From Diplonema japonicum (taxonomy: Eukaryota; Protista; Euglenozoa: Diplonemea), in NCBI GenBank assembly GCA_964019335.1, contig OZ025696.1:372001-436000 (forward strand): DNA of 64,000 nucleotides. Direction: 5' to 3'. Shown here one piece after another: positions 1-64,000 of the stretch. How positions within the stretch are numbered: the first letter of the stretch is position 1; each line of letters starts with the position of its first letter. The position numbers and the translations under genes are program-made. A model generated the notes under the pieces. The model was not told the origin of the DNA. It saw only the letters and a list, made by a program, of their open reading frames with translations, and ran no database searches.

Positions 1-247
1 TCCTAAGAATGCCCCACAGGCCAAAGGGCAGTGCAGTGACAACAAGAATTACCCCTATAACAACAGAGCTTCGGTGGGCTATCGTAGTGTCCGACAGAGC
101 CAGAGGGATCAAGGTGGTTACAGTGTTCATGAATGTGAAGATTAGGAGTTGTTTTAAGACGTTATGGCGAAGGTCAGACACTGTAAGCATATCTGGAACG
201 CACCAAGACTTGCAGAGGTTCAGGGGCTGCGGTGGTGCTTCAGTCAT
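1..247 (-). CDS. Partial (5' part) tetraspanin-like 4-TM protein, paralog 1; runs off the window start
   Basis: Manual translation from ATG at 247: MTEAPPQPLNLCKSWCVPDMLTVSDLRHNVLKQLLIFTFMNTVTTLIPLALSDTTIAHRSSVVIGVILVVTALPFGLWGILR. It aligns with the three downstream paralogs (KSWxV, DLR, PFGxWGxL). Not in the ORF track because no stop lies inside the window. Confidence 0.85.
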   Translation of the reverse strand, partial: MTEAPPQPLNLCKSWCVPDMLTVSDLRHNVLKQLLIFTFMNTVTTLIPLALSDTTIAHRSSVVIGVILVVTALPFGLWGILR

Positions 248-392
248 TTTTATAACAATTCTTTTTTTTTAACCTGAGTGTACTTAGAAAAAGAAAGGGG
301 GGGGGAGAAAAAATGTTTAAAATAATAATATCTGAAGCTAGGGGGGGAAGAAGACTCGGTAGGAAGAGGTTTTGGGCGTTGAAAACAGATAT

Positions 393-436
<44 letters not shown>

Positions 437-1428
437 GGAAGTTAGGAAATCTCAGAAAATTGAAGTAAATTCGAAAAACCGCAGGGAGTGAAAGGAGCAT
501 TCCATGGTGTGCCATATAGTTAGCTTACCATCCATGTGGGGGAACAATCATGTTTTTTTTTTTTTTTTTCTCCTACGGTTTTCTTCAAGTTTGAAGAAGT
601 TCCATAATCTTCCAATTAAATCGATATCTATCCGGCAACACGGACCCCGAACCCAATTAATTGAATTGAAAATAATTTTTTAAAAAAGAATAACCCGCTA
701 GGATACAAAGGCTGGGGGGGCAAACAAAAGGCCCACTTAACAACAAGTGTCACCGTACTGGTTTGCGGGCCACTGTAGTAAGGGCATCTTTAAAACGAGG
801 TAGAAAAAAAAATACGAAGGAAAAAAAAAAAAAAAAAGAAAGAAAGAAATGGGGTTAGGGGGTCAATCAAAAAAAAACCTTTTTTTTTCTTTTTTTTTTT
901 ACTCGCCTTTCGTCATTTTCCTTATTAGCATTGTTGGGCTTATTATCCTTCTACAGGTTAATGCACAAACAACAAGTCGCAGGTGAAAAAGCAACTTAGC
1001 CTTGTACATAGTGTAAAGGACTTAACGAGAGGGGCGTAAAGAAAAAAAAAGAGCGTATTTACCGCCAAGATGACGAGCCATAATTCCACTCGTTTTGCCG
1101 TTTTCCTTTTTTTTTTTTTTTTTTTTTTTTTGGAAAACTCGAGTTGATAATTATGACCCATTATTTGTATTTTTTTTTTTTTTTTTTTCATCCTCTCTTT
1201 TTTTCTCATGTGATGAAGGTCGACAGTGGGAAAAAAAAAAAAAGAAAATTCGATAAAGCTCGTTCAATGTGCATGCGGGGTGCTTACTGTTCGGAGGAAA
1301 AAAAAAAAAAAGAAGTTGTAAGAAAAAGTCAGCAACCCCTGTGATGACAACTACAGCAGTGTCTCGGAAAAAAACCTGGGGGGGGGGGGGGGGGGCCAGC
1401 TTCGAAAAGCGAATTCAGATAGTTGCTA

Positions 1429-2127
1429 TTATTCTTTTTCTTCTAAACTTTGAACAGAAACAAAAGGGGTTAAGGCGGTCCCAACTTTAGTCCACTGTTC
1501 CAGCTCACCGGCTTCCAGCCTGATGTAGTACACAAAAGCGAAAGCAACCGGGATCAGAAAAGAAAATATATTTGAAGTAAACACCACACATTGCATCGGG
1601 GTGAAGCCCATAGAGGTGCGGGAGGAGGGGGCACTGTTGCAATCGTCTGTGGACCACGCCTCGCACGTCACATTGGCAACATCATTGTACGCATTGATCA
1701 TGTCCCTGCTACACGTGCTGTTCGCAAGGCAGGGAAGCTCATCCACAACAGCAACCCCACATCCTTGAAACGAGCTCTGCTCCATCTGACAGGACGCAGC
1801 CATCATGACGGCCGCACCTGTTATTACTGCAATCTTCATCATGATCACAACCAACCCATACAGAACGTATATAGCAGTAACGCCACGATTGCCTTTGAGC
1901 ACACCCCACATCCCAAGGGGGAAGGCTGACCACAGAAGGATGAGCCCTGCTATGGTTGCATTCCGCAGTGCAGTCGGTTGCGTAGACAGGGCAAGGGTGA
2001 TGACAGCAACGACTGTGGAGAACAGATTTGTGAGTATCAAGTTCTCAATGCTGAAGTAGCGCAGGTGCCTCGTGTCCAGCAAAGCATGCCTCACACAACA
2101 GGTTGTAAACAGGTAGCGGTAGTACAT
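1429..2127 (-). CDS. Tetraspanin-like 4-TM protein, paralog 2 (232 aa)
   Basis: Four hydrophobic segments, a GxWGxLKxNRG short inner loop after TM2, a six-Cys large loop between TM3 and TM4, and YYIRLE after TM4. Confidence 0.85.
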   Translation of the reverse strand: MYYRYLFTTCCVRHALLDTRHLRYFSIENLILTNLFSTVVAVITLALSTQPTALRNATIAGLILLWSAFPLGMWGVLKGNRGVTAIYVLYGLVVIMMKIAVITGAAVMMAASCQMEQSSFQGCGVAVVDELPCLANSTCSRDMINAYNDVANVTCEAWSTDDCNSAPSSRTSMGFTPMQCVVFTSNIFSFLIPVAFAFVYYIRLEAGELEQWTKVGTALTPFVSVQSLEEKE

Positions 2128-2561
2128 ATAGTTTTCCTCTTTTTTTTTTTTAAAAAAAAGTTTTTTGTGTTCCCAACCTTTTTTTTATATGGGGTAAGTT
2201 ATGAGTGCTCCTTAAAAAGGAAATAATTAATAAGAGCAGAAGAAAGCCAGTTCTTTGAATTCTGAGTTAAGAAAGGAGAGGGAGAGGGAGAGAATAGAGC
2301 AAAGGGGCAGAAAAGAGTGAGACAACAAAAGCCCAACGTTGTTTTTTTTTTTTTTTTTTTTTTTTTTCCGTTGCGGTTCATTAGAGTTGTCGCGCTTCTT
2401 AAAGAAAGAGTTTACAGCAAAGTTATCAGATCACGGCCCATCAACAGTGGGGTGGCCCGCAGACGAAAAGACATACACTTTCGTATACGCGTAGTCTGCA
2501 GGAAAAAGCCCAACAGTCAGGAAAACCAGAAAAAAGAAGAAAAAAAAAAGGGAGCAAAAAG

Positions 2562-2596
<35 letters not shown>

Positions 2597-2636
2597 GCTT
2601 TCTTTTCAATACTTCCCGCTTTGTAAGCATTTCCTT

Positions 2637-3317
2637 TTACTCACGGCTTTCATCATTCATCGACCTTTCGTAAACAGCGACCGGCAGCACAGGGTTAGCT
2701 GCCTCCAGACGGGTGTAGTACATGAGCCCAAAGAAAACAGGGAGGACCGAGGTGAATAGCTGAACAGCAAGAATTCCTACCGCAAACCCTGTGAAGCCCA
2801 TAGAGGTGCGGACGGAGGGGGCATCGCTGCAATCGTCTGTGGACCACGCCTCGCACGTCACATTGGCAACATCATTGTACGCATTGATCATGTCCCTGCT
2901 ACACGTGCTGTTCGCAAGGCAGGGAAGCTCATCCACAACAGCAAAACCACATCCTTGAAAAAAACTCTGTCCGATCTGGCAGGAAGCGGCCACCATGACA
3001 GTTGCAACAACTGTTAACAGGACCTTCCCAACACCTGCTAGCAAGCCGTACAGAACGTACACTGCCAGCATACCACGGTTCTCTCGAAGAATGCCCCACA
3101 AAGCGAAAGGAATTGTGGTCCATAGGAGGATTACCCCTGCGATGGCAGCGTTGCGCTCAGCATCAGACTTCTCTGCGGTGGCGAGGGGGACTGTTTCTAT
3201 CATTGTGTTAATCAGGGTGGAAATGGCGAGATTCTCTAGTAAAAAGCGGCGGAGATCTGCAGTGTTCAGCCTGGTGCTCACATACCATGACTTGAAGCAG
3301 TGGGTAGTGTAATTCAT
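2637..3317 (-). CDS. Tetraspanin-like 4-TM protein, paralog 3 (226 aa; start reassigned to MNYTTH)
   Basis: Paralogous to 1429-2127. The ORF-track extension to 3551 is poly-F/poly-K from homopolymers. Confidence 0.85.
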   Translation of the reverse strand: MNYTTHCFKSWYVSTRLNTADLRRFLLENLAISTLINTMIETVPLATAEKSDAERNAAIAGVILLWTTIPFALWGILRENRGMLAVYVLYGLLAGVGKVLLTVVATVMVAASCQIGQSFFQGCGFAVVDELPCLANSTCSRDMINAYNDVANVTCEAWSTDDCSDAPSVRTSMGFTGFAVGILAVQLFTSVLPVFFGLMYYTRLEAANPVLPVAVYERSMNDESRE

Positions 3318-3325
3318 TTTTGAAA

Positions 3326-3363
<38 letters not shown>

Positions 3364-3580
3364 AAGAATATTACAACAACAACAACAAAAAAAAAAAAAG
3401 AAGGAGAAAAAAAAATAAGATAGAATTCGGGGGGTAAAAATAGGGAAAAAAGAAGAAGAAAAAGCAAATATTGGGAATGGGGGAAATAAAGAACAGAAAA
3501 AAAAAAGGCCGCCGTCGTCCTCCCCCTCTTTTTTTTTTTTTTTGTTGCCATAAGCTAACTATGAGAAATAATAAACACAA

Positions 3581-3621
3581 ATATATGAGTTAAAGGATGT
3601 CGTTGCGAGACGCCCCTTTGT
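3581..3621 (-). mobile_element. ~40-bp 3'-terminal remnant of a LINE-A-related element
   Basis: atatatgagttaaaggatgtcgttgcgagacgcccctttg matches the LINE-A 3' end at 26607 with 4 substitutions. Confidence 0.7.
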
Positions 3622-3671
3622 AAACAAAAAAAAAAAAGAAAAGGGGGAGTATGACGGCAAATGAAACATTG

Positions 3672-3707
<36 letters not shown>

Positions 3708-3939
3708 CCATTCCTTTTTTTTTTTTTTTTTTTCGTTCGTTTGTTTGGGGTCAGAGCACTGAATTAAGTTAACCTATTAACAGACCAGGAGTTGTTGTTA
3801 ATGGCTAGAATTAAAATTAAAAATTGGTTTTTTTTTTTTTTTTCGTTTTTCTTTTTTTTTTTTTTTTTTTTTCCATCTTTCTTTTTGCTTTTCGTTCGTT
3901 GCTAGGGGAGAGATGTTGCAAAAGAAAGAAGGAAAAGAA

Positions 3940-4056
3940 AAGAGGAATTGGCCGTTGTTTGTACATGCCGGCGGGTAGAAACCTTGAGAAGTTTGTCAAC
4001 CCGAAACACGTTGCCAACGTTCCCCTTTTGTTTAGACAAGTCAAAGACTCGTTCTT
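3940..4056. repeat. ~115-bp interspersed repeat (solo form), copy 1
   Basis: Near-identical to 5269-5390 and to the two halves at 47241-47273 and 48277-48380. Confidence 0.9.
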
Positions 4057-4241
4057 AAAAAAAAAAACCAGGGAGGGAAAAAAAAACGCCAAACAATATT
4101 TTTTTTTGTTACAAAAAAAAAAAAAAAAAAAAACCAGGGAGGGAAAAAAAAGGGGGGGGGGAAATTCAGGAGTGTACTTCAGTTATGGATTCCCCAACAC
4201 AGAGAATCTAAGAATCTTTTTTTTTTTTTTTCTATCTATTC

Positions 4242-4940
4242 CTATTCTTCCTCATCCAGCAAGTCCCCATTCAGTGCAACATGCGGGTGGATGTATCCAG
4301 CCAAAGACACAACTGGTTCAACAATCTCCAAACGGGTGTAGTACATAAACCCGAAGTAAACAGGAATAATCGTCCCAAAGATCTGAAGGATAACCATAAT
4401 CACATAAAACATGGTGAAGCCCATCGAGGTGCGGGCGGTGTGGGCATCGCTGCAATCGTCTGTGGACCACGCCTCGCACATCACATTGGCAACATCATTG
4501 TACGCATTGATCATGTCCCTGCTGCACGTGCTGTTCGCAAGGCAAGGAAGCTCATTCGCAGCCAAACCGCATCCTTGAAACGAGCTCTGCTCAATCTGAC
4601 AGGACGTCGCCACCATGACAGTCGCAACAACCGACAACAGGACCTTCCCAACACCTGCTAGCAAGCCGTACAGCACGTACACTGCCAGTATACCACGGTT
4701 TTGTTTCACCACACCCCACACCCCGAAGGGGACGGTGGTCCACAGTAGAGCAAGACCCATCACATCTGCGAACACCTCGGCGTCAGCTCTGTCTGCAGTG
4801 AGATATAGGAAGCCAGAGTAGGCAGTGCCCATAAAGGTGGCGATCATGAGATTTTCGAGGAAGAAGCGGCGCAGGTCCGCAGCATCCAGCCTGGTGTTGA
4901 CACACCATGACTTGAGGAAGTGGGTTGTGTACTTGTACAT
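4242..4940 (-). CDS. Tetraspanin-like 4-TM protein, paralog 4 (232 aa; start MYKYTTH)
   Basis: Paralogous to the genes above, with the same six-Cys loop and YYTRLE. Confidence 0.85.
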   Translation of the reverse strand: MYKYTTHFLKSWCVNTRLDAADLRRFFLENLMIATFMGTAYSGFLYLTADRADAEVFADVMGLALLWTTVPFGVWGVVKQNRGILAVYVLYGLLAGVGKVLLSVVATVMVATSCQIEQSSFQGCGLAANELPCLANSTCSRDMINAYNDVANVMCEAWSTDDCSDAHTARTSMGFTMFYVIMVILQIFGTIIPVYFGFMYYTRLEIVEPVVSLAGYIHPHVALNGDLLDEEE

Positions 4941-5085
4941 TTTTTTTTTTTTTTTTGTGTTTTTGGAAACAAGCTTTTTTTTTTTTTTTTTTTGAGATTC
5001 GCCTGACCACATTAAAAAAAAAAAAAAAATGGGGCTTTGATTGCAACACCAGGTGGCGTTAAGCGTGCAATGAAGCACGAACTAC

Positions 5086-6056
5086 CTACTTGATTACAGG
5101 GGGCGCTCCTCGGCCGAGCAGTAGCTTCTTCTGCGTTCCGCGTCGTGTCCTTAATGCGTGCGGTGTGCTCAACCCTAGCCGGGGCGTCCCGGGTAACCAA
5201 GATTCTGCGCTCGTGCAGTTTGCTGCAAAAAAACAAAAACAAAAACAAAAACAAAAACAAAAAACATAAAGAGGAACTGGCCGTTGTTTGTACGTGCCGG
5301 GTAAAACCTGGAGAAGTTTGTCAACCCGAAACACGTTGCCAACGTTCCTCTTTTGTTTAGACAAGTCAAAGACTCGTTCTCGCAGAAAAAAGAGAGAGTT
5401 CTCATGCTGCTCCTGGTCCTCCCGCAAGGCTAGACTGCAAGGTGAACGCACAGACACAGACACACAAGGTGAGAAAACCCTTCCTTTCACCAACCAAAGC
5501 TAATCCAAGTTTCCATCTCACCAGGCTCTTCAACTCTGAAGCCCTGCGACATCAAGAACTCAACCATCTCAAGGTTCCCCACCTGCGAGGCAAGGTGCAA
5601 CGCTGTGTTCCCCTTCGCACTCCGACAGTTCATATCCGGGCGATATGCTAAAATAGCTTCCACAGTAGGGATGGAAGAACTGATGGCAGCCTGGTGGAGG
5701 GGGGTAAGTCCTTTAGGCTTACTCGTAGTCACATCGCCCGTTATGGGCAGACCGTAATCCAAAAGGAGACACACAACATCAGCTCTCCCTAGCCTTGCGT
5801 AGCGGTCAAGGCTGGCATTGTTCGGGGATATTTCCATGTCAAGCAATTTTTGTCGGGCAACAGCTTTTTTCGAAGCCCTTACCTGTATAACATCACCCGC
5901 CACCAGTGGTGGCAGGTCCCCGTCTATCTCTATTTCAGAAGCTTTCATGCTAAATACCAAAGCGATCCTTTCCAGTACCTTGCTGCACGTATCGTGTTCA
6001 TAGACTAGGAGGTCTCTCTCTTCGCCGCTGGATGAGAGGCGGGCGAACACTTCCAT
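5086..6056 (-). CDS. Ankyrin-repeat protein; predicted exons 6056-5522 and 5222-5086 (~223 aa)
   Basis: Ankyrin motifs GLTPLHQAA and GNTALHLAS..GNLEMVEFLM. Removing a GT..AG intron joins VEEP in frame to ANCTS...KKLLLGRGAPPVIK*. The unspliced alternative ends at 5487. Confidence 0.75.
5223..5521 (-). other. Predicted 299-nt canonical cis-spliced intron
   Basis: 5' site G|GTGAGA at 5521; 3' end is a (TTTTTG)n pyrimidine tract then TTGCAG| at 5223; the join preserves frame. Confidence 0.6.
5269..5390. repeat. ~115-bp interspersed repeat (solo form), copy 2, inside the predicted intron
   Basis: aagaggaactggccg-ttgtttgtacgtgccggg-taaaacctggagaag...gactcgttct; adjacent to a (CAAAAA)n microsatellite. 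Confidence 0.9.
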
Positions 6057-9000
6057 TTTTTTTCCCCCCCTTCCTTTTTTTTTTTTGATTGTTCAAATGT
6101 AAACAAAACAAAAAATAATAATAGTGCGGGGGGGGGATGCGACTCGATATTTCAAGTTTCTTTTTTTTTTTTCCAAACAAATAAAAAAAAAAAAAGAGGG
6201 GAGGGAAAAAAAAAAGAAAAGAAATGAAGGGAATCGTGCCAGAAACCATGGGGGGGGGGGGGGGGGGGACAGGAGAAATACGTGGAAACGAAAAAGAAAA
6301 AAAAAGAAATGAAGAGGGATGGACCAAAGCCCTTTAGAAAGGGCAGGCTAATACTGCAAAATGCGGGGGAGGGAGGGAGGCTATGGGCCAAGATTTTCAA
6401 ACAATGGCTCACAAGAGAAGTGGATGGCATACGGAACTGCACGAAGCTAGGGGGAAGGGGGAGTATCGTCCACAAGATTTTTTGTTTTTTTTTTTTTTTT
6501 TTTTTTTCTTCTTTTTAAATTTTTATAATAAAATCTATAACTATGTTTGTTTTTTAAAAAAAAAAAAAAAAGTGGATTTCTTAGGTACTGAAACAAAAAA
6601 AAATGCGAATAAAATTCGCTGTGATGGGCGGGGGGGGGGGGGGGGGAGGGAGGGTGAACAACAACACAACAATAACTACCAAAAGGCACAATAAAGAGGA
6701 AGACCAACCTCCCTCAAAATGTATTCATAAAAGGGATCAGGGAGGAGAGGGGGGAAAAAAAAATGAAAATAGGGAGGAGGAAGGTCCGCTTCCCTCCCCC
6801 GTCCTCGGCCCTTTTATCTGATAATTGTTTAGCCTGCCATTCAGCTACCCAAAGCGTATCAGGCAGCATAACATCAGAGAGCTATAGTCCAGATGGAGAT
6901 TGGAAAAAAGGAGGGGGGGGGGAATGCTTGAGATAGGAATGAAGCATTACTTTATTAATATTTTTACAATAGGGGGGGGGGGGGGTAAAAACCATTTTTT
7001 GACTCCAAAATAACAATATCATTGGTGCGTCTCATCTCACGGGTCTGTTTGAACGGGCGGGGAAGAAAAAAAAAAAAGAAGAAAAAAAAAAAGAAAATTT
7101 TGTTTTCCGGATGATCAGGGACAGGGCGTGGTTTTACCCATTTTGCTAGTAGTAATGGCATCAGATGAGGGAGGTGCGCACAGATATTTTTGTTTGGACA
7201 AGCAGCCCAAAGAATTATAAATACCATTAAGAGGTAACGGAGGGGGGAGGGGATATTTTTTTTTATCACACATTTTCTTTTTTAGGGGGGATTTGCTTTT
7301 TCAAAAAAAAAAAAAAAAAAAAAACCATGCCAATTGGCCTACGCACTTTTAGTTTCAAAAGAGATCTTTGTGCTTTTTTTTTTTTTTTTTTTTTTTTTTC
7401 TTTTTTTTTTCCTTCTTTTATTTTCTGATGCAAATATGGTTTCGAGAGGAAAAAAAAAAAAAAAAAAAAAACAAAAGTTGGTTTAGGAATATGATTGGGG
7501 TAGATTTCCGGAAAGGAAAACCGGTACCCCCAAAAAACAATATGAAGACCCTTGTCCAGAGGAAGGAAAGGTGTATTTTTTTTCTCCCGGTATAAGACTT
7601 AATATGACAAGGAAATTCCGTTCTTGGGTCCCGTAGCCAAGATACAATAAAAACAAGATACGGGTGTTCAAACCTTTTCCTCCATGTTAAGTCCAAAGCG
7701 GTATTACTCAAAAAATAGATCAGTATAATAAAAGGCAAGAATATAGATTCCCCCCCCCCCCCCCTTCTTTTTTTTTAGTACCGCCTGTTTCATTTTTCTT
7801 TATCTGGTGCAGCAACAAAATGGCCCCGTATAAAAAAAGAAGTTTAACTTTAGAAATTTTTAAAAAAAAAAAAAAATGGGATTTGAACTATTTAAGGTGA
7901 GGAAAAGGATGATCCTCGCCCCCTACCTTTCCATTGCTTTGCTGGGGCAAAAAAAAAAAAACTTCAGAAAAAAAAAAAAAAGAAAAAAAGACTTCAGATG
8001 AAAGACATAGCCTTCCTCTGATACCCCGCTAAATAATGGTTTCGTGAGAGGGCAAAAAAAAGTAGTGCTTTACACAGTTGCACCCTATCTGAACCTCATG
8101 CTTTTTGCGGTGGTATACTTAATATAGCAGTCGTTTTTACCTTGAACACCAATGACAAAAACCTGCTCTAGCTAGAGGTCAGATCTGGGCTGCAAAACCC
8201 ACCACACGCATTTGAAGACGCCATTTGACTCGTGAAGTATAAAAAAAAAGAAAAAAGAAAAAAAAAGCGGGGAATAAAAAAAAAAAAAAAAAAAAAAAAA
8301 ACGACTTGTGGTTGAGTTCATACCGCGTCACCCTATGAGAGGAGGGGGCATTTAATTATACGAAAAAAAAAAAAAAAAAAAAAAAAAAAACGAGGACCCG
8401 ACCTACCAAAGAAAGAAAAAAAGAGTATTAAAAAAAATAAAGGGGGGAGGGGAAAACTGGAAAGTGAACACTTTTTTCTACTAACTGAGCCGACTGGTTT
8501 TGTCACCACAGGAAAGCCCAGGAACCAATATGAAAACTCTATAACAGCCCTGGTGTCGGGTGAAGTACATGTCTTCCGACGTATATCTGCTAAGATACTC
8601 ACCCGGAGGTTTTTCACTTTACAGATTTAAAAGAAGAGCTGGCGATTGTTATTCAGATTGCCACTACTCTTACAAAAAAAAAAAAAAAAAAAAAAAAAAA
8701 AACGAGCATGAAAGAGAGAGCGAGCTCGGACGATTACCGTCCTTTACCTCCCCTATTATAATTCTTCTTTCATCTTTTTTTATTTTGTTATATATAAACT
8801 AAACTACCCCCTTGCTTTTCTTCTAAACTTTAATAGGTGCAGGTCCACTATAAAAAAAAAAAGGTTTTTTATTGATTGTTGTTATGTTGGATGTTGCAAG
8901 TCGCAGTTTTTTTTTTTTTCTCACTTTTTTTTTTTTCTTTTTCTTTTTTTTTTTCCCGCCCCCTCCTTGAAACCAAAAAAGGGGATTGTTCAAAAAAAGA

Positions 9001-9210
9001 AATTTTTTTTTTAAAAAAAAAAGGGAAGTAAATGAAAAAAGTAAAAAAAAAAAAAAAAAAAAATATAAAAAAAAAAGAGAGGGAGAGAAGGTAACAGAAA
9101 TTTCATGCACAAAAAAAGCCCAGCAACAGGATGTGACACTGGTTCACTCCCACTACTTTATAAGGCCGAATTTGTTGCAGTTTTCTTATGTGGAATAAAA
9201 GGTTCCTCAC

Positions 9211-12200
9211 TCACACAGACACAGACTCCATTGGCCGCATTGGTGTAGACTCTTCTGGTACCAGCTTCATGAACTCATGTATGGAGGGGTTATCGTCGTA
9301 CCGCTTCCTCCTCTTCATGATGGTAGCCATTATAATCCCGCAGATGGCAAGGAGCCCGCCCAGGATGCCGAGGATGACAGGGAGCCAGTTGAAGGAGTCG
9401 TCGTCCCCGCACTTCTCGACAGGCCTCCCCGTCGCTGGTTCCTTGCTGCCCTTCTTGCAGGTGCACGTGTAGTCCTTCACAGAGTCGAAGGTCTTCATCG
9501 GGTCCTCGCACTCCTGCTCCTCCCCACACGGCCCTGACGAAGACGAACCCGACGACGGTGCCTCCAACCCGTCCTTCCGCACGAAGCACTCGTCGTACCC
9601 GCACGACCCCACAGGCCCGTTCTCCCTCGACCCTGTCCCCCACCCGCAGCTGCAGCGGAAGCCCTTCTCAGTAGCCGTGCACTCTTCTCCCGCCTTGCAG
9701 GGGTCCGCCTCGCACCCGGGAGCCTCCGCCCCGACCTTGCAGTCCGTCACAGCCTCCCCGGTTGCCTTCGACGTCCCCTCCTTGCACGAGCACACGAAGT
9801 CCCCGGTGCTCCCCGCAGTCTGCACAGGGTCCGTGCACACCTGGTCCGCCCCACAGGGACTGCTGCTGCACTCGTCGACAGGGCCAGCCTCGCACACCGC
9901 CACCATCCCAACAGCCGTCGTTCCCTTGCAGCTGCACTCGAAGTTCTTCTTTGGTGTCACTCGCTTGTCGTCGTCTTTGCAAGTCTGCTTGTCCCCGCAT
10001 GGGGAATCCTCACACTCATCCCTCTCGCACACCCCCACCTTGCCGCCGACACGCTTCCTGTCTGCGTCCGTCTTGCATGTGCACACGTAGTCGCCGCGAG
10101 AGTCCGCTGCTGTCTCGGGGTCCCTGCAGTTCTGGTCCCCCCCGCACAGGGACAGCCCGGTCTTCTTCGCCTCGGCACACTCGTCGAATTCGCACTCCGC
10201 ACGTTCCCCGACAGCCCTCACACTTGCCCCGCGACACATGCACACGAAGTCCCCCGCCTTCTCGCTCGGGTCGTGGCAGTCCTGGTCCGACCCGCACGGC
10301 TTCCTCCCGCACTCCGACCCCACACTCGCGGGGACGGGTGTCCCAGGTGCCCGTGTCTTCGGAACGTCCGTCGAAGGGGCCTTCGTCTGCCCAGGTGCCA
10401 GGGTCGAAGGCCTAGCCGTACTCGGGGCTTCTGTGGCAGGTGACGCCGTCTCACCAGGAACAAGGGTTTTTGGGACTTGCGTCGCGGGTGCCATGGTGTC
10501 AGGGGCCGCCGTCTCACCAGGAACAAGGGTTCTTGGGACCTGTGTCTTGGGTGCCATGGTGTCAGGGGCCGCCGTCTCACCAGGAACAAGGGTTTTTGGT
10601 ACTTCTGTCTTTGGCGCTGTCGTGTCAGGGGCTGCCGTCTCACCAGGAACAAGGGTTTTTGGGACCTGTGTCTTGGGTGCCATGGTGTCAGGGGCCGCCG
10701 TCTCACCAGGAACAAGTGTTTTTGGGACCTCTGTTTTGGGTGCATTCGTGTCAGGGGCCACCGTCTCACCAGGAACAAGGGTTTTTGGGACCTCTGTCTT
10801 GGGTGCATTCGTGTCAGGGGCCACCGTCTCACCAGGAACAAGTGTCTTCGGGACTTGTGTCTTGGGTGCCATGGTGTCAGGGGCTGCTGTCTCACCAGGA
10901 ACAAGGGTTGTTGGAACTTGCGTCCTGGGTGCTGTCGTGTCGGGTGCTCGTGTGGAAGGAGCTCTCGTGCTCGGCGCCGATGTCTCAGGTGCTGCTGTTG
11001 TTCCAGGTACTAGGGTTTCTGGAGCCTGAGTTCTCGGTGCCATCGTGTCTGGTGCTGCTGTCGTCCCAGGTGCAAGTGTTGACGGTGCTTGTGTTCGTGG
11101 TGCGTTCGTGGCTGGCGCTGCAGTGCTTGGGACCCCTGTATCCGGCGCCATCGTGTTTGGAGCAGCTGTTGTACCAGGGACAAGGGTTGCTGGAACCTGT
11201 GTTGCAGGGGCCACAGTGCTTGGTGCCGCTGTGGAAGGAACACCTGTGTCAGGTGCTGTCGTATCTGGAGCAGCTGTTTTACCGGGTGCGAGAGTAGAAG
11301 GAGTCTGTGTACTCGGTGCTGTCGTTGCAGGGGGCATCGTGTCAGGTGTCATAGTTGTTGGTGCCACTGTATCGGGTGCCGCTGTCTTCCCTGGTGCGAG
11401 AGTTACTGGGACCTGCGTGTCAGGTGCCATCGTTGCAGGGGGCATCGTGTTGGGCACTGTGGTGCTGGGTGCCATTGTGGCAGGTGCTGCCGTCTTCCCA
11501 GGTGCGAGCGTTGCTGGGACCTGCGTGCTTGGTGCCATCGTTGCAGGGGGAATCGTGTCGGGTGCCATGGTGTCAGGTGCCATTGTGGCAGGTGCTGCTG
11601 TCTTGCCAGGTGCAAGAGTTACAGGGGCCATCGTATCAGGTGCCATCGTGTCAGGTGCCGCTGTCTTGCCAGGTGCAAGTGTTGATGGTGCTTGCGTGCT
11701 TGGTGCCATCGTTGCAGGGGGCATTGTGTTGGGTGCCATGGTGTCGGGTGCCATTGTGGCAGGTGCTGCTGTCTTGCCAGGTGCAAGGGTTACAGGGGCC
11801 ATTGTATCAGGTGCCATTGTGTCAGGTGCTGCTGTCTTCCCAGGTGCAAGTGTTGCTGGTGCTTGCGTGTTTGGTGCCATCGTTGCAGGGGGCATTGTGT
11901 TTGGTGCCATAGTGTCGGGTGCCATTGTGGCAGGTGCTGCTGTCTTTCCAGGTGCAAGGGTTACAGGGGCCATTGTATCAGGTGCCATTGTGTCAGGTGC
12001 TGCTGTCTTGCCAGGTGCGAGGGTTGATGGTACTTGCGTGCTTGGTGCCATCGTTGCAGGGGGAATCGTGTTGGGTGCCATGGTGTCGGGTGCCATTGTG
12101 GCAGGTGCTGCTGTCTTTCCAGGTGCAAGAGTAACAGGGGCCATTGTATCAGGTGCCATTGTGTCAGGTGCTGCTGTCTTACCTGGTGCAAGTGTTGATG

Positions 12201-15200
12201 GTGCTTGCGTGCTTGGTGCCATCGTTGCAGGGGGCATTGTGTTGGGTGCCATGGTGTCAGGTGCCATTGTGGCAGGTGCTGCTGTCTTCCCAGGTGCAAG
12301 AGTTACAGGGGCCATTGTATCAGGTGCCATTGTGTCAGGTGCTGCTGTCTTCCCAGGTGCGAGGGTTGAAGGCGCTTGCGTGCTTGGTGCCATCGTTGCA
12401 GGGGGCATCGTGTTTGGTGCCATGGTGCCGGGCGCCATTGTGGCAGGTGCTGCTGTCTTTCCAGGTGCAAGGGTTACAGGGGCCATTGTATCAGGTGCCA
12501 TCGTGTCAGGTGCTGCTGTCTTGCCAGGTGCGAGAGTTGATGGTGCTTGCGTGCTTGGTGCCATCGTTGCAGGGGGAATCGTGTTTGGTGCCATGGTGTC
12601 AGGTGCCATTGTGGCAGGTGCTGCTGTCTTTCCAGGTGCGAGTGTAGAAGGTGTCTGCGTACTGGGGGCCGTTGTATCAGGTGCTATCGTGTCAGGTGCC
12701 GCTGTCTTCCCAGGTGCAAGTGTTGACGGTGCTTGCGTACTCGGTGCTGTCGTTGCAGGGGACATCGTGTTGGGTGCTGTGGTGTCAGGTGCCATTGTGT
12801 CAGGTGCTGCCGACTTGCCAGGTGCGAGGGTTGACGGGGTTTGTGTAATAGGTGCCATCGTTGCAGGGGGCATCGTGTTTGGTGCCATGGTGTCGGGTGC
12901 CATTGTAGTAGGCGCTGCTGTCTTGCCAGGTGTTAGAGTAACAGGTGTGGTTGTAGATGGTGCCTGCGTACTAGGGGCAGTTGTGTCGGGTGCCATAGTG
13001 TTTGGCGCCCCTGTGCTGGGTGCCATCGTGTCAGGTGCTGCTGTCTTGCCAGGTGCAAGAGTTGATGGGGTTTGCGTGCTTGGTGCTATTGTGTCGGGGG
13101 CAGTCGACTTCCCTGGTGCTTGTGTAGAAGGTGCCATTGTATCAGGTGCTGTAGTGATAGGTGCTGTAGTGTCTGGAGCCATCGTTTGAGGTGCTGCCGA
13201 TTTGCCTGGTGACAGAGTTGCAGGTGTTTGTGTAGAGGGTGCCGTTGTGTCCGGTGCCGTTGTGCCGGGTGCCGTTGTACTTGGGGCCATTGTGTTGGGT
13301 GCTGTTGTGCTCGGCGATGTGGTATCAGGCGGGCTCGTGTCGGGGGTCGTTGTGTCCGGTGGGTTTGTAGCAGGGGCTGCTGACTTCCCAGGACTGAGTG
13401 TTGGTGGTGTTTGCGTGTCAGGTGCCGAGGTATCAGGTGAGCTAGTAGAAGGGGCAGTCGTGCTGGGTGCCATTGTGCTGGGTGCACTTGTACCAGGCAC
13501 GGAAGTATCGGGTGCTGCGGTGATGGGTGCTGTGGTGCCGGGTGCTACAGTCACAGGTGAAGTAGTCACAGGAGCAGTGGTCATGGGTGAAGTGGTCACA
13601 GGCGCTGTAGTCACAGGAGCAGTGGTCATGGGTGAAGTGGTAGTCGGGGCAGTGGTCATGGGTGAAGTGGTAGTAGGAGCAGTGGTTGCAGGTGCTGTGG
13701 TAGTAGGAGCAGTGGTCATGGGTGCAGTGGTAGTAGGAGCAGTGGTCATGGGTGCTGTGGTAGTAGGAGCAGTGGTTGCAGGTGCTGTGGTAGTAGGAGC
13801 AGTGGTCATGGGTGCAGTGGTAGTAGGAGCAGTGGTCATGGGTGCTGTGGTAGTAGGAGCAGTGGTTGCAGGTGCTGTGGTAGTAGGAGCAGTGGTTGCA
13901 GGTGCTGTGGTAGTAGGAGCAGTGGTTGCAGGTGCTGTGGTAGTAGGAGCAGTGGTCATGGGTGCTGTGGTAGTAGGAACAGTGGTTGCAGGTGCTGTGG
14001 TAGTAGGAGCAGTGGTTGCAGGTGCTGTGGTAGTAGGAGCAGTGGTCATGGGTGCTGTGGTAGTAGGAACAGTGGTTGCAGGTGCTGTGGTAGTAGGTGC
14101 TGTTGTATCAGGAGCCGTTGTACTGGGTGCTGAAGTGGAGGGAGCTGTTGTCGTCGGTGCTGTAGTAGTAGGAGCACTGGTATCAGGTGCAGAAGTGGAA
14201 GGTGCATTTGTTGCAGGAGCATCCGTCGTTGCGGCTCCTTTGTCTTTGCAGAGAGCAGGGTTCTTGGTGTAAACAGAAGCAGCAGGTTCAATGAGGCCAC
14301 CAGAGCCCTGTTCGAAAGGCTTGGTACCAGTCCAGTAACCCTGACCCCTCTCACCGTACTGGCACCCGAACTCCCACCACTCACCATTCCAACCGAAAGG
14401 ACCAGGAGAGGGACACTTCACAGCAGCACACCCCATGGCATAGATGTTCGAGGAAGACATCTGTGTGTAGTGGGACACAACATTTCCATTACCCATGTCA
14501 GTGTTCCAGTTGTAGTCATCCTTCTCATCCCACCAGCTCTTCCCAAGGTACCCAGGGATGCCATCACTCATCAATGCCTCACAAGCAGAGCCAGCACAGT
14601 AAGCAAGGTTCTCACCAAGGTACTCGTACCCACCGACATCCTTGCGAACAGTGTTCTGGTCAGAGTGGGGCCAGTTCGAGTCACACTTCCCAATGTGTGC
14701 CGCAATGGTGGCCTCGATGGTCGTGTCCCACCTGATCTTGTGCATGTCCTTGGCGGGAGGGCTTGTGTTCGAACGCCATTCGTTGTGCTTGTCGAGGATG
14801 GCCTGCTCCCATGCCGAGAGTGTGCAAGTTGAACCACCGCCGCCGCCACCGCCACCACCACCACCTCCACCTCCACCACCACCACCAGAGGAAGGTGCTG
14901 AGGTAGCAGGTGCAGGGGTAGAAGGTGCCGATGTGACAGGAGGGGAGTTTCCATCCTCGCAGAGAGCAGGGTTCTTGGTGTAAACAGAGGAAGCAGGTTC
15001 AATGAGGCCACCAGAGCCTTGTTCGAATGGCTTGGTACCAGTCCAGTAACCCTGACCCCTCTCACCGTACTGGCACCCGAACTCCCACCACTCACCATTC
15101 CAACCGAAAGGACCAGGAGAGGGACACTTCACAGCAGCGCACCCCATGGCATAGATGTTCGAGGAAGACATCTGTGTGTAGTGGGACACAACATTTCCAT

Positions 15201-15582
15201 TACCCATGTCAGTGTTCCAGTTGTAGTCATCCTTCTCATCCCACCAGCTCTTCCCAAGGTACCCAGGGATGCCATCACTCATCAATGCCTCACAAGCAGA
15301 GCCAGCACAGTAAGCAAGGTTCTCACCAAGGTACTCGTACCCACCGACATCCTTGCGAACAGTGTTCTGGTCAGAGTGGGGCCAGTTCGAGTCACACTTC
15401 CCAATGTGTGCCGCAATGGTGGCCTCGATGGTCGTGTCCCACCTGATCTTGTGCATGTCCTTGGCGGGAGGGCTTGTGTTCGAACGCCATTCGTTGTGCT
15501 TGTCGAGGATGGCCTGCTCCCATGCCGAGAGTGCGGGGCATGTCGCAGACAGGACAGCGCTGACGGCTAGTGTCAGCAACAT
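9211..15582 (-). CDS. Surface protein A: signal peptide, 2 CAP domains (type I), ~1300-aa mucin stalk, EGF-like Cys-rich region, TM, tail (2123 aa)
   Basis: CAP motifs HNEWR, GENLA, SHYTQM and FGCQY; TxAP repeats; DEC..PCG..QxCxDP..DFxCxC repeats; WLPVILGILGGLLAICGII TM followed by basic residues. Confidence 0.95.
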   Translation of the reverse strand: MLLTLAVSAVLSATCPALSAWEQAILDKHNEWRSNTSPPAKDMHKIRWDTTIEATIAAHIGKCDSNWPHSDQNTVRKDVGGYEYLGENLAYCAGSACEALMSDGIPGYLGKSWWDEKDDYNWNTDMGNGNVVSHYTQMSSSNIYAMGCAAVKCPSPGPFGWNGEWWEFGCQYGERGQGYWTGTKPFEQGSGGLIEPASSVYTKNPALCEDGNSPPVTSAPSTPAPATSAPSSGGGGGGGGGGGGGGGGGGSTCTLSAWEQAILDKHNEWRSNTSPPAKDMHKIRWDTTIEATIAAHIGKCDSNWPHSDQNTVRKDVGGYEYLGENLAYCAGSACEALMSDGIPGYLGKSWWDEKDDYNWNTDMGNGNVVSHYTQMSSSNIYAMGCAAVKCPSPGPFGWNGEWWEFGCQYGERGQGYWTGTKPFEQGSGGLIEPAASVYTKNPALCKDKGAATTDAPATNAPSTSAPDTSAPTTTAPTTTAPSTSAPSTTAPDTTAPTTTAPATTVPTTTAPMTTAPTTTAPATTAPTTTAPATTVPTTTAPMTTAPTTTAPATTAPTTTAPATTAPTTTAPATTAPTTTAPMTTAPTTTAPMTTAPTTTAPATTAPTTTAPMTTAPTTTAPMTTAPTTTAPATTAPTTTSPMTTAPTTTSPMTTAPVTTAPVTTSPMTTAPVTTSPVTVAPGTTAPITAAPDTSVPGTSAPSTMAPSTTAPSTSSPDTSAPDTQTPPTLSPGKSAAPATNPPDTTTPDTSPPDTTSPSTTAPNTMAPSTTAPGTTAPDTTAPSTQTPATLSPGKSAAPQTMAPDTTAPITTAPDTMAPSTQAPGKSTAPDTIAPSTQTPSTLAPGKTAAPDTMAPSTGAPNTMAPDTTAPSTQAPSTTTPVTLTPGKTAAPTTMAPDTMAPNTMPPATMAPITQTPSTLAPGKSAAPDTMAPDTTAPNTMSPATTAPSTQAPSTLAPGKTAAPDTIAPDTTAPSTQTPSTLAPGKTAAPATMAPDTMAPNTIPPATMAPSTQAPSTLAPGKTAAPDTMAPDTMAPVTLAPGKTAAPATMAPGTMAPNTMPPATMAPSTQAPSTLAPGKTAAPDTMAPDTMAPVTLAPGKTAAPATMAPDTMAPNTMPPATMAPSTQAPSTLAPGKTAAPDTMAPDTMAPVTLAPGKTAAPATMAPDTMAPNTIPPATMAPSTQVPSTLAPGKTAAPDTMAPDTMAPVTLAPGKTAAPATMAPDTMAPNTMPPATMAPNTQAPATLAPGKTAAPDTMAPDTMAPVTLAPGKTAAPATMAPDTMAPNTMPPATMAPSTQAPSTLAPGKTAAPDTMAPDTMAPVTLAPGKTAAPATMAPDTMAPDTIPPATMAPSTQVPATLAPGKTAAPATMAPSTTVPNTMPPATMAPDTQVPVTLAPGKTAAPDTVAPTTMTPDTMPPATTAPSTQTPSTLAPGKTAAPDTTAPDTGVPSTAAPSTVAPATQVPATLVPGTTAAPNTMAPDTGVPSTAAPATNAPRTQAPSTLAPGTTAAPDTMAPRTQAPETLVPGTTAAPETSAPSTRAPSTRAPDTTAPRTQVPTTLVPGETAAPDTMAPKTQVPKTLVPGETVAPDTNAPKTEVPKTLVPGETVAPDTNAPKTEVPKTLVPGETAAPDTMAPKTQVPKTLVPGETAAPDTTAPKTEVPKTLVPGETAAPDTMAPKTQVPRTLVPGETAAPDTMAPATQVPKTLVPGETASPATEAPSTARPSTLAPGQTKAPSTDVPKTRAPGTPVPASVGSECGRKPCGSDQDCHDPSEKAGDFVCMCRGASVRAVGERAECEFDECAEAKKTGLSLCGGDQNCRDPETAADSRGDYVCTCKTDADRKRVGGKVGVCERDECEDSPCGDKQTCKDDDKRVTPKKNFECSCKGTTAVGMVAVCEAGPVDECSSSPCGADQVCTDPVQTAGSTGDFVCSCKEGTSKATGEAVTDCKVGAEAPGCEADPCKAGEECTATEKGFRCSCGWGTGSRENGPVGSCGYDECFVRKDGLEAPSSGSSSSGPCGEEQECEDPMKTFDSVKDYTCTCKKGSKEPATGRPVEKCGDDDSFNWLPVILGILGGLLAICGIIMATIMKRRKRYDDNPSIHEFMKLVPEESTPMRPMESVSV
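13545..14170. repeat. Coding 15-bp tandem repeat (TTAPx pentapeptide) in the gene A stalk
   Basis: Repeats of ggtgctgtggtagta/ggagcagtggttgca/ggagcagtggtcatg. Confidence 0.95.
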
Positions 15583-16116
15583 CGTTAAATGTGTTTAAAC
15601 CTAAGTACGGTACTAGCTAGCGTTCAGATGGGAGGACAGAAGAAAAAGAAGATAGAAGAGGGGAGCGGATGAACGAGGTAAGCACTTTGCATAACGTTTG
15701 TTCACATCATGCAAGACAGAAGCTTGCCGTCATATCATAGGGGCTCGGGGCTTAGGGGGAAACAAAGCGTTTTTTTTTTTCTTTTTTTTTTTTGTTGTTG
15801 TTGTGACACCAAAGCAAGTGTTTATTTAAAAATCGCTAAGGTGGTAGGTTTCCCTTTTCTTTTTTATTTTGCTTTATTTATTTTTTATTTTTTTTTTCCT
15901 TTAATGAGTGCAGTGAGCGACCCCGTAGTTATAAGAAGGGAAACTTTAAAAAAAATGTAGGAGGGAAAGGCAAAAAAAGGGGGGTTATCTTCATTGTTTT
16001 CTAGTAGCACAAACATGGGGGCTACGAGTTTGTTCTGTTTTACCTAATAAAAAGAGATGTAAAAAGCTGGTGTTGGTGTTCACCATAGAAAGAAAAAAGA
16101 AACGATAACCTCTTGG

Positions 16117-16159
<43 letters not shown>

Positions 16160-16202
16160 AAATGAGGGAGGGAAAATACTGGACTGAGGTAGTGTCACCC
16201 AG

Positions 16203-16238
<36 letters not shown>

Positions 16239-16242
16239 AAAA

Positions 16243-16340
16243 AAGGAACTGGCCGCCGTAGGTACGGGCCGAAGGGGGTAGAAACCTGAGAGGAACAGGG
16301 CATATAAACCGTGCTAACACATTTGTCTCGTGCAGAAATA
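16243..16340. repeat. Diverged relative of the ~115-bp interspersed repeat
   Basis: Shares aggaactggccg, ggtagaaacctgagag and terminal tctcg(t)gcagaaa, with a different interior. Confidence 0.5.
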
Positions 16341-17358
16341 GAGGGGAAAAAAAAAGAGAAGAGCACTCGAATCACATTCATCACAATGCTGCTGTTTCTG
16401 TCATACAGAATGGCGCGGGGGGGGGGGGGGGGGGGAGGAGAAATCTAATTCTGCTTGTTGTGCGGTCTACCAAATGTGCGCTTTCAATTATAAAAAAATA
16501 AAAATAAAAACCCTTTTTTTTTCCCTTTGATCTTTTTTTTTTTTTTTTCTTCTTCTTTTGCTCCTAGCTTCTCGCTGTAAAAATTGCACCGCACACGAAC
16601 GGTGCGGTCAAAGTATATGCTTTTGGTTGGTCTCGCAAAAAAAAAGGGGGGGGAATAATAATATGGATTAATTTTGTTGTTTTGGTATTTTCTCGGCTAA
16701 AAAAAAAAAAAAAAAATAACAATAAAAAGGCCCTCTTTCATTGAACCCACGCGGGGGCTCTTAAAGAAAAAAAAAGGACTTTTTTGTGAAGGAGCAAAGG
16801 TAAAAGCATACAAAGTTTACTATCATTTTTTTTTATTTAACAATACTGCATTTTGAATTTATTTTATTTTTCGATCAAAAGAGTCACGGGGGGGGGGGTC
16901 TTTTATAATTTACATAAGAAAGTTATCAATAAGATTTTCAGGAATAGTTACATTGCCCCCCCCCCCCCCCCCCCCCCCCTTGACTATTGTTATCAGTCAG
17001 GTTCAAAAAGCTTGTTGATATTGATATATTTATATTTATATTTTTTGACAGCCAGGAATTGAAAGGGTTTTTTGACCTATTTCTTTTTTTTTTTTTAAAA
17101 CACTTTTTTGGGTTTGTGCATTCATACAAGAAACTAAAGCCGATCTTGTTCAATACAAAAAGAGAAAAAAAAAGAGAGAGAGAGAAGACATCCCCCCACT
17201 TTAATTAACGTTTTTTTTTTTAAAAAAAAAGAATTTATGAGTGGAAGAGATATTTTGAGAAAAACTCAATACCACCCCTCCTCATATTCTACCAGAAACG
17301 TAAAGAGGCGGGGAGGGGAGAAAGGGAAAAAAAGAATTTATGAATATAAGAAGATAAG

Positions 17359-17391
<33 letters not shown>

Positions 17392-17777
17392 ACACCCCAG
17401 GTTTCATGTACTTTGTGCAGAACACCCGGATACCCCTAGATGTAAAACCGAAAAGAAAACTGCGGGCTGACAAATGTTCGATTTCTTTTTCTTTTTTTTT
17501 TTTTTCTCTTCTCGGGACCGTCCGAGAAATTGTCGCTGAAGGACTTATTTAAAAAAAAAAAGAAAAATTGTCCGTAAAAAAGTCAGTTAAAGACTTATAT
17601 GGCGGCTGTCTGCATACATAAAACAAAAGAAATCTGGGGTGTTAAGTGCTCGTTGCGTCATCGAAGCTGGTTCATTTAGCAGCGAAGCTCTTCTAGGGGA
17701 AAATGAAAAAAGAAAAAAGTTTTATTTTTCATTGGTTGAAGGAAGAGAATGGGAGGGAGGAAGAAAGAAAAAAAAAA

Positions 17778-17813
<36 letters not shown>

Positions 17814-17918
17814 CTTGGAGAAACACGGAGCTCAGCCTCGCTGATTGCAGACGCTATTCCCTTCTGCCTAGATAAAAAAAAAAGTTTTTTTTTAATTTTA
17901 AAAAAAAGGTAGGAAGGG

Positions 17919-17952
<34 letters not shown>

Positions 17953-18055
17953 AAAAATGGAACAAAAGGTAATACAAAAGGAAAGGTGCCATATCATTCT
18001 ATGAAACAATTTTTTTTTTTTGACTATTATTCCGGTTGCCGCCAGTTGTAACAGC

Positions 18056-18091
<36 letters not shown>

Positions 18092-18187
18092 AGAAATTTT
18101 TTTTCTCATTCAGTTTACCTCACTCCCTTTGACCACCGACAGTTGTCACCACCAATCGTCTCATCAACTGATGTAAGCACCAACTTG

Positions 18188-18221
<34 letters not shown>

Positions 18222-18702
18222 TTCACTATGATAGGAACGAAGTGGTTAGCAACGGCCCGCCAAAAAAAAAAAGAAAGAATATAACGTAGAGGGTTGTGTG
18301 AAGTGGGACACAACAACAGAAGCAGTAGTCTATTTCCTCTTTTATTGTCAACTACTCAGCTGATGGTCCAAATATCCATAGTTAAAACAAGATTAAAAAA
18401 GAAGAATAAAAGAATGTATGTAAAGAAAGCCAAACGAAGATTAATTTTTACAAATATAGCATTACCTTCTTTTTTTTTTTTCTGAAACCTTATTCAAAAG
18501 GCTATGTTGCAAATAAAATAGCAAATAAAAAAAGGGGGGGGGGGAGGGAGCGTGGGGGAAAATTAAAAATGAATTCATTTGAGATGACTATTACAAAGAT
18601 TCGATGTTTATTCGCTTCATATCACCTTTCTCTCTCTTTTTTTTTTTTTTTTTTTTTTTTTTCCCCCTTTTTCGACTGACTCCAGACTGAAGTCTCGATT
18701 TC

Positions 18703-21700
18703 CTATATCTTAATGGCCTCCATTTCACCACCAGCCAGTTCTGTCTTTGGTTCGGTGTACGACATGAACTCGTCGATGGTGGGGCTTCTCCTCTTCCTTT
18801 TCAGTGCTGCAGCCATTATAATCCCGCAGATGGCAAGGAGCCCGCCCAGGATGCCGAGGATGACAGGGAGCCAGTTGAAGGAGTCGTCGTCCCCGCACTT
18901 CTCGACAGGCCTCCCCGTCGCTGGTTCCTTGCTGCCCTTCTTGCAGGTGCACGTGTAGTCCTTCACAGAGTCGAAGGTCTTCATCGGGTCCTCGCACTCC
19001 TGCTCCTCCCCACACGGCCCTGACGAAGACGAACCCGACGACGGTGCCTCCAACCCGTCCTTCCGCACGAAGCACTCGTCGTACCCGCACGACCCCACAG
19101 GCCCGTTCTCCCTCGACCCTGTCCCCCACCCGCAGCTGCAGCGGAAGCCCTTCTCAGTAGCCGTGCACTCTTCTCCCGCCTTGCAGGGGTCCGCCTCGCA
19201 CCCGGGAGCCTCCGCCCCGACCTTGCAGTCCGTCACAGCCTCCCCGGTTGCCTTCGACGTCCCCTCCTTGCACGAGCACACGAAGTCCCCGGTGCTCCCC
19301 GCAGTCTGCACAGGGTCCGTGCACACCTGGTCCGCCCCACAGGGACTGCTGCTGCACTCGTCGACAGGGCCAGCCTCGCACACCGCCACCATCCCAACAG
19401 CCGTCGTTCCCTTGCAGCTGCACTCGAAGTTCTTCTTTGGTGTCACTCGCTTGTCGTCGTCTGTGCAAGTCTGCTTGTCCCCGCATGGGGAATCCTCACA
19501 CTCATCCCTCTCGCACACCCCCACCTTGCCGCCGACACGCTTCCTGTCTGCGTCCGTCTTGCATGTGCACACGTAGTCGCCGCGAGAGTCCGCTGCTGTC
19601 TCGGGGTCCCTGCAGTTCTGGTCCCCCCCGCACAGGGACAGCCCGGTCTTCTTCGCCTCGGCACACTCGTCGAATTCGCACTCCGCACGTTCCCCGACAG
19701 CCCTCACACTTGCCCCGCGACACATGCACACGAAGTCCCCCGCCTTCTCGCTCGGGTCGTGGCAGTCCTGGTCCGACCCGCACGGCTTCCTCCCGCACTC
19801 CGACCCCACACTCGCGGGGACGGGTGTCCCAGGTGCCCGTGTCTTCGGAACGTCCGTCGAAGGGGCCTTCGTCTGCCCAGGTGCCAGGGTCGAAGGCCTA
19901 GCCGTACTCGGGGCTTCTGTGGCAGGTGACGCTGTCTCACCAGGAACAAGGGTTTTTGGGACTTGCGTCGCGGGTGCCATGGTGTCAGGGGCTGCCGTCT
20001 CACCAGGAACAAGGGTTCTTGGGACCTGTGTCTTGGGTGCCATGGTGTCAGGGGCCGCCGTCTCACCAGGAACAAGGGTTTTTGGTACTTCTGTCTTTGG
20101 CGCTGTCGTGTCAGGGGCTGCCGTCTCACCAGGAACAAGGGTTTTTGGGACCTGTGTCTTGGGTGCCATGGTGTCAGGGGCTGCCGTCTCACCAGGAACA
20201 AGGGTTTTTGGTACTTCTGTCTTTGGCGCTGTCGTGTCAGGGGCTGCCGTCTCACCAGGAACAAGTGTTTTTGGGACCTGTGTCTTGGGTGCCATGGTGT
20301 CAGGGGCTGCCGTCTCACCAGGAACAAGGGTTTTTGGGACCTGTGTCTTGGGTGCCATGGTGTCAGGGGCTGCCGTCTCACCAGGAACAAGGGTTTTTGG
20401 GACCTCTGTCTTGGGTGCATTCGTGTCAGGGGCCACCGTCTCACCAGGAACAAGTGTCTTCGGGACTTGTGTCTTGGGTGCCATGGTGTCAGGGGCTGCT
20501 GTCTCACCAGGAACAAGGGTTGTTGGAACTTGCGTCCTGGGTGCTGTCGTGTCAGGTGCTCGTGTGGAAGGAGCTCTCGTGCTCGGCGCCGATGTCTCAG
20601 GTGCTCCTGTCTTACCAGGTGTAAGAGTAGAGGGTGCATCCGTGGCGGGTGCCGATGTCTTCGGGGCTGTTGTCTCAGGCACATTCGTCTCCGGGGCCAT
20701 CGTTGCAGGAGCCCCCGTCTTCCCAGGTGCAAGGGTTGAAGGTGTCTGCGTCTTCGGTGCTCCAGTGTCGGGTGCACTCGTCTCCGGAGAGACAGTCACA
20801 GGGGGGTCCGTGCGAGGTGACCTTGTTATCGGTGCCTGTGTCTTTGGTGCATCTGTGTCGGGTGCCGTAGTCTTTGGTGCATCTGTGTCGGGTGCCGCGG
20901 TGTCAGGAGCTCCTGACTTCCCAGGAACAAGTGTCATCGGTACTGGTGTGTCTGGTGCCCCAGTGTCGGGGGCTTCCGTCTCCGGTGCAGTTGTCTCTGG
21001 TGCGTCTGTAACCGGCGGCATCGTGTCGGGCGCTACTGTGTCGGGTGCTCCTGTCACAGGGGCCGTCGTTGCTGGAGCACTTGTCGCAGGAGCCCCCGTC
21101 GCAGGTGCCGCTGTCGCAGGAGCATCCGTGTCCGGTGCCGTCGTGTCAGGTGCTCCAGACTTCCCAGGAACAAGCGTCGTCGGTACCTGTGTCTTCGGTG
21201 CATCGGTGTCTGGTGCGGAGGTATCAGGTGCCACTGTCTCAGGCACGCCTGTTGCTGGTGCTGTTGTGTCCGGTGCACTGGTCTTTGGTGCAGTTGTGTC
21301 TGGTGCATCCGTCTTCGGTGCCACGGTGTCCGGAACTCCTGTGGTGGGGGCTGTTGTGTCCGGGGGATTGGTCGACGGTGCTGTTGTGTCTGGTGCACTA
21401 GTCGACGGTGCACTAGTCGCTGGAGTGCTAGTAGATGGTGCAGTTGTGTCTGGTGCAGCAGTTGAAGGTGCTGTTGTGTCTGGTGCACTTGTCGCGGGTG
21501 ACGTTGTGGTACCTGCAACCTTGTCCTTGCACAGACCAGGGTTCTTGGTGAAAACAGAAGAATCAGGTTCAATGAGGCCACCAGAGCCTTGTTCGAAAGG
21601 CTTGGTACCAGTCCAGTAACCCTGACCCCTCTCACCGTACTGGCACCCGAACTCCCACCACTCACCGTTCCAGCCAAAAGGACCAGGAGAGGGACACTTC

Positions 21701-24255
21701 ACAGCAGCACACCCCATGGCATAGATGTTCGAGGAAGACATCTGTGTGTAGTGGGACACAACATTTCCATTACCCATGTCAGTGTTCCAGTTGTAGTCAT
21801 CCTTCTCATCCCACCAGCTCTTCCCAAGGTACCCAGGGATGCCATCACTCATCAATGCCTCGCAAGCAGAGCCAGCACAGTAAGCAAGGTTCTCACCAAG
21901 GTACTCGTACCCACCGACATCCTTGCGAACAGTGTTCTGGTCAGAGTGGGGCCAGTTCGAGTCACACTTCCCAATGTGTGCCGCAATGGTGGCCTCGATG
22001 TTTGTGTCCCACCTGATCTTGTGCATGTCCTTGGCGGGAGGGCTTGTGTTGGAACGCCATTCGTTGTGCTTGTCGAGGATGGCCTGCTCCCAAACAGAAA
22101 GGGGGCATGTGGAACCACCACCACCACCTCCACTGGAGGGAGCTGAGGTGTCAGGTACGTCTGTGGGGGGAACACCGGGGGCGGCTGTAACTGGTGCAGG
22201 GGTAGAAGGTGCCGATGTTGGTGGGGTAGCAGTCTTATCCTTGCACAGACCAGGGTTCTTGGTGTAAACAGAGGAAGCAGGTTCAATGAGGCCACCAGAG
22301 CCCTGTTCGAATGGCTTGGTACCAGTCCAGTAACCCTGACCCCTCTCACCGTACTGGCACCCGAACTCCCACCACTCACCATTCCAACCGAAAGGACCAG
22401 GAGAGGGACACTTCACAGCAGCACACCCCATGGCATAGATGTTCGAGGAAGACATCTGTGTGTAGTGGGACACAACATTTCCATTACCCATGTCAGTGTT
22501 CCAGTTGTAGTCATCCTTCTCATCCCACCAGCTCTTCCCAAGGTACCCAGGGATGCCATCACTCATCAATGCCTCGCAAGCAGAGCCAGCACAGTAAGCA
22601 AGGTTCTCACCAAGGTACTCGTACCCACCGACATCCTTGCGAACAGTGTTCTGGTCAGAGTGGGGCCAGTTCGAGTCACACTTCCCAATGTGTGCCGCAA
22701 TGGTGGCCTCGATGGTCGTGTCCCACCTGATCTTGTGCATGTCCTTGGCGGGAGGGCTTGTGTTGGAACGCCATTCGTTGTGCTTGTCAAGGATGGCCTG
22801 CTCCCACACAGAAAGGGGGCATGTGGAACCACCACCTCCACTGGAGGGAGCTGAGGTGTCAGGTACGTCTGTGGGGGGAACACCAGGGGCAGCGGTAACT
22901 GGTGCAGGGGTAGAAGGTGCCGATGTTGGTGGGGTAGCAGTCTTATCCTTGCACAGACCAGGGTTCTTGGTGAAAACAGAGGAAGCAGGTTCAATGAGGC
23001 CACCAGAGCCCTGTTCGAAAGGCTTGGTACCAGTCCAGTAACCCTGACCCCTCTCACCGTACTGGCACCCGAACTCCCACCACTCACCGTTCCAGCCAAA
23101 AGGACCAGGAGAGGGACACTTCACAGCAGCACACCCCATGGCATAGATGTTCGAGGAAGACATCTGTGTGTAGTGGGACACAACATTTCCATTACCCATG
23201 TCAGTGTTCCAGTTGTAGTCATCCTTCTCATCCCACCAGCTCTGTCCAAGGTACCCAGGGATGCCATCACTCATCAATGCCTCACAAGCAGAGCCAGCAC
23301 AGTAAGCAAGGTTCTCACCAAGGTACTCGTACCCACCGACATCCTTGCGAACAGTGTTCTGGTCAGAGTGGGGCCAGTTCGAGTCACACTTCCCAATGTG
23401 TGCCGCAATGGTGGCCTCGATGGTCGTGTCCCACCTGATCTTGTGCATGTCCTTGGCGGGAGGGCTTGTGTTGGAACGCCATTCGTTGTGCTTGTCAAGG
23501 ATGGCCTGCTCCCACACTGAAAGGGGGCATGTGGAACCACCACCACCGCCGCCACCAGCACCACCACCACCTGAGGTAGCAGGTGCAGGGGTAGAAGGTG
23601 CCGATGTGACAGGAGGGGAGTTTCCATCCTCGCAGAGAGCAGGGTTCTTGGTGTAAACAGAGGAAGCAGGTTCAATGAGGCCACCAGAGCCTTGTTCGAA
23701 TGGCTTGGTACCAGTCCAGTAACCCTGACCCCTCTCACCGTACTGGCACCCGAACTCCCACCACTCACCATTCCAACCGAAAGGACCAGGAGAGGGACAC
23801 TTCACAGCAGCACACCCCATGGCATAGATGTTCGAGGAAGACATCTGTGTGTAGTGGGACACAACATTTCCATTACCCATGTCAGTGTTCCAGTTGTAGT
23901 CATCCTTCTCATCCCACCAGCTCTTCCCAAGGTACCCAGGGATGCCATCACTCATCAATGCCTCGCAAGCAGAGCCAGCACAGTAAGCAAGGTTCTCACC
24001 AAGGTACTCGTACCCACCGACATCCTTGCGAACAGTGTTCTGGTCAGAGTGGGGCCAGTTCGAGTCACACTTCCCAATGTGTGCCGCAATGGTGGCCTCG
24101 ATGGTCGTGTCCCACCTGATCTTGTGCATGTCCTTGGCGGGAGGGCTTGTGTTGGAACGCCATTCGTTGTGCTTGTCGAGGATGGCCTGCTCCCATGCCG
24201 AGAGTGCGGGGCATGTCGCAGACAGGACAGCGCTGACGGCTAGTGTCAGCAACAT
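18703..24255 (-). CDS. Surface protein B: 4 CAP domains (type I), ~570-aa stalk, EGF-like region, TM, tail (1850 aa)
   Basis: Same architecture and motifs as gene A. Confidence 0.95.
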   Translation of the reverse strand: MLLTLAVSAVLSATCPALSAWEQAILDKHNEWRSNTSPPAKDMHKIRWDTTIEATIAAHIGKCDSNWPHSDQNTVRKDVGGYEYLGENLAYCAGSACEALMSDGIPGYLGKSWWDEKDDYNWNTDMGNGNVVSHYTQMSSSNIYAMGCAAVKCPSPGPFGWNGEWWEFGCQYGERGQGYWTGTKPFEQGSGGLIEPASSVYTKNPALCEDGNSPPVTSAPSTPAPATSGGGGAGGGGGGGSTCPLSVWEQAILDKHNEWRSNTSPPAKDMHKIRWDTTIEATIAAHIGKCDSNWPHSDQNTVRKDVGGYEYLGENLAYCAGSACEALMSDGIPGYLGQSWWDEKDDYNWNTDMGNGNVVSHYTQMSSSNIYAMGCAAVKCPSPGPFGWNGEWWEFGCQYGERGQGYWTGTKPFEQGSGGLIEPASSVFTKNPGLCKDKTATPPTSAPSTPAPVTAAPGVPPTDVPDTSAPSSGGGGSTCPLSVWEQAILDKHNEWRSNTSPPAKDMHKIRWDTTIEATIAAHIGKCDSNWPHSDQNTVRKDVGGYEYLGENLAYCAGSACEALMSDGIPGYLGKSWWDEKDDYNWNTDMGNGNVVSHYTQMSSSNIYAMGCAAVKCPSPGPFGWNGEWWEFGCQYGERGQGYWTGTKPFEQGSGGLIEPASSVYTKNPGLCKDKTATPPTSAPSTPAPVTAAPGVPPTDVPDTSAPSSGGGGGGSTCPLSVWEQAILDKHNEWRSNTSPPAKDMHKIRWDTNIEATIAAHIGKCDSNWPHSDQNTVRKDVGGYEYLGENLAYCAGSACEALMSDGIPGYLGKSWWDEKDDYNWNTDMGNGNVVSHYTQMSSSNIYAMGCAAVKCPSPGPFGWNGEWWEFGCQYGERGQGYWTGTKPFEQGSGGLIEPDSSVFTKNPGLCKDKVAGTTTSPATSAPDTTAPSTAAPDTTAPSTSTPATSAPSTSAPDTTAPSTNPPDTTAPTTGVPDTVAPKTDAPDTTAPKTSAPDTTAPATGVPETVAPDTSAPDTDAPKTQVPTTLVPGKSGAPDTTAPDTDAPATAAPATGAPATSAPATTAPVTGAPDTVAPDTMPPVTDAPETTAPETEAPDTGAPDTPVPMTLVPGKSGAPDTAAPDTDAPKTTAPDTDAPKTQAPITRSPRTDPPVTVSPETSAPDTGAPKTQTPSTLAPGKTGAPATMAPETNVPETTAPKTSAPATDAPSTLTPGKTGAPETSAPSTRAPSTRAPDTTAPRTQVPTTLVPGETAAPDTMAPKTQVPKTLVPGETVAPDTNAPKTEVPKTLVPGETAAPDTMAPKTQVPKTLVPGETAAPDTMAPKTQVPKTLVPGETAAPDTTAPKTEVPKTLVPGETAAPDTMAPKTQVPKTLVPGETAAPDTTAPKTEVPKTLVPGETAAPDTMAPKTQVPRTLVPGETAAPDTMAPATQVPKTLVPGETASPATEAPSTARPSTLAPGQTKAPSTDVPKTRAPGTPVPASVGSECGRKPCGSDQDCHDPSEKAGDFVCMCRGASVRAVGERAECEFDECAEAKKTGLSLCGGDQNCRDPETAADSRGDYVCTCKTDADRKRVGGKVGVCERDECEDSPCGDKQTCTDDDKRVTPKKNFECSCKGTTAVGMVAVCEAGPVDECSSSPCGADQVCTDPVQTAGSTGDFVCSCKEGTSKATGEAVTDCKVGAEAPGCEADPCKAGEECTATEKGFRCSCGWGTGSRENGPVGSCGYDECFVRKDGLEAPSSGSSSSGPCGEEQECEDPMKTFDSVKDYTCTCKKGSKEPATGRPVEKCGDDDSFNWLPVILGILGGLLAICGIIMAAALKRKRRSPTIDEFMSYTEPKTELAGGEMEAIKI

Positions 24256-25719
24256 CTTATTTTATATGGTTTACCTTATAGTGTGTTGTGGAGGCAGAGG
24301 AGGAAGACCGCAACCCCGTAGTAGATGACTTGCGACTACTAGGCATTCCTCATTCAAGGAGAATAATTGCAATCATCGATCCTCATCACGACGCAAGTTC
24401 AAAAGATTCCCCATCCTCTTCAAGATAGGCTGCCCAAAGGCAATCAGACTGTCCAGTCCAGAGTGGGCAAATGCTATGATGGAGGCATAGGGGTGGAGAT
24501 ATGTCATGAATCTTCTTAAAACAACTAGAACCAAGTTACTGAAGAAAGTAGCGGAGGTGTTGCAGATATAACTAAATGAATAAAAATGGGTCGATATAAC
24601 ACGAATCTCACTCAACGAAAGAGAAAGGGTAGTAAAAAAAGAAGAGAAAAAAAAAGAAAAAAAAGGGAAAAAGAAAAAGAAAGGAAGATGGAAAAATAGG
24701 GAGGAAGAAGTGGGGCGGAGTCTATGCAAAGACGAAACAAAAAAAAAAAAAAAAAAAAACTGTATTAAAAAAAAGTAAAAGTTAGGTCTTTTTTACCACT
24801 TTTTTTTTTTTTTTTTTGGGAACGAAAACAAATAAGAAGCGGCGGTCTAAATTTCAACAAAAAAAGAAAATCTTTTTTTAATAATTCTTCCATTCTTTAA
24901 GGCAACGAAAAGAACAGAGAGAAGACAAAATTAGACTTATAAAGAAAAGTAGAAAACAGAGGACAAAATGCCCCTTTTCTGCGAGCGGCCTTCGAGAATC
25001 TGATGAAGAAAATAATCAGTGAGGTGGACCGGCAGCATTAAAAAAAGAGGGTAGACAGGGGAGGATATGGTGTATGTTACTCTTTTTTTTTGTTTTACAC
25101 CAGATAAAAAAAAGGGGGGGGGGAAGGGGGAAAAAAAGAAAGCAAGTGAATTATTATTCGAAAAAAGAAAAGAGGGGAGGAGGAAAACCATTTCTTTTTT
25201 TGATTTCTTTGTAAGTTTTACTTCATTCACTGCACCCCCCATATTAATAATTAAAAAAAATGTGGACGAACCCTTTTGGCCCAAACAGGGGTGCTGAATT
25301 AAGTAAATAATAAAATTATAAATTTTTATATCTTTTTTTTTTCCATTTTTATTTCCCCCTCTTTCTTTTTTTTTTCTTCAAAAAAAAACAAATACAAGTG
25401 TTTTTCATCATAGGCCTGAAGAGAAGGGGGGAGGGGGGGTCCATTTTCATCAAATTTCCCCTTTGCTTTTCTTGTGCTCGAACGAATTTAGCCCCCCCCC
25501 CCCCCCCGATGCAAGCAGTTTCTCTCCTCTAAAATTTAAAAACAGGAAAAGAAAAAAACAAAAAACCTTGTGTGTGTGTGTGTGTTTTTTTTCCCCTTCT
25601 TTTCTTCTTTTTGTTTGTCATATTCATACAGAAAAAAAAGGGGGGGGGGGAAGCACCCCCAAAATCTGCAAAAAAAAAGGCGATGTTCCTTTAAAAAAAA
25701 AAAAAAAAAAAAAAAAAGA

Positions 25720-25840
25720 ATATATGAGTTAAAGGAAGTCTTTGTGAGACGCCCCCTTGTTCTCATCTTCCACCTGCACCTATCCCCTTTCAGCAGCGGT
25801 TTCTCCTCCTTTGGTGGTCTTGCCGGCCTTCTCTCCAGCC
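25720..25840 (-). mobile_element. 5'-truncated ~120-bp copy of the LINE-A 3' end
   Basis: Nearly identical to 26607-26727. Confidence 0.9.
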
Positions 25841-26089
25841 AAAAGAAAAGAGAAAAACACGTGGCTGAAAAGCTTTGTTGAATTGTGCTCAATGAGGTAT
25901 GCCCTGCTAGCGCTATCCACGCCGTCAGAGAATGACACCGGAAATTGTGCGTTGGAAGGCGTTGGCGAGCCAGGTTCTGCACTGAACATAGTGGTAGGCA
26001 CAACAACACAAAGAAAAAAAGAGAAGAAGAAAAAAAGAAAAAAAAAGACACCTTGCTGTGTGGCTCAAAATATATTTAATTTTTTTAAT

Positions 26090-26122
<33 letters not shown>

Positions 26123-26656
26123 AGATTTAGGGGGTACAAGCAGCATGCGCGTGTCGACAGCTGGTTCGTTAGCAACAAGCTCCTTCAGTATGGGAATGAG
26201 GGGGGGGGGGAGAAGAAGAAAAAAAGTGTATAGTAACTTGGGGTTGGGGGGGGGGGGGGGGGAGAGAACATTTCCACCGCAAAATAAGCACGTAAAAGAT
26301 ATATTTCACTAACAATCAGTAATTTTGAACACGCAAAGCCAGAACACACATTTAACAAACCCTGAAAGGGTTGGGTTCACACATATATAAAGGGTACGCT
26401 ACCGCTGGTGGAACCGGGTCTTTTCCCCCAACCTTCTTTTTAAAAACAAAAAGTGATAAAAACTATTCAAGTGGTCCAAAAGTCAACTATTATGCTATTG
26501 TATCAAACCACTGCTTTTTTTTCCCCCCCTTTTTTTTTTTTTTTTCCCACACCCAATTCAGGGTAGAATTCTGTTAAGCAAAATAATGAAAGAATAATGT
26601 AAAATAATATATGAGTTAAAGGAAGTCTTTGTGAGACGCCCCCTTGTTCTCATCTT

Positions 26657-29600
26657 CTACCTGCACCTATCCCCTTTCAGCAGCGGTTTCTCCTCCTTTG
26701 GTGGTCTTGCCGGCCTTCTCCCCAGCCTGGCCGCTCTTTCTCTTCGTTCTCTCGCCCATTGTCCTTTCAACGCCTCTAGGTCATGCTTGGTCTTCGGTGA
26801 TGCAAATATCGCCCTCCTGTTCCATCCGATCACCGCCTTTGTCCTCCCGATGGATCGTAGTGTGTGCACCCTTGTGCACGGCTCAGCTGGGAAGGCCCTC
26901 CTTCCTTTCACCTTCTTCAGTACCCTCCCTAGCTCCCATGTGTGCCAGATCTTCTTCATCAGTCCATGCAATCTCCTCGCTTTCTGCTGTACTTCTGCGA
27001 GATCCCCCAGCTTCCCTCCAAGGGTCTTCCCGGTCACGTTCTCGAAATCCAGTGCCAGCTCCACCGTCGACACTGACGTGTTCCTGTTGCCTGCATACCA
27101 GCGCAGTTGCCGCATCCACCTCAGCACCTCCTTCGTGTACTCCCGTAGGACATCCCCTGCCGGTAGCTTGCCGAAGTCCTTGTCCGACGGTACTGGGTGT
27201 TCTTGACCTTGTGTGATCTCCAGCCACTGGTGTGTGGTACACCTCCTGCCTCTTCGCTTGTAGGGCTGCGTCCCGCTCCCCCACCACCGCCAGCAGGTAC
27301 CTCTGCGTTCCTTCGAGCCTTTCCCTGACATCCTTCCCTGCTCCCCTTGGCAGGATGCCATGCAGCTTCGTACACGGTTCCAGCCCCCTGCGCGTCTTGC
27401 CTTCGTGTTCTTCCCGCTGTTGCACTTCCTTGGCCTTTTCGCACTCCCACAGTGCGTGCTCCAGCATGTTGGGCAGCTGTTGCTCCTGACCGCAGATGTC
27501 GCAGTGTGCCGTCGTGGGTTCGGCCTGCTTAGCTTCTTGCTTCCTCGCCTCCGCAATCAGCCACTTTTCGGTGTCCTGTCCTTTCTCTTCTTCTTCTTGT
27601 TCATCTTCAGCCTCGTCTTCATCCTCGTCTTCTTCTCCTTCCGCCATCGGGATGTGCTCCACCGTGTCCGTGCGCCATCCCCGTGGGTTGATGTAGAACA
27701 CTGCCCCCGAGATGATCCTTCGCACGTCCCTTGCTGCAATCGGGTCCGTCACCACCAGCTTTCTCCACAGCGCGTTGGTCTCCGCTGCTGCCGCAGCTTC
27801 CATGCCCCCCATGGTGCTCCGTTTGCTCATGATTTCCTGTGCTTCCGCCCGCCTGAGTCGGTCCCTGATGTAGTGCTTGTAGGGCTCCTTTTCCAGTGCG
27901 TGGGTGTCCTTCAGCTGTGCCCAGCTTAACTTGATCTGAGGCAGCCACCTTTCCATCATGATGCCCACCGGTCCCAGCGGTATCTTCTTCCCGCTGTACC
28001 GTTTGGCAATGGCGTCGCAGCGTGTCCACAGCTTGTCGTCCTTCTTGCAGGCTCTGTATAGGAGCATAAGTGCTCTGTATGCGGCTGTCATCTGTGGGTG
28101 GCTCGTGTGTCCCGGCAGTGTCACGGATAGTACTGTGCCTGGGTTCCTGGTGCAGTACTTCTGCCCCCAGAGCGCGTACGTGGTCTCCTTCACCAGTGTG
28201 GCCATTTGTCCCGTTTTCGGCGGTGAGAATGGGCAGTCGTAGAGGCAGCTCGGTAGGATCGTGCTGCTGATGATCTTCGCCTTCTGCTGAAAGGACAACG
28301 GCGTTGCTCCTAGCCTGCTCAGCGTCCCGAGTGCCTCCGCCGTCCTGTCGCCGTTGGTTTGCGGTCTGCCGTCTGTCCGCAGCTTGGCTCCCAGTACTCC
28401 TACAGTCCGTGTCGGCTGCAGTTCCTCGCCTTTCACCTTCACCTCCGGTGTCTTCCTGTTCACTGCAAAGGTCTTCGTCTTCCTGGTGTTGAGCTTCATC
28501 CCCACCTGTTTGCAGAAGGCTTCCACTGCGTCTACGCCTTCCTGCAACGCCGCACCGAGCCGTGCCAAGAGGTATGCATCGTCCGCGTAAGACAGCGAGC
28601 GGACCCCTGTGTCGTTCTCCACCTGCTTCATTAGTACCGCCAACAGCGCGTTGATGAGTACCACTGAAATCGGGCATCCCTGAAGGATTCCATTGGTTGT
28701 GTGGAACTCCTCCCCCACGCCTGCTGCGTACCTGAACCGTCTTCGCATGCCTGCGTACATTCCTTTCAGTGCCCTGAGGATGCCTGTGTCCATGCCCATG
28801 TCCTCCACCAGCTCCAGAACCAGCTGTTGCGGTACACTGTCAAAGCATTTCGCAAAGTCGAGTGCCACCCCGACTAGCGGTTTCCCCTCCAGAATGGATT
28901 CTTCGATGTCAAGGGCGAGGTCCAAAAGTGCGTCCTCTGTCCCGAAACCAGTGCGGAATCCGTATTGCTTGTCGTGTATCCATTTCTCCTGCCAGATGAG
29001 GATATCAGACAGTCGCGCGCATGCCCAGAGTCTGTACACCGCAGATGTTACTGTGATAGGCCTGTGCTCCAGTGGTCCCGCATCGTCGCACTTCGGTACG
29101 AGGGTAACCAGCGCCGTTTTCATGGCTTCCGGCCACCTCCCCGTTGCTTCGATCGCATGGAAGAGCATCGCCCAGGCGTCTAGTACTGACTCTGGTAGTT
29201 TCCGTAGCTCTAGCATCCTCCACCCGTCGATGCCTGCCGCGCTTTTCTTGCTTTTCTTTCTGAGCACTTCCCTCAGCCTTGCTCCCGTCAGTTGTGTCCT
29301 CTCCATCTCATGCCGTTGCACGAACTTGCTGTACTTTGCCTTGAAGGGGGCATAGAGGGGCTCCGGTCGGGACTCGTATTTCGCAAAGACGGTCTTCCAC
29401 GCCTTGCGCATGACGCTGTCGATCAGTCCGGGGGACGCAAAGAGCACCATCCCTTCCTTGACCGCCCTGGTTCCGTCGCTTTGACGTTTGCCTCTCGCGA
29501 CTTTTACCAGTCTTGTTGTCTCGCGTCCTGCTGCAACCTCGCCAGGTATTCTCGTCTCCGTGACGTGTTCGCCTCGGTCCTTTTCTTCCGTTCCTCAGCT

Positions 29601-30790
29601 GCAATTGCGTCTTCCATGTTCAGCGCTGCTGCCAGCATGTCCTCTATGAGAACAGCGTCGTGCGGCACCGGTTCAGATGGTACTGCCAGAGCCCTTGCTT
29701 CCCTGCTCACGTTTCTTATCGTGTTCAGGGTCGGCTTGCTTAGCCCCTTGTCCTCAACTGCTTGCTCGAGCTGTTGTTGCAGTGTCCGCGTCTTGAGCTT
29801 CAGCTTTTCCAGTCGCGCTTGCCATGTTGTAGCTGCACCCACCGTTCCCGTCGTCGTTGGTGCACACACTTCCTTCTCCTTTGTGCTGGTGTGTTTGCCT
29901 CTTCCGACGTACGCTGCCCTCCCCGGCGTCCCCACTGGTTGGTCTATGAGGAGGTCTTCGGTGCACCGGGAGAGGGTCTCGAAGGCTTTTCCGGTGATGG
30001 CCGGTACTGCCTCCGGACTTGCCAGTATCCTGTCGATCCGCGTGGCGCAGTTCTCCCGTACAAACGTTGGATCAGGTTGTTTCCCTCTCCATTTTGCGCA
30101 TAGGTCCGCTGTGTCCGCCCATCCTGCCTGCAGTGCCTTCCGCAGTTCCGGGGATCTTGCCTCGTCGGTGTTGAAGTCGCCAACGACGAGTATTGGCACA
30201 TTGCCGAGCTCTTTCGCCTTCTTCCGCAGGATGTAGTGGAGGAGGGTCTCCCTCCTTGCCGTCTCTTCACGTCCTGTTCCTGCCGGGCAGTATATCGATA
30301 TGATATGTAGCCATCTGCGTTTGCCATCGATTGCGACCTGAGTGTGCAGCCACCTCCTGCGTTGTTCTTCAGATTGGTCGTTGGTGTCCAGAGAACCTGG
30401 CAATGCTGTCCTGGGTTCTCGGATTAGGGTTGCCAGTCCTCCCCTCTGAGCTACCCAGTTCGAAGCGATTCCCTCCACCTTCCTTCCCGGCTGCGGCGGT
30501 CCCCACATCGGCTTCCACTTCTTCTTCGTCTTCTTCCCGAGCTCCCGCTCCATCTCCTGCCCAGCTAAGGTCAGCGCCGTCTCCTGCGTGCAGATCACGT
30601 CGACGTCCAGCTTCGTCGTAACCTCCTCTATTTGGTTGCGTAGGGAGGCCACGTTCACTGTCGACACGTACATGTTGGGCCCAGGGTTCGGATGTATCCC
30701 CTGCGCCGTGAGCCTCGCGAAGTCCTCTTCCTCCTCTGACCCCGGTTTCCGCCTCCCCGTTTTCAGTTGGGGAGGTTTCCAATGCAGCTC
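26657..30790 (-). pseudogene. LINE-A ORF2 (2A-like, APE, RT, ZnF, CTD) with frameshifts at ~29520 and ~27235 and an apparent in-frame deletion at ~30000
   Basis: Pieces in three ORF-track entries (29504-32500, 26883-29450, 26657-27556) align consecutively with intact LINE-B ORF2. Confidence 0.85.
30677..30736 (-). other. 2A-like (StopGo) peptide variant EEEEDFARLTAQGIHPNPG|P directly before the APE domain
   Basis: NPGP with I at the V/I position, located where non-LTR 2A motifs occur. The D and E of the D(V/I)ExNPGP consensus are replaced by G and H. Confidence 0.6.
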
Positions 30791-32500
30791 ACGCATTGCT
30801 CCCGCCTGCAGTTCTCCATGGCGCACACCCTCGCCCTCCTGCCTTTCAGCTGGACATGACATGACCCGCATTGACCCTGTGAGGCCTGGTAGGTCGCAGA
30901 CCAAGCATGCACATGCACCTTCTGCTTCTTCTTCTCCTTGCCTTGCAGCTTCCCTTCCGACGAGGTTGTTGGCTTCCTGTGACCGGGGCTGCTGGGGTCG
31001 GGCTTCTTCGGCGACGGAGAGGGTGAGGGAGTCTGGCTCCTCTGTCGCTTCGGTGACGCTGCCTTGTTCGTGTTCGTGTTCGTGTTTGTCTTTTTCGGGG
31101 ACACTGCACCTGCCGCCGCCGCCGTCACAGGCTTCTTCTTCGCCGTCGGCGTCTCCGTGTTCTGTTCCGGAGTGCCGCTCCTCTGCCGCTTCGGGGATGC
31201 AGCGCTTGTCGTGGCTGCTGGGGTCGTCGCGGCCCTGTTCTCCATCGCCCTGCGTGCCACCTTCCTTAGCGCATCTTTGAGGCGGTCGACTTCGCTCTGC
31301 AACTTCGTGACGAGCATTTTGTATTGCTCTAGCTCTGTTGCGTTGATCGTGGTGTCCTTCTGTTGTTGTTGTTGTTGTTGTTGTTGTTGTCGTTGTTCTT
31401 GCTTCTGCGGCTTCTTTGTCTTCTTCTTCTTCTGTTCTGTGGTCGTGTTCGCGGTCGCGTCCTTCTGCTCCCGTTCCTGCAGCTTCTCGGGGTCGGCGGC
31501 CGCCCAGTACTCCTCGCCCTTGTTCTTGCCGTAAAAACAGAGGAACTCGGGCTTGGAGTATCGTGTGTCGCAGTTTTCGTTGGGGTCCTTCCTCGTTTCC
31601 CCTTTCGCCACCACCATTTGCTGCATCCGGTGCTCCCCCACCTGCACCTCGCCGAACGGGGGCTGCTCTGCCGACTGGACCACCGCCAGTTGCCGCCCCT
31701 TCTTCGGGATGACGCGAATGACCGTCGCGTCCTTCCACCCGTTGTTCCGTAGCAAACCCTGCACCTGCTCGCCCGTGATCCCGCGTGGCACACCGTGGAG
31801 GTCGAACTTTCGTCCGGCCCCTGTTCCCACCAGCAAGCCGGCCTCCTGTGCTTTGTGTCTGGCGTCGTCGCTGTCCAGGTTCCCGTCTTGCACCAAACCG
31901 AGACCCCTCCCGTTGCTTGTGAGGGTGGCCGTAGGTCCTCCGATCCCCCCGCGCCGCCGCCACGTCCCACGTCCTCAGCCATAGTGGTGGCTGCTTCTCT
32001 CGCTTCCTCCTGCGGTCCTCTACGAACAAGCCCCCCGCACCAGCCTGCTTCGCCTTCCCTTCTTCGTTGGCCGCCACGTAGACCAGGAGGTCCAGCTTGG
32101 TCAGCTGTCCCTTCCAGGCCTCGCCTCTTGGCTCTGAGATCCCCCGCAGGGTGACTCCCAGCGCCTTGAGTGCCTTCACCGTCTCGTTCTTGGCGTCCGC
32201 TTGCACCTTCGCCCACCCGTCCTCCCCGGATGCGGCTCTCCACCAGATGGCTCGCAGTACGATCGTGCTGCTGCTGCTGCTGTCGTTGTCGTCGTCCTCG
32301 TCCATCCACTTCTCCTGCACCTCCTGCACCTGACGAGAAGGCCATTCCTTCGCCGTCACCTTCTGCGCTTGCACCTGCTTCACTGACCTCGCCATTCGCG
32401 CCACCTGCACCCATGTTGATGATGCTGCCTCCTTCTGGGGAGTTTGCTCCCCCCCCTTGGGAGGGGACCCAGGGCCACCACGTGGAGGTTCCCCAGCCAT
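30763..32500 (-). pseudogene. LINE-A ORF1 (frameshift at G6 run 31945-31950): N-terminal region, poly-Q, coiled coil, C-terminal Cys-rich finger
   Basis: Frame 29504-32500 reads to ..LWLRTWDVAAARG, then frame 30763-31896 continues IGGPTATL... and ends CGSC..C..C..CVSC. Homologous to LINE-B ORF1. Confidence 0.7.
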
Positions 32501-33108
32501 CTTTGATTGCGATTATTTTGATTAATTCCAACCCAAATTACCCCAAATAAAAGGCGAGGGGATATAAAACAAAACAAAAAATGTCGTTTTTTTTTTTTTT
32601 TTTTCTTTTTTTTCCAAAAAGGTTCATAACTTTCTGTAAAGCTCTTTCCCTTTTTTAAAGAGACTTCTTGCTTTTTTTTTTTTCAGAACGCACCATTCTC
32701 GCTTATGAGAGAATGGCGCTTCTTTTGTTTATGAAAATTCTTTTTTGCTGTGAGTTGAGTTTTTCTTTTTTTTTTTTTTTCCCCTTTGTAATACTGTAAA
32801 CCAAGAAAGTACTTTCACTCGAAAATAGCTATTCGCTAAAAACAAGAGGCCGTATTTTTGTTGTTGTTTGTACTAGCCCGGCTGACTTGCGAAGGGTAAC
32901 CAAACAAAGTTGCCATTACTCTTTTTAGCAGAGAAAAAAGGTTAAATAGTTGTAAATACTAAAAAGAAAACGAAAAAAAAAAAAAAACGAATGTTTTTAG
33001 GAGTGTTTCAGCAATTCATTTCAGAAAGTTTCTTGGTTTACACAATTTCATAAAAATATTACCTATTAAAAGGCTGTATTATTTTCTTCGTTTCTATCCT
33101 TCACCACC

Positions 33109-36100
33109 TCAAACCCTCACCGCCTCTATCATCTCTGCTTCGTCTGCATTATGAACCTCAGGCTGGAAGTTCTCGGTCGAGTCCATAAACTCCTGAATGG
33201 AGGGGTCCTGGCGCCTTCTGTGCATCACCACCGCTGCTGCTATCCCGCAGATGGCAAGGAGCCCGCCCAGGATGCCGAGGATGACAGGGAGCCAGTTGAA
33301 GGAGTCGTCGTCCCCGCACTTCTCGACAGGCCTCCCCGTCGCTGGTTCCTTGCTGCCCTTCTTGCAGGTGCACGTGTAGTCCTTCACAGAGTCGAAGGTC
33401 TTCATCGGGTCCTCGCACTCCTGCTCCTCCCCACACGGCCCTGACGAAGACGAACCCGACGACGGTGCCTCCAACCCGTCCTTCCGCACGAAGCACTCGT
33501 CGTACCCGCACGACCCCACAGGCCCGTTCTCCCTCGACCCTGTCCCCCACCCGCAGCTGCAGCGGAAGCCCTTCTCAGTAGCCGTGCACTCTTCTCCCGC
33601 CTTGCAGGGGTCCGCCTCGCACCCGGGAGCCTCCGCCCCGACCTTGCAGTCCGTCACAGCCTCCCCGGTTGCCTTCGACGTCCCCTCCTTGCACGAGCAC
33701 ACGAAGTCCCCGGTGCTCCCCGCAGTCTGCACAGGGTCCGTGCACACCTGGTCCGCCCCACAGGGACTGCTGCTGCACTCGTCGACAGGGCCAGCCTCGC
33801 ACACCGCCACCATCCCAACAGCCGTCGTTCCCTTGCAGCTGCACTCGAAGTTCTTCTTTGGTGTCACTCGCTTGTCGTCGTCTGTGCAAGTCTGCTTGTC
33901 CCCGCATGGGGAATCCTCACACTCATCCCTCTCGCACACCCCCACCTTGCCGCCGACACGCTTCCTGTCTGCGTCCGTCTTGCATGTGCACACGTAGTCG
34001 CCGCGAGAGTCCGCTGCTGTCTCGGGGTCCCTGCAGTTCTGGTCCCCCCCGCACAGGGACAGCCCGGTCTTCTTCGCCTCGGCACACTCGTCGAATTCGC
34101 ACTCCGCACGTTCCCCGACAGCCCTCACACTTGCCCCGCGACACATGCACACGAAGTCCCCCGCCTTCTCGCTCGGGTCGTGGCAGTCCTGGTCCGACCC
34201 GCACGGCTTCCTCCCGCACTCCGACCCCACACTCGCGGGGACGGGTGTCCCAGGTGCCCGTGTCTTCGGAACGTCCGTCGAAGGGGCCTTCGTCTGCCCA
34301 GGTGCCAGGGTCGAAGGCCTAGCCGTACTCGGGGCTTCTGTGGCAGGTGACGCTGTCTCACCAGGAACAAGGGTTTTTGGGACTTGCGTCGCGGGTGCCA
34401 TGGTGTCAGGGGCTGCCGTCTCACCAGGAACAAGGGTTCTTGGGACCTGTGTCTTGGGTGCCATGGTGTCAGGGGCCGCCGTCTCACCAGGAACAAGGGT
34501 TTTTGGTACTTCTGTCTTTGGCGCTGTCGTGTCAGGGGCTGCCGTCTCACCAGGAACAAGGGTTTTTGGGACCTGTGTCTTGGGTGCCATGGTGTCAGGG
34601 GCTGCCGTCTCACCAGGAACAAGGGTTTTTGGGACTTCTGTCCTGGGTGCCATGGTGTCAGGGGCTGCCGTCTCACCAGGAACAAGTGTCTTTGGGACCC
34701 GTGTCATGGGTGCCATGGTGTCAGGGGCCATTGTATCACCAGGAACAAGTGTCTTTGGTACTTGCGTCACGGGTGTCATGGTGTTAGGGGCTGCTGTCTC
34801 ACCAGGAACAAGGGTTTTTGGGACCTGTGTCGCGGGTGCCATGGTGTCGGGGGCCGCAGTCTCACCAGGAACAAGTGTCCTTGGAACCTGTGTCGTGGGT
34901 GCCATGGTGTCAGGGGCTGCTGTCTCACCAGGAACAAGTGTTTTTGGAACCTGTGTCATGGGTGCCGTCGTGTCGGGGGAAGCTGTGGTGCCAGGTGTGA
35001 CTGTTACTACTGCATTAGGTACTAGTGTGTCCGGAGCCATTGTTTCAGGTGCTCCTGTCTTACCAGGTGTAAGAGTAGAGGGTGTATCCGTGGCGGGTGC
35101 CGATGTTTCAGGTGCCATCGTATCAGGCGCATCAGTAACTGGTGCAGTGGTATCAGGCGCTACTGTGTCAGGAGTGCTTGTCGCAGGGGCGGTAGTGTCT
35201 GGTGCATCTGTCGCAGGTGCTGTTGTATCCGGCGACATAGTATCAGGAGCAGAAGTCTTACCGGGCGCAAGGGTGGGAGGAGTCTGCGTATCTGGCGCCT
35301 CAGTATCAGGTGCCTGAGTCATCGGTGTGTCAGTCGAAGGCGCTGCTGTGGCAGGAGAACTAGTAGTAGTCGGTGCTTGAGTATCAGGCGCGTTCGTGCT
35401 CGGAGCATCTGTTTTAGGCGCATCAGTAACTGGTGCACTTGTTGCACCACCACTGCCGGAGGGAGAGACGGTGTCAGGTGCAGAAGTTGAAGGTGCGTCT
35501 GTGGGGGGAACACCAGGGGCAGCGGTATCAGGTGCAGGGGTAGAAGGTGCGTCTGTAGGGGGAACACCGGGGGCAGCGGTATCAGGTGCAGGGGTAGAAG
35601 GTGCCGATGTTGGTGGGGTAGCAGTCTTATCCTTGCACAGACCAGGGTTCTTGGTGAAAACAGAAGAATCAGGTTCAATGAGGCCACCAGAGCCTTGTTC
35701 GAAAGGCTTGGTACCAGTCCAGTAACCCTGACCCCTCTCACCGTACTGGCACCCGAACTCCCACCACTCACCATTCCAACCGAAAGGACCAGGAGAGGGA
35801 CACTTCACAGCAGCGCACCCCATGGCATAGATGTTCGAGGAAGACATCTGTGTGTAGTGGGACACAACATTTCCATTACCCATGTCAGTGTTCCAGTTGT
35901 AGTCATCCTTCTCATCCCACCAGCTCTTCCCAAGGTACCCAGGGATGCCATCACTCATCAATGCCTCGCAAGCAGAGCCAGCACAGTAAGCAAGGTTCTC
36001 ACCAAGGTACTCGTACCCACCGACATCCTTGCGAACAGTGTTCTGGTCAGAGTGGGGCCAGTTCGAGTCACACTTCCCAATGTGTGCCGCAATGGTGGCC

Positions 36101-37743
36101 TCGATGGTCGTGTCCCACCTGATCTTGTGCATGTCCTTGGCGGGAGGGCTTGTGTTGGAACGCCATTCGTTGTGCTTGTCGAGGATGGCCTGCTCCCACA
36201 CAGAAAGGGGGCATGTGGAACCACCACCACCACCTCCACTGGAGGGAGCTGAGGTGTCAGGTGCAGAAGTTGAAGGTGCGTCTGTGGGGGGAACACCAGG
36301 GGTGGCTGTATCAGGTGCAGGGGTAGAAGGTGCGTCTGTAGGGGGAACACCGGGGGCAGCGGTATCAGGTGCAGGGGTAGAAGGTGTCGATGTTGGTGGG
36401 GTAGCAGTCTTATCCTTGCACAGACCAGGGTTCTTGGTGTAAACAGAAGAATCAGGTTCAATGAGGCCACCAGAGCCTTGTTCGAAAGGCTTGGTACCAG
36501 TCCAGTAACCCTGACCCCTCTCACCGTACTGGCACCCGAACTCCCACCACTCACCGTTCCAGCCAAAAGGACCAGGAGAGGGACACTTCACAGCAGCACA
36601 CCCCATGGCATAGATGTTCGAGGAAGACATCTGTGTGTAGTGGGACACAACATTTCCATTACCCATGTCAGTGTTCCAGTTGTAGTCATCCTTCTCATCC
36701 CACCAGCTCTTCCCAAGGTACCCAGGGATGCCATCACTCATCAATGCCTCACAAGCAGAGCCAGCACAGTAAGCAAGGTTCTCACCAAGGTACTCGTACC
36801 CACCTACATCCTTGCGAACAGTGTTCTGGTCAGAGTGGGGCCAGTTCGAGTCACACTTCCCAATGTGTGCCGCAATGGTGGCCTCGATGTTTGTGTCCCA
36901 CCTGATCTTGTGCATGTCCTTGGCGGGAGGGCTTGTGTTGGAACGCCATTCGTTGTGCTTGTCAAGGATGGCCTGCTCCCACACAGAAAGGGGGCATGTG
37001 GAACCACCACCACCACCACCACCTCCACCGCCGCCACCACCACCACCAGAGGAAGGTGCTGAGGTAGCAGGTGCAGGGGTAGAAGGTGCCGATGTGACAG
37101 GAGGGGAGTTTCCATCCTCGCAGAGAGCAGGGTTCTTGGTGTAAACAGAAGAATCAGGTTCAATGAGGCCACCAGAGCCCTGTTCGAAAGGCTTGGTACC
37201 AGTCCAGTAACCCTGACCCCTCTCACCGTACTGGCACCCGAACTCCCACCACTCACCGTTCCAGCCAAAAGGACCAGGAGAGGGACACTTCACAGCAGCA
37301 CACCCCATGGCATAGATGTTCGAGGAAGACATCTGTGTGTAGTGGGACACAACATTTCCATTACCCATGTCAGTGTTCCAGTTGTAGTCATCCTTCTCAT
37401 CCCACCAGCTCTTCCCAAGGTACCCAGGGATGCCATCACTCATCAATGCCTCGCAAGCAGAGCCAGCACAGTAAGCAAGGTTCTCACCAAGGTACTCGTA
37501 CCCACCGACATCCTTGCGAACAGTGTTCTGGTCAGAGTGGGGCCAGTTCGAGTCACACTTCCCAATGTGTGCCGCAATGGTGGCCTCGATGGTCGTGTCC
37601 CACCTGATCTTGTGCATGTCCTTGGCGGGAGGGCTTGTGTTGGAACGCCATTCGTTGTGCTTGTCGAGGATGGCCTGCTCCCATGCCGAGAGTGCGGGGC
37701 ATGTCGCAGACAGGACAGCGCTGACGGCTAGTGTCAGCAACAT
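33109..37743 (-). CDS. Surface protein C: 3 CAP domains (type I), ~465-aa stalk, EGF-like region, TM, tail
   Basis: Same architecture; start reassigned to the ATG of MLLTLAVS by paralogy. Confidence 0.95.
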   Translation of the reverse strand: MLLTLAVSAVLSATCPALSAWEQAILDKHNEWRSNTSPPAKDMHKIRWDTTIEATIAAHIGKCDSNWPHSDQNTVRKDVGGYEYLGENLAYCAGSACEALMSDGIPGYLGKSWWDEKDDYNWNTDMGNGNVVSHYTQMSSSNIYAMGCAAVKCPSPGPFGWNGEWWEFGCQYGERGQGYWTGTKPFEQGSGGLIEPDSSVYTKNPALCEDGNSPPVTSAPSTPAPATSAPSSGGGGGGGGGGGGGGGSTCPLSVWEQAILDKHNEWRSNTSPPAKDMHKIRWDTNIEATIAAHIGKCDSNWPHSDQNTVRKDVGGYEYLGENLAYCAGSACEALMSDGIPGYLGKSWWDEKDDYNWNTDMGNGNVVSHYTQMSSSNIYAMGCAAVKCPSPGPFGWNGEWWEFGCQYGERGQGYWTGTKPFEQGSGGLIEPDSSVYTKNPGLCKDKTATPPTSTPSTPAPDTAAPGVPPTDAPSTPAPDTATPGVPPTDAPSTSAPDTSAPSSGGGGGGSTCPLSVWEQAILDKHNEWRSNTSPPAKDMHKIRWDTTIEATIAAHIGKCDSNWPHSDQNTVRKDVGGYEYLGENLAYCAGSACEALMSDGIPGYLGKSWWDEKDDYNWNTDMGNGNVVSHYTQMSSSNIYAMGCAAVKCPSPGPFGWNGEWWEFGCQYGERGQGYWTGTKPFEQGSGGLIEPDSSVFTKNPGLCKDKTATPPTSAPSTPAPDTAAPGVPPTDAPSTPAPDTAAPGVPPTDAPSTSAPDTVSPSGSGGATSAPVTDAPKTDAPSTNAPDTQAPTTTSSPATAAPSTDTPMTQAPDTEAPDTQTPPTLAPGKTSAPDTMSPDTTAPATDAPDTTAPATSTPDTVAPDTTAPVTDAPDTMAPETSAPATDTPSTLTPGKTGAPETMAPDTLVPNAVVTVTPGTTASPDTTAPMTQVPKTLVPGETAAPDTMAPTTQVPRTLVPGETAAPDTMAPATQVPKTLVPGETAAPNTMTPVTQVPKTLVPGDTMAPDTMAPMTRVPKTLVPGETAAPDTMAPRTEVPKTLVPGETAAPDTMAPKTQVPKTLVPGETAAPDTTAPKTEVPKTLVPGETAAPDTMAPKTQVPRTLVPGETAAPDTMAPATQVPKTLVPGETASPATEAPSTARPSTLAPGQTKAPSTDVPKTRAPGTPVPASVGSECGRKPCGSDQDCHDPSEKAGDFVCMCRGASVRAVGERAECEFDECAEAKKTGLSLCGGDQNCRDPETAADSRGDYVCTCKTDADRKRVGGKVGVCERDECEDSPCGDKQTCTDDDKRVTPKKNFECSCKGTTAVGMVAVCEAGPVDECSSSPCGADQVCTDPVQTAGSTGDFVCSCKEGTSKATGEAVTDCKVGAEAPGCEADPCKAGEECTATEKGFRCSCGWGTGSRENGPVGSCGYDECFVRKDGLEAPSSGSSSSGPCGEEQECEDPMKTFDSVKDYTCTCKKGSKEPATGRPVEKCGDDDSFNWLPVILGILGGLLAICGIAAAVVMHRRRQDPSIQEFMDSTENFQPEVHNADEAEMIEAVRV

Positions 37744-38000
37744 GTTGTGGGATCTTCTTTGGTACAAAAGACCTTTTGTAAGGGTGCTTAAGGTACTTCA
37801 GATAAAAAAAAAAAAAAAAAAAACAATAAAAACGAGGGAGGAAGCGATTTCAGTAAAAAAGTCAGCTAGTTAATAGACCAAAAAAAAAAAAAAAAAAAAA
37901 AAAAAAAACAAATAAAGGGGGGCCTGTATTCTTGTAAAGGGAGGGTGTAAAAGGAAGGTGGAGAAAGGAGAAAATACGATATTATAGAGATTCCGTATCC

Positions 38001-38031
<31 letters not shown>

Positions 38032-38744
38032 CATTTGCATGCTGCAACAAAGAGCATTACCTATGTTTAAGGAGAATAATGGTAAAGTGAAAGGGTGTCA
38101 GGGGGAAGACGCAAGAAAAGAAAGGTATAAGGTAAAGTGCAAAGAAGCTGCACTTTGAAATGTATAAAATTGGTTCTGAAAAAGAAAAAGAAAAAGAAAA
38201 AGATTCAGAAAAAGGAAGAAGAAGCCCAGCTATGCAGTACTAAAGGCCCAATATCTTTCTTCGGCCTGGCCAGAAAAAAAGGTCGAAATGCATAACACAG
38301 CCGTTTTGTCCCCCTTTTTCTTTTTCTTTTTATTTTTTTTTCTTTCTTCCCAAACAAACTCATAACAAATATAATAAGAAAGAAAGAAAGGAGAGAATAT
38401 TTCTTTATCTTTATGAAAGTATTGAAAACTCGCGGTTTCGCATGCGTTTTCGTGTTAAATCTGTAAAATCTCTTTGGAAGAAGAAAATTGGTTTACAGTC
38501 TTTTTTATTCTTTTTTTTTTTTTCTTTTCCTCCAATTCCCCAACCAACGCACTCCACCCCACGTGTAACAAGAAACACACATAAAGCACACCAGTAACAT
38601 TGAAGAAAAAAAGGAACACACAAATATACACATTTACGGGGTGGGAAAGGCGAAGTTAGCTAAGAAAAGAACGGGAAAAAAAGAAATACTGGGGTAGGAA
38701 AAAAAAAAAAAGTGGCGCTAAAAAGACCACAAAAAGCCACATTA

Positions 38745-38780
<36 letters not shown>

Positions 38781-39317
38781 ACATTTTTCCCCAGTTTTCT
38801 TTAAAGTGACATGGTAAATGGGAAAAAAAAAAAAAAAGAAATTCCGAAAAAAAAAAACAGGGCCAAGGCAAATCTCGTTTTAAAAAAAACTTGTGGCGCA
38901 TCCTCCTTTTTTTCTTATATCAGAGTAAGGGAGAAAATAACAGCAAAAAAAAAAAAAAAAAAAAGGGAGCTTGTCATTGTTCTTAAAGGGCGATGAGTAC
39001 TAACGAAAGATCTCAATGTTACATAGAGAATATAGCCCCCCAAAGTGAATAACCCTGAGAACCCCAGTCTTGTTTATACAAGAGAAATCACACAGTCCTT
39101 CGTTTCTATTTGCCTTCTGTAAGAAGAAATGAAATATTTTTCTTTCTTTTTTTTTGAGGGGGGGTAGAGTTATTTTTTTTTTACCCCCACCTTTTTTTTT
39201 TTTCATTCGGCAAAACAGAGTAAAAGGAGGCACAACAAAAAAAAAAAAGAAGAAGAAAGAGAAACATCAATGCTGGGATACTTCACTTTTTTTTTTTTTA
39301 TCAGAAACCGAGGTTAA

Positions 39318-39352
<35 letters not shown>

Positions 39353-39671
39353 GGGGAAAGAAGGTTAAAAATCACCATCTTTAGGTCTCAGTTAGCCCAA
39401 GGAGAAACCTCCGTGTGGGGAAGTGGAGGGCGGGGGGGAGGGGGTTCTTAAAAATTGACTTCATACCTACTCTTGAATAAAATATTGGGAGAAGAATAAA
39501 GATTTCTCGAATTCGCTGTCAACACTCGTATCATGCCACCCGCCGCCCCTTTTTTTTTCAATCAGCTCGCAGCTCTACTACAAGAGCAACTTTCTTAGGG
39601 GAGCGCATGAATAAGCTTTTTGCTTGTGTCGGAAAAATCTTTTTAAAGAGGATGTAATAATAATAAAATAA

Positions 39672-39705
<34 letters not shown>

Positions 39706-39991
39706 CACTGCAGCAGTTGTGACCCTGGTTCACGTATCCTGTTCATCTGCGCCTAGACATGTGGGAGGATATAAAGGAGAGGACATGTAAGTATAAAAAG
39801 AAATTTAATAATAATAAAAAGAAAAAGATTTTAACATAAATGTTTTTAAAATTGGTTGCAGTCTGTCTTTTTGTTGGCATGTCATTGCAGTAAACGAACA
39901 CAAAATAGTAATAAAAGAAAGAAATAAGAAACATGATACGGAAGCGAACTCACTGCATTTAAGAGAAAAGGTGGCTTGTTTCAAAGTCATG

Positions 39992-42900
39992 TTAGAGTTT
40001 GAACGTCTCCATTTCTCCATTCTTAGCTGAGTACTCTGGTTCCGTGTACGTCATGAACTCTTGTATTGAAGGTCCGCTGCTCTTCTTTTTGCGCATCACC
40101 ACCGCTGCTGCTATCCCGCAGATGGCAAGGAGCCCGCCCAGGATGCCGAGGATGACAGGGAGCCAGTTGAAGGAGTCGTCGTCCCCGCACTTCTCGACAG
40201 GCCTCCCCGTCGCTGGTTCCTTGCTGCCCTTCTTGCAGGTGCACGTGTAGTCCTTCACAGAGTCGAAGGTCTTCATCGGGTCCTCGCACTCCTGCTCCTC
40301 CCCACACGGCCCTGACGAAGACGAACCCGACGACGGTGCCTCCAACCCGTCCTTCCGCACGAAGCACTCGTCGTACCCGCACGACCCCACAGGCCCGTTC
40401 TCCCTCGACCCTGTCCCCCACCCGCAGCTGCAGCGGAAGCCCTTCTCAGTAGCCGTGCACTCTTCTCCCGCCTTGCAGGGGTCCGCCTCGCACCCGGGAG
40501 CCTCCGCCCCGACCTTGCAGTCCGTCACAGCCTCCCCGGTTGCCTTCGACGTCCCCTCCTTGCACGAGCACACGAAGTCCCCGGTGCTCCCCGCAGTCTG
40601 CACAGGGTCCGTGCACACCTGGTCCGCCCCACAGGGACTGCTGCTGCACTCGTCGACAGGGCCAGCCTCGCACACCGCCACCATCCCAACAGCCGTCGTT
40701 CCCTTGCAGCTGCACTCGAAGTTCTTCTTTGGTGTCACTCGCTTGTCGTCGTCTGTGCAAGTCTGCTTGTCCCCGCATGGGGAATCCTCACACTCATCCC
40801 TCTCGCACACCCCCACCTTGCCGCCGACACGCTTCCTGTCTGCGTCCGTCTTGCATGTGCACACGTAGTCGCCGCGAGAGTCCGCTGCTGTCTCGGGGTC
40901 CCTGCAGTTCTGGTCCCCCCCGCACAGGGACAGCCCGGTCTTCTTCGCCTCGGCACACTCGTCGAATTCGCACTCCGCACGTTCCCCGACAGCCCTCACA
41001 CTTGCCCCGCGACACATGCACACGAAGTCCCCCGCCTTCTCGCTCGGGTCGTGGCAGTCCTGGTCCGACCCGCACGGCTTCCTCCCGCACTCCGACCCCA
41101 CACTCGCGGGGACGGGTGTCCCAGGTGCCCGTGTCTTCGGAACGTCCGTCGAAGGGGCCTTCGTCTGCCCAGGTGCCAGGGTCGAAGGCCTAGCCGTACT
41201 CGGGGCTTCTGTGGCAGGTGACGCTGTCTCACCAGGAACAAGGGTTTTTGGGACTTGCGTCGCGGGTGCCATGGTGTCAGGGGCTGCCGTCTCACCAGGA
41301 ACAAGGGTTCTTGGGACCTGTGTCTTGGGTGCCATGGTGTCAGGGGCCGCCGTCTCACCAGGAACAAGGGTTTTTGGTACTTCTGTCTTTGGCGCTGTCG
41401 TGTCAGGGGCTGCCGTCTCACCAGGAACAAGGGTTTTTGGGACCTGTGTCTTGGGTGCCATGGTGTCAGGGGCTGCCGTCTCACCAGGAACAAGGGTTTT
41501 TGGTACTTCTGTCTTTGGCGCTGTCGTGTCAGGGGCTGCCGTCTCACCAGGAACAAGTGTTTTTGGGACCTGTGTCTTGGGTGCCATGGTGTCAGGGGCT
41601 GCCGTCTCACCAGGAACAAGGGTTTTTGGGACCTGTGTCTTGGGTGCCATGGTGTCAGGGGCTGCCGTCTCACCAGGAACAAGGGTTTTTGGGACCTCTG
41701 TCTTGGGTGCATTCGTGTCAGGGGCCACCGTCTCACCAGGAACAAGTGTCTTCGGGACTTGTGTCTTGGGTGCCATGGTGTCAGGGGCTGCTGTCTCACC
41801 AGGAACAAGGGTTGTTGGAACTTGCGTCCTGGGTGCTGTCGTGTCAGGTGCTCGTGTGGAAGGAGCTCTCGTGCTCGGCGCCGATGTCTCAGGTGCTCCT
41901 GTCTTACCAGGTGTAAGAGTAGAGGGTGCATCCGTGGCGGGTGCCGATGTCTTCGGGGCTGTTGTCTCAGGCACATTCGTCTCCGGGGCCATCGTTGCAG
42001 GAGCCCCCGTCTTCCCAGGTGCAAGGGTTGAAGGTGTCTGCGTCTTCGGTGCTCCAGTGTCGGGTGCACTCGTCTCCGGAGAGACAGTCACAGGGGGGTC
42101 CGTGCGAGGTGACCTTGTTATCGGTGCCTGTGTCTTTGGTGCATCTGTGTCGGGTGCCGTAGTCTTTGGTGCATCTGTGTCGGGTGCCGCGGTGTCAGGA
42201 GCTCCTGACTTCCCAGGAACAAGTGTCATCGGTACTGGTGTGTCTGGTGCCCCAGTGTCGGGGGCTTCCGTCTCCGGTGCAGTTGTCTCTGGTGCGTCTG
42301 TAACCGGCGGCATCGTGTCGGGCGCTACTGTGTCGGGTGCTCCTGTCACAGGGGCCGTCGTTGCTGGAGCACTTGTCGCAGGAGCCCCCGTCGCAGGTGC
42401 CGCTGTCGCAGGAGCATCCGTGTCCGGTGCCGTCGTGTCAGGTGCTCCAGACTTCCCAGGAACAAGCGTCGTCGGTACCTGTGTCTTCGGTGCATCGGTG
42501 TCTGGTGCGGAGGTATCAGGTGCCACTGTCTCAGGCACGCCTGTTGCTGGTGCTGTTGTGTCCGGTGCACTGGTCTTTGGTGCAGTTGTGTCTGGTGCAT
42601 CCGTCTTCGGTGCCACGGTGTCCGGAACTCCTGTGGTGGGGGCTGTTGTGTCCGGGGGATTGGTCGACGGTGCTGTTGTGTCTGGTGCACTAGTCGACGG
42701 TGCACTAGTCGCTGGAGTGCTAGTAGATGGTGCAGTTGTGTCTGGTGCAGCAGTTGAAGGTGCTGTTGTGTCTGGTGCACTTGTCGCGGGTGACGTTGTG
42801 GTACCTGCAACCTTGTCCTTGCACAGACCAGGGTTCTTGGTGAAAACAGAAGAATCAGGTTCAATGAGGCCACCAGAGCCTTGTTCGAAAGGCTTGGTAC

Positions 42901-45900
42901 CAACCCAGTAACCCTGACCCCTCTCACCGTACTGGCACCCGAACTCCCACCACTCACCATTCCAACCCCAAGGACCAGGAGAGGGACACTTCACAGCAGC
43001 ACACCCCATGGCATAGATGTTCGAGGAAGACATCTGTGTGTAGTGAGAAGTGACACCACCATTAGAACTGTCAGAGGCCCAGTTGTAGTCATCCTTCTCA
43101 TCCCACCAGCTCTGTCCAAGGTACCCAGGAGTGCCATCACTCATCAATGCCTCACAAGCAGTACCAGCACAGTAAGCAAGGTTCTCACCAAGGTACTCAA
43201 ACCCACCGACATCCTTGCGAACAGTGTTCTGGTCAGAGTGGGGCCAGTTCGAGTCACACCTCCCAATGTGTCCACGGATGGTCGCAGCAATGTTGGTGTC
43301 CCACCTGACCTTGTGCATGTCCTTGGCGGGAGGGCTTGTGTTGGAACGCCATTCGTTGTGCTTGTCGAGGATGGCCTGCTCCCAAACAGACAGTGGGCAA
43401 GATGAACCACCACCACCACCACCGGAAGAAGGTGCCGAGGTGACAGGAGCAGGAGGTGCTGGTGTTGGGTTTGAGGGAGGGGAGTTTCCATCATTGCACA
43501 GACCAGGGTTCTTGGTGAAAACAGAAGAATCAGGTTCAATGAGGCCACCAGAGCCCTGTTCGAAAGGCTTGGTACCAACCCAGTAACCCTGACCCCTCTC
43601 ACCGTACTGGCACCCGAACTCCCACCACTCACCGTTCCAACCCCAAGGACCAGGAGAGGGACACTTCACAGCAGCACACCCCATGGCATAGATGTTCGAG
43701 GAAGACATCTGTGTGTAGTGAGAAGTGACACCACCATTAGAACTGTCAGAAGCCCAGTTGTAGTCATCCTTCTCATCCCACCAGCTCTGTCCAAGGTACC
43801 CAGGAGTGCCATCACTCATCAATGCCTCACAAGCAGTACCAGCACAGTAAGCAAGGTTCTCACCAAGGTACTCAAACCCACCGACATCCTTGCGAACAGT
43901 GTTCTGGTCAGAGTGGGGCCAGTTCGAGTCACACCTCCCAATGTGTCCACGGATGGTCGCAGCAATGTTGGTGTCCCACCTGACCTTGTGCATGTCCTTG
44001 GCGGGAGGGCTTGTGTTGGAACGCCATTCGTTGTGCTTGTCGAGGATGGCCTGCTCCCAAACAGACAGAGGGCAAGATGAACCACCGCCACCACCACCAC
44101 CGCCAGAAGAAGAAGGTGCCGAGGTAACAGGAGCAGGAGGTGCTGGTGTTGGGTTTGAGGGAGGGGAGTTTCCATCATTGCACAGACCAGGGTTCTTGGT
44201 GAAAACAGAAGAATCAGGTTCAATGAGGCCACCAGAGCCCTGTTCGAAAGGCTTGGTACCAACCCAGTAACCCTGACCCCTCTCACCGTACTGGCACCCG
44301 AACTCCCACCACTCACCATTCCAACCCCAAGGACCAGGAGAGGGACACTTCACAGCAGCACACCCCATGGCATAGATGTTCGAGGAAGACATCTGTGTGT
44401 AGTGGGAAGTGACACCACCATTAGAACTGTCAGAGGCCCAGTTGTAGTCATCCTTCTCATCCCACCAGCTCTGTCCAAGGTACCCAGGAGTGCCATCACT
44501 CATCAATGCCTCACAAGCAGTACCAGCACAGTAAGCAAGGTTCTCACCAAGGTACTCGTACCCACCGACATCCTTGCGAACAGTGTTCTGGTCAGAGTGG
44601 GGCCAGTTCGAGTCACACCTCCCAATGTGTCCACGGATGGTCGCAGCAATGTTGGTGTCCCACCTGACCTTGTGCATGTCCTTGGCGGGAGGGCTTGTGT
44701 TGGAACGCCATTCGTTGTGCTTGTCAAGGATGGCCTGCTCCCAAACAGACAGAGGGCAAGATGAACCACCACCACCACCACCGCCAGAAGAAGGTGCCGA
44801 GGTGACAGGAGCAGGAGGTGCTGGTGTTGGGTTTGAGGGAGGGGAGTTTCCATCATTGCACAGACCAGGGTTCTTGGTGAAAACAGAAGAATCAGGTTCA
44901 ATGAGGCCACCAGAGCCTTGTTCGAATGGCTTGGTACCAACCCAGTAACCCTGACCCCTCTCACCGTACTGGCACCCGAACTCCCACCACTCACCGTTCC
45001 AACCCCAAGGACCAGGAGAGGGACACTTCACAGCAGCACACCCCATGGCATAGATGTTCGAGGAAGACATCTGTGTGTAGTGGGAAGTGACACCACCATT
45101 AGAACTGTCAGAAGCCCAGTTGTAGTCATCCTTCTCATCCCACCAGCTCTGCCCAAGGTACCCAGGAGTGCCATCACTCATCAATGCCTCACAAGCAGTA
45201 CCAGCACAGTAAGCAAGGTTCTCACCAAGGTACTCGTACCCACCGACATCCTTGCGAACCGTGTTTTGGTCAGAGTGGGGCCAGTTCGAGTCACACCTCC
45301 CAATGTGTCCACGGATTGTCGCAGCAATGTTGGTGTCCCACCTGACCTTGTGCATGTCCTTGGCGGGAGGGCTTGTGTTGGAACGCCATTCATTGTGCTT
45401 GTCAAGGATGGCCTGCTCCCAAACAGACAGAGGGCAAGATGAACCACCACCACCACCGCCAGAAGAAGAAGGTGCCGAGGTGACAGGAGCAGGAGGTGCT
45501 GGTGTTGGGTTCGAGGGAGGGGAGTTTCCATCATTGCACAGACCAGGGTTCTTGGTGAAAACAGAAGAATCAGGTTCAATGAGGCCACCAGAGCCCTGTT
45601 CAAAGGGCTTGGTACCAACCCAGTAACCCTGACCCCTCTCACCGTACTGGCACCCGAACTCCCACCACTCACCGTTCCAACCCCAAGGACCAGGAGAGGG
45701 ACACTTCACAGCAGCACACCCCATGGCATAGATGTTCGAGGAAGACATCTGTGTGTAGTGAGAAGTGACACCACCATTAGAACTGTCAGAAGCCCAGTTG
45801 TAGTCATCCTTCTCATCCCACCAGCTCTGTCCAAGGTACCCAGGAGTGCCATCACTCATCAATGCCTCACAAGCAGTACCAGCACAGTAAGCAAGGTTCT

Positions 45901-46843
45901 CACCAAGGTACTCAAACCCACCGACATCCTTGCGAACAGTGTTCTGGTCAGAGTGGGGCCAGTTCGAGTCACACCTCCCAATGTGTCCACGGATGGTCGC
46001 AGCAATGTTGGTGTCCCACCTGACCTTGTGCATGTCCTTGGCGGGAGGGCTTGTGTTGGAACGCCATTCGTTGTGCTTGTCGAGGATGGCCTGCTCCCAA
46101 ACAGACAGAGGGCAAGATGAACCACCGCCACCGCCACCACCACCACCGCCAGAAGAAGAAGGTGCCGAGGTGACAGGAGCAGGAGGTGCTGGTGTTGGGT
46201 TCGAGGGAGGGGAGTTTCCATCATTGCACAGACCAGGGTTCTTGGTGAAAACAGAAGAATCAGGTTCAATGAGGCCACCAGAGCCTTGTTCGAAAGGCTT
46301 GGTACCAACCCAGTAACCCTGACCCCTCTCACCGTACTGGCACCCGAACTCCCACCACTCACCATTCCAACCCCAAGGACCAGGAGAGGGACACTTCACA
46401 GCAGCACACCCCATGGCATAGATGTTCGAGGAAGACATCTGTGTGTAGTGAGAAGTGACACCACCATTAGAACTGTCAGAGGCCCAGTTGTAGTCATCCT
46501 TCTCATCCCACCAGCTCTGCCCAAGGTACCCAGGAGTGCCATCACTCATCAATGCCTCACAAGCAGTACCAGCACAGTAAGCAAGGTTCTCACCAAGGTA
46601 CTCAAACCCACCGACATCCTTACGAACAGTGTTCTGGTCAGAGTGGGGCCAGTTCGAGTCACACCTCCCAATGTGTCCACGGATGGTCGCAGCAATGTTT
46701 GTGTCCCACCTGACCTTGTGCATGTCCTTGGCGGGAGGGCTTGTGTTGGAACGCCATTCGTTGTGCTTGTCAAGGATGGCCTGCTCCCACACTGAGAGTG
46801 TGCATGTCGCAGACAGTACACTGACGTAAAACGCCAGCAACAT
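39992..46843 (-). CDS. Surface protein D: 6 CAP domains (type II), stalk matching gene B, EGF-like region, TM, tail
   Basis: Start at MLLAFYVS; six ~680-bp CAP repeats. Confidence 0.95.
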   Translation of the reverse strand: MLLAFYVSVLSATCTLSVWEQAILDKHNEWRSNTSPPAKDMHKVRWDTNIAATIRGHIGRCDSNWPHSDQNTVRKDVGGFEYLGENLAYCAGTACEALMSDGTPGYLGQSWWDEKDDYNWASDSSNGGVTSHYTQMSSSNIYAMGCAAVKCPSPGPWGWNGEWWEFGCQYGERGQGYWVGTKPFEQGSGGLIEPDSSVFTKNPGLCNDGNSPPSNPTPAPPAPVTSAPSSSGGGGGGGGGGSSCPLSVWEQAILDKHNEWRSNTSPPAKDMHKVRWDTNIAATIRGHIGRCDSNWPHSDQNTVRKDVGGFEYLGENLAYCAGTACEALMSDGTPGYLGQSWWDEKDDYNWASDSSNGGVTSHYTQMSSSNIYAMGCAAVKCPSPGPWGWNGEWWEFGCQYGERGQGYWVGTKPFEQGSGGLIEPDSSVFTKNPGLCNDGNSPPSNPTPAPPAPVTSAPSSSGGGGGGSSCPLSVWEQAILDKHNEWRSNTSPPAKDMHKVRWDTNIAATIRGHIGRCDSNWPHSDQNTVRKDVGGYEYLGENLAYCAGTACEALMSDGTPGYLGQSWWDEKDDYNWASDSSNGGVTSHYTQMSSSNIYAMGCAAVKCPSPGPWGWNGEWWEFGCQYGERGQGYWVGTKPFEQGSGGLIEPDSSVFTKNPGLCNDGNSPPSNPTPAPPAPVTSAPSSGGGGGGGSSCPLSVWEQAILDKHNEWRSNTSPPAKDMHKVRWDTNIAATIRGHIGRCDSNWPHSDQNTVRKDVGGYEYLGENLAYCAGTACEALMSDGTPGYLGQSWWDEKDDYNWASDSSNGGVTSHYTQMSSSNIYAMGCAAVKCPSPGPWGWNGEWWEFGCQYGERGQGYWVGTKPFEQGSGGLIEPDSSVFTKNPGLCNDGNSPPSNPTPAPPAPVTSAPSSSGGGGGGGGSSCPLSVWEQAILDKHNEWRSNTSPPAKDMHKVRWDTNIAATIRGHIGRCDSNWPHSDQNTVRKDVGGFEYLGENLAYCAGTACEALMSDGTPGYLGQSWWDEKDDYNWASDSSNGGVTSHYTQMSSSNIYAMGCAAVKCPSPGPWGWNGEWWEFGCQYGERGQGYWVGTKPFEQGSGGLIEPDSSVFTKNPGLCNDGNSPPSNPTPAPPAPVTSAPSSGGGGGGSSCPLSVWEQAILDKHNEWRSNTSPPAKDMHKVRWDTNIAATIRGHIGRCDSNWPHSDQNTVRKDVGGFEYLGENLAYCAGTACEALMSDGTPGYLGQSWWDEKDDYNWASDSSNGGVTSHYTQMSSSNIYAMGCAAVKCPSPGPWGWNGEWWEFGCQYGERGQGYWVGTKPFEQGSGGLIEPDSSVFTKNPGLCKDKVAGTTTSPATSAPDTTAPSTAAPDTTAPSTSTPATSAPSTSAPDTTAPSTNPPDTTAPTTGVPDTVAPKTDAPDTTAPKTSAPDTTAPATGVPETVAPDTSAPDTDAPKTQVPTTLVPGKSGAPDTTAPDTDAPATAAPATGAPATSAPATTAPVTGAPDTVAPDTMPPVTDAPETTAPETEAPDTGAPDTPVPMTLVPGKSGAPDTAAPDTDAPKTTAPDTDAPKTQAPITRSPRTDPPVTVSPETSAPDTGAPKTQTPSTLAPGKTGAPATMAPETNVPETTAPKTSAPATDAPSTLTPGKTGAPETSAPSTRAPSTRAPDTTAPRTQVPTTLVPGETAAPDTMAPKTQVPKTLVPGETVAPDTNAPKTEVPKTLVPGETAAPDTMAPKTQVPKTLVPGETAAPDTMAPKTQVPKTLVPGETAAPDTTAPKTEVPKTLVPGETAAPDTMAPKTQVPKTLVPGETAAPDTTAPKTEVPKTLVPGETAAPDTMAPKTQVPRTLVPGETAAPDTMAPATQVPKTLVPGETASPATEAPSTARPSTLAPGQTKAPSTDVPKTRAPGTPVPASVGSECGRKPCGSDQDCHDPSEKAGDFVCMCRGASVRAVGERAECEFDECAEAKKTGLSLCGGDQNCRDPETAADSRGDYVCTCKTDADRKRVGGKVGVCERDECEDSPCGDKQTCTDDDKRVTPKKNFECSCKGTTAVGMVAVCEAGPVDECSSSPCGADQVCTDPVQTAGSTGDFVCSCKEGTSKATGEAVTDCKVGAEAPGCEADPCKAGEECTATEKGFRCSCGWGTGSRENGPVGSCGYDECFVRKDGLEAPSSGSSSSGPCGEEQECEDPMKTFDSVKDYTCTCKKGSKEPATGRPVEKCGDDDSFNWLPVILGILGGLLAICGIAAAVVMRKKKSSGPSIQEFMTYTEPEYSAKNGEMETFKL

Positions 46844-47240
46844 GGTGTGTGTAGGTAACCTGATGTGATAGAGTAAAATCAAGTAATAAATTAGAACAGC
46901 AAAAGTAGAGCACAAGCATTGGGGCTGTAAGTAGGGGGGGGGGGGGGGAAGAAGAAAAGTCAGCTAGTTTGGAAAAAAAGATGGGTCTGCTTTTGATAGA
47001 CTAGGGAAGATGTAAAAGAATAAAATAAAAAGGGGGGGGGAAGGAAAAAGAAAAACGAAATTATAATAGATTCCGTGCCAAATGCATGCTGCAACAAAGA
47101 GCATAACTTATGAAGGAAGACCCTCATATGTATGTATAAAATTGGTTCTCAAGGGGGGGGGGGGGGGGGTGGTAAAGTGGGTTTTTTCAAATTCGGAAAT
47201 GCAGAACACTTACACCATGTAAAACGTCCCTTTCTCGACA

Positions 47241-48385
47241 AAGAGGAACTGGCCGTTGTTTGTACGTGCCGGGCTTGGAAGGGAGGGAGTTGGGAGGGAG
47301 GGTGGGAGTCAACCCCGACCTTCATAAGGTCTTGCGCTTCTTTGAATAGTGCTGACGCGGCGGCGTAGGCGTTGTAGGTCTCTTGCGCTCGAGGGCCTTT
47401 TTTGCCACCGAGTCGACGTAATCCGACTTTTTGGTGGCCGCCCTCGCCCTCGAGTACTCCTCGGGACCGAACTTGTCCCAGGCCACTTTCTCGGCGCGGG
47501 CGGCGAAGGCCGCGCCCCTGGCCTTCCGAACGAGGAATTCGTCGTTCGGCGAGGAGTTGCGAATCCAGAGGGATTCCAAGCGAACTATTGCCACGTGCAA
47601 AAAGGGCAAGTGGTCTACAGACCATACTCCGTCCACGAGCAAGGCCAACATGCCTCTGATCCAGACTCTGGACTCATGCTCCTCGGCGGTTCCGTCTGAA
47701 ACCGGGTCCTCAGGCAACCTGATGCCGTAACGGGATTCGACCCTCTGCATGATGAGGGCGGCTGTGGTAGGGGAGGAAACTAGGGGGGCCCAAGCCGAGA
47801 CCCTCCGTACGTCAAACTCCAACGGGAGTACCGGTAAGGCATTCGACGCCTCGACGCGGTTACGGAGACGCTCGTTCTCCGCCTTCAACTCAGCGATCTG
47901 AGCGAAGACCAAGCGGAGACTCTCCGCATTGGTTTGGACCTCACTGAGGTCTGGTGATGGAGGGGACTCCACCTCCGGGTCCGTCTGGACCAAAGCTTCA
48001 CCAAGCTTTTTAACCGCCCAAATGCAAGGGGGGCACACCCACCGGGTAGAATCTTCCACTGGAAGAAACGCCTGACTTAGGGGTGGCGGGCAGCGAGAGG
48101 ACAAACATGTCCTCTGCCCTTTAGCGCCACACCTCGCACAGTGAACCGCAGTGTCACCGTGCGAGGTGTCGCACTCCTCGAAGATGCAATCCGCGAGGTG
48201 AGGGGCGCGAGTGCTTCCCGATGGGTACTCGAGGTCCGCGTATTGGACCAGATCATCCCAGTCTAGTGCCGTCATTTTGTTTGTACGTGCCGGGTAAAAC
48301 CTGGAGAAGTTTGTCAACCCGAAACACGTTGCCAACGTTCCCCTTTTGTTTAGACAAGTCAAAGACTCGTTCTTGCACAAAAAAT
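47241..48385 (-). mobile_element. Split-repeat element: the ~115-bp repeat interrupted by a ~1-kb ORF cassette bounded by 18-bp direct repeats (putative internally deleted VIPER/DIRS-like element)
   Basis: ttgtttgtacgtgccggg occurs at 47256-47273 and 48277-48294; the outer flanks reconstitute the solo repeat. Confidence 0.75.
47322..48275 (-). CDS. PHD-like finger plus coiled-coil, gag/ORF1-like protein (317 aa)
   Basis: ATG lies 1 nt after the direct repeat; CIFEEC..CARC..QRTC..WVCPPC; heptads LRLVFAQIAELKAENERLRNRVE; basic C-terminus. Confidence 0.7.
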   Translation of the reverse strand: MTALDWDDLVQYADLEYPSGSTRAPHLADCIFEECDTSHGDTAVHCARCGAKGQRTCLSSRCPPPLSQAFLPVEDSTRWVCPPCIWAVKKLGEALVQTDPEVESPPSPDLSEVQTNAESLRLVFAQIAELKAENERLRNRVEASNALPVLPLEFDVRRVSAWAPLVSSPTTAALIMQRVESRYGIRLPEDPVSDGTAEEHESRVWIRGMLALLVDGVWSVDHLPFLHVAIVRLESLWIRNSSPNDEFLVRKARGAAFAARAEKVAWDKFGPEEYSRARAATKKSDYVDSVAKKALERKRPTTPTPPRQHYSKKRKTL

Positions 48386-48412
48386 CGATTTCCGCCCGGT
48401 ACTGTTTACTGT

Positions 48413-48744
48413 TGGGCACCTACAAGGCATTATTTTGCATTTTTAAAACTGGTGACCACGGTTTGGTACCTGGCCTGTTGTCTCCCCTGTAGTTTCTGAG
48501 AATTTGACCATGGTTTGTGCCACCCTTTGAACGCGGCTCTTTAGGACGCCGCTACTGTTTGAACGGCTGAGTACTGTCTTACATTGTCCGATTGTGAACT
48601 TTTCTGTGTTTTGCGCGGCATTTCTGATGGATATCTATCATTTTCCCGAGGTTAGGATGGTAAGTTTGTTTTTGCAAATATTTCAAGTACCAAACTGTGG
48701 TCACTGTTTTTCAAAAATACAGATAAAGCCTTAACAAGTGCCCA
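48413..48744. mobile_element. ~330-bp MITE-like element with ~60-bp imperfect terminal inverted repeats
   Basis: Left tgggcacctacaaggcattattttgcatttttaaaactggtgaccacggtttggtac vs reverse complement of right tgggcacttgttaaggctttatctgtatttttgaaaaacagtgaccacagtttggtac. Confidence 0.75.
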
Positions 48745-48883
48745 GAAATGCTCTAATCCGGCGAATTTTGATTTTTTGGTTAATTTGGAGGGTATTGGGC
48801 GGTTTTTTTCACCTTAGGGGAAAAGATTTTAAAAAACTTTTTTTTTTCACGTTTACCACGTTTTAAGACCATGTGACCCCCCC

Positions 48884-49061
48884 TAGGGCTATGCTGGCAG
48901 GAAACGTGGGAAACGTTTCCGTTTCCGTTCCCGTTTCCATACTTTTCAAAATTCTTATGGAAACGCGTTTCTTTCTTAAGGAACAAGGAAACGTTTCCGT
49001 TTCCGTATCCGTTTCCCTTTTTTTCAAAAAATGCATGGAAACGCGTTTCAGCATAGCCCTG
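48884..49061. mobile_element. 178-bp hAT-like MITE
   Basis: TIR (T/C)AGGGCTATGCTG; interior of GGAAAC/GTTTCC and CCGTTT motifs in two ~65-bp direct repeats; no TSD seen. Confidence 0.7.
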
Positions 49062-49383
49062 GGGGGGGGGGGGGAAGGGGAAAAGAAACGCCAGAAAATG
49101 TGGCGGCAAGGGGAACGGCAGGGGGGAAGAAAAATATTCTTGTAATTCTTATAGAAATTTAATTTCTACTATACATGGCACAGGGCATCATTGATGGGAA
49201 AGTAAGTATCCCGCTCATGATTCCGTCCTGAAAACTCTGCGTTTCGCAACTGTTTTCGAAATTTAAAAAAAAAAAAGCCGTGTTGCTGCTTTTATAAATT
49301 TAGTTGTTTAGTAACTCTGGCCGGCTTAAAAGGACTTGTCCAATGCAAGATGCAACACCCCCAGGAAATGTCGGTGGTCCGGA

Positions 49384-49414
<31 letters not shown>

Positions 49415-49544
49415 CTCCTTCCTTGGCGGGAGATTTCTCTGGTTCACGGTATCTTGATTTTTTATTCCCACAAAATGTATCTCGTTTTTATAATTTTAAA
49501 AAAAAAAAAAATAAAATAAAATAAAAAAAGGAAGAAAAAAAGAA

Positions 49545-50187
49545 ACTCATAGTAAAAGACAATCCCACTTAGGGAGGACAGCCTCTTGTGGTCTGAGTTC
49601 CTATCTCTCCCCTTCTGGAGCATAGCCTTCGTTCCGATTGTCGCCTTTAAAGCTTTCCGTAGTTTCGACACGCGGTCTTTCTTGTATGTCCCTTTCAACT
49701 CCTGTAGCTTTTGCGCTGTCTGTCTTGATGCGAAGATCGGTCTCCTGTTGAAGCCTATTGCAGCCTTGCCTCCGATCGCTGTGAGCGACTTGACCCTCTT
49801 GGCCCCGTCCGGCGTCTTATCCGACTCGTTCTACACACCGCGTTGGCTCTCTCCACCAACAGCTTGATTCTGTGTGCCTTCCTTTGCAGGTTGTAGGCTC
49901 CCAGTGACTTACCGGTCGTCTCCTCGAAGTCGACAGCAAGTTCAGCTGCTGAAACCTCCGAGTCGGTGTCGCCCTCTACCCACCGCAGCTTTCCCATCCA
50001 TTCCAATAGTGGTTCCCTGAATTGCTCCAGCAGTCCCACCACTGTCCCCAGCTGTGCTGTCGTCGGTACCGGGGTCACTTTGCCTGTCACTTCCCGCTCC
50101 CATGGCAGCTTCTTGTTGCCGCCTTCTGCCTGCATCAGCCCTTCGGTCCTGCTTCTCCACCACCATTGCAAGGTATCGCTGCAGCTT
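49545..50187 (-). mobile_element. 3' fragment of a third LINE family (C-terminal domain only, frameshifted)
   Basis: EWMGKLRW..SEVSAAELAVDFEETTGKSL..RKAHRI, then VKSLTAIGGKAAIGFNRRPIFAS in another frame; homologous to the LINE-A and LINE-B C-termini. Confidence 0.85.
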
Positions 50188-50443
50188 AGAAAAAAAAAAA
50201 AAAAAGAATTCTCGTTTTTTTTTTTTTTTTTTTTTTTTTTTCCCCCTCGTTCCAAATTAATTAAGTACAAACACATGGGTACAAAAAAACGAAACGAAAA
50301 AAAAAAAGGGAAAAAAAAAAAAAAAGCAACAGGGGGCTAGCAAAAGCTCCCAACTGTGCAGAGGTATATAAAGCCTTCAAAAAAGAAAAAACTCGATCTA
50401 TTTTTGCGGTGCGCTGGTTGGTGCCCACCGTGGACGGGGGATC

Positions 50444-53400
50444 CTACACGTGCCTGTCACCATTCTGCGGTTGCATCCTGGTGCCGGCCGTCGGGGTTTG
50501 CCTGTCCGTCATGGACGGCATCTGCGCTAAGAACATCGGTCGCAGTCCCTCCAAATAGGGGGCTGTTTGGGTTGACGAGAACAGGGGTCTCTTGTCGTAG
50601 CCATGCATCGCTGGTGCGCCCAGGTTTCTCAGGGAGTGTACTCTGGTCATCCTTCTTGCCGGGAAGCCGCTTTTGTTGCCCTTTGCCGCACATGCTTGCA
50701 CTCTATTGAGGATGTACCGCAGACGTGCGGCTTTTCTCTCCAACAGACTGCTCTCCCCATGTTCCCCGTATAAGGATATACCGGTCGTCATCTCAAAATC
50801 AATTGCCAGCTCCATCGTGGTGATTGACGTCTTTTTCGATCCTAGGTACCACCTCAGACCTTGCAGCCAGGGTAGCACATGTTTCAACTGCTTTTTCAGT
50901 ATCTCACCCGTTGCTCCGTGCGCAACAAGCATCTCCTCCGTCGGTACCTGGCATCTTGTTCCGGTCGTCGTCTCTTTCCAAGGATATGGTCTTATAACAT
51001 GCACCGTCCTCTCCGCTGCTCTACTGTCACGCAACGCCACCACTCGCACCAGGTAGCTCTGCACCAGTCGCGCTTGTTTCTGCACTTCCGCTCCCGTTCC
51101 TCTCACCACTACACCGTGTAGCGCCGTTGCTTTCGGCAGCCCTTCTCTTTTGACCTCCGCGTACACACTTTCCTGCTGCGCTTGTCTCGCAGGGGCACAC
51201 TCCCACAGCGCGTGCTCTGTGATCTGCTCCGTCGTCTCCGCCTGGTGGTCGCAGACATCACATGTGAGCTTGTCTGCCACATCAAGCTTCTTGCTCCATA
51301 CTTTTGGGTGTACCGTGAAGATCGCTCCACAGATGACCCTCCTCGTTCTGAAAGCACTTAGCGGGTGTCTGGCCAGTGTTTTTCTCCACATGCTGTTCGT
51401 AAGAGGATGTGCCCCCTTCTCTGCGTCCTCAAACGTTGGCCGACAGCTTACGAGTTGTTTCATGATAGCAGGTCTCAGCACCTCCCTCACCTGGTGCTTC
51501 CTCTCGTGCGCCGACTTCTCGTACAGGCCCTCCATGAACTGCCACTTCTTCTCTACTAGCGGTAGCCACCTGCGTACGGCCGTTCCCACTGGCCCCACTG
51601 CTGGTAGCTCCGTATCTTCATATATCTGAGCTATCTTCTTGATTCGGCTCCATAGCTCCTCCGACCCTCTCCCCTCTCTCGCGATGCAGTTGATCGCGGT
51701 GTAGCAAACTTTCGCTTCAGGTAGGGCTGTGTGGCCAGGTAGCGCTACGCTGAGTAGGGCAATCGGGTTCCTCATCGTAAAGTGCGGGCCCCACAAGGCC
51801 TTCGCTGCCGCCGTCCTAAGTCTTTTCAGCAGGTCTTCAGACGGCTCAGCGTACGTCGCTCCGTATAGGCATGCTGGCAGCACCGTGCCGAGTAACATTT
51901 CCGTCTTGTTATGAAACGTGAGTGGTAGCGCGCCGAGTCGCGCAAGTTCGTCTTCCGCCGATTTTGTCTTCGTGAGTCGGTGTTTCCCGTCTGTGCATAG
52001 CATTACACCCAACGACTTCACCTCTTGTTTGACCTTGAAGGACATGTCAGAGCATTCTAACTTCTCCTCTAGTTCATCCGTTTTTGTGGTGAACGCATGT
52101 GATTTGTCCATATTTAGTAGCATGCCCGTTGCGTTACAGAACTCCACCGTTTTTTCTGCTGCAGCTTTGAGGGCCTTCCTGAGAATTGCGAGCAAGTAGG
52201 CATCATCGGCGTATGATAAGGACCATGCCCCCGGCACTTCAACTGTCACACACCTCACCATCACCGACACCATCGCGTTCACCATGATGACGGATATCGG
52301 GCAGCCTTGTAGAATCCCGTTCGTCACACGGAACTCGCGCCCTACACCGATTGGGAACCGGAAACGTCGTTTCATGCGCGCGTACATCCCTCGTAGCGGC
52401 CTCAAGATTCGGCCGTGCATTCCTAGGTCTTCCATCAACCCAAACGCCACCTCCTGCGGGATGCGATCAAAGCACTTGACAAAGTCTAGCGCTAAACCAT
52501 TCAGCGGTATTTGATGTAGCAGCGCCTCCTCCAGTTGCGTGCTGAGCTCCATTAGCAAGCTGTCGGTTCCTCTTTTCGGCCTGAAGCCATGCTGCGTTGG
52601 GTGTATCCATCCTTCCTGCCACGGAATGATGTTCTGTAGCCTGGCACATGCCCACAGCCTGTAGACCGCGCTTGTCACTGTTATCGGTCTGTGGTTCAGC
52701 GGCGTCTTCTCTCCGCCTTTCGGCACTAAGGTGACAAGAGCTGTGAGCAGAGCCTCTGGCCATCTGCCACTTACCTCAATCACATTGAACATCTTTGCCC
52801 ACGCATCAAGCAGCACTTGTGGCATGGCTCGTAGCTCCGCCATTCTCCATCCATCGACACCTGGAGAGGTCTTCTTTGTTTTCTTCATCAGCACCTCTCG
52901 CAAGTCGCTCCCCGTCAGCGGGAGCAAGGCCATCTCGTTCTTCTCGATGTATGCACCGTATCGTTCTTTGAAGTCTTGGTACTTCGGCTCTCCGCCCTCT
53001 TCGTACAGGCAGAAGATCCTGTCCCATTCCTCGTGCATCATCCCATCCATCTCTCTGAGGTCCGCCGTCATCGCCCCCTCGCTGTTCGCCACGGCTTGTG
53101 CTCCTGCCGTTTGGGAGTTCCTCACAAAGGCCGTCATCCTCCGTCTTTCCTCGCGGAAGTGTGTGTTCAAACGCTCTTCATACTTTGCTTCTCTCCGCAT
53201 TCTCGCTCTCTTGTCAAGCTCCCGCACCCTTTGTGCTAGGGCTTCGTCCAGCCGTTGTACTTCAATCTGTGCCTCGTCCAGGTCCCCTTTCAGCAGGTCC
53301 CTTTCTGTCTCCAAGTTCCAATCTAGCTTCCGGACGCCTTCACACACGTTTTTCCACGTGTTCATGGTTGCGTTCGCCAGAGCTCCAATCGACCCGTTTC

Positions 53401-54526
53401 TCAACACTGTCGTCAGCTCCTTGTCAAGGTGTCGTGTTTTCCTCATGATTGCACTAGCAGCTTTTTGCTTCCCCACCACCGCTCCTATCGCCCCTCTGGC
53501 GGACTTCGCTGTGATGCATCTCTCCACGGGCTTGTTCACTGCCGCTCTCCCTCTATATGGCCGTTGTTGTTCCACTCCCGTAACACCATATCGCTCGGTC
53601 AGGTCAGCTAGCTTTGTGTAGAGCTTGTCCGTGTCACCCTCTTGACAAAGCTCGTCATATCCCGCCTCTTGGAGTAGTCGTTCCGCAAGTTCGTCGTCAC
53701 GTTTCATCGGCAGCTCTTTTGGTACGAAGTACCTGAAGGTGCGCTGTTTGATCCCCGGTATACATATTTTGACTGACAGGCACCTATGCTCGTTTGTATG
53801 CACCGTGTCGTGGACCCATGTTCGTTGCAACCCGGCAGCAGCTATCGGGTTGAGTAGGGCGTAGTCAATCCTCGTTCGTGTGTTCGTTGCTTGCCTGACG
53901 AATGTGTGCTCAGGCCCCTTGTCCTCATCCAGTGCCTGCAGTGCCGCTGCGTCGACCCAGTCGTTGGCGACAGCTTGTTGTAGAACTGGTGAGTCCTGCA
54001 CCTCAGTGTTCATGTCTCCCAGAACCATAATGGGCACCTCTCCCAGCAGGCTTCGCATCTCGTTCAGAATCTTGTCCAGCAACCGTTCTCTCTTCGTCTT
54101 GTTCTGGTGCCCAGAGTGGCAGTAGACCACGAACAAGTGTAGCCATGTGTCTCGTCCGTCGAGATTGACCATTGCATGTAACCACCTGCCGTCCTCTTTC
54201 GCCGATGCAGCTTTCTGCAGTATGGTTGGTCTGTTCTTCTGTACCATCAGACCCACACCTCCGCGCTGCGCTTTATTCGGGCTCTCTTGTCCGTCTACCA
54301 CGATTCCCGGTCGTGGTTCACCCCACAGCGGGCTGAATCTCCCGTCCTGCTCGACATGCCTCGTCATCATCTCCTGTCCTACGCTCGTGAGCTTCACCTC
54401 TTGCAAGCACGTGATGTCGCTCCCCATCGCCAGTACTCCTTCGATCTTATTTGCTAAGGATCCCACATTGAGTGAAGTTATTGTAAGTGAATCATGTGGG
54501 ATCCCACACTCCGCTCCTCCGCTCAT
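50444..54526 (-). CDS. LINE-B ORF2: APE endonuclease, reverse transcriptase, CCHC finger, C-terminal domain (1360 aa, uninterrupted)
   Basis: SLNVG, CLQE, GDMN, RIDY, NEH; HRPITV, DFVKCFD, QGCPIS, YADD; CDVC..EHALWEC. Confidence 0.95.
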   Translation of the reverse strand: MSGGAECGIPHDSLTITSLNVGSLANKIEGVLAMGSDITCLQEVKLTSVGQEMMTRHVEQDGRFSPLWGEPRPGIVVDGQESPNKAQRGGVGLMVQKNRPTILQKAASAKEDGRWLHAMVNLDGRDTWLHLFVVYCHSGHQNKTKRERLLDKILNEMRSLLGEVPIMVLGDMNTEVQDSPVLQQAVANDWVDAAALQALDEDKGPEHTFVRQATNTRTRIDYALLNPIAAAGLQRTWVHDTVHTNEHRCLSVKICIPGIKQRTFRYFVPKELPMKRDDELAERLLQEAGYDELCQEGDTDKLYTKLADLTERYGVTGVEQQRPYRGRAAVNKPVERCITAKSARGAIGAVVGKQKAASAIMRKTRHLDKELTTVLRNGSIGALANATMNTWKNVCEGVRKLDWNLETERDLLKGDLDEAQIEVQRLDEALAQRVRELDKRARMRREAKYEERLNTHFREERRRMTAFVRNSQTAGAQAVANSEGAMTADLREMDGMMHEEWDRIFCLYEEGGEPKYQDFKERYGAYIEKNEMALLPLTGSDLREVLMKKTKKTSPGVDGWRMAELRAMPQVLLDAWAKMFNVIEVSGRWPEALLTALVTLVPKGGEKTPLNHRPITVTSAVYRLWACARLQNIIPWQEGWIHPTQHGFRPKRGTDSLLMELSTQLEEALLHQIPLNGLALDFVKCFDRIPQEVAFGLMEDLGMHGRILRPLRGMYARMKRRFRFPIGVGREFRVTNGILQGCPISVIMVNAMVSVMVRCVTVEVPGAWSLSYADDAYLLAILRKALKAAAEKTVEFCNATGMLLNMDKSHAFTTKTDELEEKLECSDMSFKVKQEVKSLGVMLCTDGKHRLTKTKSAEDELARLGALPLTFHNKTEMLLGTVLPACLYGATYAEPSEDLLKRLRTAAAKALWGPHFTMRNPIALLSVALPGHTALPEAKVCYTAINCIAREGRGSEELWSRIKKIAQIYEDTELPAVGPVGTAVRRWLPLVEKKWQFMEGLYEKSAHERKHQVREVLRPAIMKQLVSCRPTFEDAEKGAHPLTNSMWRKTLARHPLSAFRTRRVICGAIFTVHPKVWSKKLDVADKLTCDVCDHQAETTEQITEHALWECAPARQAQQESVYAEVKREGLPKATALHGVVVRGTGAEVQKQARLVQSYLVRVVALRDSRAAERTVHVIRPYPWKETTTGTRCQVPTEEMLVAHGATGEILKKQLKHVLPWLQGLRWYLGSKKTSITTMELAIDFEMTTGISLYGEHGESSLLERKAARLRYILNRVQACAAKGNKSGFPARRMTRVHSLRNLGAPAMHGYDKRPLFSSTQTAPYLEGLRPMFLAQMPSMTDRQTPTAGTRMQPQNGDRHV

Positions 54527-54550
54527 TGCTGCTTCATAGTCAGCCCTCGT

Positions 54551-56951
54551 TCAATGTCTCGGTGTCGAGGCTCCTTGGTGTAGCGATATCGGGGCCGGTC
54601 CGCCTGTGATCTGTAATGGGACAATCTCTGCTGTTCCAGGGGTGCGTCTTTTCGGTGTGTCTGTGTGGATCTCCCCACCTTCCCTATCCGCATAAGACGC
54701 AGTTCTCTTTGTCGTCCGTAGGGATCGCACATCCTCCTGCAGGCTGTTCATCGTCATCGTGACCTTCTCGATGAAGCTGCTGATCTTCCCCAGCTGCCCC
54801 GTCACGCCTTCCATCTTCTCGTGAAGCGTGCCTACCTCCCTGCTGAGCGTCGCCATCCTGTTGTCGACACTCACGATCGACTGCATCATGCTGGCTGTTT
54901 TCCGTTCCAGCTCCACAATCCGCGTCTCCGACTCCCGCCGTTCCACAGCGTACTCTTCTTCCTTCTTCTTCCGCCACAGCTCAAATTCGTCGGCCGTCAT
55001 GCCACCGTGTCCTCTTGTCGGCAGCTGAGGTTGTGCTGGGGGTCGCGGGGCTGGTGCCAGCGGCTTCTCGGTTGGTGTTGTCATCTCAATGTCAATCTGC
55101 TCCGGTGTGGGTGCCACCTCAGTCTGCTGTTTCTTCGTCGCAGGGGCTTTGGCGGCATCATTCGCAACTCCTGTAGTCGTCGCCTGCTTCTTGTCTGTGG
55201 CCTCCGGCTCTTGCTTCCTCGGGCCCGCCCACTTCACGTTGTCAGGAAGTGTGTTTCTTCCTTCTCTCGTCTTCTTCTTTGCCTTCACGATTGGTGTGTG
55301 AGGGCGTATCGTCCATAGCATCCGTCTGATGTTGAGGGCCAGGTCGGGGGGTGGTCCATCTGCTGACACCGCCCAGGACCTTCTTCTGCCGTAGGTGATC
55401 AGTCCTCTAACCGCCTTGACCCTCCACCCCCAGGCCTCTAGCCTCCCTTCCAGTTCGATCCCGTTGATGTCGACGGGCACTCCCTCCACTTGGTAAAGCG
55501 AGCCTCTCTCTGCAGCCGCCTCCACACGCATCGAAGCGTACCTGTCTTCGATCACCCTTTGGATGTCACGTAAGGCATCCCGTGGGGCACGAATGCCGTA
55601 CGTGATTATCTCCCCCCGGAGTTTGTACGTCGCACCCAGGCCTCCGACCTCAACTGCCAGCTGTTGCACCTTCTTGAGGGGGGGTTCCTTCGAGCCAGAG
55701 TACGGGCAGTAGGTCTGTGGCCTCGTATCTCTGCCTGACCATCACGTCTTCCTCCCCGCTTTTGGTCAGCAGGGGCGCCGCATCGGCCCTCCTCACCGTT
55801 ATCGGGACCTGCACCATCCCGTGGCTCTTCGAGCCTCTGCCGAGCACGAATCTCCCCTTGAGGCGGCGCTTCACCCATGCTTCCATGGCGAGTCTGGCCT
55901 TACCTTCCGGGTCCTTCGTCGTCTTCACCAAGTATAGCTCCGAGCTGTACTGCGCCGCCGTGTCCTCGTCACCTTCTTTGTCGGCGGCCTCCACTTCTAT
56001 CTGCTCCGCAGCCGCGTCCGTCTTTGATGTCCGAAACATCCGCCTCGCTGCGACACCTTTGCCTTCCTGCACCGATAGCAGCACCTCCATGTTCGTCCCT
56101 TTGTAGAAGGGGAGCCGCGACCACGACACCATCGTCGGCCTGTCATCTGCCTCCTTCAGCCAGCTCGCCGCCGCCGTTTCCTCACCATGTGGTACTTGGT
56201 AGACCGCCCTGGTAACAGGCGTTTCCATTCCCTCCCATGGCAGGACACGCATCGTCCATCCGTCCTCCATCAGCTCGCCTTCAGTTGTCTTCTTGCGGCT
56301 GTCTCCCTTCCAAGGGCTTCGCATTGGCACGGGGAATAGTCTTGGAGGGTCGTACGGTGTCGCCTCCGGCTCCTCGTCCTCGTCATCTCCCTCGAAGCAC
56401 ACAAAGTGTCCCTCTGCGTATCCCAAGCATATCCTCCCAGCACTGGGGTCTGCGTGTACTGCTGCCGGCCTCGTGGTTGACACCGCCAGCTTCCCGTCTC
56501 GCTCGGTGTACACCAGGAAGGTCCTTCCGGTGACCCTCGCCATCATGGCAATCATCAGAGCATCACCCCATGCCCCGCGCCTTGCGGCCGCCGTCTTGTA
56601 CTCCTGCCACATAGCAGGTTTTTCCTCCTCACTGCCCAGCATCAGGTTCGACAGGTCCTCCCTGTCCAGCTCCGCCACTGCTGCCGCTCTCAGCCCTCCT
56701 GCGGCATCCTTCCCCTCCCTGCCATGTATGCACATGGCCGTCGCTTCGTACAGGCACTCCCCTTCCGCTCCCGCTGGGCTCAGCGTCTTCAAGCCCACCA
56801 GCTTGGCAAGACGCCTTACCGCTTCCTTCACTACTGCTCCTCCTGGCCCGGTGGGTTTGCTGCCAGTCTTAGAGGACTTGACACCCAGGGGCTGCCGCGT
56901 GGAGGCCCCACCGTTACCAGAATTGGCACTTCCTTTGTTTGTCTTGTTCAT
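54551..56951 (-). CDS. LINE-B ORF1: OTU-like protease, ORF1 core, coiled coil (~800 aa; +1 frameshift at C7 run 55678-55684)
   Basis: EGECLYEA..LR..W.EY..GAWGD..I..A..FLVY..ICLGYAEGHF. Removing one C joins LWLEGTP to LKKVQQLAVEVGG. Confidence 0.8.
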
Positions 56952-57934
56952 TTGTTTATGATTACTCTAACCCCCTGTTTTTTTGAAAAAAAAAGGGGGG
57001 GGGGAATGGGGGTTCTGTTTATCCCTTTTTTTTTTCTTCTTCAAGAGAATCCCAGTTTTGCTTATACAAGTAATAGCACACATAAGTCCTATTACTTTAT
57101 TTTTGCATCATGCGTCATTCGGTTTTTTGATGAAAAATAACTCATTCAAAACAGCAAAAAAAAAAAACTAGTTTGGCGCTTTATTTGTTTGTGCGCACGA
57201 GCGGGATTTTACCTTATAAAATAGCTCATTATGCTGCCATCAACTAGTTTTTAGTCCAGACAAATAAAACAAAAAAACAAAAACAAAAAAAAGGAGGCAG
57301 ACAATATTGGTGCTCATCTCAAAAAAAAAAAAAAAAAAAAAAAGAGAGAGACGAGCTCATATATATATATTATTTTGCAGGACCTTGGATCCAGCGCAAA
57401 TAAGTATTCTTGGTTTTCCTTTTTTTCCCCCCTTCTTTTTTTTTAAGTGGTCGGTTCAGGTTCCATGCAAAAATAGAGTAAAGAGTACAACAAAACAAAA
57501 AAGAACACATCAATACTGGGAGCACCTTTCAATTCATAAAAAGAAAAGAGGATAAAGATTTTTTAAAAAAAAAGGGGGGGGGACCAGAGAAATGGAGTCT
57601 AAAAGGTTTAGCTTGCTACCTACTCTTGTTAGAAATTTGAAACACATAAAATAAAGAACTTAAAGTTTAGGTTTTTCAAAAATGCAGTTGTGACTCTGGT
57701 TCACGTATCTGTTAATCTACCCTAGACATGTGGGAGGAAATATAAGTATTAAACTACAAGTCGAATTGGCTCCAATCTTTATTTTGGGCATGTCTTGGTG
57801 AGGATATGTAAGTAAAAAAAAGAATAACCATAAGAAGAGAGAGGGGTAAATTGTAAATAAAAGAAAAAGAAATAAGAAACATGATACGGAAGCGAACTCA
57901 CTGCATTTAAGAGAAAAGGTGGCTTGTTTCAAAG

Positions 57935-60900
57935 TTAGAGTTTGAACGCCTCCATTTCTCCACTTTGAGCAGAGTACTCTGGTTCCGTGTAAGTCATAAA
58001 GTCACCAATGCTAGGCCCACCGCTACGTCTTTTGACTGCCACCGCTGCTGCTATCCCGCAGATGGCAAGGAGCCCGCCCAGGATGCCGAGGATGACAGGG
58101 AGCCAGTTGAAGGAGTCGTCGTCCCCGCACTTCTCGACAGGCCTCCCCGTCGCTGGTTCCTTGCTGCCCTTCTTGCAGGTGCACGTGTAGTCCTTCACAG
58201 AGTCGAAGGTCTTCATCGGGTCCTCGCACTCCTGCTCCTCCCCACACGGCCCTGACGAAGACGAACCCGACGACGGTGCCTCCAACCCGTCCTTCCGCAC
58301 GAAGCACTCGTCGTACCCGCACGACCCCACAGGCCCGTTCTCCCTCGACCCTGTCCCCCACCCGCAGCTGCAGCGGAAGCCCTTCTCAGTAGCCGTGCAC
58401 TCTTCTCCCGCCTTGCAGGGGTCCGCCTCGCACCCGGGAGCCTCCGCCCCGACCTTGCAGTCCGTCACAGCCTCCCCGGTTGCCTTCGACGTCCCCTCCT
58501 TGCACGAGCACACGAAGTCCCCGGTGCTCCCCGCAGTCTGCACAGGGTCCGTGCACACCTGGTCCGCCCCACAGGGACTGCTGCTGCACTCGTCGACAGG
58601 GCCAGCCTCGCACACCGCCACCATCCCAACAGCCGTCGTTCCCTTGCAGCTGCACTCGAAGTTCTTCTTTGGTGTCACTCGCTTGTCGTCGTCTGTGCAA
58701 GTCTGCTTGTCCCCGCATGGGGAATCCTCACACTCATCCCTCTCGCACACCCCCACCTTGCCGCCGACACGCTTCCTGTCTGCGTCCGTCTTGCATGTGC
58801 ACACGTAGTCGCCGCGAGAGTCCGCTGCTGTCTCGGGGTCCCTGCAGTTCTGGTCCCCCCCGCACAGGGACAGCCCGGTCTTCTTCGCCTCGGCACACTC
58901 GTCGAATTCGCACTCCGCACGTTCCCCGACAGCCCTCACACTTGCCCCGCGACACATGCACACGAAGTCCCCCGCCTTCTCGCTCGGGTCGTGGCAGTCC
59001 TGGTCCGACCCGCACGGCTTCCTCCCGCACTCCGACCCCACACTCGCGGGGACGGGTGTCCCAGGTGCCCGTGTCTTCGGAACGTCCGTCGAAGGGGCCT
59101 TCGTCTGCCCAGGTGCCAGGGTCGAAGGCCTAGCCGTACTCGGGGCTTCTGTGGCAGGTGACGCTGTCTCACCAGGAACAAGGGTTTTTGGGACTTGCGT
59201 CGCGGGTGCCATGGTGTCAGGGGCTGCCGTCTCACCAGGAACAAGGGTTCTTGGGACCTGTGTCTTGGGTGCCATGGTGTCAGGGGCCGCCGTCTCACCA
59301 GGAACAAGGGTTTTTGGTACTTCTGTCTTTGGCGCTGTCGTGTCAGGGGCTGCCGTCTCACCAGGAACAAGGGTTTTTGGGACCTGTGTCTTGGGTGCCA
59401 TGGTGTCAGGGGCTGCCGTCTCACCAGGAACAAGTGTGGTCGGTGCTTCTGTTCTCGGTGCCGTCGTGTCTGGGGCACTTGTGGTCCCAGGTGTCCGAGT
59501 CACAGGTGCAGTGGTTTTAGGAGCCATTGTGTTTGGAGCCGCTGTTTCACCAGGAACAATGGTCGATGGAATCACAGTCACTGGCACTATAGTTTTTGGT
59601 GCACCCGTGTCAGGAGCACCGGTTGAAGGAGCAATTGTGCTAGGGGCAGAGGTATCAGGTGCATTAGTCTTCAGTACTTTCGGTGATCTCGTGACTGGAG
59701 CGTCTGTGATAGGAACTGACGCCATCGGTGAATTTGTAGTCGGCGAACTTGTAACAGGAACTCCTGTGGCAGGTGCATTGGTTGATGGTGCCCTTGTGTT
59801 AGGAGCGCTTGTCGCGGGTGAAGACGTGGTACCTGCAGCTTTGTCCTTGCACAGACCAGGGTTCTTGGTGAAAACAGAAGAATCAGGTTCAATGAGGCCA
59901 CCAGAGCCTTGTTCGAAAGGCTTGGTACCAACCCAGTAACCCTGACCCCTCTCACCGTACTGGCACCCGAACTCCCACCACTCACCGTTCCAACCCCAAG
60001 GACCAGGAGAGGGACACTTCACAGCAGCACACCCCATGGCATAGATGTTCGAGGAAGACATCTGTGTGTAGTGAGAAGTGACACCACCATTAGAACTGTC
60101 AGAAGCCCAGTTGTAGTCATCCTTCTCATCCCACCAGCTCTGTCCAAGGTACCCAGGAGTGCCATCACTCATCAATGCCTCACAAGCAGTACCAGCACAG
60201 TAAGCAAGGTTCTCACCAAGGTACTCAAACCCACCGACATCCTTGCGAACAGTGTTCTGGTCAGAGTGGGGCCAGTTCGAGTCACACCTCCCAATGTGTC
60301 CACGGATGGTCGCAGCAATGTTGGTGTCCCACCTGACCTTGTGCATGTCCTTGGCGGGAGGGCTTGTGTTGGAACGCCATTCGTTGTGCTTGTCGAGGAT
60401 GGCCTGCTCCCAAACAGACAGAGGGCAAGATGAACCACCGCCACCACCACCACCGCCAGAAGAAGAAGGTGCCGAGGTAACAGGAGCAGGAGGTGCTGGT
60501 GTTGGGTTTGAGGGAGGGGAGTTTCCATCATTGCACAGACCAGGGTTCTTGGTGAAAACAGAAGAATCAGGTTCAATGAGGCCACCAGAGCCCTGTTCGA
60601 AAGGCTTGGTACCAACCCAGTAACCCTGACCCCTCTCACCGTACTGGCACCCGAACTCCCACCACTCACCATTCCAACCCCAAGGACCAGGAGAGGGACA
60701 CTTCACAGCAGCACACCCCATGGCATAGATGTTCGAGGAAGACATCTGTGTGTAGTGGGAAGTGACACCACCATTAGAACTGTCAGAGGCCCAGTTGTAG
60801 TCATCCTTCTCATCCCACCAGCTCTGTCCAAGGTACCCAGGAGTGCCATCACTCATCAATGCCTCACAAGCAGTACCAGCACAGTAAGCAAGGTTCTCAC

Positions 60901-63187
60901 CAAGGTACTCGTACCCACCGACATCCTTGCGAACAGTGTTCTGGTCAGAGTGGGGCCAGTTCGAGTCACACCTCCCAATGTGTCCACGGATGGTCGCAGC
61001 AATGTTGGTGTCCCACCTGACCTTGTGCATGTCCTTGGCGGGAGGGCTTGTGTTGGAACGCCATTCGTTGTGCTTGTCAAGGATGGCCTGCTCCCAAACA
61101 GACAGAGGGCAAGATGAACCACCACCACCACCACCGCCAGAAGAAGGTGCCGAGGTGACAGGAGCAGGAGGTGCTGGTGTTGGGTTTGAGGGAGGGGAGT
61201 TTCCATCATTGCACAGACCAGGGTTCTTGGTGAAAACAGAAGAATCAGGTTCAATGAGGCCACCAGAGCCCTGTTCGAAAGGCTTGGTACCAACCCAGTA
61301 ACCCTGACCCCTCTCACCGTACTGGCACCCGAACTCCCACCACTCACCGTTCCAACCCCAAGGACCAGGAGAGGGACACTTCACAGCAGCACACCCCATG
61401 GCATAGATGTTCGAGGAAGACATCTGTGTGTAGTGGGAAGTGACACCACCATTAGAACTGTCAGAAGCCCAGTTGTAGTCATCCTTCTCATCCCACCAGC
61501 TCTGCCCAAGGTACCCAGGAGTGCCATCACTCATCAATGCCTCACAAGCAGTACCAGCACAGTAAGCAAGGTTCTCACCAAGGTACTCGTACCCACCGAC
61601 ATCCTTGCGAACCGTGTTTTGGTCAGAGTGGGGCCAGTTCGAGTCACACCTCCCAATGTGTCCACGGATTGTCGCAGCAATGTTGGTGTCCCACCTGACC
61701 TTGTGCATGTCCTTGGCGGGAGGGCTTGTGTTGGAACGCCATTCGTTGTGCTTGTCAAGGATGGCCTGCTCCCAAACAGACAGAGGGCAAGATGAACCAC
61801 CGCCACCACCACCACCGCCAGAAGAAGAAGGTGCCGAGGTAACAGGAGCAGGAGGTGCTGGTGTTGGGTTTGAGGGAGGGGAGTTTCCATCATTGCACAG
61901 ACCAGGGTTCTTGGTGTAAACAGAAGAATCAGGTTCAATGAGGCCACCAGAGCCCTGTTCAAAGGGCTTGGTACCAACCCAGTAACCCTGACCCCTCTCA
62001 CCGTACTGGCACCCGAACTCCCACCACTCACCATTCCAACCCCAAGGACCAGGAGAGGGACACTTCACAGCAGCACACCCCATGGCATAGATGTTCGAGG
62101 AAGACATCTGTGTGTAGTGAGAAGTGACACCACCATTAGAACTGTCAGAGGCCCAGTTGTAGTCATCCTTCTCATCCCACCAGCTCTGCCCAAGGTACCC
62201 AGGAGTGCCATCACTCATCAATGCCTCACAAGCAGTACCAGCACAGTAAGCAAGGTTCTCACCAAGGTACTCAAACCCACCGACATCCTTGCGAACAGTG
62301 TTCTGGTCAGAGTGGGGCCAGTTCGAGTCACACCTCCCAATGTGTCCACGGATGGTCGCAGCAATGTTGGTGTCCCACCTGACCTTGTGCATGTCCTTGG
62401 CGGGAGGGCTTGTGTTGGAACGCCATTCGTTGTGCTTGTCGAGGATGGCCTGCTCCCAAACAGACAGAGGGCAAGATGAACCACCACCACCACCGCCAGA
62501 AGAAGAAGGTGCCGATGTGACAGGAGCAGGAGGTGGTGTTGGATTCGAAGGAGGGGAGTTCCCATCATTGCACAGACCAGGGTTCTTGGTGAAAACAGAA
62601 GAATCAGGTTCAATGAGGCCACCAGAGCCCTGTTCGAAAGGCTTGGTACCAACCCAGTAACCCTGACCCCTCTCACCGTACTGGCACCCGAACTCCCACC
62701 ACTCACCGTTCCAACCCCAAGGACCAGGAGAGGGACACTTCACAGCAGCACACCCCATGGCATAGATGTTCGAGGAAGACATCTGTGTGTAGTGGGAAGT
62801 GACACCACCATTAGAACTGTCAGAGGCCCAGTTGTAGTCATCCTTCTCATCCCACCAGCTCTGCCCAAGGTACCCAGGAGTGCCATCACTCATCAATGCC
62901 TCACAAGCAGTACCAGCACAGTAAGCAAGGTTCTCACCAAGGTACTCAAACCCACCGACATCCTTACGAACAGTGTTCTGGTCAGAGTGGGGCCAGTTCG
63001 AGTCACACTTCCCAATGTGTCCACGGATGGTCGCAGCAATGTTGGTGTCCCACCTGACCTTGTGCATGTCCTTGGCGGGAGGGCTTGTGTTGGAACGCCA
63101 TTCGTTGTGCTTGTCAAGGATGGCCTGCTCCCACACTGAGAGTGTGCATGTCGCAGACAGTACACTGACGTAAAACGCCAGCAACAT
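57935..63187 (-). CDS. Surface protein E: 5 CAP domains (type II), ~265-aa stalk, EGF-like region, TM, tail
   Basis: Start at MLLAFYVS; same architecture as A-D. Confidence 0.95.
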   Translation of the reverse strand: MLLAFYVSVLSATCTLSVWEQAILDKHNEWRSNTSPPAKDMHKVRWDTNIAATIRGHIGKCDSNWPHSDQNTVRKDVGGFEYLGENLAYCAGTACEALMSDGTPGYLGQSWWDEKDDYNWASDSSNGGVTSHYTQMSSSNIYAMGCAAVKCPSPGPWGWNGEWWEFGCQYGERGQGYWVGTKPFEQGSGGLIEPDSSVFTKNPGLCNDGNSPPSNPTPPPAPVTSAPSSSGGGGGGSSCPLSVWEQAILDKHNEWRSNTSPPAKDMHKVRWDTNIAATIRGHIGRCDSNWPHSDQNTVRKDVGGFEYLGENLAYCAGTACEALMSDGTPGYLGQSWWDEKDDYNWASDSSNGGVTSHYTQMSSSNIYAMGCAAVKCPSPGPWGWNGEWWEFGCQYGERGQGYWVGTKPFEQGSGGLIEPDSSVYTKNPGLCNDGNSPPSNPTPAPPAPVTSAPSSSGGGGGGGGSSCPLSVWEQAILDKHNEWRSNTSPPAKDMHKVRWDTNIAATIRGHIGRCDSNWPHSDQNTVRKDVGGYEYLGENLAYCAGTACEALMSDGTPGYLGQSWWDEKDDYNWASDSSNGGVTSHYTQMSSSNIYAMGCAAVKCPSPGPWGWNGEWWEFGCQYGERGQGYWVGTKPFEQGSGGLIEPDSSVFTKNPGLCNDGNSPPSNPTPAPPAPVTSAPSSGGGGGGGSSCPLSVWEQAILDKHNEWRSNTSPPAKDMHKVRWDTNIAATIRGHIGRCDSNWPHSDQNTVRKDVGGYEYLGENLAYCAGTACEALMSDGTPGYLGQSWWDEKDDYNWASDSSNGGVTSHYTQMSSSNIYAMGCAAVKCPSPGPWGWNGEWWEFGCQYGERGQGYWVGTKPFEQGSGGLIEPDSSVFTKNPGLCNDGNSPPSNPTPAPPAPVTSAPSSSGGGGGGGGSSCPLSVWEQAILDKHNEWRSNTSPPAKDMHKVRWDTNIAATIRGHIGRCDSNWPHSDQNTVRKDVGGFEYLGENLAYCAGTACEALMSDGTPGYLGQSWWDEKDDYNWASDSSNGGVTSHYTQMSSSNIYAMGCAAVKCPSPGPWGWNGEWWEFGCQYGERGQGYWVGTKPFEQGSGGLIEPDSSVFTKNPGLCKDKAAGTTSSPATSAPNTRAPSTNAPATGVPVTSSPTTNSPMASVPITDAPVTRSPKVLKTNAPDTSAPSTIAPSTGAPDTGAPKTIVPVTVIPSTIVPGETAAPNTMAPKTTAPVTRTPGTTSAPDTTAPRTEAPTTLVPGETAAPDTMAPKTQVPKTLVPGETAAPDTTAPKTEVPKTLVPGETAAPDTMAPKTQVPRTLVPGETAAPDTMAPATQVPKTLVPGETASPATEAPSTARPSTLAPGQTKAPSTDVPKTRAPGTPVPASVGSECGRKPCGSDQDCHDPSEKAGDFVCMCRGASVRAVGERAECEFDECAEAKKTGLSLCGGDQNCRDPETAADSRGDYVCTCKTDADRKRVGGKVGVCERDECEDSPCGDKQTCTDDDKRVTPKKNFECSCKGTTAVGMVAVCEAGPVDECSSSPCGADQVCTDPVQTAGSTGDFVCSCKEGTSKATGEAVTDCKVGAEAPGCEADPCKAGEECTATEKGFRCSCGWGTGSRENGPVGSCGYDECFVRKDGLEAPSSGSSSSGPCGEEQECEDPMKTFDSVKDYTCTCKKGSKEPATGRPVEKCGDDDSFNWLPVILGILGGLLAICGIAAAVAVKRRSGGPSIGDFMTYTEPEYSAQSGEMEAFKL

Positions 63188-63321
63188 GGTGTGTGTAGGT
63201 AACCTGATGTGAAATGTATAGAACAATTTTGATAACTTCTATAGTCAGAAAAGAAAATATACCATTCCCACTTAGTGAATTTATATCTATCTAGTCTAAA
63301 AGTACGATCTGAACGTTGCAA

Positions 63322-63735
63322 CTAAGATTTCTTAATCAACTCTAGCATGTGCTGCGCAGGTCTGCCCACTCTCGCCTCAGTTTCAGTAACGAGGATAGGC
63401 CTCTCGAGAAGTATCGGGTGCTCAACTAGCATGTCGACCCACTCCTCTTCTGTCACGTCGGACTTCTTAATCTTCATCTCTTTGAACTTAGCTTCGTTGA
63501 GCCTCACAGCTCCTTCTAGCGGTGTCACGTCAAGCTTTTGAAACAAATCCTGAACCTCACTTCTGTCGAGGCCGGCTTTCAAGTACTCTTTGACCTCTAC
63601 TTCGACATCTGCGGATTTCAGGGCTTCAAGCCCCTGACGGCTCTTGCTGCATCTAGGGTTATGGTAGTAGATAAGTTTGGAGCCGTCTCGGCTTGATGCG
63701 GATGCGACCTTTCGTTTTTTGGCGGCTGGTGGCAT
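63322..63735 (-). CDS. arsC: ArsC-family (glutaredoxin-dependent arsenate reductase-like) protein with basic N-terminal extension
   Basis: YHNPRCSKSR (cf. E. coli ArsC HNPACGTSR), HPILLERPIL, ARVGRP. Confidence 0.88.
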   Translation of the reverse strand: MPPAAKKRKVASASSRDGSKLIYYHNPRCSKSRQGLEALKSADVEVEVKEYLKAGLDRSEVQDLFQKLDVTPLEGAVRLNEAKFKEMKIKKSDVTEEEWVDMLVEHPILLERPILVTETEARVGRPAQHMLELIKKS

Positions 63736-63747
63736 TTTTTTTTTTTT

Positions 63748-64000
63748 TTAAATTCTTTTAGTCTTGGGGGAAAAAAAAAAGGTTGTAATAGGTACAATAG
63801 ACGCGTTACATGCGGTCAAACCCCGTGGAGCGAAGAAAGTGCCAGCCTCGAGGGACCCATGGGCGGCGAAGATCTTGTTCAGCTCGCAGCTTGCGGTGCA
63901 ATACCCATAGTGTAGGATGTACTTTTTATTTGGGTCTGCGTGTGACGTTGGTTTGAACAAAGGTGTGCAGCAGGCGCCCCTGCAATCAATAAGTGGTAAC
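63748..64000 (-). CDS. Possible 3' end of an unknown gene entering from beyond the window
   Basis: The frame is open from the window edge (LPLIDCRGACCTPLFKP...) and the composition is coding-like; no recognisable motif. Confidence 0.3.
   Translation of the reverse strand, partial: LPLIDCRGACCTPLFKPTSHADPNKKYILHYGYCTASCELNKIFAAHGSLEAGTFFAPRGLTACNASIVPITTFFFSPKTKRI

Follow-up and report, generated by a model that had tools for sequence, protein, structure and literature searches.

A diplonemid family of CAP-domain arrays on predicted membrane-tethered stalks: architecture, evolution and possible multivalent binding at the cell surface

The genome of Diplonema japonicum encodes a family of proteins in which near-identical CAP domains are strung in series ahead of a Thr/Pro/Ala stalk. 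Five of its genes (g1 to g5) lie in the window, by which we mean the whole stretch of 64,000 nucleotides of contig OZ025696.1 that was analysed, and these five are real tandem paralogues. They are adjacent intron-free ORFs on the minus strand, each counted from its first ATG, and all are intact across 4.6-6.9 kb. The encoded proteins (2123, 1850, 1544, 2283 and 1750 aa, from g1 to g5) share a single order of parts: a hydrophobic leader, the CAP units, the stalk, six EGF-like modules, one putative transmembrane (TM) helix and a tail. Our explanation, that these are paralogous tethered CAP arrays that bind a ligand at the cell surface and that evolve by recombination and conversion, is one that we consider moderately probable when taken as a whole. 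The ORF calls agree with the coordinates that the original prediction gave for all five genes. The features are as follows.

9211-15582, minus strand: g1, the 2-CAP gene, 2123 aa (ORF, translation, Pfam CAP in 2 stretches with E 1e-24)
Parts of g1, minus strand: CAP units 14248-15537; stalk 10321-14247 (1309 aa); EGF-like modules 9388-10320; TM helix and tail 9211-9387
18703-24255, minus strand: g2, 4 type A CAP units, 1850 aa (ORF, Pfam, segment boundaries)
Parts of g2, minus strand: CAP units 21529-24210; stalk 19807-21528 (574 aa); EGF-like region 18874-19806; TM helix and tail 18703-18873
26883-32500, minus strand: LINE-type retrotransposon in the g2/g3 interval, outside the gene family (motif inspection of translations)
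Parts of this LINE, minus strand: endonuclease-like ORF 29504-32500; reverse-transcriptase-like ORF 26883-29450; these resemble the endonuclease/reverse transcriptase ORF 50444-54526
33109-37743, minus strand: g3, 3 type A CAP units, 1544 aa (ORF, Pfam, segment boundaries)
Parts of g3, minus strand: CAP units 35635-37698; stalk 34228-35634 (469 aa); EGF-like region 33295-34227; TM helix and tail 33109-33294
39992-46843, minus strand: g4, 6 type B CAP units, 2283 aa (ORF, Pfam, segment boundaries)
Parts of g4, minus strand: CAP units 42821-46804; stalk 41099-42820 (574 aa); EGF-like region 40166-41098; TM helix and tail 39992-40165
50444-56951, minus strand: LINE in the g4/g5 interval, outside the gene family (translation)
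Parts of this LINE, minus strand: ORF with endonuclease and reverse transcriptase motifs 50444-54526; upstream ORFs 54551-55669 and 55650-56951
57935-63187, minus strand: g5, 5 type B CAP units, 1750 aa (ORF, Pfam, segment boundaries)
Parts of g5, minus strand: CAP units 59849-63148; stalk 59039-59848 (270 aa); EGF-like region 58106-59038; TM helix and tail 57935-58105

The CAP domains were identified both by sequence profile and by predicted structure. The Pfam profile PF00188 matches 2, 4, 3, 6 and 5 stretches in g1 to g5 (E 1e-24 to 9e-71), and whole proteins score 88-237 bits (cut-off 21.1), which bears out the 20 domains originally counted. An AlphaFold2 model of one CAP unit (pLDDT 94.4, pTM 0.90) forms an alpha-beta-alpha sandwich. 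When this model was compared to the PDB using Foldseek, 45 matches were found at E <= 0.001; all the matches listed are CAP proteins, the best being GLIPR1 (E 9e-12, TM 0.70), followed by snake CRISPs, SmVAL4 and Pry1. A search of the ESM Atlas gave nothing beyond generic CAP clusters, with low scores. The motifs PHS, GEN, WWDE and SHYTQ are invariant in 20 of 20 CAP units, and their His/Glu/Glu/His residues line up with the tetrad columns of GLIPR1 and of snake CRISPs, including pseudechetoxin. The earlier claim that this tetrad is retained in the CAP cleft is therefore true of every unit, and the tetrad is likewise invariant in alignment A6. Each unit also contains eight cysteines and is extended at its C-terminus by about 50 residues; this extension is common only to diplonemid and myxobacterial proteins. 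Successive units are joined by Pro/Ser/Gly linkers of 32-68 residues.

The CAP heads are of two types, A (g1-g3) and B (g4 and g5), and units within one type are 97-100% identical. There are 14 fixed differences between the types, six of which fall in residues 106-117, between Glu101 and His119 of the tetrad. Within types, dN/dS is 0.04 (B) and 0.13 (A), with dS of 0.066-0.079. Because dN/dS is low at such values of dS, the CAP units are neither brand new nor decaying. We also considered the caveolin-binding motif of the flexible loop, which is linked to sterols and has aromatic residues at positions 1, 3 and 8 (PMC10189770). In the arrays, this motif is incomplete: YNWNTDMG (type A) and YNWASDSS (type B) have an aromatic residue only at positions 1 and 3, with position 8 being Gly or Ser, respectively. 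Since only two-thirds of the aromatic motif is present, the sterol capture that had been proposed as a function is doubtful.

The stalks consist of 21-26% Thr, about 20% Pro and 16-20% Ala, and are presumably O-glycosylated in the manner of mucins. Their measured lengths of 270-1309 residues match the range of ~265 to ~1300 aa given previously, with the longest on the 2-CAP g1 and the shortest on the 5-CAP g5. In g1, the stalk DNA has tandem repeats with periods of 30, 63 and 171 nt, in up to 18 copies. Beneath the stalk are the six modules of six cysteines each, with the consensus xDEC-x3-PCG-x2-Q-x-C-x-DP-x8-DF-x-C-x-C-x13-C (39 modules, this genome). The EGF label, which is statistically weak, is based on how the cysteines are arranged, on weak profile similarity and on a similar predicted fold. 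For Pfam EGF the modules score 10.2 bits (E = 1), below the threshold of 21.5, while in a profile search against PDB sequences 23 of the 24 matches were EGF modules, with a best E of 0.01. A model of one module (pLDDT 92.6) was searched with Foldseek, and nearly all top matches were EGF domains of Notch or of factor VII/IX/X, with an rmsd of 1.7-2.8 A over 32-35 residues and, the domain being tiny, E >= 0.66. Pfam detected no lectin domain in the five proteins.

By inspection, the leaders, e.g., MLLTLAVSAVLSATC and MLLAFYVSVLSATC, are short and hydrophobic (about 12-15 residues), and a C-terminal hydrophobic stretch of 21-23 residues (VILGILGGLLAICGI...) is followed by residues rich in K/R. 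The tails of g1 to g5 are 31-36 aa long. Although their DNA has diverged, these tails and those of relatives all share a basic stretch of stop-transfer type and a [DEN]-F-[MLVF] motif, and all end with a hydrophobic residue. The original description as type I CAP-mucin-EGF membrane receptors thus stands as regards the CAP domains, the stalk and the six-cysteine modules, and is softer as regards the EGF assignment, the leader and the TM helix.

These parts suggest a type I membrane glycoprotein in which 2-6 near-identical CAPs would be strung at the far end of the stalk; beneath it would come a rod of six EGF-like modules, one TM helix and, inside the cell, a short tail bearing conserved motifs. 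Its role would most probably be the stoichiometric, multivalent binding of an external ligand on the cell surface, by which the organism would attach to or capture a particle, cell or lipid-like molecule. Multivalent surface binding is a plausible role. Head types A and B differ chiefly in a loop next to the cleft of the CAP domain. Unequal recombination of repeat units and conversion between paralogues alter the number of CAPs and the length of the stalk, and purifying selection holds the CAP protein sequence near constant. The architecture fits the multivalent tethered display that was originally proposed, but the accompanying idea that avidity and reach are tuned is not supported: CAP number and stalk length have no clear relation (n = 5), two stalks are the same through conversion (see below) and a count of 4 is repeated.

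An alternative that we consider unlikely is a protective or defensive coat, in which the proteins would chiefly form a mucin-type glycocalyx and the CAPs, instead of being receptors for one specific partner, would serve as stable caps, act against microbes or sequester sterols or lipids, as proposed for plant PR-1. Stalks of the length and Thr/Pro content given above dominate the proteins, plant CAP proteins sequester sterols (PMC10189770), and the genome encodes many other giant EGF-like surface proteins, all of which would suit a coat. Against it, the CAP units are under strong purifying selection, and the concentration of A/B differences in the cleft-side loop argues for a specific binding surface. 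The conserved motifs of the cytoplasmic tail also point to sorting or coupling and away from a passive coat, and the incomplete sterol-linked aromatic motif is a further point against this alternative.

Shedding is common among the membrane mucins of animals, and the anchor of the arrays might similarly be a delivery device, such that the ectodomain is cut in the stalk or EGF-like region and the CAP strings act remotely, as do the CAP proteins that parasites and fungi secrete. We judge this improbable. No cleavage motif was identified, and across genera both the TM helix and the tail are retained and carry shared motifs, which is unexpected for a disposable anchor. Release would nonetheless agree with the fact that most characterised CAP proteins are secreted (PMC10189770).

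For the tethered binding arrays that we favour, variation in CAP count and stalk length looks like the result of ordinary unequal recombination and gene conversion. Within an array, the CAP units are 2-17 nt apart. Between g4 and g5, units correspond by position, with differences of 5 nt (c1-c1), 4 (c2-c2), 3 (c3-c3), 0 (c4-c4) and 1 (c5-c5). This position-wise match implies duplication of a whole array, followed by gain or loss of one unit, and it argues against collapse or inflation of the arrays by the assembler. In addition, g2 and g4 share an identical block:

18821-21610, minus strand: g2 copy of the identical 2,790-bp block (blastn 100% over 2708 nt, exact extension)
40113-42902, minus strand: g4 partner of the block (blastn, exact extension)

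The block spans the TM helix, the EGF-like region, the stalk and the last 82 nt of the final CAP unit. The adjoining 300 nt on the two sides have 30 and 219 mismatches. It is a recent gene-conversion or chimera tract, and because of its identity the g2 and g4 stalks are both 574 aa long. Similarity among the paralogues starts at the ATG and stops just past the TM helix, the flanks being unrelated; conversion is limited to coding sequence, of which this is a clear example in a trans-splicing genome. The fact that all CAP counts differ locally is an accident of unit gain and loss, not design.

The CAP counts rest on the assembly and on internal evidence, as reads gave short contigs only, none of which spans an array. 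It is highly improbable that the repeats of about 680 bp were misassembled, with g4 being chimeric, or that the gene copies are silent: although units are 97-100% identical within a type, the 2,790-bp block could in principle be a mis-join and the runs listed include neither an array-spanning read nor an RNA record, each g4 unit is 2-17 nt from its neighbours with the order of variants repeated in g5, five ORFs are intact with dN/dS far under 1, locus-specific pieces such as the c2/c3 linker (45405-45563) recur in runs of three separate studies, and an assembly of 62.5 Mb in only 132 contigs suggests long reads. None of the runs listed as holding the stretch is recorded as RNA, and a length-limited search of a protein database with the C-terminal 368 aa of g5 gave no transcript fragment in the searched length range.

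Two further close members of the family are present in the same genome, one on contig C1, which has 4 CAPs together with EGF-like modules and a TM helix, and the other on C47, which has one CAP, a stalk and a TM helix. The statement that no two of the five genes have the same CAP number is correct inside the cluster but does not extend to the genome, where the C1 gene, like g2, has 4. Five other protein predictions, from ENA assemblies and not from this genome, have 2, 3, 3, 6 and 8 CAPs; overall, the relatives in ENA assemblies combine 1-8 CAPs and a TM helix with either EGF-like modules or a mucin stalk. In Rhynchopus and Flectonema transcriptomes, the chassis of EGF-like modules and TM helix mostly carries 1-2 CAPs. 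All named relatives are diplonemids, and a D. japonicum protein from a transcript matches the genome at 100%; on these two grounds a kinetoplastid origin was rejected. The family is diplonemid-specific.

We compared the arrays to several known systems. GLIPR1 of vertebrates, a type I membrane protein that has one CAP domain and whose anchor is a TM helix at the C-terminus, is the best match by sequence and structure, having the same fold and tetrad. The arrays differ from it in that they have 2-6 CAPs, not one, on a long mucin stalk and EGF-like rod, and in the eight cysteines and the extension of about 50 residues of each unit. CLEC18 of vertebrates contains CAP, EGF, EGF-like and C-type lectin domains. 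Compared by domains, it resembles the arrays in joining CAP with EGF-type modules in one extracellular protein, but its CAP is single, it includes a C-type lectin domain, and it is not known to have a mucin stalk or TM helix. A likeness of working, not of kinship, is apparent with repeat-variable surface proteins such as the fungal Als/Flo adhesins, DMBT1/gp340 (SRCR domains with Ser/Thr/Pro spacers) and Trypanosoma cruzi mucins. In these systems, binding domains tip a Ser/Thr/Pro-rich stalk, repeat recombination shifts the copy number, and there are tandem clusters and gene conversion. However, the binding domains are unrelated, and the proteins have a GPI or cell-wall link as opposed to the TM helix and tail of the arrays.

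Multi-CAP proteins as such are already known, e.g., a protein with eight CAP domains in the green alga Raphidocelis subcapitata, and concatenated CAPs have been read in a review as a sign of stoichiometric function (PMC10189770). Other examples are Octopus vulgaris LOC115217114, with 6 CAPs, and P0018, with 10. P0018 and P0045 resemble the arrays in ending with a Thr-rich, Cys-rich stretch and a hydrophobic tail, and some proteins of this type may be surface-anchored. Nevertheless, the multi-CAP proteins of the alga and the octopus and P0018 show only 27-30% identity, have no such EGF-like rod or long Thr/Pro/Ala stalk before the membrane, have units that are far more divergent among themselves and, according to the tree, are unrelated in origin. 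In the literature that we searched on kinetoplastid, bodonid and diplonemid CAP, EGF or mucin surface proteins, the array architecture was not found described, consistent with the original remark that it was not a recognised one; a D. japonicum 'CRISP' gene is mentioned solely as an intron test case (PMC12621601).

The nearest relatives outside diplonemids are CAP lipoproteins of Polyangia (Myxococcota), from MAGs of Polyangiaceae, Sandaracinus and Myxococcales. They have 51-56% identity over all 191-193 residues of the CAP unit, keep the eight cysteines, the tetrad and the C-terminal extension, and have Gly/Ser-rich linkers ahead of the CAP domain. They differ in that they have one domain in 250-300 aa, a bacterial lipobox signal and ordinary bacterial gene neighbourhoods, and have no stalk, EGF-like modules or TM helix. 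In the tree, the Polyangia proteins and the diplonemid CAP units are reciprocally monophyletic sister groups, and the clade that unites them has an SH-aLRT of 99. The nearest named outgroups are eukaryotic GLIPR1-like proteins. Full-length identity of this degree makes an interdomain transfer between diplonemids and Polyangia likely, and, because the nearest named outgroups are eukaryotic, the direction leans toward a transfer from eukaryote to bacterium. The tie would then be a clean case of an extracellular domain exchanged between domains of life.

A bolder version of the binding hypothesis is that the arrays are copy-number-variable receptors of two specificities, with a CAP domain exchanged with predatory myxobacteria, that perform multivalent recognition or capture of prey, a partner or membrane lipid. 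We put this forward tentatively, as it is possible but doubtful. If true, the CAP fold would for the first time have a clear role as a receptor that is tethered and works by avidity, and this in a group of marine heterotrophic flagellates that ranks among the most abundant. What CAP proteins do biochemically is still debated, although they are widespread and of medical and agricultural importance (venoms, helminth vaccine antigens, plant PR-1). A natural series of predicted membrane-tethered arrays with 1 to 8 near-identical CAPs offers a direct test of the 'stoichiometric binder' idea, and the same series supplies two head types, distinguished by the loop at the side of the cleft, and has a close counterpart in bacteria. 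Diplonemids occur in very large numbers in the ocean, and at their cell surface the CAP arrays, along with the giant EGF-like proteins that this genome also encodes in number, are concrete candidates for adhesion, feeding or symbiont handling.

The genes are intron-free and have LINEs between them, and we therefore considered whether they originated as retrocopies. This is unlikely, as similarity extends only from the ATG to the TM helix, with no shared UTR. One ORF of the LINE between g4 and g5 (55650-56951) encodes an OTU protease domain (Pfam OTU, E 1.3e-5). The spliced-leader sequence is common to kinetoplastids and diplonemids, and its conserved 16-mer is abundant in the genome, with 252 matches versus 0 in the control.

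Five large open reading frames (ORFs), taken from the first ATG, encode proteins in which Pfam recognizes CAP domains (PF00188; CRISP/Antigen 5/PR-1), with whole-protein E-values from 1e-24 to 9e-71:

9211-15582, minus strand: g1, 2123 residues, 2 CAP stretches, stalk of 1309 residues
18703-24255, minus strand: g2, 1850 residues, 4 CAP stretches, stalk of 574 residues
33109-37743, minus strand: g3, 1544 residues, 3 CAP stretches, stalk of 469 residues
39992-46843, minus strand: g4, 2283 residues, 6 CAP stretches, stalk of 574 residues
57935-63187, minus strand: g5, 1750 residues, 5 CAP stretches, stalk of 270 residues

The coordinates, CAP counts and stalk lengths of the original prediction all agree with these ORFs, Pfam matches and segment lengths. 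The ORFs are continuous and require no spliced model, every large ORF in the window is on the same strand, and a pyrimidine tract and AG precede each of the five ATGs. The CAP repeat unit is exactly 193 residues long, starting with Cys-Pro/Thr-Leu-Ser and ending with Asn-Pro-Ala/Gly-Leu-Cys. Between units are Pro-, Ser- and Gly-rich linkers of 32-68 residues, in which Gly forms runs of 4-18. The last unit is followed by a Thr/Pro/Ala-rich stalk (Thr 21-26%, Pro approximately 20%), whose DNA consists of repeats with periods of 30, 63 and 171 nt. C-terminal to the stalk is a 311-residue region whose 36 cysteines are distributed over six modules. The proteins then continue with 21-23 hydrophobic residues and a basic cluster, and end in a 31-36-residue tail. 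These are real genes, and they belong to a diplonemid-specific family.

The CAP domains are genuine. In alignments of the unit to human GLIPR1 (E 2e-11) and to snake-venom CRISPs, the His, Glu, Glu and His of PHS, GEN, WWDE and SHYTQ fall on the cavity tetrad. These four motifs had been predicted to be retained, and indeed they are identical in 20/20 units. An AlphaFold2 model of a single unit, based on an 81-sequence alignment, has a mean pLDDT of 94.4, and its top structural matches are GLIPR1 (E 9e-12, TM 0.70), CRISPs, SmVAL4, Na-ASP-2 and yeast Pry1. Sterol binding in Pry1-type proteins has been tied to a caveolin-binding motif with aromatic residues at positions 1, 3 and 8 (PMC10189770). 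This motif is only partly present, as YNWNTDMG in the units of g1-g3 (type A) and YNWASDSS in those of g4 and g5 (type B).

The identity of the six cysteine-rich modules is less clear-cut. Pfam EGF scores 10.2 bits (E = 1) on this region against a threshold of 21.5. We gathered 39 modules of this type from the D. japonicum genome, whose consensus is xDEC-x3-PCG-x2-Q-x-C-x-DP-x8-DF-x-C-x-C-x13-C, and used 20 of them for a profile. EGF modules from Notch or from coagulation factors VII, IX and X account for 23 of its 24 matches to PDB sequences, with a best E-value of 0.01. A model of one module (pLDDT 92.6) has almost exclusively Notch and factor VII EGF modules as its nearest solved structures (rmsd 1.7-2.8 A over 32-35 residues), with E-values of at least 0.66 because the domain is so small. 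Compared to calcium-binding EGF modules, the D. japonicum modules have a six-residue insertion. The predicted EGF label is thus reasonable but weak: the six-cysteine pattern and both sets of neighbours speak for it, while the Pfam score is below threshold. Because of this combination, we call the modules EGF-like.

At the DNA level, the 20 CAP units are 97-100% identical within a type and approximately 90% identical between types. Nei-Gojobori estimates for the units are as follows:

within type A: dS 0.079, dN 0.010, dN/dS 0.13
within type B: dS 0.066, dN 0.003, dN/dS 0.04
type A versus type B: dS 0.20, dN 0.067, dN/dS 0.33

Given these values, the units have been under strong purifying selection for some time. 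The units of g4 and g5 match by position, with the first to fifth differing by 5, 4, 3, 0 and 1 nt. Units inside one array differ by 2-17 nt; the sixth g4 unit is closest to the fifth of the same gene. It follows that a whole array was duplicated and that one unit was then gained or lost. Collapse or inflation of the arrays by the assembler would be hard to reconcile with this pattern. Contigs of four runs from three studies partly cover the g4 array, including the linker between its second and third units, and none spans it. In this linker, the sequence from public run X2 carries 6 extra nt at 45443 (CCACCG on the plus strand, two Gly codons), meaning that the length of the poly-Gly linker is polymorphic among samples. 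Among the listed runs that contain the stretch, none is on record as RNA, and no transcript fragments of the C-terminal part were found in the protein database within the length limits searched.

A 2,790-bp block is 100% identical between g2 (18821-21610) and g4 (40113-42902). It extends from the transmembrane (TM) helix through the EGF-like region and the stalk and takes in the final 82 nt of the last CAP unit, so g4 amounts to type B heads on the stalk of g2. Among the five paralogues, similarity sets in precisely at the ATG and tapers off inside the cytoplasmic tail. The tails, whose DNA has diverged, and the upstream flanks are:

9211-9310, minus strand: tail of g1; 15583-15800: upstream flank of g1
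18703-18800, minus strand: tail of g2; 24256-24473: upstream flank of g2
33109-33220, minus strand: tail of g3; 37744-37961: upstream flank of g3
39992-40090, minus strand: tail of g4; 46844-47061: upstream flank of g4
57935-58030, minus strand: tail of g5; 63188-63405: upstream flank of g5

When we compared these upstream flanks, and likewise the 3' flanks, among the paralogues, we found no shared sequence except low-complexity runs. Between the genes, the DNA is AT-rich and unrelated, and upstream of each ATG it has long T/C tracts and then AG. Homogenisation of the genes seems to be confined to coding sequence.

Types A and B are fixed for different residues at 14 positions. Six of these lie in residues 106-117 (NTDMGNGNVV in A, ASDSSNGGVT in B), the loop between Glu101 and His119 of the tetrad; the clustering has a hypergeometric p of 3e-5, although this interval was chosen after looking at the data. 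By alignment, the loop corresponds to the flexible loop of Pry1-type proteins, which contains the caveolin-binding motif and has been proposed to determine ligand preference (PMC10189770). We infer that the two types may bind different ligands. All tails of the D. japonicum proteins and of relatives, including those in ENA assemblies, keep a basic cluster, [DEN]-F-[MLVF] 5-15 residues later and a hydrophobic last residue (e.g., ...ESVSV, ...EAIKI, ...ETFKL and ...EGVTL). These shared features may constitute a conserved signal for sorting or coupling.

The D. japonicum assembly (62.5 Mb, 132 contigs; draft diplonemid genomes range from 35 to 118 Mb, PMC12621601) contains at least 56 CAP matches. 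Two close members lie outside the window, which is part of contig C49. The gene on C1 combines 4 CAP units and (TPP)n linkers with six or more EGF-like modules, a TM helix and a tail; the C47 protein, of 357 residues, has a single CAP, a (TTP)n stalk and a TM helix. CAP heads that are more distant top giant EGF-like module arrays on C7, C28 and C61. The proposal that no two paralogues share a CAP number therefore holds inside the five-gene cluster but not genome-wide, as the C1 gene also has four. Moreover, five draws from 1-8 would all differ by chance about 1 time in 5, and the suggested tuning of reach and avidity has no support beyond ordinary repeat instability.

The closest outside relatives are proteins of ENA assemblies, which belong to other genomes since they are at most 79% identical to that of D. 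japonicum. P0002, P0001, P0003 and P0004 have 8, 6, 3 and 3 CAPs, respectively, with a mucin stalk and TM helix and without EGF-like modules; P0005 has 2 CAPs, 21 EGF-like modules and a TM helix, and P0009 has 1, 5 and a TM helix. The EGF-like and TM chassis occurs in several diplonemid transcriptomes, mostly with 1-2 CAPs and once with a PAN domain, so relatives of the chassis are transcribed. All named relatives are diplonemid: Rhynchopus humris, R. euleeides, Flectonema neradi, Sulcionema specki, Diplonema japonicum and D. papillatum.

Outside diplonemids, the nearest relatives are bacterial. Among 1.84 billion representative proteins, only 13 match one CAP unit at E <= 1e-30. After the diplonemid proteins come proteins of 250-300 residues that are 49-54% identical across the whole unit and keep 8/8 cysteines, the tetrad and the unusual C-terminal extension. 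We also scanned bacteria and archaea (one genome per species). All 12 loci detected (L007-L018), in 12 genomes, are in Myxococcota, with identities of 51-56% to the full length of the CAP unit (14248-14826). They come from MAGs of Polyangiaceae, Polyangiales, Polyangia, Sandaracinus and Myxococcales, and some are located on a 9.07-Mb chromosome or a 1.43-Mb contig. The products are lipoproteins that have a lipobox and linkers rich in Gly and Ser, and on the Polyangiales chromosome (approximately 60% GC) the neighbours are FecR-type, AraC-type, peptidase S9 and desaturase genes.

In a tree of 174 CAP domains (LG+G4), the 23 diplonemid units form one clade (SH-aLRT 97), as do the 14 myxobacterial sequences (SH-aLRT 97), and both join with one metagenomic protein (SH-aLRT 99). 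This joint clade makes interdomain transfer of the CAP unit very likely. The next named neighbours are all eukaryotic, namely GLIPR1-like proteins of sea cucumber and scallop and one protist protein, and on this basis we lean toward transfer from eukaryote to bacterium. The N-terminal leaders of the diplonemid family members P0003, P0005, P0008, P0009 and L004:878-1951 end in L-A-G-C or similar, resembling a bacterial lipobox, and the Cys at the leader's end also begins every internal CAP unit. This resemblance may be a relic of an origin shared with the myxobacterial lipoproteins, or coincidence.

Among vertebrate proteins, GLIPR1 is a membrane-anchored single-CAP protein and CLEC18 combines CAP with EGF. 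The combination of CAP array, mucin stalk, EGF-like rod and TM helix had not been recognized as described, and we likewise found no account of it, or of diplonemid CAP surface proteins, in the literature searched. A D. japonicum 'CRISP' gene has been used only to validate introns (PMC12621601). Multi-CAP proteins are known, with up to eight CAPs in an uncharacterised protein of the green alga Raphidocelis, and CAP concatenation has been read as a sign of a stoichiometric, not catalytic, role (PMC10189770). Our other multi-CAP matches, an octopus protein with 6 CAPs and proteins with 4 and 10 CAPs, are 27-30% identical to the unit. From its predicted layout, a multivalent binding role at the cell surface is plausible for this family.

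Other elements accompany the genes. The g2/g3 and g4/g5 spacers each contain LINE-type retrotransposon sequence. ORFs outside the gene family include:

5487-6056, same strand as g1-g5: small ORF with ankyrin repeats (Pfam Ank, E 3e-14)
50444-54526: endonuclease and reverse-transcriptase ORF of the g4/g5 LINE
55650-56951: upstream ORF of this LINE, with an OTU-like cysteine protease domain (Pfam, E 1.3e-5)

Pfam recognizes nothing in the remaining ORFs downstream of g1 (1429-5078). In the genome, we counted 252 copies of the 16-nt 3' end of the euglenozoan spliced leader (TTTCTGTACTTTATTG) and 0 of the reversed control; the copies are scattered across most contigs, frequently close to contig ends and in some cases next to one another. 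Many giant open frames (approximately 1,450-3,560 aa) with tens of identical-type EGF-like modules are present on C28, C61, C34, C7, C47 and C80, several with a single, more divergent CAP head. The D. japonicum transcriptome protein P0164 (EukProt EP01064) corresponds to the giant ORF on C80, with 100% identity over residues 1-1564.
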